A DNA stretch of 64,000 nucleotides from the NCBI GenBank assembly GCA_965285935.1, contig OZ260662.1:119908001-119972000 (forward strand). The letters run 5' to 3'. This DNA is from Ophelia neglecta (Eukaryota). Positions 1 through 64,000 of the stretch are shown one piece after another (the stretch's first letter is position 1; every line of letters starts with the position of its first letter). The translations under genes and the position numbers were made by a program. The notes beneath the pieces were generated by a model. The model searched no databases. It was not told the origin of the DNA and was given only the letters and a program-made list of their open reading frames with translations.

Positions 1-278
1 TTTATAATGTGGCGTGTTTTTCCCCAGACCCCTGACTAACCTGATTAGACGGGTTTCTCTGTACATGCGATTTCGCTACGCGGCCCTGCGCTCACAAAGA
101 AATCGTCTCACATTACTTGTTTAACTATCGTTCAAGCCCAAGCTTCTGGCGGGGATCTGTTTGGTTGTGGAGACAAATATGCACCGTGTTTGTCTGTTTA
201 TTATACCGACTGTCAAATTTAAATTAAATACTTGTAATATCTCAGACGGACAGTCTCTGGGAATTTCCAAGCAAAATG

Positions 279-1487
279 GGCCTATGCTTGTTGGGGTTTG
301 ATACAAGGTAGGCCTCCCCCTGTTGGGGTTTGATACAAGGTAGGCCTACCCCTGTTGGGGTTTGATACAATGTAGGCCTACCCCTGTTGGGTTTTGATAC
401 AAGGTAGGCCTACCCCTGTTGGGGTTTTGATACAAGGTAGGCCTACCCCTGTTGGGGTTTGATACAAGGTAGACCTACCCCTGCTGGGGTTTGATACAAG
501 GTAGGCCTACCGCTGTTGGGGTTTGATACAAGGTAGGCCTGCCCCTGTTGGAGTTTGATACAATGTAGGCCTACCCCTGTTGGGGTCCGATACAAGGTAG
601 ACCTACCCCTTTTGGGGTTTGATACAAGGTAGACCTACCCCCCCCCCCCCTGTTGGGGTTTGATACAAGGTAGACCTATCCCTGTTGGGGTTTGATACAA
701 CGTAGACCTATCCCTGTTGGGGTTTGATACAAGGTAGACCTACCCCTGTTGGGGTTTGATACAAGGTAGGCCTACCTCTGTTGGGGTTTGATACAAGGTA
801 GGTCTACCCCTGTTGGGGTTTGATACAAGGTAGGCCTCCCCCTGTTGGGGTTTGACACAAGGTAGGCCTACCCCTGTTGGGGTTTGATACAAGGTAGGCC
901 TCCCCCTGTTGGGGTTTGATACAAGGTAGACCTACCCCTGTTGGGGTTTGATACAAGGTAGGCCTGCCCCTGTTGGGGTTTGATACAATGTAGGCCTGCC
1001 CCTGTTGGGGTTTGATACAAGGTAGGCCTGCCCCTGTTGGGGTTTGATACAAGGTAGGCCTGCCCCTGTTGGGGTTTGATACAAGGTAGGCCTGCCCCTG
1101 TTGGGGTTTGATACAAGGTAGACCTACCCCTGTTGGGGTTTGATACAATGTAGGCCTGCCCCTGTTGGGGTTTGATACAATGTAGGTCTACCCCTGTTGG
1201 GGTTTGATACAATGTAGACCTACCCCTGTTGGGGGTTTGACACAAGGTAGGCCTACCCCTGTTGGGGTTTTGATAAAAGGTAGGCCTACCCCTGTTGGGG
1301 TTTTGATAAAAGGTAGGCCTACCCCTGTTGGGGTTTGATACAAGGTAGGCCTACCCTGTTGGGGTTTGATACAAGGTAGACCTACCCCTGTTGGGGTTTG
1401 ATACAAGGTAGGTCTACCACTGTTGGGGTTTGATACAATGTAGGCCTACCTCTGTTGGGGTCCGATACAAGGTAGGCCTACCCCTGT
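279..1487. repeat. 32-bp minisatellite, about 37 copies (consensus CCCCTGTTGGGGTTTGATACAAGGTAGGCCTA)
   Basis: Tandem units are directly visible. The 32-aa periodicity of the spurious minus-strand ORFs equals 3 x 32 bp. Each unit contains the palindrome GTAGGCCTAC and the stem-loop ACCCC-TGTT-GGGGT. Confidence 0.97.
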
Positions 1488-3554
1488 AGTAGGTGTCTCC
1501 CCGCCCACCTCCCCGACAACACTGCCCTCCGTGGGTCACACTGTATACCGCGAATATCTCAAGAAGCCTTAACAGTTATGAACCCCATAGTTAATGCACT
1601 AGCCGTGTATATAAACAGCGCTGTTCTCGGAATAAACCGAGAGGCGCGGAGGCACTCCTACATGTTCAATGGTTGTTTGTTTGACTGGCTTTACTACTAG
1701 ACGGTATGAGTTGTAAAACTTGAAGGCTTTAATCGCCTTAGGAATGTGAACTGAGTGTCATTCGGGCCTACGATTAGCCGCCCAGAAATCACCATGTATA
1801 CGTGATCTTCATGACTTAAATTAAACGAATATCTTGCAAGATGTTGTCCGCTGCCTATGAATCTGACCATGGCACAGCGGGTGACAGGCGTCACATGTAT
1901 TTTAAATCATTATCCCAGAACATACATAATAGACATTGTGAACTGGTCCCAGACTAAAATAATAAACGCGGCTATCAAACCCACGGTGTGCAAAAAAAAG
2001 GATAATTAATGACCGGAGTCCACCGGGCCCAGCGACATCCAAATATGATAAAAATAACTCAAGCTTTCAATTTCAAAATGGTAAAATTTGTGGTAGCTGG
2101 CTAAGTTTTCAAGTATAGGTTTGTATTGAAACTATAGTTCCGTCTCCTGCATGTGAAAAAAGAATATTAAATGTGTATTTATTGACCTTAATGTCCGTAA
2201 ACGTGTGTGAACAGGTCCGGTGTTTCAATAGAAAGCCCTTGAACACGAACAGTGTTTGTACCTCGCGTGTTATTTGGTTATGGAGACCAGTAAGGCAGCG
2301 TGTATATCTCGTCGTGACACCAGGTATATGACTAGCTGGTCGCCTGCTGTTTATACAGGCCTGACACGCCTTGCATTCCCACACTAAGATGTTTAAATTG
2401 ATATCAGATCACGGAGCGGCGAGTCGTGACCATTATAACAATATAATAGCAATGTAATAGGCCTCTGTGTTATCAATAAACAGCCGGGATTACAAGAAAA
2501 AATGAACAAGCCTTGTTAGGTTATGAATCATTTAGTGGTGGGTATCGACGGCGCGGGAGATAAGAGGCGGGCTTGCTACAGGGGATAGGGGTGATCATGG
2601 TGTGTGGGTGTGGAGGGAGGGGGGGGGGGGTGCTATGAAGGGGATATGTGTTGGCAGGGTGTGTGTGGGTGTATGCGGGAGGGATACGGCGGTCTTGGTA
2701 AAGGGGGAGGGATGGGCAGTGGGTCTTTAGGTGTGCGGGGAGGGAGGGGAGGGAAAGGTACGGCGGGCTTGGAAATGAGGACGGGTTTGGTAGTGTGTGG
2801 GGGAAAGGGGTAAGGAGGGGTGCGGTGGCGGTGGTCCGGCTGGCTTGGTAAAGGGAAAGGGATGAAAACCCAGATATTTTAGTATGAATAGGCGAGCAGA
2901 TCTGTTTTATAGACGCTGAACCATGTACAGATTCTGGCTTGAACGATAACCACATACCGTAATACAATAATCAAAGTGTGGCTGAATGCCATTTGTAAAT
3001 TGTCACCACAGTGCGGGTTATGACCTTTAGGAAGCCGACGAAAGACGAACATTTAAGGGGATACTTTTTTCGTAGATTGGAGAATGTGTGACCCATCTAA
3101 ACAATTAAAATGTGATTATACTTGGTGTCTTTAACGTACTTTTCTTTGTAGCCACGAGGGTCGATACAAATATGTAACTGCATATCTCAGACGTGTGGGT
3201 GTATGGGCGGGGCCCGATCTGTAGAACCAAGGTTTCAGCTTTCATACAGTGGGCGTGGGGCAGGGCGTTCCAAAGAGGGACGGGGGTCCCTCTGTGTGGG
3301 TGTATAGGCAGGTTCCCATCTATAGAATCAAGGCTTCAGGGGGAGGGAGAAGGGGGGGGGGGTGTATGTTTCCTCTGTTTGAGTGTATGGGCGCGGCCCG
3401 TCCTATATAAACAAGGCTTCAGTGGTCCAGGTGGAGCTAGGAGGAGCTAATTACTTCTCGGGACAGCCCCTACAGTTTGTGCGAAAGATCGCTCCCCTTG
3501 TGCCTCCAGCCCTCGCAACTTAGCGGAGCTCTTTTATAAACTTCCAGATCATCT

Positions 3555-3782
3555 GGGCCCAGTTTTTGGAAGCGGTCTTAACTCTTTACCTCAGATTAAG
3601 ATTAGGATTAAAGTGCTTAATCGGTGTTAACTTGCTAATCAGGGTATCTTGAAGCTGGATTTGGTCTTAAACCTAGCCATTTGTCTTAAACTTAATCCTG
3701 GTCAATGGAAACACCAATTAATGCAGTCGCAGCTAATAGGCTAATCTAATCCCTAAACTTAATACCGCTCCTAGAAACCAGG
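3555..3782. mobile_element. MITE, PIF/Harbinger-like (GGGCCC-type terminus)
   Basis: Imperfect ~19-bp inverted ends (CCCAGTTTTTGGAAGCGGT ... ACCGCTCCTAGAAACCAGG). The internal sequence (GATTAAAGTGCTTAATCGGT.TTAACTTGCTAATC) recurs at ~23205-23405 and ~34289-34517. Confidence 0.65.
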
Positions 3783-4925
3783 TTAGTGACTCAAAGGTAT
3801 GAACCAAATAGTTTGAGATAATCATGGTTTATTTTTTGTTAACTCTAATGTTTGTTGGGCAACGCGCGTCATGCATCATGTTGCTTATTATAATTTACAC
3901 TCAGGTCGGCGTTCTATGCCTTTTAATGAAAAACCTCGAGCCTTGAAAATATGAATAATGTACACGTTCTTGTGTAAACCACTAACCGTGTGTTCGATAT
4001 AAACAGACCGCTATATTTAGCTTGAGGACTTGAGGTCAAGTAATCATACATGATCGCCATACGCGTTAGTTTGTTTGCATGGGCCTATAATGTTGTTTGA
4101 CTTGTACTGATGACGTACAAAACACACAAGTTACTGAGAGGTCTGACCAAGCTGGAAGAATGGTCAACACACTGGCAAATGGTATATGTATTTGTAATGT
4201 CTTGTCCGAAGACTTTGCAAAAGGGCATTCAGTGTAAACAGGAGACCACAAACACAGGATTCACTGAACCTATATAAATACACTCGAGACCTCTCTATTC
4301 AAAGTTTAGTCACAGAAGCGGTTATAACGAGGCTCGCCAGACCTGGGTTAATCTGTTACCTGGCGAGTTGGCAGCCGACCACTATAGGAACAATGGGATC
4401 AACACAAATTGTCCTGCTAACCTCACGATTAAGACTTTTTGAACCAATGATGTTATAAATAATTACCTCATCGGAAAACATACGTTTCTAAAATTTCGAG
4501 TCATTGCTTTGAGTAACAAGAAATTCCTATGGTATTTGCAATGTCAACAAAAACACGGACTAAGCAGAGAGCGTGTGGCCCCGCAGGAAGGTGAAAGCTG
4601 AAATGGGGCTGCTGCAAGGCCTAGTTTAAAATAATCAGCTTCGTGCTTATGTGTGTCTCAGTGTCCAAATAATTGATTATGTTCAATTTACATATGCACT
4701 GCCACTTATAGGTATTACTAATGTCTCCAGCGAGGAGGGGAGGGGAGGGGAAGGGGACGCTTATACAGGGTTTGTCCGGCTTAAACTGGGGGGTGTAAAT
4801 ATATATAATTACTTTTCTTGGATTTTTGGGCCATATTTTAATTTTAGTCGTTGGGTACCCTTGTACAATGAGGCTAAACGAATAAAATCGAAAGATTTAC
4901 AGCGCAGGGGCACGATAGGTCTTTA

Positions 4926-5320
4926 ACAGACACCACAATACACCCAGCGTTACAGCGCAGGGGGCAGGGTGCGTTCTTACCCCATTCCACCATACTAAAT
5001 GCCATTTTTTATAAGAAGGGTGCTGCTATGGAATGCTTTACACCTGAGAGTGTCACAGGTTCCGACAGTGGAGGCCTTCAGAGCCTATAGCTGTAACCCC
5101 CCCCCCCCCCTCTCTCTCTCTTATAAATATCTACCTAATAATGTACATAGCCCTCCTTGTCTTTATTTAAATTCTAATTCCCACCGTACACAGTCCGTGA
5201 TTTCTATTTCCATGTACTTGTTCACCTGTCTATTACTGACGTTTGATCGAAGATATACAGAACATTCCTACCGGGAGACGGCAAACAGGACATTTCTAAC
5301 GCAAGTAAGGACCTAGTAAG
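4926..5320 (+). mobile_element. 3' remnant of a CR1-group LINE
   Basis: ORF 4999 reads FFIRRVLLWNALHLRVSQVPTVEAFRA, resembling the CR1 ORF2 C-terminal FFPRTIxxWNxLPxxxVxAxSxxxFK motif, and is followed by AT-rich 3'UTR-like sequence. Confidence 0.55.
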
Positions 5321-5339
5321 CACTTTAATCCTAATTTTA

Positions 5340-7316
5340 AAGTAGGTTTTGAGACAACTTCCAGACACCGGGCCCACTGTTTAAACCATACTGCCTGATG
5401 CCCTCTGCAGACATGCAAGACGGTAAAGGCGCGTCTCCAGAAAAAACAGAATCAACAACACTTAGGGCGACCAAAAAAAAACTTTGTTTCTTGTTAAAGA
5501 AAGGTGCAACATATAAGCGCGCCAACAGCGATAGGTTTCTTCTTTAATTGATTAAGTTTCATTCCAAATTTCTGTAAATTCATCAAAGAAAGACATTTTA
5601 CGAGCATTTGTGGATTACTATATTAATATTTCTCAGAAACAATGTATTTTTTTATTTGGCCTCTATGGCACGTAGACCACTCAGAGAAAGGTCATGTGTG
5701 TTTGACCCCTTTGATAAACAAGTGTAACCTTCCGAGACCTGGCAAAGGACAGATCAATACACTGCGATAGGCCCGCCCGAATGTAAGACTGTAAAAGCCT
5801 GCCCTCAGGGACAAACTGTGACACTGCAGAATTCAGGGTTATTAATGGCTTTTGTAAGACCTACAGTGGCTGGAAAAAATACACAAAAACACATTGCAAA
5901 AGAGGAGAGCTAAGAACTTTTCAGTAACAGAAAAAAAAACCAGCTGATCCGTATGAGCACAGGCCAATATTACGGTGCCTACTCTTGTTACCAAGGACAT
6001 GGCCCAGCTATAAATAAAGGCTCAGCCTTTATGGGGATTTATTAGAATAGTCAGTCAACCGTGGACCGTGCTATGGAGGGAAAATAACTATAAAAGTAAT
6101 ACAATGTATATAATAAGTCCTCCACCTCGGTATATAAGTGAGTAAAACGCAGGTAAAACCCCCGTGCGTTGGTCTGTAAGGGGCCTGTAAGCATTTGTCA
6201 GGGGCCAGACACCCTTATGGTCCGTGAGGCGATGGTCCGGAAGTCGCTACTTAAGGGTTTTGGGAGATGAGGACGGGGCCTTTCTCCGTAAGTCACCAGC
6301 AAAGCAGGTTCTTGGGAGATAAGGACCGAACCTTCTCCGGGGTCACAAACAAAGAAAGGTTTTAGGAGATCTGGACAGGGCCTTGTCACATGTACTGTCC
6401 TTCTTTAAAGCTAGGCGGCAGGCCTTCGGTGATAACACTTGGGCTGAATAAATAAGTTTTTTCTCCACACTTTAAAACTTAGACCGTTTTTCCTTTTCTA
6501 AATGATACAATAAATACCCTATTTTTAATACTATGTTATATAATACGGTCGCTTTCCCTATGAATTCCCCCCCCCTCCCATATTTGAGTTTCCGGCTATG
6601 CAAACCTTAATCTAGGTCGCCCCCCCCTCCCGCCACACTAGGGGTTCCAGGCTCTTCTTTTCCAAGAATCTAATTAGTGTGTACTTCAAGTGAAATTAAT
6701 GGCGAGTACATTCTCGTTAAGTAAATAACAATCAGATAAGACACGACTTCGCTGAAATCGCTGTTAGCTATATACGGGCTACTTTTAGAAACAGATAACA
6801 GAATAGCTCCAAATTGGATCTCTAATGGGTGTGTATAGTACGGTTGTCACCCTTAGAGCTCCAATACGAGCCTATACATTTTCCTACCGAGCTATTCTTC
6901 CCGATTCCGTAACCCAAAGATTTCCGCTCCTGTACGCGTCGGGTCGTCTTTATATGAACATTTTTGAAATCCTTGGGTGCTATTCTTCAAATAATGATAA
7001 ATGACCGCCATTAATTTGTCGAACTCTGACAAAAAACCGGGTTTATGTACGCTATTCAGTACTTCAGTTGTTTTGAAGCAGACTACCAAAATGGTGGTCG
7101 ACCAATGTCATGTGACCGCTAGCGAGACCTTGCGTGAGATGTAAATAGAAGCACATGAGTAGGCGGCTCTAGCGTTAGCTCCTTGATGGCCTTCTCGATT
7201 GTTTTATTGGAGCCTCCTGGCGTCTTCAGGTGCGGGAGGTTCCTCTCGAGCCCTATCCGCAATTCCTTGCCAGCCTTGGTCGTAGTGAAAGGCTCGTGAC
7301 AATGGGAACAATTCAT
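5340..7316 (-). pseudogene. Possible degenerate DNA-transposon-type gene: N-terminal CxxC, SP-rich linker, hydrophobic helical segment
   Basis: Minus-strand pieces MNCSHCHEPF... (7316), ...QVLSPKACRLALKKDSTCDKALSRSPKT (~6450-6350) and ...MLVKCLSLM...KKKPIAVGALI / FNKKQSFFLVALSV (5610-5450), with stops and frameshifts. Family not established. Confidence 0.25.
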
Positions 7317-7470
7317 ATTACCGCAGTTGACATGCTATACGATCACTCCATTGTGTGGCGCGTTTTTTTAGGCTTAGCCAATGAAATGTCTTGATTCGGT
7401 CACATGAGTTGTACGAGCCTTGTAAGTCATGTGACAAAAAAAATCATGTGATATCATCATGGCTGCCACG
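7085..7470. promoter_or_regulatory. CpG-rich promoter-like cluster (TCATGTGA E-boxes, CCAAT, YY1-like)
   Basis: GTCATGTGAC at 7107 and 7426, GTCACATGA at 7399, TCATGTGA at 7444, CCAAT at ~7102 and ~7378, AAAATGGTGG at 7088. Confidence 0.35.
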
Positions 7471-8157
7471 AGATTACGAGCAGACGGCAAATACTGGTCG
7501 TCTAAGGTTGGATTTTTAGAGCATTCAACACCTATTTGGTAGAACCAAACACACGAACAGACAAAACAAAGGTTAATGTATTTGAAAATAACATTTATTT
7601 GCCGGGGAAAACTAATTCATGAAATAATATCTCAGTACATAAATATTGGGGTTCGTGCTGCAGCTCCAAGGCAATATTGTCAGTAACGCCCAATCTTACT
7701 ATACTGTTAGTTACTTTTGTTTGCCGTTGGTGCTGCAAACTGTAGCTAATAACAGAATAGCCTTATTTCACGCAGTAAGTAGACTTGTGCCGGGCAACAG
7801 ACTTTCCGCGCGCAATATGATCATTGGGTGTTTTTGCAATGTGAAATACGATTTGTTTTTATCGAAAAGTGAGACCTATTAGCCAATGTTTCTACAAAAA
7901 AAAAATACAATTCCCGGCTCACAAGGCGGTGGAGGACTTTGTGGGAACGCGGACGAGCAATTTAAACTCTGATCGGCAGGACCTAATGACCTCATGTAAA
8001 TACTTCACAGAAGCGATCCGTCACGGAATACCATGGTTGTCATGTATTTTAGTTATTAATTAGTTATTAAATATGCGAGGCGAATGACATCGGTGTTTGC
8101 ACAAACCAACGGGTAGGATCCAGTAAGGACACGAACGGACGGGGGTAGTGGGCGGCG

Positions 8158-8950
8158 AGAGGGGAGGGGGGACCTGGCCTAAGGCACCAGGCCTGGGAGA
8201 GGGGGGGGGTCTGGCTTGAGACACCAGACCTGGGGAGAGGGGAGGGGGTCTTGCCTGGGCCACGAGACCTGGGGAGAGGGGAGGGGTTCTTGCCTAAGAC
8301 ACCAGGCCTGGGGAGAGGGGGGGGGGGGTCTGGCTTGAGACACCAGACCTGGGGAGAGGGGAGGGGGTCTTGCCTGGGCCACGAGACCTGGGGAGAGGGG
8401 AGGGGTTCTTGCCTAAGACACCAGGCCTGGGGAGAGGGGGGGGGGGGGGTCTGGCTTGAGACACCAGACCTGGGGAGAGGGGAGGGGGTCTGGCTTGAGA
8501 CACCAGACCTGGGGAGAGGGGGGGGGGGGTCTGGCTTGAGACACCAGACCTGGGGAGAGGGGCGGGGGTCTGGCTTGAGACACCAGACCTGGGGAGAGGG
8601 GAGGGGGTCTGGCTTGAGACACCAGACCTGGGGAGAGGGGAGGGGGTCTTGCCTGGGCCACCAGACCTGGGTAGAGGGGAGGGGGTCTTGCCTGGGCCAC
8701 CACACCGGGGGGGGGGGGGGGGTCTTCTATGAGCCACCAAACCCCGGTGCTTATAGCCACCAGACTGAGACTCACGGCGTTTAACTGGGAGAGGGGGGGG
8801 GGGGTCTGCGGGCCTGAGCCACCAGACCGGGGGAGGGGGAGGGGGGGGGTCTGCGGGCCTGAACCACCAGACCGGGGGGGGGGGGTCTGCGGGCCTGAGC
8901 CACCAGACCGGGGGAGGGGGGGGGGGATCATGCCTGAACCACCAGACCCA
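8158..8950. repeat. 39-bp G-rich minisatellite (GGGGAGAGGGGAGGGGGTCTGGCTTGAGACACCAGACCT and variants)
   Basis: Tandem units are visible, with 13-aa periodicity in spurious ORFs. Each unit has an inverted repeat GGTCTGG...CCAGACC or a variant of it. Confidence 0.93.
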
Positions 8951-10709
8951 CGGCGTTTATCACAGGAGGGACTAGAAGGGATCCTATCGAGCGGAGGTTG
9001 AGGGCTAGTTGCCTCGGAGATATATAGTTTCTAGGGGTGTTAATCCTGAGGGAGCGTTTAGCGGGTTACCTGCCAAATGGGTATGTTGGTTGGGTCAGAA
9101 GACCTGCCGAGCCAATATGGGCTGAAAAACCGCCTGCCCCTCTCTGGGAGGAAACATTTTCCCGCACTCGGCAACTAAAAAAACGGACAGACCCCCCCCC
9201 CCCCCCCCCCCCCCTGTTCTGTGTTAGAACCTCCTTAGAACCACAGCCAGAGATAGTCAAACTGATCATATGTTTTTCCCCACGGACGTTTTATTGACGA
9301 CCCTGCGACATTTATCGCAGACTATTCTATTTTGCTATTAGAAAAAAGGATCTGCATGTCAAAGTAAAGTGTCAACACTGAACATATTAGTATAGTAGAC
9401 TAGTAGAAGCAGGCCTAACAAGGCCCATCATTTGCCCGGGGGGGGGGGGGTATTTTCAGATTAAACGCAAATATTCAATGTTGATCAATCAATACCTCGA
9501 CAACAAAAGGTCCCCCTGTCTTTCATGTCTTAATCTTGACTTCTGGGATTGTGATTGTACAAAGTAACGTTACTTACATAATTCAAGTCTCGTTCCTGAT
9601 CGGCGTTTTTTCACGTTTGGTAATCCTGAGAGACACGGCGACGTTCCGGGACAATGGACAGGCCTGGGCTATTCCTTCACCTGCTTGGCACGGCGTGTGA
9701 GTGGCCGTCAGTGCTGAGAGGCGCCACTTTAAAGAGCACTCCGGAAACCACTCAACCGGTGAGTGTGTGTGTGTGGGGGGGGGGGTTCGGGGGCGGACGA
9801 GTTCCGGGCTGGAGCCAGGGGGAGGGGGGGGGATCGGGGGCGGGCAAGGGCCGGGCTAGAGCCAGGGGGGAGGGGGGGACGGGGGTGGGCAAGGTCCGGG
9901 CCGGAGCCATGGGGGGGGGAATCGGGGCGGGCGTGTTCCAGGCTGTAGCAAGGGGATACAGGTAGAGGGGTCGGTGGTGGTGGGGATGGTGGTGGGGGTG
10001 GTCGTTCTTCAGATCTCCTCTTCTCACCTCCCCTCCTCCCGCCCCCAGGTCCCCCTCTCCCAACCCTCTAAATCGTCCATCTCCGCTTTCCTCCTACCCA
10101 CCCCAACCCGCCCTTCTTCAAACCCCACCTTTTCCCCCTCGCTCCACATCTCAGTCCGCCCCTCCCGTTCCCCTCTCTCTCATGCCCCGGCCCCTTCCTC
10201 CATCCTCCTTCTTGTCAACCCTTCCCACATAACCCGCACTCCACCCCCGCCCTCCACACACCTCCCCTTCCCTGCTTCCCGCCAGAGCTCTTCCACGCTT
10301 GCCTCCCAACGCCATGATTCACACACGCTTTACAACCCGTATTTGATGTTACTGATTCAACAAAGATAACAGTGCTGTCGTGTTGCGGAAGAGTTATGAA
10401 ACGTACGTTTTCGCATGTTAACTGAAATGCGTAGGCCTAGGCCGTATATCTGTAAGTAATGCTTGTGTTAAACTGTATTTTTGTTGTTGTAAGATAGTGT
10501 AAATGTAGACATGGTTTATCTACTTGAAGCTTTAATTTAAGTTCAGCATATCTTTTGATTATAAATTGTGTTTATTGAAGTAAATTCTTCGATGTTGTAT
10601 TTAGCAATTGTCATTTTATGAAGAAAAAAAAAACTGCATCATTCGTGACTGATTGAGTTTAATTGTGTGGATGCCTCACAGCACCTACACAATCATTGGC
10701 AGAGACTTA

Positions 10710-11117
10710 GGGCCGACCATTTGATAATGTCGGGGGGGGGGGGGGGGGGAGTGGGATGAAACCAATTTAGACAAATATGTTTGTTGGCTAGCTCTGGACA
10801 AAAAAAATGTTTGTCACACTACTTGAGAAAAAAAAATGTTTGTCTTGCACATTGTGAAAAAATAAAACGAAATGGCTACACTAAAAACTATGCACTATAT
10901 GTTGTGGCAAATCTATAAGGAAATAAATCAATAACTTATTATCTTGTTAATTTGGCTAATTTAATACCTCCAAAAAATTATCATAAATGACCTTACAGAA
11001 AAAAATGTTTGCAGGGGAATTATGAGGGGAAAAAAGATTGTTTTGGAGGGGACAAAAAAAATGTTTTGAAAAAAAATATTCTCCCCCCCCCCCCTACATT
11101 AACAAATGGTCGGCCCC
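10710..11117. mobile_element. MITE with TTA target-site duplication (PIF/Harbinger-type)
   Basis: TIRs GGGCCGACCATTTGATAATGT ... ACATTAACAAATGGTCGGCCCC, extended by a G-run and a C-run. TTA at 10707-10709 and 11118-11120. Internal AAAAAAATGTTTG subrepeats. Confidence 0.85.
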
Positions 11118-11349
11118 TTAGTTCCAATTCAACCGGTATAAGTCAGTAGCAGACGGCCACAATTCAGAGTTCTCCAGCTGCTCCACTACTTAACCAGCCG
11201 ACCAAGCCACCTAGGCTTTAGCAATCCTTGTGAGTAGTATCCAAGAATACTGCTTTAAAGAAAAATATAGTGAATATGTGATAGGAATAATATTCGGAGG
11301 GCGTCCCGATCGGAGGTTGGGGCGTAGGGGGGGGGGGGGGGGGGGAGGG

Positions 11350-14300
11350 GTGAGAGCGGGCTAGGAAGCCCTCCCTTCCAGACCATCGGAGGGACTCCCC
11401 TATTGGGGGAGGGAGGAAGCTAGGAGGCCCTGCCGTTCAGACCATCGGAGGGACGCCCCTATTGGGGGCGGGAGGGGTCTAGGAGGCCCTGCCGTTCAGA
11501 CCATCGGAGGGACGCCCCTATTGGGGGTGGGAGGGGGCTAGGAGGCCCTGCCGTTCAGACCATCGGAGGGACGCCCCTATTGGGGTGGGAGGGAGCTAGG
11601 AAGCCCCGCCGTTCAGACCATCGAAGGGACGCCCCTATTGGGGGCGGGAGGGAGCTAGGAGGCCCTGACGTTCAGACCATCGGAGGGACGCCCCCATTGG
11701 GGGTCGGAGGGAGCTAGGAGGCCCTGCCGTTCAGACCATCGGAGGGACGCCCCTATTGGGGTTGGGAGGGAGCTAGGAGGCCCTGCCGTTCAGACCATCG
11801 GAGGGACGACCCTATTGGGGGTGGGAGGGAGCTAGGAGGCCCTGCCGTTCAGACCATCGGAGGGACGCCCCTATTGGGGGTGGGAGGGAGCTAGGAAGCC
11901 CCGCCGTTCAGACCATCGAAGGGACGCCCCTATTGGGGGTGGGAGGGAGCTAGGAGGCCCTGCCGTTCAGACCATCGAAGGGACGTCCCTATTGGGGGTG
12001 GGAGGGAGCTAGGAGGCCCTGCTGTTCAGACCATCGAAGGGACGTCCCTATTGGGGGGTGGGAGGGAGCTAGGAGGCCTTGCCGTTCAGACCATCGGAGG
12101 GACGCCCCCATTGGGGGTTGGAGGGAGCTAGGAAGCCTTGCCGTTCAGACCATCGGAAGGACGCCCCTGTTGGGGGTGGGAGGGAGCTAGGAGGCCCTGC
12201 CGTTCAGACCATCGGAGGGACGCCCCTATTGGGACGGGAGGGAGGGAGCTAGGAGGCCCTGCCGTTCAGACCATCGGAGGGACGCCCCTATTGGCGGTGG
12301 GAGGGAGCTAGGAGGCCCTGCCGTTCAGACCATCGGAGGGACGCCCTATTGGGGGTGGGAGGGAGCTAGGAAGCCCTGCCGTTCAGACCATCGGAGGGAC
12401 GCACCTATTGGGGGTGGGAGGGAGCTAGGAGGCCCTGCCGTTCAGACCATCGGAGGGACGCCCCTATTGGGGGTGGGAGGGAGCTAGGAGGCCTTGCCGT
12501 TCAGACCATCGGAGGGACGCCCCTATTGTGGGCGGGAGGGAGCTAGGAAGCCCTGCCGTTCAGACCATCGGAGGGACGCCCTATTGGGGGTGGGAGGGAG
12601 CTAGGAGGCCCTGCCGTTAAGACCATCGGAAGGACGCCCTATTGGGGGTGGGAGGGAGCTAGGAAGCCCTGCCGTTCAGACCATCGGAGGGACGCTCTAT
12701 TGGGGGTGGGAGGGAGCTAGGAGGCCTTGCCGTTCAGACCATCGGAGGGACGCCCTCATTGGGGGTGGGAGGGAGCTAGGAGGCCTTGCCGTTCAGACCA
12801 TCGGAGGGACGCCCCTGTTGGGGGTGGGAGGGAGCTAGGAAGCCCTGCCGTTCAGACCATCGGAGGGACGCCCTCGTTGGGGGTGGGAGGGAGCTAGGAG
12901 GCCTTGCCGTTCAGGCCTTCGGAGGGACGCCCCTGTTGGGGGTGGGAGGGAGCTAGGAAGCCCTGCCGTTCAGACCATCGGAGGGACGCCCTCGTTGGGG
13001 GTGGGAGGGAGCTAGGAGGCCTTGCCGTTCAGGCCTTCGGAGGGACGCCCCAGTTGGGGGTGGGAGGGAGCTAGGAGGCCCTGCCGTTCAGACCATCGGA
13101 GGGACGCCCTATTGGGGGTGGGAGGGAGCTAGGAGGCCCTGCCGTTCAGATTATCGGGGGGACGCCCCTGTTGGGGGTGGGAGGGAGCTAGGAAGCCCTG
13201 CCGTTCAGACCATCGGAGGGACGCCCTCGTTGGGGGTGGGAGGGAGCTAGGAGGCCTTGCCGTTCAGACCATCGGAGGGACGCCCCTGTTGGGGGTGGGA
13301 GGGAGCTAGGAAGCCCTGCCGTTCAGACCATCGGAGGGACGCACCCATTGTGGGAGGGAGCTAGGAGGCCCTGCCGTTCAGACCATCGGAGGGACGCCCT
13401 ATTGGGGGTGGGAGGGAGATAGGAGGCCCTGCCGTTCAGATTATCGGGGGGACGCCCCTGTTGGGGGTGGGAGGGAGCTAGGAGGCCCTGCCGTTCAGTC
13501 CATCGGAGGGACGCCCTATTGGGGGTGGGAGGGAGCTAGGAAGCCATGCCGTTCAGACCATCGGAGCGACGCCCCTATTGGGGGTGGGAGGGAGCTAGGA
13601 GGCCCTGCCGTTCAGATTATCGGGGGGACGCCCCTGTTGGGGGTGGGAGGGAGCTAGGAAGCCCTGCCGTTCAGACCATCGGAGGGACGCCCTCGTTGGG
13701 GGTGGGAGGGAGCTAGGAGGCCTTGCCGTTCAGACCATTGGAGGGACGCCCTCGTTGGGGGTGGGAGGGAGCTAGGAAGCCCTGCCGTTCAGACCATCGG
13801 AGGGACGCACCCATTGTGGGAGGGAGCTAGGAGGCCCTGCCGTTCAGACCATCGGAGGGACGCCCTATTGGGGGTGGGAGGGAGCTAGGAGGCCCTGCCG
13901 TTCAGACCATCGGAGGGACGCCCTATTGGGGGTGGGAGGGAGCTAGGAAGCCATGCCGTTCAGACCATCGGAGGGACGCCCCTATTGGGGGTGGGAGGGA
14001 GCTAGGAGGCCCTGCCGTTCAGACCATCGGAGGGACGCCCTCATTGGGGGTGGGAGGGAGCTAGGAGGCCTTGCCGTTCAGACCATCGGAGGGACGCCCC
14101 TGTTGGGGGTGGGAGGGAGCTAGGAGGCCCTGCCGTTCAGACCATCGGAGGGACGCCCTCATTGGGGGTGGGAGGGAGCTAGGAGGCCTTGCCGTTCAGA
14201 TTATCGGGGGGACGCCCCTGTTGGGGGTGGGAGGGAGCTAGGAGGCCCTGCCGTTCAGACCATCGGAGGGACGCCCTATTGGGGGTGGGAGGGAGCTAGG

Positions 14301-15712
14301 AAGCCATGCCGTTCAGACCATCGGAGGGACGCCCCTATTGGGGGTGGGAGGGAGCTAGGAGGCCCTGCCGTTCAGACCATCGGAGGGACGCCCTCATTGG
14401 GGGTGGGAGGGAGCTAGGAGGCCTTGCCGTTCAGACCATCGGAGGGACGCCCCTGTTGGGGGTGGGAGGGAGCTAGGAAGCCCTGCCGTTTAGACCATCG
14501 GAGGGACGCCTTCGTTGGGGGTGGGAGGGAGCTAGGAGGCCTTGCCGTTCAGACCATCGGAGGGACGCCCCTGTTGGGGGTGGGAGGTAGCTAGGAAGCC
14601 CTGCCGTTCAGACCATCGGAGGGACGCACCCATTGTGGGAGGGAGCTAGGAGGCCCTGCCGTTCAGACCATCGGAGGGACGCCCTATTGGGGGTGGGAGG
14701 GAGCTAGGAGGCCCTGCCGTTCAGATTATCGGGGGGACGCCCCTGTTGGGGGTGGGAGGGAGCTAGGAGGCCCTGCCGTTCTGACCATCGGAGGGACGCC
14801 CTATTGGGGGTGGGAGGGAGCTAGGAAGCCATGCCGTTCAGACCATCGGAGGGACGCCCCTATTGGGGGTGGTAGGGAGCTAGGAAGCCATGCCGTTCAG
14901 ACCATCGGAGGGACGCCCCTATTGGGGGTGGGAGGGAGCTAAGAAGCCCTGCCGTTCAGACCATCGGAGGGACGCCCTATTGGGGGTGGGAGGGAGCTAG
15001 GAGGCCTTGCCGTTGAGACCATCGGAGGGACGCCCCTGTTGGGGGTGGGAGGGAGCTAGGGGGCCTTGCCGTTCAGACCATCGGAGGGACGCCCCTATTG
15101 GGGGTGGGAGGGAGCTAGGAGGCCCTGCCGTTCAGACCATCGGAGGGACGCCCTATTGAGGGTGGGGGGGAGCTAGGAGGCCCTGCCGTTCAGACCATCG
15201 GAGGGACGCCCTATTGGGGGTTGGAGGGAGCTAGGAAGCCCTGCCGTTCAGACCATCGGAGGGACGCCCCTATTGGGGGTGGGAGGGAGCTAGGAAGCCA
15301 TGCCGTTCAGACCATCGGAGGGACGCCCCTATTGGGGGTGGGAGGGAGCTAGGAAGCCATGCCGTTCAGACCATCGGAAGGACGCCCCTATTGGGGGTGG
15401 GAGGGAGCTAAGAATCCCTGCCGTTCAGACCATCGGAGGGACGCCCTATTGGGGGTGGGAGGGAGCTAGGAGGCCTTGCCGTTGAGACCATCGGAGGGAC
15501 GCCCCTGTTGGGGGTGGGAGGGAGCTAGGGGGCCTTGCCGTTCAGACCATCGGAGGGACGCCCCTATTGGGGGTGGGAGGGAGCTAGGAGGCCCTGCCGT
15601 TCAGACCATCGGAGGGACGCCCCATTGGGGGTGGGGGGGGGGGGAGCTAGGAGGCCCTGCCGTTCAGACCATCGGAGGGACGCCCTATTGGGGGGGCTAG
15701 GAGGCCCTGCCG
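11350..15712. repeat. 59-bp minisatellite, about 74 copies (GGGAGGGAGCTAGGAGGCCCTGCCGTTCAGACCATCGGAGGGACGCCCCTATTGGGGGT)
   Basis: Head-to-tail 58-59 bp units over about 4.35 kb with no unique spacers. Confidence 0.98.
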
Positions 15713-17395
15713 TATAGTCCCTCGTATGGAGCCCCAATATGACGGAGGCCCGACTGTGGGCTGAGCTGTGAGCTGTAACAGGCAGTTACAGATAATAGCA
15801 ACACAATATAAACAGTTATAGCAAAAATCAATATAATAAGAACAATAACAATATTTAAAAGCACGCGATGAATTAAGGCGGGGTGAGGTCAGGATAAGAA
15901 TTTTGATTGTGATTGTCTGATACATTTCAAGCATCAAAAATCATTTCCATATCAACTATCGAAGAGTGGCCTTAATAACAAGGGGCTGTTTTAGTGACAG
16001 AGTGTTTTCAGTGAGTAGTTGTGGTGTCAGTGACAAGAGTAATCTCCTCCACAATTTCTGTCCACAGTAACAAGTAGTGGTCTCAGTTGCGCTACTTAAT
16101 TGTGGATTTGGTCAACTTATGTGTGTAAATGCATATTGGAATGCACCTTCAGGAGAAGCACATGCACATTAGAGTACAGTCTAGGAATCAAGAAATTATG
16201 TTTGTAAGCTAGTAGGTTTCTGATGATTTCCGGCCGTTTTAGGCCTGTCACTGCCAATGGCACTTGTACTACTTTAATTTGTCTTTCTCAGTTGTAAGTT
16301 GTTTGCTTACCTCTACTGCTATCTGCCTACTTCAGTCTTTAGATCCTGTTGTTGATCATGTGACGAGTAATTTGGTCATGTGACTTACCTTGGTTGTTAG
16401 ATAGGAACCAGTAAAGTGCAGCTAACTTTGGAGCACATTAAATCATTGTATCGATATTAACGTCAAGGATAATACAGGATCAGTTAAGGGTTTAATCCTG
16501 AACAGAGGTTAGAAGAGCCCCGTAAAGTGTTATTTTAGCTCTCTTCAATGTAGTTTTCATGTAACATTAAGTATTTTTTTTACCGGTAATTTGAATACAT
16601 CTAAAAATGAGTATTTTGTTCTTTGCAGTTTTACGTGAATTTAAAGATAGATCAAAGATGAACGATGCCACATAGCTGTAAAATATACCGTATATGTGTT
16701 ATGGAAATAAAGGCATATTTATCTTAAATTGAACAACAGTTACGTCCTTATGATAGCTGACACAAGGCCATCAATTTTAGGGTGTTAGCTTACGAAAGTT
16801 TTTTGACAAATCATTGAAAAGGAAAATAAATGAATAATGAAATTGAATGAAGTTACACAAGGGATAAAAAGAAAAACAAAACTTGGTACAGGAAAATGAA
16901 AAATGTTAGTAAGAAGTGTTATAAAACCCTTAAACAAAGTGGGAACGAGTAAAAGTACAGGTTCTGCGATCATTTTCCTGTGCTGGGGAAATGAATTGGC
17001 TATTTCCAGTTTTAATTGTATTCGAGTTTCTCATTTTTTAGTCCTGGTGGTTTTGTAAAACAACACATTAAAATGATGGCCTGTTTGGACTTCTCTATGA
17101 CCATTTTTTTTCTTTGTGTGACGAGTGTTCACCGGCGTCGCCCGAGAACATGTATTCATTCAAATCAACAAAATGCATGAATAGAAGAAAAAAATAAAGC
17201 TCAATGTTAAAAATAAACGTTTGGCATGTTGTATTCTTAGTTTAAATTGAACATTGATTACATTTAAATAGATTGAGAAAGGTTATATACATTATATAAT
17301 TACATTGTTGAGAACTAGCAAACTTTCTGTAGTGCACTTTTCCACAGTCTCTTTTTATGAAAATCGGTGCATAATGAAAATGCTAGCCTCAATTA

Positions 17396-17880
17396 CAGTG
17401 TGTCCAAAACGTTCAGATATTCAAATATGATTATCCTCTTTCAGAAATAGGATGCGCATATTCCATCTTGTGGAAAACACGCACACAACAAAAATAAAAT
17501 ACATTACAGTTGGAATTCGATATATATGTCGATAAGGTGGCGAATCGGGTGTGAGTGGCATGATGGTTGACCACTTAAATTTTGGCCATACCCGCTGTAT
17601 CGGGTTCTATTTACCAATATAGAGGGCCCAATGGCCAAAGCAAAAATTTGCCTGCAAAATATTTGAAGTTTCTGCTTACCTAAAGTGAGCATATAGTGTA
17701 TTAAAAATAACACCTAGTCCTTTTTATTAACATGATGAGAAAATATTATATGGCAAACTTAAAGATTGGACATGAAATTTTCTCTGATTCGATTTGCAAC
17801 TCTGAATCTGAAGAGATTCGGTTATTCCAAATTATTTGATTTGATTGAATCAATCTGTAAGTGATTTTTGGACACAACTG
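17396..17880. mobile_element. Possible Tc1/mariner-type MITE
   Basis: TA|CAGTGTGTCCAAAA on the left and TTTTGGACACAACTG on the right (one extra base). The right-hand TA is not preserved. Confidence 0.4.
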
Positions 17881-18554
17881 GTGTGGGTCATATAATCTCT
17901 AAAGAGTCGACACACTTGCTAAACTGTTTTAGCTTGTTAGTGATAATTAGCTAAAATAAAAGCTGGACAAGTCATCTGTAAGCAGTTTATCCTCAGTCAA
18001 AGCTAAGCCCGGCTAATATATCAATGAGGTTTCCAGAATATAATTGATCGCGCTTGAGCCCGACCATCGTCAGTTAAGCACACAATTGCATAAAGTATAT
18101 TTTTCGTCATTTATATAAGTTCTATAGCTAAACACTGGCTTACACATAGTCGGGGAAAAACCCGAGGTGGCTAACTGCCCGAATGGTATTAAAGCTCAAG
18201 ATTAAGGTTTTGCTTTAAATTCTAGCCAGTTAAGGTTTATGTAACCGTAGGGTTGATACTTAGCAGGGCTTAACAACCATTATCCAGCCGTGCGGGAAAC
18301 TTCCAATTAACAGGGTCGGTACACCTAAGTAGAGGTGATATTTAGTGGCAAGGCGCCAAATATACGGATTAAAATTTCGAAAAAACTGCCACTTTTTGAC
18401 GTATAATTTAACAATGTGCTCTTACACTTAGTTCAGAATTAAATGTCAATCATTAAAAGCAGTTTTATAGATCGGAGATATCTAGATTAATTTTAATGGG
18501 CTCGATATGCTAAAGTTATATCCATTAATTCTATGCTTCAACGAGTCAAAAAAT

Positions 18555-18815
18555 GAGTCAAAGGCTGACTCATTTCAGTCCCAAGAATGGGGTACTCCAA
18601 GTATGTAACAAAATGTGATCTCTAGAATGCATGGGTATTGACGAGTTCCTTTCTTAACAGACAGAGCGAAAGAAATTTTTGTCCATCCATTTGGCTTGTT
18701 TCACTACAAAGTGATGCCATTCGAAGTGAAAGATTTTCAGGCAACCTCTCAGAGTTTAATAAACAACAGTGTCCGTGATCTGGAGCATTGTGATGCTTTT
18801 GTTGATGATACAATC
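18555..18815 (+). mobile_element. Ty3/Gypsy reverse transcriptase fragment (degenerate)
   Basis: Manual translation gives KYVTKCDL* / GY*RVPFLTDRAKEIFVHPFGLFHYKVMPFEVKDFQATSQSLINNSVRDLEHCDAFVDDTI, matching Gypsy RT motifs (DLxxGYWQVP, GLFxYxVMPFG, YIDD). It is absent from the ORF track because of stops. Confidence 0.8.
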
Positions 18816-19149
18816 TTGGATAAGTAGTAATGTCATAGATCGTATGACAATAGGGTCAGTCGGGGATGATGTAATAATTCTAGTTCAGCTTGCTAGCAAG
18901 GAGGTGACAGCACTGCATACCAATAGTCTGCACTTGAATGTGGGGCTAGACTACAGATTTGCAGATGTTCCATGTTCATTGCGCAACCTGTAGCTATCAC
19001 ACAAACATACACACATGAGCTGGTAATCATAGATTGTTTTAATATTACTACACACAGTGTATCCATCATGCTATACTAACTGTACTTCTTGTATTTGCCC
19101 CTGATCTGCTATCTCCTTGTTAACAATCTGTGATATATTAAATTAAATT

Positions 19150-19499
19150 ATCAAATTTTAAATTCGTATTGTATTAAGTGCATTCTTGCATTAAGTTAAT
19201 GTTCCTCTTTTATTGGTATACTCGTAATTGTACATTTGTTGTATTATATCAGATTTCTAGTCTACTCCATAATACAGTATCAGCTCTATTTATTTATTTA
19301 ATTTTTCTGGGTGGCCCTCATGGTAGCGTCCATTGGGACTTAGTGGGGGTCTCCCAACCAAATTAATCTCTCGATTGTAAATACTTATTTTGTTAATAAT
19401 TGTCTTTATGTAGCATTATGGTTGGAATATATATTTTTTTTTTGCATGTTATTATTGATTTGGTTGAATAAAAGTTCAGTTCAGTTCAGTTCAGTTCAA
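19150..19499 (+). mobile_element. 5'-truncated LINE 3' end (CR1/L2-like) with (GTTCA)n tail
   Basis: AATAAAA followed by GTTCAGTTCAGTTCAG. The motif GGTGGC...ATG.TAGCGT...ACTTA.TGGG.GTCTCC at 19310 is shared with 26426. The 5' boundary is approximate. Confidence 0.6.
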
Positions 19500-19754
19500 G
19501 TTAGCAATGCAAAAAAAAACAAGACGTTTTAGATTGCATGTCTCAATATCCCTCCCCCGCGTGGGCATAAAGGGAAGAAAATCTTGTGAACTGACTAGAT
19601 AGGTAAATATAAAAAGCCGAGTTGCGTGTTGCTTTCTTACAATGTCGGATAGATTTTTTGAACCATTTTTGATTGATGAATTTGCCTCTTCTAGCCGGCA
19701 TTCATTATACAGAATTATTCACATGAACTTGGAAATATCTCCAGCCATACTGTA

Positions 19755-19880
19755 TTGAATTGAATTGAATTGAATTTATTGCCATGAAAAGAAACAACTA
19801 TGACATGTACAAATGGTATGATATACAATCATATACCAGTAGCCTAATGACATTTCATGATAAAGGGAGAAGGACACCAC
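19755..19880 (-). mobile_element. Short LINE/SINE 3' tail insertion, (TTCAA)n tail
   Basis: Minus strand reads AATAAATTCAATTCAATTCAA. The segment is absent from the paralogous site at ~49575 (TATTGA|GGCGGATAAG). Confidence 0.7.
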
Positions 19881-20279
19881 GGCGGATAAGTATGACACCA
19901 TTAAACATTGGAATAGAATTTGCTCATCGCCTGAAATTTGATTTTACTATTTTTGTAACTTACTAAATGTAGAGATAAATAAATATAATAGCTATTTTAC
20001 ATAAAGTACGTCCAGGCACCGGTTTTAAGCATGACTGACTAGATTTTATTTTAATTTCAGCTTATATGGCGTAACATTCGCTCTTATATTCGCAGTTTAA
20101 GCCTAAGTCCGCCATTCCAGCTTTCATAGAGATTCTGAAAGGAAAATTTTGGCTAACATGGAAGGATGAAAAGTGTTTTATGCACCCAAAACTCTCATCG
20201 GCACTGAATAGAGCGATTTAGAAACTGCTAAGGATAAAAGAATATAGCTCTAGTATAGCGATGCAGAACAATAATATCG

Positions 20280-20600
20280 GACCAATTGGCTATGGCCGCA
20301 TTGTTTGTGATCGAAATGACCGGGACCGAAATGCCATATGATGGGCCACCCCTCGGCGGTTGGCTTCATGCCAAGAGAGTTCATCCTAAGGTCGGCTATT
20401 CTCCAACTGCAGCGTAGTAATATATTACTGGGTCGACCGGCTGCTGGCATTCCCCATTGTGACAATTCAGCGTTCGTCTCTGCATTGCCTTAACATAACG
20501 TGTTTATGTATTAAACGTGTCACAAATACCCACTGTATCCAAGATTCATCTATCTAAGAAGCGGTGTACTGGGGAGAAGGTCGTCCGTGACACGTTTCCG
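20280..20600 (+). promoter_or_regulatory. Putative promoter and non-coding exon 1 of CYP copy A
   Basis: NFI palindrome TTGGCTTCATGCCAA 20360-20374, AGTTCA-N5-AGGTCG 20378-20394, TATA-like TATTAAA ~20509, donor CCG|GTGAGT at 20600/20601. A matching acceptor lies at 22055. The block is conserved in three copies. Confidence 0.6.
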
Positions 20601-22096
20601 GTGAGTGTACGTGCTTTAGTCCACCTGTACAGTCGTTAGTCAAGGCCAGAAGGCCCTGTGTGTAGGAAAGTATCCTGTGAATACTCCGGTTTTACTAGAT
20701 ATAACCTGCTATGGTCATGTGTGAACTATTTATCAGTACCGTGATTTAAAACTAGAATGTTCAAGGCTTCAAGCTATAATAAGTTTAAGGTCCAGCATGT
20801 GTTAAGGCAGTTTTCTTACATGTATATATACTACATGGGACAATGTGGAATCTATAAATAGCATACTGTACCTGTCAGTGCGCTTACCGTACAATTCATT
20901 GCCGACAGGACAATGTCTATATAAATTGCTGCTAGTAGCCATTTACTTGCATAAACAGCCATTTGTAGAGGTTTCCCTCCCCCTGGCTGGAGGTTGGGGG
21001 GGGGGGCTGGAGTTTGGGGGAGGGGCGAAGTTAGGGGGGAAGGCTTGACGGTGGGGGAGGGGGCTGGAGGTTGGGGGGGGGGGGGGGCTGTAGGATGGTG
21101 GGGGGGGGGGGCTTGATGGGATGGGTAATATAAGGGTGTGCGGCTTGGAATGGGCATACATTTCCAAATGAATTTTTCTTTCGAGTAAATAATGAATGGC
21201 AGTAATGGTGTTTCTTCACTCTTACATTTAAAAGTCAAAACTAATAGATATTCAATTTGGTCAGGGTGCCAAATGATGTTCAGTGGGATTTCATAGCAAT
21301 GAATCTTGCGTCGTAATTGAGTGTTGTCTGGTTTTTTCACAGTTTCGTTTTAAATGCATCTGGATAGTTAACACAACCATTTATTAGTACTAACACTTTA
21401 TTGTAATGTATAACAACCAATTGTCATTGATAGAAATCTTTGATTTACCGTAGGTTTCGTACCAGCTCTGGGTCCGCGCGTGCCAACAATTTCTATTAGC
21501 AGCCTAGCAGCTGCACGCCCATCGCGCGTCCTCGCCCGAGAATCGCCATCGCTCGAACGCGACCCTCGTATACCACACATCACTTCTTAAAATCGAGTAC
21601 GCACGTGTGTAAGACAGACTACTTATTTCTTCGTCCGCGACATTACCCAAGAGGCTTTAGGCCATATACGAGCGAAAACCTCCGTCGGCCGAGCGCGCCC
21701 ATCGCGAACAATTACTTTAAGATGGACAGCATCTATCCTCATACGTCTCATTTGTGCAAAATGTTTTATTGATATCAACAAATGTATTCGTAGAAGTTAA
21801 TAATTAGGTGCTACATTCTGGATGATTATGAAATGACCAGAAATAGTCCTGTCTGGATCTCTTATGTGACAGGAACAGGATTGATACAAACCTTTTGCCC
21901 TTTACTTTTGGTTAGTTGGGACATTGAAGTAACAGCCACTTGTATGACCTTTTGTAAAAAAAAAATCATGTAAAAATATCAAGGTAATACAAAATACTAT
22001 AGTAAAAATATTAGTGTAGATTGAAACGCCATACATTTATACTGTTTTATGTCAGGTTCCGTGCATACCAATTTGAGGCTTAACCTAGCAAAAACA

Positions 22097-25000
22097 ATGT
22101 GTGATGTGCTGCGATTGGCCCATGACAACCAAGCCGCCATCTTAGCAGGTGTGGTGGTATTCCTAGGATCGTGGTTCTTCATGAAGTCATGGTTTTCCAG
22201 GAACCGGAAATCGACCCCAGGCCTTCCCAGCATTCCCATACTAGGAAGTCTCCCTTGGCTGTCCATAGATGTGAACCACCTAACATTCATGAAGCTCTAC
22301 AAAAAATACGGGGCCATCTACACCATGGACCTTGGGAGTCAGTAAGTTATATTAGCAGGAGACATGTAAACAGTCACGCATTATTTGAAATACCCATTCA
22401 ACTAAAAGCAAGTTTGTCATTATTATACGATCGCTGCAAGTATTAAGATAATCACAAGGGACGATACAGCAAAACATCAATGATACATCTTGGGTATCAT
22501 GCATACTCGCTGCCATAATTGAACCAGACATTTATCACAGCAACCCTCATGTCGTTTTAACATGTGGTAAAAATTGATGTATAGCATGGCACGAATGATG
22601 AATGGGTCTTCTTCAGGCGCACCGTGGTCCTGAACGACCACCGCAGCATACACGATGCACTCGTCAAGCAAGCAGTGATATTCGCTGATAGACCACCTTT
22701 CAATATGCTCAAGACAAATAAAAATCAACATGGTAAGCTGAGGGGTAATGTTTTGGGCTTCCAGCTGAGCTTTCTGAATGGAAGATTCTTGATTATTGAT
22801 TTTGTATTGAATGAATGGCATATACTCCCGTTTTGTCATCAAGGGGCACATCTTGATATTCTCTACTAATGCTTTGCCTGGGTCTACCAGGTATCCCCTC
22901 CCGTTTAATATATTACCTTTTTCAATATAGCATTTTAATTTAGCAGCTGTGTTTTAGTTTTTTTTTATTATATTTGAACTATTTTACATGTTATATCTTA
23001 ATGAGTAGAGTCAGCTAGCATTTTATTTATTATCGTGGTATCTCCTTGTGTATACTACAATGAACAGACTGGCATGTCTTTACCCATTACTGTACCTACA
23101 ATTGCCTAGATTAAGCGATAAGCAATGAGGGAGCAAACCCAAAAGCAGGGGTTCTTATATTGTCTAGAGAAGATAGCCTCTGTATTATTGCCCGCGTTCC
23201 CCATTCCACTCGTTTCTGCTAACGGTCTCATTCTTAACTCGGATAGATATCAAGATAAAAGTGCTTAATCAGTCTTAACTTGTTGATCTGTTTTTTATTG
23301 TAGCTAGATTTGGTGTTTATCTATACATTTTGGTCTTACATTTAATTGATCTACAGCTATTCGGTACAGGATAATCTTATCAACAAAATTCTAGATCCTG
23401 TGCCCTGTTATGGTGTCACAAAGCGTACGATGCACATGATATGAAAAACATTATTTCAGGTATAGTCGTTGCTCGTTTCGACGAGAAGTTCTCGCGCACC
23501 AAGCAGGTCTCTCTAGCCGTCATGCGGGACCTTGGGTGTGGAAGAAACGCTATGGAAGAAAGAATACTGTGTGAGGTTCGAGATTTACTTGACACTATAA
23601 GTAACCAAGAAGCCAAGCCTTTCGACCCTGGGGAACTTCTTTATGTTTCCGTTTCGAACATAGCCTGTTCTCTGCTTTTCAACAAAAGATTTGCTCATCA
23701 CGATGCCAGATTAATCGAAAAACTCACTATGCTCCGTGAGATGATAAAAACATCAGGCGAACTTGTCATTGCCAAAACCATACCTCTTATGTCATATCTC
23801 CCTTGGGCAAAGCGACGTCTTCAAGTATTGATAAGATGCGATCGCATTATAAAGGATTTCATTAGAGAGGAACTCAATTCCCAGTCTGTATCACGGAACC
23901 CGGAGGACCACGAGAGCAACTTTATGGCGGCATATACACATAAAATGGCCGCGGCCTTAGATGCAGAATCGCTGCCGTATATTGCTTTTGATTTTTTCGC
24001 GGCGGGAAGCGATACAACATCAACGACGTTACGATGGGCTTTGTTGTACATGGCAAATAACCCTGATGTACAGTCACGTGTTCAGCTCGAGATTGATGAC
24101 GTCATAGGCCAAGGTCGACCGCCGTCGATGTCAGACCGTGGGTCGTTGAATTATGTGGAGGCGGTTCTCTTGGAGACACTCCGCAAGTCTACTATCACAC
24201 CGTTAGCTGTTCCTCACAGATTGTCTTCTGACACCGAACTACAGGGATTCTTTCTGGAGAAAGGCACTGTGGTAAGTATTCCGGAATCTTCTATTTTTAA
24301 GTGAAGTTGATAAATTCGTATTGAGAGTCAGAATAGTGATTTTATATCAACTCGATCACTTAAAGTGTATATGTTAACTTAGCAGACAGGCTATTGTGTA
24401 TTTCTCATCTCATCCTTTACTAACTTTTAATCAAACATATATATATATATATCTTACATGGTCTCAATGTTTTGATACTCATAAATGTTTTCTTTCATCC
24501 AAAATGTATAAGTAAATAAGTTTGAACCAACAATCGGTTTTGGTTGAAATCCAAAATATAAAAATTAGGACAATATTAATTCAAATATTCTGCTGTAATC
24601 CTAGGTATACACCAATCTCTGGGCAGTTCACCATGACCCGGATGTGTGGCTTGACCCAGAAAAGTTTGACGCAGAACGTTTCCTTGACTGCCATGGGCAG
24701 GTGACCGGGAGGGAAAAGATAATTTCGTTTGGTGTAGGTATGTTGAGACGTGCTTCGGTTAATTTGTTCGTATTGTTAACAGTGATACATTACATGTGAC
24801 GTTTTGAACAAATCAGAGTGAACATGCAAAATGTGTCCGAAATGGGAGGCATCGATTGTGTCCGACTTAACATATATAAAACTGGCGAGTGGATTGACAT
24901 ATTATATGCCCATATCAAAGGCCTTTGAACAATCTACTTATATTTCTAGTTTTCATACACTAAAGATGATTTAATCACAATAATATGCCTCTTCACAGAA

Positions 25001-25904
25001 CGTATATACTCTCGTTTAATCTTATCTCCGAATAGCCTTGTATTGCCTCGTTTTTTTCCTCGTAAAACTTATTATCGCACCTTTAATAGTTAAACAATGT
25101 ATTTCCTCTACAAGCAAACTTGTCATTCTTAATTGACCGAACTTGCGATACTATTCGACATCTGGTGGGCGTCTCAGAACTGCAATTTCTGGAAATCCTG
25201 GTCGATCATGTGACTGTATTAGTGGCCGGCTTGCTTGACATGTGGTAACACCCGAGAGGCTGCTTTCTCAGAGCTGACTCCGCTCGTGGCTAAACTGCCT
25301 TCCAGTTTATATAGCTTATCGCTTCTGAAACCAGAAGAAATGTACATGCCTACTTGCATAGATGATAACCATTGAGAAAGTAAAAAATTAATTAGGCAGT
25401 AAACAACAACAATTAGTAATTTGTTTAAAATATTGGCATTATGTTCGTGGTAAGCTGCTTGGCTGTCCCTCCTCATTCTGCGCCAAGTATCTGAGATCTC
25501 CAATTTTAACGCTTCGACACTTATGAAATAGTTCAGTGCTTCCACAGTCAATATCATTTGTTAATGCACTATGATCGTATACAGTAGTAAAGCTCAAACT
25601 TGATGTTCTGACATGTTCGCTGTATGGCAAATGGTATTGCAGAATCGTGCATCTAACATAATGGCTTTTTTATATACAAATTCATTAAGGACTTAATGAC
25701 CTACATTTCCTTCCAACCCCTTAAGGTCGTCGTGCCTGCCTAGGAGAAGCCCTCGCCAGACAAGAGCTGTTCCTATATTTCACCTCAATTCTGCAGAGGT
25801 TCCATGTCCTACATCCACCTGGCAAAGAGAAAATGTCCGAGGAGGCGATATTCGGTACGGTCCTTACCCCGAAACCACACCAGCTTGTCCTAAAACAGAG
25901 ATAA
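22097..25904 (+). CDS. Cytochrome P450, CYP2 clan, copy A (494 aa, 5 coding exons)
   Basis: Exons 22097-22341, 22617-22732, 23460-24271, 24605-24737 and 25726-25904; all introns GT-AG with compatible phases; 1485 nt open. N-terminal membrane anchor, [12 protein letters not shown] hinge, FADRP, I-helix AAGSDTT, ETLR, FDAERF and heme motif FGVGRRACLG. Confidence 0.95.
23205..23405. mobile_element. Degenerate copy of the 3555-3782 MITE family in intron 2 of CYP A
   Basis: Shares GATAAAAGTGCTTAATCAGTCTTAACTTG and TCTTACATTTAAT with the other copies, at the same intronic position as 34289-34517. Confidence 0.55.
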
Positions 25905-26329
25905 ACTACAACAAACTACAAATACGGACCGAGCTATTCCATATGACTTCAAATTTATTACCACAACAAAGGATCAGTACTCACCATTTTGAATATACCA
26001 TGTAATTACATCTCGATTGACCTTGATTCAAGTATTGCCGCCATTTTCGGTATATTAGTTTTGCATTATCAAGCGGGTAGTTCCCCGATAGTTCTTTGAA
26101 ACCCGAAAAGAAACCATCTCCGGAGATGGTTTTGCATTTTTGGCGGGTTTTTGGGTTTCAGTCTTAAAAAGAGGGCAGTTTTGCAAAACAAAAACTAGTT
26201 TGAAAAAATTGTTAGCAAACCAACGCATTATAAAAAGATAGCCTACACCTACACGTACTTAATTAACAGCTTTTATGCCGGTCCGCATCACAAAAACACA
26301 CGTCCACGTCAAGTAATTGATTCATACCT

Positions 26330-26604
26330 GTATTTTGCTGAGATTTTTTTTTCTTGCTCTTTCCGCATTATATTATCAGTAGCATTTAATAGTAATTTTG
26401 TATTTTTCTAAGTTACCTTCATGCAGGTGGCTCCTATGATAGCGTTCCTCGCAGAACTTAATGGGAGTCTCCTTGACATATTAGTAGTGTAAATTTACCA
26501 TAAATAATGTATATATATATTACTAACCTCCAATATTTGTTGTACTTACCTCCCTATATCAATGTAAAAATGTGTCTAAATAAATACAATACCATACCAT
26601 ACCT
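26330..26604 (+). mobile_element. 5'-truncated LINE 3' end with (ATACC)n tail in the 3' UTR region of CYP A
   Basis: Absent from copy B (TGATTCATACC|ACAGG at ~40342). Flanked by CATACCT on both sides; AATAAA at 26579. Confidence 0.7.
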
Positions 26605-26778
26605 AGTGTCTAAAAAGCAGTGATTTTTTGTAATCTAAATTTCACTAGTTGGATGAACCCTTTGTTCCAACCAAATATTACTTTCTGTAATGCTGTGATG
26701 ATACTACAATGAACGAAACTAATATGAAGTTACCACAAGTAGCTAAGCTAAACGTCTTGTTGTAAAGAATTGTTGTTC

Positions 26779-26784
26779 AATAAA
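26779..26784 (+). terminator. Putative poly(A) signal of CYP A (paralogous signal at 40486-40491 for CYP B)
   Basis: AATAAA in the same conserved context (TTGTTCAATAAATG) downstream of both stop codons. Confidence 0.45.
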
Positions 26785-29244
26785 TGGCATTATTAATACT
26801 TAAATTTGGCCTTTATTCTCTCTTAGCTATTTGAAGTGAATGTATGCTACACAAATACTCATAGTAACTGGATAACGAACCTATCCAATACGTTATTCAG
26901 GCATGTGACTGATTCAGGCTTAACATTGTAGTGTGATTGAGCAGGTACTTGTTTAGTGTAAGATAATTACGTCCCCTGATTCTATAGTCCCTCTTCAACA
27001 AAACTAGAACTACATAATTGTTTCAATTTTGTTAGTCCGAGGAAATAGTAAACTATCTGATTTCCAGACTGGGTCCAGAATATACTTAAATTGCTGGACT
27101 GGTGTATATAGGTCTACCGAGATTGGTCCCTAGGTTGTTGACCGCAGCCCTGCCAGCATGAGTTACAGTCTTATGGACATGTGTGATGAAACATGCTCGA
27201 TGCAACATGTATAATGGCGACGTAGCAGCCTGTTACGACAGACTGTTTTGCAAATTTGAATGTCTCGTTTTGTTAGCTGCAATATGGTAATAATCTCTTG
27301 AGTATATTTTGACATTGTTTAATTGACGGATACATGTATAAAGGATAATCGTCGATGGGATTGGAACACGTGCACGCGATACTACTAGTAAGCTAGGGAT
27401 GGTCCTAGAGAGATGAGTCTAAGCTAGGCAGGTCCATTGGACTACATACCTCCGAGAAGCCTGAGACATAATTCTCAATTCAAGCTGCATGCATATTAAT
27501 GGATAGGATACAGTCATTGATTACAAGTTCTTAGTATGGAGGCAACTAATAATTTCTTTTATTTTTCACTAATAAATACCGTTTTAATACTTGAAAATGG
27601 CACATTTAAAAGAAAAAATATTTTGCAAGTGCTCATTCCATTTCTGTCCATTGTGCTTATGGCTCAGGATAAGCAGGGCCAAAGTTATAGGTATTTCGGT
27701 AATAACAGCAAGAAATCCCGTTTGCGCTGACGGGGTTTCCCCTCAAATCGCGACGGCATTGGAGCTATTGCGCCGTATGTCAAAATGTCGTCGTCTGCTC
27801 ACCGTCAACATGGTGTACTGCGTGGTGTGTGTGTGGGGGGGGGGGGGGCAGAGTACCGGCAGTGGAACATCCATACACAGATTCCCCAAAGTCCCAAGAG
27901 AATGCAAACAAATGGATTATCAAAGTGAAGTCGATAAGGCAATATTATAAACATAAAAAATTGCATACTTTGTTGACAGTGACTCTGTTGTACGTCGTGC
28001 AATTGCGCGAAATGCGGGATATGTCCCATCATCGTGTAGGTTGTTACCTGGGATGTTACCATCAGTGCCTGCATCTAGAAAGAAAAATGACACACCACGG
28101 GTGAGCAAGGCACTTCTCAAACGACAGACCCTCGAGGTAAGAAGGGTTTATTCACACTCCAATGTCACATGGTGAAAATTCATGTGCATCACATGACCAG
28201 CAAATATGCGTACAGTCCTACTGACCTATAACAAACAGCTGTCAGATTCGGGCGCACAGGTCTTCTTGCGATCTCCATATAAGTGAGATTTTTACCCTTT
28301 TGGTAATAAGAGCAAAGATAAACATAATGAATCAGTACTGCCAGATTGTTAAGTTTAAGTTATTACCTATTGCTCATAATTATCTAAGTAATATTGGTTA
28401 TTTAAGAAGGATTATGATATGTACATTAGCATTAGGTATCAAAGTATGGTACTAGCAAGAAAATGTCAGGGAGGGATGATTTCAAATAGGCTTAAAACTG
28501 GACATTTTAATATTACCTCAGTAGTATCGCGATTTTACCCCCTGTGTCATTAATGTATGTGGAATTCATTCCTTTGGTTGCTATGTTCATACCAAAGTGA
28601 CACCCACGAACGAGGTTAAGTGAAGCCAGCAGATATTATGTGCCCTGCTTAATTAGTTATTGTGTCATTAAACCCCAAAATCCAAGTCCAAATCTGTGCG
28701 TAAATTTATTCAGGGAATTCGAATTCACAGCCTTACAATCCAGGGTCCATACACTTGAATGAGTTTGTGAATAGTGGTATGTGAATGTTAGTAAAGGGCA
28801 TCACGAAAGCCTACCTAAGTGCCAGAGGTTCTAGTGTTGCGAATCTTTTTGCACTGCACATGCTTGTAGAACTTTTCGGATATTTGTCCCCAATCTCGTC
28901 AATATCCACCGAATAAAAAGTCGTGTATGCCAAATATCGCCGTAAGCTGAAAAAAGTCAACAGTAATAATTAAACTTAGGCAATGTTTTAAGAAATTTAA
29001 ATCACAAACTTTTAGCGTAGATTCTTATATCAATAATTCTATGCAGAACACATTTTAAGGAGTTACTCGGAGAATTTTATCACAGGTCTAAGTACATGGG
29101 GTCTTTTTTTCACTGAACATATTGAATCTGGAAATATCCAAACACAACAGAAGGAAGACAATATATATGTAGATCTGTTAGTAAGACAATGATCTAGTAC
29201 TTCTAGTACGTGGAAGTAATTATAGCAATGCAGAACAATCATTT

Positions 29245-29600
29245 CAGACCAATTGGCTATGGCCGAAATGGTTTTGAACAAAATAGCCGGGACCAAAATG
29301 CCAATTGACGGGATAGCTCCCGGCGTTTGGCTTCATGCCAACAGAGGTCACCCGAGGTATGCGTTTCTTTGACTGCAGTATAGAAATATATATGGGTCGA
29401 CAGGCTGCTGGCATACCCCAGTGTGACAATTCAGCGTTCGTCTCTGCACTGGCTTAACATTACGTGCTTATGTATTAAACCATAGATATGTATATTCTCT
29501 ATATCTATGATTAAACGTGTTACAAATACCCAATCTATCCAAGATTCATCTATCTAAGAAGCGTTGTACTGGGGAGAAGGTCGACCGTGACAAGTTACCG
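29245..29600 (+). promoter_or_regulatory. Putative promoter and non-coding exon 1 of CYP copy B
   Basis: NFI palindrome 29327-29341, AGGTCA-N4-AGGTAT 29345-29360, TATA-like box interrupted at 29480, donor CCG|GTGAGT at 29600/29601, acceptor TTTCAG at 33090. Confidence 0.6.
29481..29509. mobile_element. 29-bp miniature TIR element (CATAG...CTATG, 7-bp TSD; P-superfamily-like)
   Basis: 9-bp TIR CATAGATAT/ATATCTATG, with ATTAAAC duplicated at 29474-29480 and 29510-29516. Copies A and C have the empty site. Confidence 0.75.
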
Positions 29601-32600
29601 GTGAGTGTACGTGCTTTAGTCCACCTGTACAGTCGTTAGTCAAGGCCAGAAGGCCCTGTGTGTAGGAAAGTATCCTGTGAATACTCAGGTTTAACTACAG
29701 ATTTTACTAGTAATGTATATTTACGAACTATTCATCAGTACCGTGATTTAAAATTAAAATTTTAATGGCTACAAAATATATGTTATTAAGGTCAACCCCA
29801 GTGTTAAGGCAATGTTCCTACATGTATCTATACTACATGGGGCGATGTGGAATCTATAACTAACACACCTGGCAGTGCACTGACCGTAAAAATTCCTTGC
29901 CGACAGGACAATGTCATTATAAATGCCTGCTATTGACCCATAACTGACATAAACAGCCATTTGTAAACCTGGCTGTTAGAGAGGCTTACTAGGACAGAGG
30001 CGAATGAGTCCAGATACGGCATGTCAATCCAGAAGAGACTGAGATACAACTTCCCAGAACTGTAGTATGGGGTACTCCATTCACAGAGGTTCCACCCCCC
30101 CCCCCCCCCCTCCTCCCATATTCGCATTTAAAATGAATCCTCTCTCAGGCGAGATACCAGATGTAGGATGGTCATTTACTATAAAATCGACAATTTTATC
30201 TTCTTTTGCGTCTTCTAGTAAATATTTACAATACGTGCTTGTACGAGGCGGGTACATGACACTTGGTGATGTTGGGTCGCTTCAAATATATGAACACAAA
30301 TTAGACCCATATAACCAACATTCGTGGGCTAAACCACCTAACTGTCCGCCAGCGTGAAGTTTAAATAGATATTAATTGGATCTTCACCAAGATGGCAGAT
30401 GTTTTGCCTTAAGGTACCGTTACCCTTCCCCTGGAGCCAATCCTAGGCTCAACAGTTAATAATTACAGCCCTCTTAAATACACAAAGGTAGGCATCAAAG
30501 GGTAACACCTATTCTTGAGTAGTATTTCACTTATAATATTGTTATCACATAGCCCTCTCATATCTGCATTTGGCTCAATTAGCGACAATTTATTAGTTAA
30601 GCTTAGAAAACTGAAGAGTTTTTGCCTGGAACATTTTCTTTGGGCACGATCACGATGACATGCAGTGGCCCTGCTGGGGTTAATTTATAGCCATGCTGAA
30701 CAAAGCATACATTAAATTTGCCAAAGGAAGTCAGCTTGTTGCTTATTATGACATACCATGGGCAATAAATAGTAAAACTTGCTCATGTCTAAAGCAATAC
30801 CGACAATTCTGTGGAGGGAAAAAGCACCCCTCTACTATTATTATTGGTCTGGTTTATTTTATGTTTGTAGGCCTAAGATAACAGCGGCACCGCGTATATA
30901 GACGGTCTAATGGAAATGTGGGGCATGACAATACACAGGGTGCCAACAAAAATCATCATAGAAGGGGCCTCATTGTGGTGTGGTGTGGGGGAGTAATAAA
31001 GGATCCAAGAAAGATTTCCCTGTGAGGACTGGTAAAGCAATTTGCTCAGGGGATGTGGAGGAATTCAAAGTGAGAGTTTTCTAGAAGAAGAGTACATTTA
31101 AAAGGTTTGTTAGATATATATGAGGTATCTGGTAATATAGGCCATGTGAAGTCTCATTTGATGTCGTACAACAGCCATACCGGGATGGTTGCCATTACTT
31201 TCAAAAGTTTCCAGAGGGCAGAAAATATTGATTTAAATGGGCGCCGATGTGAATACATCAACATTCGATGCGTCAACCTTGAAGCCATTACTCGTCTCTT
31301 GTCGGAAATGTCTCTCAACCATCTAGCGGGTGAGTGTTTCTTGCCAGCAGTCCCCGCCGTCAGCTCAATCCGGAGCGTTTCCTTCACCGTGGACGTCATT
31401 TGAAACTTTGTACCTAATATCGTCTATGTCATCGAAGATGGTCTCGACACATTCCGGTTGGACCAGGCAAACGATTCACACAAATACGCCGTCTGTGGTT
31501 GTGCACCAACGCCAAGTGCTACTCACGACACTATGTATTTAGACTTTAGTTTAAGAAATGGCCGTTTCGGGAGCCACCACTGTTTAACTGCTTCAATTCC
31601 CCGCCGAGAGAAAACACCGAAATTGATATTCGACAAGGTGATTTAAGATGATTTAAGTTTCCACTTGGCTAATCTGGAAAACATCGATGAGGAGCTGTCC
31701 CGTGTCTATCCTGACCATCCACCAGGTTGTCAGCATACCATACATTGGGGCAGTAGCTAGCACGTTAGATTTGATTATTTTAATCATTTTGCGTATTGAG
31801 CCATATTGACTGGGTTGCTGTGTTGTTTTGGTTATTCTGGTGTTGTGATCGCCAAGGTTCCCTTTTTGTACTATGTATATTTATTTTGTGAGTATAGGTG
31901 TATTTTATATAGATTAATTTGAGTATCCCTGGTTACCTAGGATACCTTGGTTACTCGTATGTATTTAATATGGGACCACTGCTAGACGTCTTGCTATTAT
32001 TAATTTGATTTGATATTGCTACATTATGTAGTTTTGTTTAAATGTATTAAGCAGTGAGTGTCTTGAATAGTGGATGGAATGCACCAAGTTCCGTTGCCAA
32101 GGGTGCTTTCCCAGGTCCCGAGCATGGTTAATTAAAACCACTTGAACTGGACATGCCTGCGACCCACACATTCCACCAATGGAACCCTTGTCCCAGCTTA
32201 ACCTGTGACGTCATTTGTAACAAATTGGCCCTCGCGCCACGGTTAGATGTTGGAAATTAAGCGTATTCCGTTTTTTTCACCATTTCGTTTTAAAACCCAT
32301 TCGGATAGTTAAAGGACACTAATCGGCACTATTACATTAATTTAAATATCTGTGAAAAAAAAATTGTGATTGATTGATTGATAGAAATCATTGATTTGCC
32401 GTAGATTTCGTAACTGATGTCTGGGTCAACGCGTGCCTGCAAACTTCAACAACACCTAGCAGCTGCACGCCCTTCGCGTACCTTCGATATCTTACCCATA
32501 ACGTCTTATCTATGCATTATGACTATCGATGTATTGATTGATGCTTTATTTTCCTCAACTGAATGAGAGCGAAATATATATACAGTTATTTTAACATACA

Positions 32601-33131
32601 AACACATTTTCATTGTAAAAGGACATTTTAGTCAACAAATAAATAAAGAGTTTAAAGTGATACTCATACATTGGACATTTAGCAAGCTTAGGGTTATGAT
32701 TTACTACAATGGATCACATATTCATAAGAAAATAGGTTTCTAGCCAGAGGGCCAAACGTAATAAGTACAAAGGAAAGAAGATTATAAACATCGCTATCGC
32801 AATCAAAAATAATCCCACAATATACGCCTCCGAGAAAGGTTGAAATAAGATCATTATTTGATAGGTTGTGTAATGATATCAAAGTTTATTAAAGGTTATT
32901 TTTGGGTATAGTTAGGTCTTTGCACTAACCGCCACGTGGCTTCTGTAGGCCTTTTGTAAAACATCATGTAGACAAGTTAATAGAAAATATTGTAGTAAAA
33001 ACGACATACAATTTTGATATTTGCCCGGTTATAACTGTTCTCAGCGTCGCATAGATTGTAACGCCATACATTTATACTGTATCATTTCAGGTACCACCCA
33101 TACGTAACTGAGGCTTAACCTAGCAAAAACA

Positions 33132-36100
33132 ATGTGTGAAGTGCTGCCAATGGCCTATGACAACCAAGCCGCCATCTTAGCATGTGTGGTTTTATTCCTA
33201 GGATCGTGTTTCTTAATGAAGACATGGTTTCCCAGGAACCGGAAATCACCCCCAGGCCTTCCCAGCATTCCCATACTAGGAAGTCTCCCTTGGCTGTCCA
33301 TAGATGTGAACCACCTAACATTCATGAAACTCTACAAAAAATACGGGGCCATCTACACAATGGACCTTGGAAGTCAGTAAGTAAAACTAGCAGGATACAT
33401 CTAAACGGACACGCATTATTTGAAATGCCCGTTCAACTAAAAGCAAGGTTGTCATTATTATACGATCGCTGCAAGCATTAAGATAATCACAAGGGACGAT
33501 ACAACAAAACACCAATGATACATCTTAGGTATCATGCATAATCGCTACCATTATTGAACCAGACATCTTTCACAGCAACCCTCATGTCGTTTTACATGTG
33601 AAAAAAAATTGATGTATAGCATGGCATGAATGATGAATGGGTCTTCTTCAGGCGCACCGTGGTCCTGAACGACTACCGCAGCATACACGATGCTCTCGTC
33701 AAGCAAGCAGTGATATTCGCTGATAGACCACCTTTCAATTTGGTCAAGACCAATAAAAATCAACATGGTAAGCTGAATATTTTGGGCTTCCAGCCGAGCT
33801 TTCTGAATGGATGATTCTTGATTATTGCTTTGAATTGAATGCTGGGTATCCACTCGCGTTTGGTCGTCAGGTGGCACATATTGATCTATGTATATAGGTA
33901 TATAATGTCCTGTGGCTGCATAGGCTAAGATTTAGGGCCTATTATTTTGTTTTCTTTCAATGATTATGCTTTGTCTGCCAGGTATCCTTTCCCGTTTGTA
34001 CATAACCTTTTTTTAGTATAGAAAATTATCAGCTGTTTTTATTATGTTATATATGAACTATGTTTGATGTTGTACCGTTATGAGTACAGTCAGCTAAATC
34101 TTAATGATATCTGATCTCCCGCCAGATCACTTGATCACTTATGTACACTTCAATGTACAGACTGGAATGGCCTTACCCATTACTGTACCTACACTTAAAC
34201 ACATAATATACAACCTTTATTATGCGAGATGCGATGAGGGATCGAAACCAAAAGCAGGGGTTCTTTTATTGTTTAATAAATAAGCTCTTGGCCCGGTTTT
34301 GGGAAACGGTCTCAGGACATACCACGGATAGATATCATGATTAAAGGGCTTAATCGGTCTTAACTTGCTAATCAGGTTTTATCGGAAGCAGGATTTGATC
34401 CTCTCCCTTGGCATTTTTATCTTACATTTAATCCTGGTAAATAAAAAACACTGATCAACACTGTCTTAGCTAATTGATAACAGACTAATCTAGTCCGTAA
34501 ACTTAGAATCCGGGCCCTGTTTTGGTGTTACAAAGCATTAGGGAGCGTTCTCACCAAATAGCAATACGACAGTCAAATCGACAAGGTTCAGGTCTAGGGG
34601 GGGTTGCTGTACATGGCCTACATCCATGAACCAACCCTTGAGCTGAGAGAATGCGGATTCGGTGCCACTCGTTGTAATATTGCGTGTCCATCCATTCTAC
34701 AAGCGGACGATATAGCTTCAATAGTCTATTTCCCCTTATCGCTCCAAAAATGATACACATATGTGAAGGTAATGCAAATAATTGGAGATATTCTTATAGT
34801 GACTCAAAAACAACAGTAATTATTTTCAATGAAACACCACGTGAGGCTAGGTGTCTTAACCCACATAGACGGTGGACGCTTAATGGCAAATCACTCACCG
34901 TATCACAAGAATCAACTCACCTTGGCATGATGTTTAGCACCTCACATAGTCATGCCAACAGGACAAAATACATATGCCATCGGCTGAAAAAGGGTATGAT
35001 CGCACTCATAGGGCTCGGGGCACATCCGAGAAGCATGGCAGTTCTCAAACAATATACGAGAAAATTGTCCAGAGTGTGTTAGGTAATTGTACACTTGCCA
35101 TTATGATGGAGCAAAAGAAGCTCCAGTTTTTCGGCTGCCTTCTTCATCTCCCGCCAGATCATTTCATCTCCCGTATTCTGAGGGAGCGCCTCCTTCATAC
35201 CCTGTTCTCCCCTGGGTTACCTAACGGTCTTCTCCCGGATATTGTCAGGTACTTGAGCTTCTTTGACTTGAAAGACACTATTAAGCATTTCTCGTGGCAG
35301 AAGAAATTCCAATTTTAAATTAGTGGAAATACTTGATCAAAGGCATTGTCCGCGAACACTATGAAACCTGGCTAAGGAGCCGGCTTGACTCGGACATGTC
35401 ATACCAGTTTTACACTGAAACGTCCAATGACCCGACAGTCACACTTCCACACCAGATATGGCTAGCCTCCAACCAATTTCCTGAACGTAAAATTCATTTT
35501 AAACAACTCGCCGATCTTGCCAGTAGGGAAAAGAAAAAGCTACATTCAGTGTGTATATTGCAATGTTACGATCTCAGATCAGGTATCGCACTACATATGT
35601 AACTGCCCACAGTTTATGGCCTAGAGACATTTTTTCCCGACTGCCTTTACTATGCCCGCAAATTTTACAAATCGTAACGTCACCTGGATCGGAGCAGCAG
35701 TTAAAATCGATAATGGCACTTGTCTTGTAGCCACATAAAGGGTTCAAAGCCGCCAGATCACAGCATTAAACCACACATGCAATGGTAATTTGCTAATATA
35801 ACCGGTCATATTCTTGAAGAAATGAGTTTAAACATCTGGCCCCCCTGCTGGGAAATCGCCATGTATCCAGAGAAAGTCCGGCTGCATGGGAAGGGTGAGT
35901 CAGTAGCGCCGAGGCCAGTTTGGAGGTGGTTGTTTCGTGATTAACCTGCGTCATGTGAGCTGTGCGTAGATGCCATGTTTTTGTCATATGATTTGTGTAA
36001 CCTTTTACGTACATGGCTGTAATACAATGTCAATAAAAATTATGAGGAAACCATGGCAATACCGAAATTAAGCGCTGTAACTGTCCGCAGAAATGAATTC

Positions 36101-39100
36101 CACCGCGGCAGATCGCTGCAGCGGCCTTGACCTTGAGGTTTTGGATTTGGCGGGGGGAAGGTTTCCTCTGACGACAATCACATGATCAATTTTACATTAA
36201 GCATAGTGGTACCTGACGAATAAAGGCGGGCATTTATCGGACTTTATTTCAAAAATTCTGACACAGGATGAGTTTGATGGTTTGAGTTGGACAGACTTTA
36301 GGCCACCGGGATCGATGATATGGCCGAAAGCCGAGCACTTTAACCAAGGCCAAGTGAAAAGATTAAATAAGGCACTTGTTTTGTAGCCACATTCAGGGGT
36401 ATAGGGAAGTGAAAAGATTGGATAAGACACTTGTTTTGTAGCCACATTCAGGGGTATAGGGCTTAAACTAAGTTCGGTCACAGCCAGGATGGCAAACTCT
36501 TACGGTTTCACCGTGAGACTCACGGTATTGTCCATTTTTTTCCTGGTCGCACTTTTTCCTCCCGAGCACTCCCGGTGGAGGATAAATCTCACGGTAAAAA
36601 TTTTGCAGACCCAGATATCATGACCGGGAGAGGCAGATTGCAGTTGAACTACTTCCGGATCTACTTAAACTACAATCTTCCCATTTTTTAGTGCACCGAT
36701 GTAACCGCTTATTCTCCAAAATGCCCAGAGTGAATGACACTTTTGGGCAGGAGACTCTATTTCCTTTTTCCACCCGTCCAATGCACAGACTGTGCACGAA
36801 GTATTATCGATGGGTAGCCACAACCAACAGTATTAGCAGTACATGGAGGCGCCTCTCCCCCCCCCCCCCCCCCACTCACACACACCAAAAAATACCATAT
36901 ATAGGCCAATAGGCATGTTTTTCAAATTAAATTGCTCACTGTGATGCTCACTGTGAAATTTGAAAATCTCACGGTCAGCTCACAGTCGGCCTCACTGTGA
37001 TTGGTTTGGAAGCTCACTGTTTTGCTCATGGTCTGAAGCAAAAAAAAATCTCAATGAGAAGCGATTTTGAAAGTTGGCCACCCTGCACAGCACATTTCCG
37101 ACTCCCAATGTAGAGGCTCTTAGCCCTTGTTTTGGGAAGCGACATTTGATGAGCTAGAAGTGACCCAATCCGTCTATATATACAACTTACCAGACAGACA
37201 ATTAGTCACAATTATTTGTGAAAAAGGTCTGAACAAACTGGGTCAATTAAAGCCAGCATTACTACCTTAAGTCAATAGCCGCGAAATATGGGGGAAGAAT
37301 AGCAAAATATGTGACCTAACACCATTTTTTAAATCAAATCCGAGTGTCTAACTTTATGATCTTTTATAACATGGCACAACATGTATATTCCTTTTCCTTC
37401 TTGCTTAATTCCTCCGACATTTCTTTTTATCTAATTAATAATGGTTGATTGTATTAACATGTATGCTCCTCTGTATCATAATGAGGGAACAAAGGTAATG
37501 ATAATAATAATGTAATCCGTAAATTTAGAAAAATGGCCCTGTTACGATGTTACAAAGCATACGATGCACATGATATGAAAAACATTATTTCAGGTATAGT
37601 GGTTGCTCATTTTGACGAGAAGTTCTCGCGCACCAAGCAGGTCTCTCTAGCCATCATGCGGGACCTTGGATGTGGAAGAAACGTTATGGAAGAAAGAATA
37701 TTGTGTGAGATTCGGGATTTACTTGACACTTTTAGCAACCAAGAAGCCAAGCCTTTCGACCCACGTGAACTTCTTTATGTTTCCGTTTCCAATATAGCAT
37801 GTTCTCTGCTTTTCAACAAAAGATTTGCTCATCACGATGCCAGATTCATCGAAAAACTCTCTATGCTCCGTGAGATGCTCAAAACGTCAGGAGAACTGCT
37901 CATTGCCCAGACCATACCTCTTATGTCATACCTTCCCTGGGCAAAACAACGTCTACAATTATTGATAAAAAGCGATCGTATTATAAAGGATTTCATCACA
38001 GAGGAACTTAATTTCCAGTCTGTATCACGGGACCCGGAGGACCACGAGAGCAACTTTATGGCGGCATATAAATATAAAATGGCCGCGGCATTAGTTGCAG
38101 AATCGCTGCCGCATATTGCTTTTGATTTTTTCGCGGCAGGAAGCGATACAACATCAACGACGTTACGATGGGCTTTGCTGTACATGGCAAATAACCCTGA
38201 TGTACAGACACGTGTCCAGCTCGAGATTGATGACGCCATAGGCCAAGGTCGACCGCCGTCGATGTCAGACCGTGGGTCGTTGAATTATGTGGAGGCGGTC
38301 CTCTTGGAGACACTCCGCAAGTCTTCTATCACCCCGTTAGCTGTTCCTCACAGATTGTCATCTGACACCGAACTACAGGGATTCTTTCTGGAGAAAGGCA
38401 CTGTGGTAAGTATAGCGGAATCCTCTATTTTTAATTGTAATTTCATAGTGAGAACAAGAAAAGTGATTTTATATCAACTCGATCACTTTTAATGTATATA
38501 TTAACTGAGAAGACATGCAGTATTGTGTATTATTTACTGAGAAGACATGCAGTATTGCGTATTATTAACAGAGAAGACATGCAGTATTGTGTATTATTGA
38601 CTGAGAAGACATGCAGTATTGTGTATTATTAACTGAGAAGACATGCAGTATTGTGTATTATTAACTGAGAAGACATGCAGTATTGTGTATTATTAACTGA
38701 GAAGACATGCAGTATTGTGCATTATTAACTGAGAAGACATGCCGTATTGTGTATTATTAACTGAGAAGACATGCAGTATTGTGTATTATTGACTGAGAAG
38801 ACATGCAGTATTGTGTATTATTAACTGAGAAGACATGCATTATTGTGTATTATTAACTGAGAAGACATGCAGTATTGTGTATTATTAACTGAGAAGACAT
38901 GCAGTATTGTGTATTATTAACTGAGAAGACATGCAGTATTGTGTATTATTAACTGAGAAGGCATGCAGTATTGTGTATTATTAACTGAGAAGACATGCAG
39001 TATTGTGTATTATTAACTGGGAAGACATGCAGTATTGTGTACTATTAACTAAGAAGACATGCAGTATTGTGTATTCCTCATCTCATCATTTACTATCTTT

Positions 39101-39979
39101 CATTTGAAATGTAATGGTTTAAGCAATTTAAACTAACAATCGGTTTTTATTGACATCCAAAATATAAAAATTACCTTTTTAAATCAAAGGACAATATTAA
39201 TTGAAATTTTCTGTTGTAATCCTAGGTTTACCCAAATCTCTGGGCCGTTCACCATGACCCGGATGTGTGGCTAGACCCAGAAAAGTTTGACGCAGAACGT
39301 TTCCTTGACTGCCAAGGGCAGGTGATGGGGAGGGAAAAGATAATATCGTTTGGTGTAGGTATGTTGAGGCGTGCTTTGATTCATTTTCTCCGCTTGTGGC
39401 TAAGCTGCCTTCCAGAAGAAATGAACATGCGTACTTACACAGATGATAACAATTGGGAAAGTAAAAAATTGATTAGGCAGTAAACAACAATAAGCAGTAT
39501 TTTAAAAAGACTGGCTTTATATTCGTGGTAAGCTGTTTGGCTGTCCCTGCTCATTCGGCGCCAAGTATCTGATATCTCCAATTTTAGCGCTTCGACACTT
39601 ATGAAATTGTTCAGTGCTTCCACAGTCAACATCATTTGTTGCATGGGATCGGGTTCAATAGTTAATGCCCCTAACCGATTTTCTGACATGTTCCCTATAT
39701 GGCAAATGGTATTGCAGAATAGTGTATCTAATAGAATGGCTTTTTTATGTACACTTTCGTTAAGGACTTAATGACCTACATTTTCTTCACACCCCTTAAG
39801 GTCGTCGTTCTTGCCTAGGAGAAGCCCTCGCCAGACAGGAGCTGTTCCTATATTTCACCTCAATTCTGCAGAGGTTCCATGTCCGACATCCACCTGGCAA
39901 AGAGAAAATGTCCGAGGAGGCGATATTCGGTGTGGTCCTCACCCCGAAACCACACCAGCTTGTCCTAACACCGAGATAA
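33132..39979 (+). CDS. Cytochrome P450, CYP2 clan, copy B (494 aa, 5 coding exons)
   Basis: Exons 33132-33376, 33652-33767, 37594-38405, 39226-39358 and 39801-39979. Lengths match copy A (245/116/812/133/179), all GT-AG. Motifs PPGLP, AAGSDTT, ETLR, FDAERF, FGVGRRSCLG. Confidence 0.95.
34289..34517. mobile_element. Harbinger-like MITE in intron 2 of CYP B
   Basis: Ends GGCCCGGTTTT ... AGAATCCGGGCCC; same family as 3555-3782. Confidence 0.65.
34538..35780 (+). mobile_element. Degenerate 5'-truncated non-LTR retrotransposon (RTE/RTEX-like RT and C-terminal region)
   Basis: Manual translation [17 protein letters not shown]...[11 protein letters not shown] (34579-34717), then [22 protein letters not shown] and [12 protein letters not shown]. 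Multiple frameshifts; absent from copy A. Confidence 0.75.
36485..37085. mobile_element. hAT-like non-autonomous element
   Basis: 14-bp TIRs CAGGATGGCAAACT / AGTTGGCCACCCTG, repeated subterminal CTCAC(G/T)GT motifs at both ends, and flanking CACAGC duplicated (36479-36484, 37086-37091). Confidence 0.8.
38500..39075. repeat. 32-bp AT-rich minisatellite, about 18 copies (TTAACTGAGAAGACATGCAGTATTGTGTATTA), in intron 3 of CYP B
   Basis: Near-identical tandem units are visible. Copy A has a single diverged unit at ~24372-24402. Confidence 0.97.
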
Positions 39980-42420
39980 ACTACAAAACAATACAAATAT
40001 GGACCTATATGACTTCAAATTTATTACAACAACAAAAGGATCATTACCCACCATTTGGAATATATCATGGTTTGCATTATCAAGTGCGTAGTTCCCCGAT
40101 AGTTCTTTGAAACCCGAAAAGAAACCATTTCCCGAGAAGGTTTTGCAGTTTTGGTGGGTTGTTGGGTTTCAGGCTTAAAAAAAGAGGGCAGTTTTGAAAA
40201 CCAAAAACTAGTTTGACAAAAAATTATTAGCAACCAACACATTATAAAAAGGTAAAGTACACCTACACGTACTTTATAAACAGATTTTATACCGGTCGGA
40301 ATCTCAGAAACACACTTCCATGTCAAGTAATTGATTCATACCACAGGTGGATGAACCGTCTATCCCGTCTATACCGTCTTAGCATTACTTTCTGTAATGC
40401 TGTGATGATACTACAATGAACGAAACTAATATGAAGATACCACAAGTAGCTTAACTAAACGTCTTGTTGTAAAGAATAGTTGTTCAATAAATGACATTAT
40501 TAGTACCTAAATTTGGCCTTTATTCTCTCTTAGCTATTTGAAGGGTATGTATGCTACACAAAATTCTCCATAGAAACTGGATAGCGAACCTGTCAAATAT
40601 ATCAGGTAGGTGATTGAATCAGGCTTAACATTGTAGTGTGATTGAGCAAGGACAATTTGGTGTAAAGTTATTGCGTCCCCTGATTACAAAGTCCCTGTCT
40701 TCCAAACAAGAACTACATAATTGTTTCAATTTTGTGAGACCAAGGACATATTAAACTATATGAGACCGGGTCAACAATATACTTAAATTGGTGGACTGAT
40801 GTATATAGATCTACTGCGGTTGGCGCCTAGGGTGTAGACCGCAGTCCTGCCAGTGTGAGTTACAGCCTTATGGACAAGTGGGCTGAAACATGCATGATGC
40901 ATTGAGTATAATGGCGACGTAGCAACCTGTTACGGTACGTTCTTGTTATGTTAGCTGCAATATGGTAATAGTACAAGTGGTAAGAATATATGCCTCTGAG
41001 TAGATTTTGACATTGTTGAATGGACACATGTATAAAAGACAATCATCGAGGGGATTGGAACATGTGCACACGATACTACTACCAAGCTAGGAATGGTACT
41101 AGGTTAATAACCCTTAGTATACGCAAGGTATTTAAATACACGATTATGATAATTATTGTAGATGCCTGATGGTTGCTTTTCATTTCAATGAAAACTCCAG
41201 CAGGAAGCAGACCAGAAGTAAACATGGTGAGAAGCAATACAATGTGTTCTTTCCAAAGTATAGGAACTCCGGATTTTTGAAGGAAACAAAGGGTCCTTGT
41301 ACTAACGATTAGATATTTGAAAGCCTCCCTCTGGTTCATGTTAGGCATTTCAAATATATTGAATACTTCTTGGTCTTGGGAATTAAATTAAGTTATTGTC
41401 TCGAGAAGCCCAATTTCCCTCAATTTTTGTCAATTTTTGTTCACTAGTGATAGTGTGGTGGCCCGTCTGGGTAACGAAATTGGCCTGGACTTTGTGTCCA
41501 TAAGTATTGTTAGTAAGTTTCATGAAGATGGAACGATGACCTTCCTTTTTGGCCTTGCGACAAAGTTGAAGTCACCAAGTGAGTCCTGGATACGTACATT
41601 ATTGAAATATTCGAAATTAAAACAACTTTTATAAACCTGGATATCTTTTTGTATATACATGTTCAAAACAAAGTTTAGACAAATTACCAAGCAGCTGTAA
41701 TAACTACCAATTGTCCTATGTTGTGCATTGTTAATTGATGGTTTAACCCGATTTTACCCCCTGTGTCATAAATATATGTGGAATTCATACCTTTGGTTGT
41801 TATGTTCATACCAAAGTGGCTTCAACGAAGGAGGTCAAGTGAAGCCAGCTGCTATTATGTGCCTTGCTTAATTAGTTATTATGTGTCGTTAAACCCCAAA
41901 ATCCAAGTCCAAATATGTGGTTAAATTTATTCAGGGAGTTCGAATTCACAACCTTACAATCCAGATCCCATACAGTTGAATGATTTAGTGAATAATGGTA
42001 TGTGAATGTAAGTAAAGGGCATCAGGAAAGCCTACGTAAGTGCCAGAGGTTTAAGTGTTGCGAACCTTTTGCACTACACATGCTTATAGAACCTTTCAGA
42101 TATTTTCCCCCAATCTCCTCAATATCCTCCGCATAAAAAGTCGTGCATGCCAAATATCGCCGTAACCTGAAAAAAGTCAACAGTAATAATTAAACTTAAG
42201 CACAATTTTAAAAGTTTTAAACCACAAACTTTTAGCGTAGATTGTTATACCAATAATTCTATGCAGAACAATTTTTAAGGAGTTGCACGGAGAATTTTTA
42301 TCACAGGTCTATGTACATGGGGTTATTTTTCGCTGAACTTATTGAATCTGGAAATATCCAAACACAACAGAAGGAAGACAATATATATGTAGATCTGTTA
42401 GTAAGACAATGATCTAGTCT

Positions 42421-44175
42421 CTTAATTATTATTTATTTATTATTATTTAATTAGATTTCTCTTGCGCCTTTTCAGGCTAAACCTCTCAAAAGCGCAGTTA
42501 CAATAACACACATTTTATAGGGCAATTACATTAAAATGCAAAGTCTAAACATATACATACATATATGTGACTATACATTGTCTAATTATTTCTTTATTAA
42601 CAGTTGGTAATGTTAAGTTGGATTGTAGGATATACATTAAAACACATGGTTACACCAAACATTCATTATCAAATGCCAGACTGAAAAAATGTGTCTCAAG
42701 TCTGGGTTTAAACGTCTCAATACTTGGTGCTTGCCTGAGTGAGTCAGGGACAGTGTTCCACACTACAAGTGCTGCTTAAGAAAAGCGCCTGTGCCCATAC
42801 ATCTATGTCCTAACACGAGGGACAAACATATTGTCATGGCCACGAGATCTGAGGGCCCGACCGGGGCGTATAACAAATAGGAGGGGGCCAGACCATGTAG
42901 GCACTTGTATGTTAATAGGCACAACTTGAATAATATACGCCACTTAACAGGCAGCCAGTGCAGTTCTCTGAGTAAGGGGTAAACATGATGTCCATAAGGG
43001 GCATTAAATATCATCCTAGCTGCAGCATTCTGGACCCTCTGTAATTTGACCAACTGATTCTCTGGAAGGCCTGCATACAAGGAATTTACATTGTCCAGTC
43101 TGGATGTGACAAATGCATGTGTGATGCTTTCCAACGCATCGCAGGGTAGGAATTTTATAATCTTGGAAATATTTTGTAAATGATAAATGGCGCCTCTGCA
43201 TACCGAGTTTATATGGGCATTTGCAGAAGCATCCCTGCAGAACATGGCCCCAATGTTCATAGCAGACTCTGATTTAGGGATAGATGTTTCTCCCACTCGC
43301 ACTGTTTTGGGAGTGTTGCCTCTTGCTCAACGTGGTATAATTACCAACAGTTCAGTTTTACTGTCATTCAGTTTGAATAAGTTTGCTGCCATCCATATGC
43401 GAACAGAATCAATGCAGGTTTCAACTGTGGTGCAGACTGGTGAGAATTGATCAACACTTAATGAGGCATATAGCCTTGAGCATATCAGCATACACGTGAT
43501 AATTGATCACGCTCTTTCTTATAATGTCTCCAAGAGACATAGTGTAAATTGCGAATACCTGGGGGCCTAGTACACTTCCTTGTGGAACGCCGTTTAGTAA
43601 AGTTTGCGTTTCAGAACAGCTAAAACCAATCTTAACAGTCTGTGCCCTGTCACTGAGGTAGAATTGAAACCAATCGAGAGCTCGCGCTGTTACCCCAAAT
43701 CTATCTCTCAGACGTTTTCTTAATACAGCGTGGCTTGCAGTGTCGGAAGCGGCACTCAAATCAAGCAAAACAAGTAAGACACTACTTTGCTGTTCAAGAG
43801 TTGCAAGGATAGCATCCTGTACTCTAATCAAAGCCGTTTCAACACTGTGGTGCCTCTTATAGGCACTTTGAAATACTTCATTTAGGTTGTTTTCCTCGAT
43901 ATGATAAGAAAGTCTGTTAGACACAAATCTTTCGGCCAACTTACAGAGATAGGACAAATTGGCACTGGCCTTAAATTTGACATTTTTTCTTTGTCCAGAC
44001 CTGATTTTTTTAGTAGAAGTCGGACAATTGCCAGTTTGAATTTATGTGGCACAACACCAGATTTAAAGGATTGGTTTATAATTTGGTCATAGTGGGGAGC
44101 AACTCATCGAGTGACTCGACCAGTAAATACGTAGGTAGCGGGTCAAGCTCACAGCTCTTAGATGGGGCTGTTATG
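42421..44175 (-). mobile_element. L2-clade LINE, 5'-truncated and degenerate
   Basis: PSKSCELDPLPT, FQSAYKRHHSVETAL, LLDLSAA, GVPQGSVLGP, YAD, SRLD...LQRVQNAAAR...LHWLPV. 3' stem-loop GCGCTTTTGAG...AAAAGGCGC and an AAT-rich tail at ~42425-42495. Confidence 0.92.
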
Positions 44176-44729
44176 GAAGATATTTATTCAACTTGACACA
44201 ATGTATTTGTTCATTGTTTTATTTCCAGGGCTGTGTCCAACAATTTGTGAAAACTGAATGTCAAAGAAACTAATATTTTAATCACTATGACATGCAAAAA
44301 GAACTAGCTTTCCTATTATCGCTCACTATACATAAATTTCATGTTTAAACGACATAAATTCAAGTTCCACAAAAGCAGGCTATAAACATTAACATAATAA
44401 GATAGTTATAAATCTCAGTAATTACCACATTGCCCTTGGTATGTATAATGTCTCTTTAACTGTCAATTTTTACTGGAAGTTTGGATCCCTAAATGGACAA
44501 TGCATGACAAGCAAACTCAATGGACATATAAAAGATAAACTGCAATGTTTATTACATGTATATGAAATTCAATTTCACACTACGCAGCTACCCTACCTCA
44601 GCACGCTCCTACACAACAACATGACATTTATGACTGATGGTATGGCCTCCCATTTAAACTAAGACAACGTAGACTCTTAACTATTTCGTTTTATTTCTCC
44701 CACCAAATTTGTAAAGCAAATTTCTTTAA

Positions 44730-47700
44730 CTACATGTTCCTTCTAATAGAGACATATTTTGAATCGGACGCCGGTATTCCCAATGGAGTGTAGCCACCTT
44801 AGCAGACCTTACCAGATTGTCTTTACCTGGATACACATCGACCACCCTAGCAATTGAAACTAAGTGACAAAACGCCCAGTACTAATAATATAAGAACTAG
44901 TTAAGTTGCAAAACTCTTGGGCTCTATTAGCAACGGGTCCGTAAAGGATAGTTTGGACCCAATTATCGCTGTGGATATTGTGTCTATTAAAATATTCCAA
45001 GTCTGGAATTAGAGTATTTTTCGCAGAGTAGGAAGAAATGAAAGACACTCTCAGAGCTGGTACCACACGGACAGGTAGGAGAGAGAATACAATGGTTAAG
45101 ATAAAAATGTTGATTGAGACAGCTACAGCCAAGACAACATTGGGATAGAAAGATTTAAGTAAGTCTGCAGCCCATGAATACCAGGCAGGAGGTTTATGCA
45201 GGGGCCAGGAGATACGATTTCTGACACCTCGGAAACCTCAATTGACTCAACAAGGCCATATCTTTATACCACCTCTCCCACCTAGAACGTATGTCCGTGT
45301 CTATAGCATCATCCCAGCCACATGGAGAACGACATACTTCCTGAAAGAGAAGCTTTGCCACTAGCATTAAAGGAGATAACAAGCCTAAATTATCATATAA
45401 ATCACTGTTTGCAGACAAAAGTTGTCTTTTCGTTTGTGGTGTCGATATATGCTTGATTTTAAACACAAAGGTGTCCTCGTCTGGATTCCATTGTATGCCC
45501 AAAGCACATTCAGTTGGCAATGAATCTCTGTCCAAGTCTATTTGAGTAAAGTCCTTAGCTCTACATGCCGCTGGCAGAGCCTTTAGTAACTCTCTACTGT
45601 ACTGTTTGAAGAGAACTTTGTAAGATTAAAACCTCCTAACTTGATTAAGACACGAAACTGAAGAGCAAGTCTGATTCCCACTGGGGCGTCAAACACAGCT
45701 TTTAGACAATCATCAACGTACAGTGACTTGTTCATGGTACTAACTGTAACCTCGTCGCCATGTTCCTCAGCTGTGTATTTTACAGTGAAATTTGCACAAC
45801 TTGGCGACCACGCACCTCCAAACAAATTAGTTCTATATCGATATTCAACACCATTTCCTTCATCGCCAATTTTCTCATCGTCCTCCCAGCAAAGAAATGA
45901 GAGGACATTCCTATCATCCACGGAAACCATCACTTGATTGAACATTCCTTCAATGTCAGCCTGGAATGCAATCCTGTCTTGGCTGAACCTTAGTTAGACA
46001 CCAATGAGTTTGTTCAACAGGTCAGGTCCAGTAAAGACGTTGTCATTTGGACTCTTGCCCTTGTATTTTGCACTGCAATCACTTACGATTCTAACCTTGC
46101 CCGGTTTTCCCGGGTGTGTAACTGCATGGTCAGGTAAGTACCACTTTGTCTTTCTAAGAACGCCAACCATCGGCTCCCCTACTCTCTCTACTAACCCTTT
46201 GTCAATATTTTCATTCGTCCCTTTGACATACTGTTCATACAACACTGTATCTCGCAAGAGTTTACGACCCAAAGACCTTAACCTCTTCAATGCTACTTCT
46301 CTACTGTTCTTCAGATTAACTGGACGAGCCTTAAAAGGTATGTTTAGATGGTTATGACCTTTAAAGAATTGAATGGAGGATCTCTACTCATTAATCACCT
46401 TCTTATCATCAACAGACAACTTTGAAGTATTTTCAACACTCTGTATGTCATCTAATGTCCAAATCCTTTCCACAGACGCACGTAATGCATCATCTGCTTC
46501 AGAAGTGAAACATGATTGGAGACCTCCAACATGACTCGACATTGCACCACAAACAGACCAACATAACACATTGCGATGCCGTAAGGTTCCATGCGATCCC
46601 TCCCCTTGCGAATTTCTATCGGGACCAGTATTTCAGAGTTGTTTTGACCGATGAGGAGATCAATATTGTTCAAATCTACTGATGGGATACATAAATCACG
46701 AAGATGAGGCCTTCTGCTGATCTGTTTTCCTGTAGCTTTACAAGAAAGAGACATGTTTAATGAAGGCCGCGATAGTACTCGACACAAGGCATAAGTCTCC
46801 CCATCTGAAAAACTCTGAACACTAAAGTTAGGTAACTTTCACTCAACCTGCACAACTTGTCTATCTATAGTCGTGAATTCAGTAACATAAGTCTCTGATG
46901 GAATGCCGAGTTGTTCCAGTAAGCTTTCAGTACATAAAGTACTAGTAGAGCGTTGATCCAGAAGTGCATAAACTAATTTTGACATGTGTGGGCCCTTAAC
47001 TATGACTGGAAAAACATGCAAAGCAATGGACGAGTAACCAACAGTAGCTGCAGTGTACTCCTCATTCACAATACTACTTTCCGTTATAGCATTACAATTT
47101 TCTTGTGAAGTCACTGCATGTACTGTAGTACCTGGCGTTACAACAGAAGTGGTGTGCACCTACCCCTCAACTGAATTGATATGAATGCTAGAGTGATGAC
47201 GTTTTCCACAGTGGTAACATGAAAATGGACTCTTGCAACGTAACATATAATGATTTGATCTTCAGCAATTGGGACACAGTCGTTTTGATTCTACAAATTC
47301 AATCTTTTGTGGTACAGACATTTGTTTATATTGTGAACATTGCATAACAGAATGATCACCATGACATATAATACATTAAAGTTTGACATCATTTCTACTT
47401 TCTACACTATTCTTTGGGGTGTTAGACTGAACGCTAGACGACACTCTTGTGTTTCTTTCACTTTGTCTTGGGGACCTTTCATTTCCTACAGGAGTACCAC
47501 CACCTGATGAGTCCTGTACCCAAAACGTTTGTTCACGATGAGGCTTATTTTTCTGATTGGGTTTGTTGGGGGTTTTGTCGCAGTCTTGTAACTCACTGCC
47601 AAAAAACGGATCCGATTTTTCTTTGATTACTCTTTGGATAAACTTAATCAAGTCCTCAAGATTGACCTTTCTCTCTGTCTCGCGGATATTTCAGGGACGC

Positions 47701-47990
47701 GGAGATGGCTTGTTTCTATGCAACAAATAGTCTATAACTCTGAATAAGACTTTTTGGCCTGAGGAATTTGATTGAATTGTGCCAACATAGTGTGTCTGCT
47801 TGGCCTCATCTTTCATACTACAGGCTATGTTTGATTGAGCCGTGTACATATCACGTTGAACTACCAATTTGCTACAGGAGACCCATACCTCCATATCCCG
47901 AGGCTCGTGGAATGTGGTGAAACTCGAAGCCATCAAAGGTCAAGTCTCTAATTGCAACTCCGTCGGCTTCTCCAGGCCTAAGCCAAGTCA
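44730..47990 (-). mobile_element. BEL/Pao LTR retrotransposon, degenerate internal region
   Basis: Cys/His gag knuckles ~47180-47375, protease YALLDQRSTST, RT (YLPDHAV...KVRIVSDCSAK, GPDLLN, LYVDD), Pao-type ALGIQWN...TKRQLLS...YDNLGLLSP...WDD, and integrase C-terminal ARVVDVYPGKDNLVRSAKV at ~44765-44858. LTRs not identified. Confidence 0.9.
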
Positions 47991-49885
47991 CATATAGCAA
48001 CTATATCATGCTTGTGATAATTAACATGGTCATGTATCAGGGTCGTTTTATTCTGTACGGAACGGGCATTAAACATGCAGACTGATAGCTGTGAGTTTGT
48101 ATTTCTTTTGATGCATTTTTGACACAGACTTTGCCAGAGGGATGTCCTTAAGATATGAAGTTGGTCGCGGTTGCATGTGTTGTAAAGCTCTCCGATAGTT
48201 AGTAACAGTGGGTATGCGTCTTGGCCTTTGTCCTTAAGTAGATAGATAGTTTGTTTATCCCACCCCTGTTGCCTCTAGGTAAAGTGGTGGCACCACCGGG
48301 AATATGTTAGACAACAGAGCGGTCCAGTAGATCCAGCCCGTTGACCAGTTCATTCTCTTGTCCCCATTGGGGTTTGGTCCTACCCTCCTGCACTTAACAA
48401 CAGCTATAACTATCAGGTATGTAAGCCAAGAAGACACCCGCATAATAATTCAATGGGTGATTAATGTCATACACCAGTTGTTGAGTCAATCTTCTTGTGT
48501 CACAGAAATACAAAAATCCAGAGATATGCACTAGAGAACACCAATTATCAAAAACTATGAGCAATTGTGTCCAGAAGTTTTCATATAGTGATCTCTCTCA
48601 ATAATCCACAAACATGGCGTAAAAACTCCAGTCGTCTCGAAGCAGAAACCATTGAAAACAGACAAAAACTGGCTCCAACCGTAACAGCTCTGCCACCTCT
48701 GGCATTGTCACTTAACCTCTTGTCAAAACAGCTACATTAAAGTGGTTTCCAATAACAGCATTCCACCAATACTTACTCATGGGCTAGCTTCTAATCACCG
48801 AGTGGGTCTATGTCAGCAGCATATGGGTTTGCATCTCTCTCCTGCATCCAAACATTCAAGCAATTGGCCTCAAATCCAGGATGTTGAGTGATGCAAAAAA
48901 TCCAATAATCTGGTTAAACCTCTCCCTGATCTAAATGTACTGGTGACAGCAGACACTCTCTTTGTTTCTGCTTCCCTGCACGTGACCACATGTTAACATT
49001 AATAATAATTGAGAACATTGCAATGAAGTACAGAATACGAAACTCCCCCAACCTTCCCTTCCCACTTATGAGCTGAAAAGTGTTCACCCCCATGAAGAGG
49101 AGAGAGGGACATGCCCACAAACATCTGGGGCACTCTGAGCTACAGTGAAACCTGGCTTCAAAGGCCATCATTAAACTCAGACAGCATGTCAATTCATATC
49201 TCTATAAATCTGAAAACCATATTGACACATGAATCGTACATAGAGTCGATTAAACACAGTTACATTAACGTGTCGCAGAAATATTACATGCAGTACACAT
49301 ACACAACGCAATTTAGCAATGCGAAAAAACAAGGCGTTTTACATTATATGCCTTAACCCCGCCCCCCCCCCCCCCTAAGTGGGCACCGAGCATCCCTCAC
49401 ATTATGAGTTATGACCCCTGCCCACACAAGGGAAAGCTAGGTAAAGTAAATATACAAAGAGCCACATGTTACTTCCTAACAATGTCGGGTCCATCTATTA
49501 AACTATGTCTGATCAATGGACTCGTTTCTTGTAGCCGGCATTCGATATACAGAAATATGTCCAGCCATACTATATTGAGGCGGATAAGTATGACACCATT
49601 AGACATCGGGGTAGAATTTGCTCAGAGCAGAGATTGATTTTACTATATGGAAACTACTTGTTTAATGTACAGATGAATAAATATAATGCCTATTTTAGAT
49701 AAGGTGCGTTAAGGCCCAGTTTTGTTTAAGTTTTTAAGAAGATTTATTGATTAGATTTATTTCAAGTATTATAGGGGCCGTGGGCCCATGGTACATATAT
49801 GATGTGTATACATACATTAATGGATACAAATTAAAAAAAACTTACACACATAATACATTATACGCGTATACAGACATGTAGCCAA

Positions 49886-52800
49886 CTATTTCAGTTTAAA
49901 GCAATGGTAGATAAATGCTGCCAGTTGTCTGAGCAAGTGCTCATTTGTCGTTGCCACTAAAAATATGAATTTATTGAAGCCTGGAAATGGCTTATAGTAG
50001 ACTTCAGGAATATATTGTAACCTCGACTCGTTGAACCTTGAACAAACCAAAATCATATGAAACTCATCTTCTACCAGATATTTATCTAATTCCATACAAA
50101 ATTCACAACTCCTAAATTCCCTTTCAATCCGACCTCTTTTTCGTTCAACAGCCAACCTGTGATTTGAACATCGAAGTTTAGATAAGGCTCTTCTATGAGT
50201 GAATATTTTGACACACAGCAAGTAAGGCTCAACTTCCAAATTCTGCTTAAAAGCTTTATAAGTTACCAATTTTGATATGTCATTGACATTTGCATGCCAT
50301 GCCTGCATTTCGGTATCCCTTAACCTCTGCTTGAACTCACTTAGAAATAAAAGACTATTTGCCACGCCTTGATTAAACCAGATATGCTGATAGCCATAAT
50401 TAGATAATAATGTTCTTAACCTTGTAGCCCATGTAATCTTACCAACACTATCAAGATTATGCAGCATTGCATAACATGACTTTATATGAGTACTGTCATC
50501 TACATGAATAATTTTTAACCACAATTTAACACATCTATGTGCGTAATGAACATAAAGGGGCATACGACCACATTCACCAAGAACAGCAGCGTTTGTTGTT
50601 TGAGTAACAACTCCTAGTACATACTTACAATATTTAATATGGATTTTCTCTATAATAGGTTGGTGTACATATCCCCAAATTTCGGAACCATACAAGAGGA
50701 TTGGCAATACCATGGAATCAAACAACTTAAAATACATATGAAATGTCAATCCCCCACACTTTTTTGAAATATCTTTGATAACAAAGCAAGCTTTTTCTGC
50801 CTGAGAGGCAAGCTGTTTCAAGGCTGGTGCCCATGACAATGAAGATGAAAATAATAACCCTAGATATTTGTAATAAGTGCATGTTTGCACTCGTTGACCA
50901 TTTAAAAACCATTTTTCATTCTTCTTTATAATTCCCCCTCTCCTAAAAACAATAATTTTTGTTTTGTCTCTGTTAACAGTTAAACCATGGTCTAATGTAA
51001 ACTGGCTTAATACATTTAATTCCCTTTGTAGCCCGGCTACTGTGTCATTGAGCATAGAAACATCATCTGCGAAAATAAGTATACATAGTGAATCACAATC
51101 AACATTGACATAAATGCCCTGGCACTGCCTTTTGCACAATTCTGCTAATTCATTTATATTCAATATGAAAAGGAGAGGACTCAACATACAACCCTGGCGT
51201 GTTCCTGACAAACAATTAAAAAATTCAGACAGCTTTCCCTTTACTTTTACACATGATTTTAACTGACTATACATTGATCAAAGGACTGTGAGAATTTTGC
51301 CATGTATACCCTTTTTTATTAAAAAGACACCATAGCCCTAGATGTGGGACAGAATCAAACGCCTTTGAGAAGTCAACAAAAGCACAATAAAATCTTCCCT
51401 TGCTTTTACAAAGATGCTTTTGTGCACAAGCATACAGGGCAAAAACATTGTCAACCGTTGACCTGTTTGGTCTATACCCAGCCTGACCATCATCTATTTT
51501 AACATTATTTTCTGCCCACAATACTAATCTGTTATTTAGAATTTTTGTGAAAATTTTGCTTACAGTACATAACAAGGAAATACCCCTATAATTATTGACA
51601 TCGTTTCTGTCGCCTTTCTTTAAAAGAGGACTAATAATGGCTCGACACCATGTTTCTGGGTAGACACCAGAATCCAAAATAAAATTAAAAAGATTACACA
51701 AGTGATTTTCAAGTAAATCAAAATTAGTTAGTAAACATTTCATATGGTATTCCATCAATTCCTGGGGCCTTATTCTTGGGTAGATCTTTTATCACCTTGC
51801 TAATCTAGTCCGAAGTCATGATGTCATTCAGATTGACAGGAATATTTTCGAAACAGCTATCATAAAAAAACTCCATCATTTGACAATACAGAATATATAG
51901 ATTCATCACTTAAAAAACCATTAACATTTAATAAACTATCAAAATACTCTGCCCATTGTTCACAGGTAATATCGTTTGAAACCTGGGTGTTCCTCAACTT
52001 GCCGATAGCTTCCCAAATATCATTATTCAAAGTAAGAGCTGACCTAAGAATTCCAATTTTTTGTTTTTTGAAGTCCGATTTTTTCTCAAAAAAACGATTA
52101 CATTTTTGCTTTACTTTCTAAATAAATAATTAAATGCAAGTCACAATTTGTAACTCTAAACCTATTCAAACTAGATGATACCTCATGTTTCATTTGGTCA
52201 CATTCAGAGTCCCACCACAATCTATCATTACTGAGAGGCTTCATAAAAGCGTTCCTCTCTGTGTGGCACTTTGTTACCATACATTCACCAGCTCTGACCA
52301 ATACATTTGTAAACAGAGATACAGAACCATCAAGATCCCCTTTTGTGATCTTTCGATCGATTTGAGTTAAAATGTCACATGCAGCAGAATCACATATTAA
52401 AGACCTAAATTCATCCTTTTTATCTGGTCTCCATTTAAATTTCACATATTTGCTACCCTCAGTTGATGTGTTTTGGTTAAAGTTGTTTTGACTCGGGTTT
52501 CCATTAATACAAATAGAACAAATCAAAGGGAAATGATCTGAACCGGTCTCCGTAGAGACTTTAAAATCATGTACATAACGAAATAAATCTGTTGATATAA
52601 TAAAATAATCAACAACACTGCAACCCGTTTTAGCTATATAAGATGAATTACCATATTTATCCCCTGGTAACCGACCATTTGCTATATGACAATTCAATGT
52701 TTTGCATAATTCAATGAGCTCTATTGAATTACAGTTTTATCTTGTGATCTCCTTTCCATTACAAAATTATCCACTGGATACCATTTACTCAGATGATGAA

Positions 52801-53368
52801 TGAAATGTGTAAATGAATCATCTTCCAGAATGTAATCTTTTAGGGCACCAACTCTGCTATTGAAATCGCCACAAATAATTAAATTTTCATTAGTATGAAT
52901 TATTCCTTGAATGAAACCCTTTAATTCTATGATGCCATTGATTTCCTCTCTGTCTGTGTAAAATGTAGATCGCTCATCTGGTACATAAACAAAAACTAAC
53001 AAGCAAGATACATTATTTGGAGCTATCTCCTTGCTTAATCTACAGCATAAACATAAATCGTTTGACTGAACAAACTGAACAAAACCGGAAAGTTTCTTTT
53101 TAATACATACAGATATACCTCCAGGCACTCTGCCTTTTGTCCTTCGCCGAGATCCATGAACAGAATAAATAATGTAATTGTCACCTAAATTTTTTTCAAT
53201 AAGCTCATTGTTTGCAGTCCAAGTTTCCTGCAAACTTATAATGTCACAGTTCTGTAAGAAATCGTCGCTATTGCTAAATTCAATTAAATTGTGTAGTCCA
53301 TGCACATTCCATGAAACTAAACGCAATAGATCTATACCTGTTTGTACTGTGGCACCACGGCCAGTGTC
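49886..53368 (-). pseudogene. LINE ORF2: AP endonuclease, reverse transcriptase and C-terminal Cys/His domain (frameshifted)
   Basis: SWNVHGL, LQETW, GDFNSR, VVDY and SDHFPL (APE); NYRGISLL, FVDFSKAFDSV, RQGCMLSPLLF and FADD (RT); RCSNHRL...CEFC...EDEFH...C. Split across ORFs 52721-53326, 52098-52697, 51267-51758 and 49886-51274. Confidence 0.92.
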
Positions 53369-54442
53369 CTACATATCTGAAGTTGCTCCTCTATCTGGAC
53401 TCCCCCGATTGGACGGCTGACTCTGTGTACGTTCCCCAGGAACTACTGTCAAGTTATCGTATTCATCGAGGTAATGTTGTCTCTTTTCTATGACCAATTT
53501 ATCAAAGCTGAGATAGGTTGTCTTCTGTTTCCTAGCCTCAAGCATAAAAGGGATAAGTTTCTTCCTTATTTCTCTGACTTTCTGGCTGTAGTCATGCGTT
53601 ACCTTGACAACGGGAAGCTTCACATCCCTGGCCTTCTCCAGAATCATATTCTTCTGTTTCCATCTACACATCCTTACAACGATGGGTCTGTCGCGATTTC
53701 TTGTCTTCCGCCCGACCCTATGCGCTCTCTCTATCTCTATAATTTCTTCTTCGTCTATACCAATATCTTCCTTTAGAACTTTCACTAACTTTTCCTCTGT
53801 CTTTTCCCAAGTCTCCCATGCCTGTTCTTTCACTCCGTAAATCACAAGATTGTTCCTTCGGGAGTGATCCTCTCGATCTACTACAGCCCGCTCCAATCGT
53901 GCCAGACGGTCAGTTTCTAACTTGTTTACCTTCGCGGCCATGTTGCTTTGTACAGTCTTGACACGATCTACTGCATTGTGCACAATCTCGACTGCCGTCT
54001 TACAGTCATCAACTTTCTCATCTAGGTCCTCAATGAATTTCTGAATGTTGTCACCTTGGTTTTCAATAGATTCTACACTGACACGCATGTACCTAACCTC
54101 TTGTTGAAGTTTAGTCATCACGGTCAGAACGAGCTGCATACTTTGGTTTGTATCCAGGCCAGAGACATCCGGCACTTCCACGGTCTGTGACTCTGCCACT
54201 CCGCTTTCACTTGAACAATCAGCAGCAGAACCTTGGCCGGCCCGAGGCTGTGTATGCGTTGTACGCTGGAGTAAAGGACTAGCGACAATTCTACAAGTAC
54301 GTTTGTAGTCCGGGCTGAAGTCTTGACCACTGCTGACACTGCTACTCGTACTTGCTTTCCTTGCCTTCCTCTTATTTGCAACCTTTGTCCATAATTCCTC
54401 CTCATTCTCGCCATCTTCATACATCATATGACTTATCTCCAA
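53369..54442 (-). CDS. LINE ORF1, L1/Transposase_22-like (coiled coil, RRM-like, CTD), 357 aa
   Basis: Heptad region followed by EDHSRRNNLVIYGVKE, IERAHRVG, RPIVVR, DYSQKVREIRKKL and LSFDKLVI. Confidence 0.88.
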   Translation of the reverse strand: MEISHMMYEDGENEEELWTKVANKRKARKASTSSSVSSGQDFSPDYKRTCRIVASPLLQRTTHTQPRAGQGSAADCSSESGVAESQTVEVPDVSGLDTNQSMQLVLTVMTKLQQEVRYMRVSVESIENQGDNIQKFIEDLDEKVDDCKTAVEIVHNAVDRVKTVQSNMAAKVNKLETDRLARLERAVVDREDHSRRNNLVIYGVKEQAWETWEKTEEKLVKVLKEDIGIDEEEIIEIERAHRVGRKTRNRDRPIVVRMCRWKQKNMILEKARDVKLPVVKVTHDYSQKVREIRKKLIPFMLEARKQKTTYLSFDKLVIEKRQHYLDEYDNLTVVPGERTQSQPSNRGSPDRGATSDM

Positions 54443-55014
54443 TTATTGTAGTAAACAATATCCAAGCAAAAAAGACAAAAACTTCAGAGCCGACAGATAG
54501 GCACAAGCTATCCGGTTCACGCATGCCCCCAAAAAAAAAAAAAAAAGAAAAAAGTAGACTGACTAGGTTTTATTTTAATGTCGCCTCCCCCCCCCCCCCC
54601 TCCCAGTAAAATCGGTTATGCATAAAAATATAACTAGCCTTTCAGCGGGCCCAAAGACTAATTATATATGTGCACTTTCCACGAGGCATGGGTAGGTAAA
54701 GGATTTTGTATTCTCGGGTTATTAGTAACTTGGTGCAATCATCTGAACAATTTCAAAGGCCAAAGTAAATGAGAGTTATGATGTTTCAGCTTTCTATGGA
54801 GTAACATTCGGAGTTTAAGCTTAAATCAGATAACACAGCATTCATATAGCGCCTTGAAGAAACCATAAGGGAGGAACCTAGAAGGATAATAAAGTGGTGT
54901 ATGCAGCCGGAAATCTCACCGGCACTGAATAGAACTATTCACAAACAGCCAAGGATAAAATGATAAACCTCTAGTACGTGGAAGTAATTATAGCGATGCA
55001 GAACAATCATTTCA

Positions 55015-55321
55015 GACCAATAGGCTATGGCCGAATTAGTTCTGAACAAAATAACCGGGACCAAAATGCCAATTGACGGGATAGCTCTCGGCGTTTGGCT
55101 TCATGCCAACAGAGGTCACCCGAGGTATGCCTTCTTTCGACTGCAGCATAGAAATATATAATCTGGGTCAACAAGCTGCTGGCATACACCATTGTGACAC
55201 TGCAGCGTTCGACTCTCAATTGGCTTATGTATAAAACGTGTCACAAATACCCACTCTAACCAAGATTCATCTGTCTAAGAAGCTGTGTACTGGGGAGAAG
55301 GTCGACCATGACACGTTACCG
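55015..55321 (+). promoter_or_regulatory. Putative promoter and non-coding exon 1 of a third CYP copy (C)
   Basis: NFI palindrome 55095-55109, AGGTCA-N4-AGGTAT 55113-55128, TATAAAA at 55230, donor CCG|GTGAGT at 55321/55322. Confidence 0.55.
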
Positions 55322-58300
55322 GTGAGTGTACGTGCTTTAGTCCACCTGTAAAGTTATTAACGTCACTCGATGCCAGAAGGCCCTGTGTGTAGGAAAGTAC
55401 AGTGTGACTTCTCATGTTTAACTACAGATTTTTACTAGTAATGTATATGTGTGAATTGAAATTTTAATGGCTACAAACCCTAATGTTTTTAAGGTTGTTA
55501 AGGCAGTTTTCTTACATGTATGTATACCACATGAAGCGATGTGGAATCTATAACTACCAAACCTAGCAGTGCACTGAACGTACAATTCATTGTCGACAGT
55601 ATAAGGTCTATATAAATGGCTGCTATTGATCCTTTATTTGCATAAACAGCCATTTGTAAATCTGGCTGTCAGAGATGCTAACTAGGACAGAGCCGAATGA
55701 TTCCAAATACGGCATGTCAAGCCAGAAGAGACTGAGATACAACTTCCCAGAACTGAAGTATGGGGTACTCCATTCACAGAGCCCCCCCCCCCTCCCCCCA
55801 TATTCGCAGGAGTCCTATGTTTCCGTTTAAAATGAATCCTCTCTCAGGCGAGATACCAGATGTAGGATGGTCCTTTACAATAAAATCGACAATGTGACCA
55901 TTTTAACATGGGTTCTATCTTCTTTTGCGTCTTCTAGTAAATATTTACAATACGTGCTTGTACGAGGCGGGCACATGACACTTGGTGATGTTGCGTCGCT
56001 TCAAATATATGAACACAAATTAGCCCCATATAACCAACATTCGTGGGCTAAACCACCTAACTATCCGCCAGCGTGAAGTATGAATAGATATTAATTGGAT
56101 CTTCCCCAAGATGGCAGATGTTTGGCCTTAAGGTAACGTTACCCTTCCACTGGAGTCAATCCTAGGCTCAACAGTTAATAATTACAGCCCTCTTAAATAC
56201 ACGAAGGTAGGCATCAAAGGGTGTAGCCTATTCTTGAGTAGTATTTCACTTATAATATTGTTATCACATAGCCCTCTCATACCTGCAAGTCAGCTTTCCC
56301 AATATGTCCTATTTTGGCTCAATTAGCGACAATTTATTAGTAAAGCTTAGAAAACTGAAGAGTTTGGAACATTTTCTTTGGGCAGGATCACGATGACATG
56401 TAGTGGCCCTACCGTGAGTAATTTATAGCCATGCTGAACAAAACATATATTAAATTTACCAAAGGAATTCAGCTTGTTGCTTATTTTGACATACCATGGG
56501 CAATAAATAGTAAAACTTGCTCATGTCCAAAGCAATACCGACAATTCCGTGGAGGGAAAAGCACCCCTCTACTATTATTATTGGTCTGATTTATTTTATG
56601 TTTGTAGGCCTAAGATAACAGCGGCACCGCGTATATAGACGGTCTAATGGAAGTGTGGGGCATGACAATACACAGGGTGCCAACAAAAATCATCATAGAA
56701 GGGGCCTCATTGTGGTGTGGTGTGGGGGAGTAATGAAGGATCCAAGAAAGATTTCCTTGTAAGGCCTGGTAAAGCAATTTGCTCAGGGAATGTGGAGGAA
56801 TTCAAAGTGAGACTTTTTTAGAAGAAGAGTACATTTAAAAGGGTTGTTAAGCATATGTGGTATCTGGTAAATAGGCCATGTGAAGTCTCATTTGATGTCG
56901 TACAGCAGCCATACCGGGGTGGTTGCCATTACTTTCACAAGTTTCCAGGGGGCAGAAAATCTTAAAAAATTAAATGGGCGCCGATGTGCTAAAGCATTGG
57001 TGATCAAATGATCGTTTTGCGTTATTGTAACGCAGGACCCTGATCTATATACATTAACATTCGATGCGTCGCCCATAAAGCCATTACTCGTCCGTTGTTC
57101 GCAATCGAGTCGAGTCGATATCGAGTACCCGCTCTGTCTATCGCAGTTCTTGCCTTCAGCTCAATCCGGAGCGTTTCCTGCACCGTGCATGACATTTGAA
57201 ACTTTGTACCTTATATCGTCAATGTCATCGAGGGTGGGGTCGACTTGCCTCATTCTGGACCAGGCAAACGATTTACACAAAAATTGCCGTCTGTGGTTGT
57301 GAACCAAGGCCAAGTTCTATTCTCGACACTATGTATTTAGACTTGGGTTTAAGAAAGGCTCGTTTCGGGAGCCACCACTGTTTAACTGCTTCACCAAAAT
57401 TGACATTCGACAAGGTGCATGGAGTAGATGATTTAAGGTGGTGTGGGACCCCTAATTCATGGTTAAATGTCTTATGGGGTGATTTTTGGAAATGTACTGT
57501 TTTAGATAGAGCTTATTCTGTTCTATCCAATGGTGCGTTTATTTTCATTCTTAGTTATTTCTTTTAACTCAAATAAAGGGTTTTTATTCATGCCTAACAG
57601 CTAAATGTTTGTTTACAAACAAGAGACGTTATGGTCTTTATAGTCACATGATTATTGTGTTCAGCCATGCATGAACATCCATCAGGCAATGGCAATTAGG
57701 CTCCTCCATGTTCTCACCAGTACTCTGATAGTTGTGATAAGCTGTATATATGACAGGTGAGATAGCTACGCATAATATTGTGTTTGTATAATCACAAATA
57801 ATACGCGGGGTCGAAAGTAATCACTGATAATGGTAAATACTCGTTTACTACCAGCTGTCCAAGTTCTAAACAATACGAACTGGTAATTTACATGATTGCC
57901 TACCAACGCATATGCGTCCTTGGTATTTACCAGCGCATCTGCTTCCCGCCTAGCAGACAGTATGTATGGCATATGCTGGGAAGGTGATTAGTACTCATTA
58001 AATTTGAACAGTTCAGGGCGCTACGAACCGGAAATAAACAGGGATAAGGGATTAGCCCTGACTTAGGGATCAATCGGGAAAGTCTTTAGGATTCGAATAA
58101 CTATTAAAGGCGACGTCTCCGGGCATGGAAGTAGGCTTTGCAATAAAATACATGTGCGGCGATCTCGCTTCGTTTTTCCCATTTTATCCAGTTATATTTG
58201 TTTGTAAACAAGTATAAAAGTGTGAAAGTGTAATGATCCTTGTATGCCTAGAGCTATCAAGAGTGTGTGGTTTAATCCGTAAATAATGGGCTTAGCACCT

Positions 58301-58367
58301 ATTGTGGTCATAAGCCGGGCCGGTGATCTCTGCTCCGCCCATCCAGCCCAGGTTAGGCCTGACGTCA

Positions 58368-61300
58368 TAGTTTAGTTTATTTCGTTTAAAAAGTCATCAC
58401 TGACTTATTTGTATAAATTAGAAATACATTAATAGTCCACACATTTAGCCATAAATTTACCATACAACCATACACACATGCACCTATATTTACATACATA
58501 CACACGTATACACATACTCATACATACACATATACTTACATACCCATAAAAATATAAACACACGTCCATAAAAAAACTGATCTCATACAGGTTAAATACT
58601 AGGTTATAACATTTAAGATATTTTCCCTTTCGTTAAACATAAAATATAGCATTTTAGAAAGGGCCAGTAGGACCGAGGTATCTTTAGATGACAAAAAAAA
58701 AAGGTCAACCTTTGTTTATCATGGGCGTAAATTATGTCCGGCAACAACTTTTCCAGTTTTGAGAGGAATGGCCTCCTGACAACATTCAGCTTTGCACATT
58801 TAAAGAGAAAATGCTCTTCGTCTTCAGCATCAAGGTGGCACAAACAACATATACATAACTCAAACGGTGTTTTTGGTTTAGTGTGCCGACTCCTCTCAAT
58901 CTCTGGGTTATGGCTGCAAAGTCTAAATTTTGACAAAGCATGTCTAAACTGAAATTGAGTGATAGAACATGTGTACATTTCCAGTTCAAAAGATGTCTGG
59001 TATAAACAATATGTCCTTAGTTTAGGCTGGTCCATACGAGTGTTAATCGAAGACAGCCATACATTAATGTAATCATCCTTAAGGAGTCTTTTAAACTTAT
59101 CAACAATTGAACGGCGATCGCCGACACGTAAAGACTGCAAATCAATATTAAACAATTAAAAATATCAGTAACATCAGTTACCCATGTTCTGAAACCATGG
59201 GTACTGAGAACGTTAAGCGTATTGAAAACCTTTGAAGCTATTTTGTATTTTGGCATATTTTGCAATCTACAATAAAAAGAAAAATACTAGTATACATATC
59301 TAAATGCAGAGGAAAAGACCCACATTCTCCGTACACTGCAAGGTTATTAGTTGCTTGTTTAACGCACGGCTCATGTTTTAGAAATTGTAAATGGGCTCTC
59401 TCTGCAAATTTACATGCTGTTGAACGACAGCCCCACAACTCACATCCGTACAGTAATATAAGTTTAATGCATGAATTAAAGACAGACACTGATATATCAA
59501 GTGGCAGTTTGCCAATTGTCTTGGTACACTCTCTAGTTTTTAACGTTGCTTTAAGATCCTTGTCCTGTAGATACTGGTAATTAGTTCTAATTATATCTCC
59601 GGAAATAGATTGTGTCTCATGAAAGAGGTTACCAAGATATTTGTACTGGGATACTCTCTTGATAACTGTTTTACCAAAATAAAGCTCTTCTGACCTGTCT
59701 GCGTCAGAGTGTTTACCAAAGATCATATAATTTGTTTTAAGCTTATTAACAATCATAAGGCTGGTGGAGCAAAAATAATGTAGTCCGTCTACCTGAGCTT
59801 AAATGCCTTTAGCAGAGTCGGATACAAGAATAAGGTCATCCGCCCATAACATGTGTAAAATAATCATATCATCATCCAATACAATGCCGTTTTCTTCTAC
59901 AAAATATTTACGCATATCAGAAAAATATCTTCGGAATAAATCTGTGCTTATATTGCCTCCCTGGTTGACACCAATTAGATTGTCAACTAGATCGCTGAGG
60001 CCTTCAGAGCTTTTAACTCTAAATTTTGTTTTAGAGTCTCGTGAAGTATCCACGTCGTCACCATGAATGCCAGATTCAATTAACTTATAAAAGAGTATAT
60101 ACCTGTTAATGAGGTCGAATGCTTTGGTAAAATCAACAAAGCATACATATAATTTTTTGCCAAGACATAATTGTTACTGGATTAATCCCATCAAAATAAA
60201 CTTATTATCACTGGTCTGGGAATCCTTAAGAAAGCCTCCATTATATATTTCTGTGCGGTTGTATGCTTCAATGATGAATCTTAACCGGCGACTTACAATG
60301 ATTTCAAAAATCTTTTCAATTGTTGGTAATAAAGTTATTGGTCTGTAATTCGTGACAATGGACCTGTCACCCGTCTTAGGCACGGGAAGGCGCACGCCCT
60401 GACTTAAGCATTCAGGGAGGAATTTATGATGGACTATATAATTAAATAGGCACCGCAGACTTGGTATGAATTGCCGTTTCGCTCCCTTCAAAAATTCAGT
60501 AGTTATGCAATCATAGCCCGTGGCCTTATTTGGTTTGAGGTAATCAATGGCTGATGATATTTCGTGATCCGTAAACATAGAGTTTAAAGTTTGCAGTTCC
60601 TGCCTGTTGCTATACAGATTATCTAGAGAGCCGTCATCATAACGGTCTAAAAACATAATTGCTTCTTGCTCATATATTCTGTTGAAATACGGAGCACACG
60701 TGGCTACAGCTAAACTCTTAAAATATGTATAAAATTGCTCACCACTAGGCGTAGAAGTACATGAAGTACCAGAAAATGACTTAAGTTTGCGATATATACT
60801 AGGTTGGTTTAATTTATATAAATTGCACAATTCATTCAATTGTTTGTTTCTGAACTCGCGTTTCTTGCGTTGTTTGATTGAACGGTAAATAGATGTGAGC
60901 TGTACAATGGAATTCAGGTTATCACTAAGGCCGGCGTTACATGCGCGACTGCGTGCAGCTCTTAGCTCAGCATCGAACCACGGATTGTAATTATACCTAG
61001 GTTTCCCCCTATATACCTTAGAGAAACACACATCAGCTGAATCGTTAATACATTTAATAAAACTATCGGTTACCTCCTCTGGGTGGCGAAGTTCTAAAAT
61101 ACAGTTATAAAAGGATTCCAGTTAACCTTCTAAATAATTGGAGAAAAGTATCATTGAGTCTGGACAGTCATTCACTTTATATTTACCTACTGCTGTCCAT
61201 GTGCTACAATTGCCCTCGTTGAGGGGCTGAACGGGGTCCCCGCGGGGACTGCGTTTAAAAAAAAAGACAAAGACGCTATTTCCCGTTGTGTCGACACGAG

Positions 61301-63480
61301 TAAACCGACCCTCCCTGTCCTGACCAGATCTGCCATTAGCTATTATCAAACCAGCTGATTTACAAAGATTAAGGAGATTTTGCCCATATTCATTGGTAGG
61401 GGCTTTGTCTTGTGATTTACGAGGAGGTAACATATTGTCGTATATACACTCTGCGTGAAGATATATATCATTGTCACCCATGTCACCTTCGGAACCATTA
61501 TTATTGTTAATAACATCAGATGCATCTCTGGTCCTAGCATTAAAATCCCCAAATAATTACAAATGTGCTTGGCCCACGTCAACGAATTTAGTTAACAAAG
61601 TGTCACATAGGTTTTGTACAGCATGCGTTGAGCCTAGCGGGGGCATATAAACGGAACAAAGATATATAGGCCAGTCTCTGACAGAATCCAGCCTTAACCA
61701 TACCAGGTTGGCATTACAGTAATCATGATTAAGATCTAACATTGAGATACATGGAGTCAATTCTTTTTTAATGAAAATAGCCTGGCCTCCCGACCAACGT
61801 CGAGCTTTCACATGTTTATATTTCCTACAGTAATTATAAAACGTATACCCAGGCAGAGAGAAAATACTCTCAGGACAGCACCACGTTTCACTCAATGATC
61901 TTATATCATAAGATATCAATAAAGTATGATGTAAATCCAGTTTATGTTGTATATTCCACGTGAGTACATTTAGAGTTACCTCGTCTGCCACGGTCGCAGC
62001 CTGGGGAACTCCATCATGCAGCGTGGCTTTAAGTTTGTGGGCAAATTTGCTGATGCCGCGGTTGTTGTAGTGAAGACCATCCTGTCGATAGTTCTCCTCA
62101 GTTACCGCTGGTGTACATTCAGTAAAGTTCACGTAGGGGCATTTCTCCGCATGCTCTTTGAGGTACCTATTTACAGACACAATGTTACAATTCTTATTCG
62201 TCCAGTAGCAACGTAGCGGTAATGCCGAGATTAGTATGTCTGATTTTGGTGTAATGCGACGGATCGTATCCACCAGGTTGGTATAATCGAAGAAGATATC
62301 CACGGGTGATCTATCGTGTTCGACGTCAATGGTACCGGCCTTTATGACAACTGTGTTGGGACAATGCTTTCCTAACATTCCAGAAACCCGTCCTTCAATT
62401 TGCTGAATTGTGCGGCCTTTATTGACATAAACAATGCTCTCTCCAAGTAGGTGTTTCCAAACCCGCGAACCATTGATGTGCCAATTACAACAGTCGTAGG
62501 AGGTTTGATATGTGGTGAACAATCAGTTATAGTTAACACCGTATCTTCCTGGACCCCAGTTGCTGAGACTGGTAATGGCACTAGGCCTGGCTGATCACTG
62601 TTTGAACGTGGATAGTTCGTAGCTAAGTTTGGCGAATTGAGTGCTCGCATATCCGACGATGCAGATGCAGCCGAGGACGTATCTAACAAGATTGAGCCTG
62701 CTTTTTTTCGAGCGGCAGTTTTTTGCGGGGACACGCCTGCTTTGCGCCTGGCAGGGTGTGTATGGGCTGGTGTAACCGATAGCGGCGCTACTGTGTTTAT
62801 CACAGTGTTAATTGACTGATTTCCTATTTCGTCTTCGGACACTAAAGGGCTGAAGCGCGACTGGTGGGTAAGATCACGTCTTTCTGGCCGAAGCTCAGAG
62901 ATTAGGTGCTCCTGCCTGTCGATCTCTTTCTTGTAAGATGCTAGTTGCTTTAACCGGTGTTCATCCTGGCTACTTTTCTTAGTGAGTTGCTGTTTAAGTT
63001 TCTGTATAGATTGACTCAGCTTCTTCGCTTCGCAATCCGTGGACCGTGATTTATAAATAAACGTCAGACTACGGTTCTCATCTTTGAGATGATCTATTGT
63101 CTTTTTAAGTGATGTCATTTCCGAGTCCTTGTTATTAAGCTGAAATCTATGCTCGGGACAGGGATTTGGGACTCACTCAGCAGGAGCGTGAGGGGTGACA
63201 CTGGCGAGGAGACTGTTCCGGTAGCGGCCATGTTTTTCGTGTTGCTTCCTTGTTTTTGGACTTTTCCTAGAAACTTGTTTCTTTTTTGTACCGGGGAATC
63301 GTTTCTCGTTACATGAACAGCATAACCATAATTTGGCCCTGCTCCAGCAAGTTAATGCTGTTATGACTTTGCAATCGTCACAGCCATGTTTATCACTATA
63401 GCCCGACAAAGCTTATGGCGACAAAGCTGAGAAGTGGTGTGAAAGCCAATTGCAGTGGAACTCGAGCTATCGCATCTGCT
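58368..63480 (-). mobile_element. RTEX-like non-LTR retrotransposon with Cys-rich / coiled-coil / SGNH-esterase ORF1 (degenerate)
   Basis: Cys-rich piece 63409-63173, coiled coil, VVIGTSMVRG, VIKAGTID and DGLH (SGNH-like); LTWNI, LSETW, GDFNAR, IIANGR (APE); NYRPITLL, GVNQGG, LWADD (RT); RLCSHN...CCLC...EDEEHFLFKC. The 3' end has an AAGTCA-GTGA-TGACTT hairpin and an AATAAACTAAACT tail. Confidence 0.88.
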
Positions 63481-64000
63481 GTCAAACGGAGTGGTTCAGC
63501 TTAGAATTGCATGAATGTATTACGAGCATATATTAACTTCAGCGTTGAAGATAGGAAAATACACAGAAATACCCTTTAACAGTTTTTTCCTCGGTTTTCC
63601 AAAATGAAGTGTAACTTTCGTCTGAATATGAAAAGAACCATCCGTACAAACACAATTCGAATCACTATAAATCCCTTAATTTCGGTATATTATGTGCATC
63701 GATCAAAGAACGTCTTATCCATCTCACGCATGCGCGAAATATGCCATAGCCAAGTCTCGGATAAGCGTGGCTCGACCACGTGCTTCTTGGCGATTGACAG
63801 TAATATGATTGGTGCTCACCGATAAATCAGTCAAAAAGTCACTTTTTCATTGGTGCGATTTTAATGACAATTAGTGTAATTGGTGGTCACATAATCTGGC
63901 TCGAGGTTCCCAAAAATGTGTAAAAGCTTATTGCGGCTACATCTAGTTCAGGTGCGAAAAACCACCTTCTGGAGCCTTGTTTGTTGATTTCTAACCAAGT

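Follow-up and report, generated by a model that had tools for sequence, protein, structure and literature searches.

This locus raises the question of whether a promoter-like block repeated among tandem cytochrome P450 (CYP) genes is a drug-sensing switch like the phenobarbital-responsive module (PBREM) of mammals, or an ordinary promoter that was copied along with its genes. We analyzed a 64,000-nucleotide stretch of Ophelia neglecta DNA (the window), in which the original prediction had placed an invariant NFI-type palindrome and an adjoining nuclear-receptor direct repeat (DR) upstream of three CYP2-clan copies. A motif search of the window finds the unstranded palindrome TTGGCTTCATGCCAA at the predicted sites, 20360–20374 (copy A), 29327–29341 (copy B) and 55095–55109 (copy C), and nowhere else in the window. 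The perfect palindrome is present in all four copies of the block, the fourth (copy D) lying beyond the window end, at 66233 in extended coordinates, where it precedes gene D. As had also been proposed, a direct repeat follows 3 nt after the palindrome, all on the forward strand: a DR5-like AGTTCA-N5-AGGTCG with one mismatch in copy A (20378–20394), and a DR4-like AGGTCA-N4-AGGTAT with two mismatches in copy B (29345–29360) and copy C (55113–55128, the composite spanning 55095–55128). Copy D likewise has DR4 spacing.

The remaining predicted elements are in place as well. A TATA-like box, TAT(A/T)AAA, is found 135–149 nt past the NFI start, reading TATAAAA in copies C and D and TATTAAA in copies A and B (a weak TATA-like hexamer in copy A, at 20509–20515, forward strand), and a further TATA-like run lies at about +60 in the block. 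The splice donor CCG/GTGAGT occurs at 20601, 29601 and 55322; with that of copy D (66460, extended coordinates), a consensus donor is present in all four copies, 227–274 nt from the NFI start. By the four-copy alignment, module A (20254–20600, forward strand) comprises the promoter-like block together with exon 1 of gene A, predicted to be non-coding, and contigs from three runs of one sample bridge its NFI/DR part (19881–20527) without differences. No splice joints are listed for these contigs, which carries no information about expression. In module B (29199–29600), the duplicated unit begins at 29199, so that only 128 nt are retained 5′ of the NFI site, yet the frame of gene B is intact. 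Other motifs turn up as easily in the block, including an ARE-like sequence (copy C only), RCGTG, CCAAT and AGAACA. The block is not a dispersed repeat: all four of its matches genome-wide lie within the CYP cluster, and 13 other genome matches cover just 30–60 nt around an insertion specific to copy B. An Rfam scan of the window gave no matches.

The genes are cytochrome P450s of the CYP2 clan, as assigned from best hits, and in this respect the original prediction holds; however, the window contains only two CYP coding genes, A and B, and not three. The cluster as a whole has three intact CYP2-clan genes, the third being gene D (68882–73367, extended coordinates, beyond the window end), and no CYP exons were found between genes B and D. 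Gene A (22097–25904, forward strand) is intact and encodes 494 amino acids in five coding exons (22097–22341, 22617–22732, 23460–24271, 24605–24737 and 25726–25904). Gene B (33132–39979, forward strand) is likewise intact, with five coding exons and 494 amino acids, and a dN/dS of 0.24–0.29 accompanies its intact frame. The p450 domain is matched (Pfam PF00067, E = 2.8e-51), and the P450 hallmark motifs (I-helix AGxDTT, ExxR and haem FxxGxRxCxG) are present in all three gene models. The exon-3 protein is 28–39% identical to its best P450 matches, which are mostly named CYP2J/2D/2C-like. Predicted intron 1 of gene A (20601–22055, forward strand) runs from the GTGAGT donor to an AG acceptor; such acceptors end at 22055 and 33090, 41 nt 5′ of the ATG, and most older paralogs also have an AG acceptor before the ATG.

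Each intact gene retains one copy of the block, and gene D is preceded by copy C in addition to its own. Module C (54967–57393, forward strand) consists of the promoter-like block, predicted exon 1 (donor at 55322) and a portion of intron 1. It lacks coding exons of its own and is a partial duplicate upstream of gene D. Positions 53493–56541 around copy C match 64630–67640 of the copy D region (extended coordinates) at 94%. A broken LINE with ORF1-like, endonuclease and reverse transcriptase frames (49886–54442, reverse strand) is inserted on the 5′ side of module C in head-to-head orientation, and a second broken LINE-like insertion (58368–63747, reverse strand) interrupts the intron-1 remnant. 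In contig sets from one sample, the C-specific intron DNA is covered and one contig joint skips 58368–63747. The assembled order of C and D may reflect either a true tandem or two mis-joined haplotypes. Contigs of the C/D type are deeper than those of the A type in one sample, although depth here is no measure of copy number.

Ordinary tandem CYP blooms with NFI-containing proximal promoters are a close parallel. The cluster resembles such blooms in having a consensus NFI palindrome close to a TATA-like box, a promoter copied with its gene, and transposon insertions between the copies. It differs from them in the orphan promoter copy C, which stands in series with that of gene D.

The palindrome had been called invariant, and it is so in all 15 columns of the four-copy alignment, but this degree of identity is not unusual. 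The block alignment holds five runs of 15–17 invariant columns, and 97% of column permutations yield a run of 15 or more. Divergence of the block between copies (11–15%) is close to that at fourfold-synonymous sites (11–14%). In comparisons of A with the other copies, however, the block is 12–16% diverged versus 20–30% for adjoining non-coding DNA. Special conservation of the direct repeat is not borne out, since only 11 of its 17 columns are invariant versus 79.5% for the whole block. The first half-site nevertheless conforms to RGKTCA in all four copies, its sole change being a tolerated G/T substitution. At the final spacer position G, A or C occurs (C in contigs of all three runs of one sample), while the half-sites of B, C and D are unchanged. 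The proposed switch from DR4 to DR5 is real as a difference in spacing between A and the other three copies, but it may be plain spacer drift. An alternative two-mismatch DR4 register that overlaps the NFI site is constant in all four copies and equally degenerate.

In the window, three palindromes are observed versus 0.09 expected from shuffles, a significance that is overstated because the three matches are inherited copies of one site. Genome-wide, the perfect palindrome occurs 1049 times in 762 Mb and is expected in about 0.05% of 400-nt stretches, roughly 1 in 1800. Palindromes with spacers of 4, 5 and 6 nt number 633, 1049 and 1793, such that the 5-nt spacer is not favored genome-wide among these three lengths. 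These counts, and a block conserved no better than fourfold sites, give no proof of constraint even on the NFI site. A perfect half-site with a DR4 or DR5 partner falls beside a random site in 0.3% of 20,000 draws. DR4s with two mismatches have a background density of 0.7 per kb (over 197 kb), and DR5s with one mismatch, as in copy A, a density of 0.025 per kb. Strand hits of an NFI site with a half-site number 54 genome-wide versus 25 expected; 19 of these belong to one dispersed repeat and four to the CYP cluster, and after collapsing repeats the two elements pair no more often than expected by chance. A relaxed composite pattern has 19 genome matches, four of them in the CYP cluster, and none of the other 15 lies at a listed CYP match, the nearest being about 150 kb away.

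The composite does not recur at older CYP paralogs of this genome. None of 18 older paralog upstream regions carries the composite of NFI site and direct repeat, and the block itself was not found in them (best E value of 6.5 with a module profile). A blastn comparison of the four modules with 20 paralog loci returned only the simple insertion specific to copy B and chance words. An AGTTCA-4-AGGCCA DR4 upstream of two paralogs (L034 and L035) resembles that of copy A, but it lies on the other strand, has no NFI site beside it and aligns only as well as shuffled sequences do, and it was rejected as a relative.

The likeness to PBREM that had been proposed holds for the adjacency of an NFI site and a direct repeat, and not beyond it. 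The two elements of the block are 3 nt apart, while in rodent PBREM NR1 lies directly against the NF1 site. PBREM combines two DR4s with an NF1 site within 51 bp at −1.7 to −2.3 kb (PMC7555422, PMC5045548). By that description, the block shares with PBREM the pairing of an NFI site and a DR4-type element 5′ of a CYP2-clan gene, with one perfect RGKTCA half-site adjoining the NFI site. It differs in having one degenerate direct repeat, and in an NFI site positioned close to the TATA-like box rather than distally. PBREM's 4-nt spacer is fixed, while here it is 4 or 5 nt. No RGKTCA is found on either strand within 130 nt upstream, and the RGKTCA-based repeat is on one side only. The genes, moreover, have CYP2J/2D/2C-like best hits and are not orthologs of CYP2B, the PBREM target. 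RXR is present in the genome, and NR1I was not recognized among the 67 of 72 zinc-finger matches examined, which include four NR1J-type exons. Judged by its single direct repeat and proximal position, the block fails as a PBREM member.

We favor, at a probability of roughly 55%, the interpretation that the block is one stretch in four tandem copies, likely a core promoter with non-coding exon 1 and a palindrome that likely binds the general activator NFI, in which the hexamer could at best be a weak nuclear-receptor half-site and not a dedicated xenobiotic switch. Copy number, gene structure, motif positions and the presence of one NFI gene in the genome are direct observations. Transcription would start from the block, exon 1 would be joined to the acceptor that precedes the ATG by 41 nt, and NFI on the palindrome would set basal or tissue-level expression; copy C may serve gene D as an additional upstream promoter or be a dead remnant. 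An ordinary promoter is more likely than a mammal-like drug-sensing switch. The block may nevertheless hold a real receptor element, since the first half-site is kept in all copies and the composite is rare in random draws.

It is improbable that NFI binds side by side with an NR1J receptor, acting alone or with RXR, on a convergent PBREM-like module that makes the cluster xenobiotic-inducible. The motif order equals the NR1-NFI half of the mammalian module, the target genes are of the CYP2 clan, and the genome encodes RXR and NFI together with four receptor exons of NR1J type by their ESCKAFFRR motif. This number is in line with the three or four NR1J receptors of molluscs, and CYP genes are plausible targets given the xenobiotic regulation attributed to NR1J in protostomes (PMC4245547, PMC4388693, PMC3140985). 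Human CAR, furthermore, often binds a single AG(T/G)TCA hexamer (PMC6144799), and the rarity of the composite and the unchanged B, C and D half-sites beside a varying spacer base agree with such a module. Against it stand the single, proximal and weakly conserved repeat, the spacer that differs among paralogs, the composite's absence upstream of older paralogs, and the distance of the other relaxed matches from listed CYP matches. In addition, the high-affinity DR5 of DAF-12, the only characterized NR1J element that the literature search turned up, uses AGTGCA-type half-sites (PMC3140985), and AGTGC(A/G) does not occur at a conserved position of the block, its sole match being in copy B, 118 nt from the NFI start; annelid NR1J may not share this nematode preference. 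The literature searched yielded no NFI partnership, no annelid response element for NR1J and no functional data linking an annelid NR1J receptor with an element of this kind; a 2014 review considered it unlikely that cognate elements were available for the xenosensors of marine invertebrates (PMC4245547). Less probable again is the fuller version, in which an independently evolved module like half of PBREM, read by NR1J, would be tuned by the DR4/DR5 change in one paralog and by a doubled promoter ahead of gene D.

We are equally doubtful of a true composite with another reader, such as RAR/RXR on the copy A DR5, another RXR heterodimer, COUP-TF or HNF4, or a monomer bound to the single perfect half-site, giving hormonal or tissue-specific output. 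Annelid RAR/RXR binds DR1, DR2 and DR5, and DR4 only marginally (PMC5821490), and the one-mismatch DR5 is scarce in background. A large receptor repertoire (the 72 zinc-finger matches) and a first half-site that alone is kept throughout also fit, but conservation is just as weak, the element does not recur in paralogs, and receptors beyond RXR and NR1J are named only tentatively, by P-box pattern. Also unlikely is that neither motif functions, both being chance words in a recent duplication that were noticed because duplication tripled them. Block divergence equal to synonymous divergence, the permuted invariant runs and the unremarkable 5-nt spacer are what chance would give, although the rarity of a perfect palindrome in 400 nt and the slower divergence of the block relative to adjoining non-coding DNA argue otherwise.

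As the evidence stands, this is an ordinary duplicated promoter, and the lesson is that motif recurrence in young paralogs is one observation and not three. If the NR1J module were true, a lophotrochozoan xenosensor would have a natural, defined response element, a kind missing from the literature searched. A real receptor element would provide a concrete DNA target for deorphanizing annelid NR1J receptors, and the four copies, with DR5 in A and DR4 in the other three, are natural variants that form a ready test set.

The perfect NFI-type palindrome TTGGCTTCATGCCAA occurs at 20360, 29327 and 55095, where the original prediction had placed it, and nowhere else in the window (three perfect matches versus 0.09 in shuffles). 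In each of these copies of a promoter-like block (A, B and C, respectively) the hexamer pair begins 3 nt after the palindrome, just as described. A fourth palindrome copy, that of block D, lies at extended coordinate 66233, past the window end. The idea that the block is a dispersed repeat, raised with the prediction as a way for it to fail, is rejected because its 217-nt core has no genomic match beyond these four copies. An Rfam search of the window gave no matches.

The modules had been assigned to three CYP2-clan copies, but only two intact P450 genes are present in the window, gene A (22097-25904) and gene B (33132-39979), each with five exons; module C has no coding exons. The third gene of the cluster, D, lies past the window end (68882-73367, extended coordinates). 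Genes A, B and D each encode 494 residues, are ~90% identical over exon 3 and show dN/dS of 0.24-0.29, with CYP2J/2D/2C-like proteins as best matches (28-39% identity). In all three, the block sits 1.7-3.8 kb 5′ of the ATG, with CCG|GTGAGT at its 3′ end. Each gene also has an AG acceptor 41 nt 5′ of the ATG. Since 53493-56541 recurs at 64630-67640 (extended coordinates) with 94% identity, modules C and D must be sister duplicates that comprise the putative promoter, the predicted exon 1 and part of intron 1. One broken LINE lies head-to-head upstream of module C and a second interrupts its intron remnant. The duplicated unit of B starts just 128 nt before the NFI site.

Several other features surround these genes. 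The C/D duplicated unit includes the 5′ part of a LINE, facing away from the promoter, and from 53493 to 64000 and beyond orphan promoter C stands in series with gene D's own and could serve as an alternative first exon. Fragments of reverse transcriptase and a Pao-type retrotransposon occupy 42763-46838, between gene B and module C. Tandem arrays with units of 32, 39 and 59 nt lie at 157-1480, 8120-8950, 11284-15900 and 38371-39200, one 32-nt-unit array being in the gene B intron 3′ of coding exon 3. An (AGTTC)n run at 19473-19498, embedded in high-copy repeat DNA ~0.9 kb upstream of module A, yields three perfect DR4 matches.

The palindrome matches of all copies were inherited from a single ancestral site. 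The blocks have diverged by 12.0% (A-B), 14.9% (A-D) and 10.6% (B-D), and the fourfold-synonymous sites by 14.4%, 12.1% and 10.5%, respectively. Comparison with adjoining non-coding DNA is mixed: just outside the block, A differs by 20-30% from the other copies, but long stretches of the B intron are only 8-9% diverged from those of C and D. Invariant columns make up 330 of the 415 that are gap-free (79.5%). The NFI site is invariant at 15/15 positions, with a chance of 0.03 at a fixed place or 0.10 for its ten informative bases, values that carry the selection of this site for its invariance. Four further invariant runs equal it in length, and 97% of column permutations (n = 5000) give a run of at least 15. 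The DR span is invariant at 11/17 positions, with an indel, and its first half-site is RGKTCA in all four copies. A second DR4 register, ATGCCA-N4-AG(G/T)TCA, overlaps the right half of the NFI site, is constant in all copies and is as degenerate as the one proposed. The change from DR4 (B and C, AGGTCA-N4-AGGTAT) to DR5 (A, AGTTCA-N5-AGGTCG) is present as described, but calling it a switch thus hinges on the register chosen.

Outside the cluster, 26 full-exon matches (42-62% identity) were found genome-wide, of which 19, in 20 loci, were taken; four tandem exon copies of 2.3 kb each and three matches from the 42% group were omitted. After two exon-fragment-array loci were dropped, 18 upstream regions (136 kb) were scanned. 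Homology to the block was found in 0/18, a set that would miss promoters farther upstream and includes three regions in which coding exon 1 was not located. One region has a perfect palindrome (L049, 4.4 kb upstream), and two near-identical sisters (L032 and L033) have a palindrome in which both cores are intact but a single base is mismatched. All three are followed 1 nt later by a one-mismatch half-site, such as lies near 32% of random sites. DR4 and DR5 densities at the paralogs, 0.42 and 0.65 per kb versus a background of 0.70 and 0.61, are not clearly elevated. The 26 matches reflect a large bloom of related CYP2-clan genes, including 2.3-kb tandem copies and broken members, at C2 (107.8-109.6, 117.0-118.0 and 94.2 Mb) and C9 (18.4 Mb).

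That both motifs are pure chance seems improbable; a 400-nt stretch would contain a perfect palindrome in 0.055% of cases. Two-mismatch DR4 sites have a density of 0.7 per kb across 197 kb taken from other loci. Perfect palindromes number 633, 1049 and 1793 in the 762-Mb genome for spacers of 4, 5 and 6, the last count visibly repeat-driven, so the genome as a whole gives no clean spacer signal. A real composite of NFI and receptor sites, all receptors together, is a doubtful but somewhat stronger candidate. Its originally proposed form is favored by two observations: 0.3% of random sites (n = 20,000) have next to them a perfect half-site paired at DR4/5 spacing with a second one of at most two mismatches, and a relaxed composite, defined after seeing the site, has 19 matches genome-wide, four of them in this cluster. 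RGKTCA lies within 12 nt of a palindrome, by strand, in 54 cases genome-wide versus 25 expected. Nineteen of these are one dispersed element by matched letters (9 of 19 aligned), four are this cluster and several others also recur; after collapsing, the remainder approximates the expected number. The dispersed element (~300-400 bp; around position 1500 of loci L054, L059, L062, L066, L070-L073 and L078) shows no sequence relationship to the CYP block. In it, AGGTCA follows a perfect NFI palindrome after 2 nt, and CCAAT, CACGTG and a TATA box are also present; it has ends resembling imperfect terminal inverted repeats and is possibly a mobile promoter. Two of its copies, at C2:117.53 and 117.56 Mb, are ~300 kb away from CYP paralogs.

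Reading of the composite by NR1J receptors for xenobiotic sensing is unlikely, and its reading by other receptors equally so. The genome holds one NFI gene, an RXR (best named match of its N-terminal exon: Bonellia, an echiuran annelid, 56%, which makes an annelid source likely) and, among 67 of 72 zinc-finger matches read, four exons with ESCKAFFRR, the NR1J signature according to PMC4388693. The proposed actors therefore exist, as expected for a lophotrochozoan. The one ESCKAFFRR exon examined best matches FXR, EcR and VDR DNA-binding domains. NR1J-type genes form two tandem pairs (C7:62.98-62.99 Mb and C1:49.67-49.69 Mb; L115, L116, L120 and L123), and many divergent NR1-type and apparently two-DBD receptor exons occur (L099, L103-L105, L109 and L112-L125). 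In the literature, PBREM comprises two DR4 sites plus NF1 (PMC7555422) at -1.7 to -2.3 kb (PMC5045548), mouse CAR favors DR4 and human CAR frequently binds one hexamer alone (PMC6144799), DAF-12 has a high-affinity DR5 of AGTGCA half-sites (PMC3140985), and Platynereis RAR/RXR binds DR1, DR2 and DR5 (PMC5821490). No invertebrate CYP module of NFI plus nuclear receptor was found in the main texts searched, few of them subscription papers. The supposed likeness to PBREM does not extend to membership; the block might work like half of one.

We favor, with a probability of roughly 0.55 (the odds of all readings are judgements), a block that is core promoter plus first exon, which tandem duplication would have carried along with each gene. 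The hexamer by the palindrome would be at most a weak receptor site, and NFI, bound ~135-150 nt 5′ of the TATA-like box, would help to sustain expression at a basal or tissue level.
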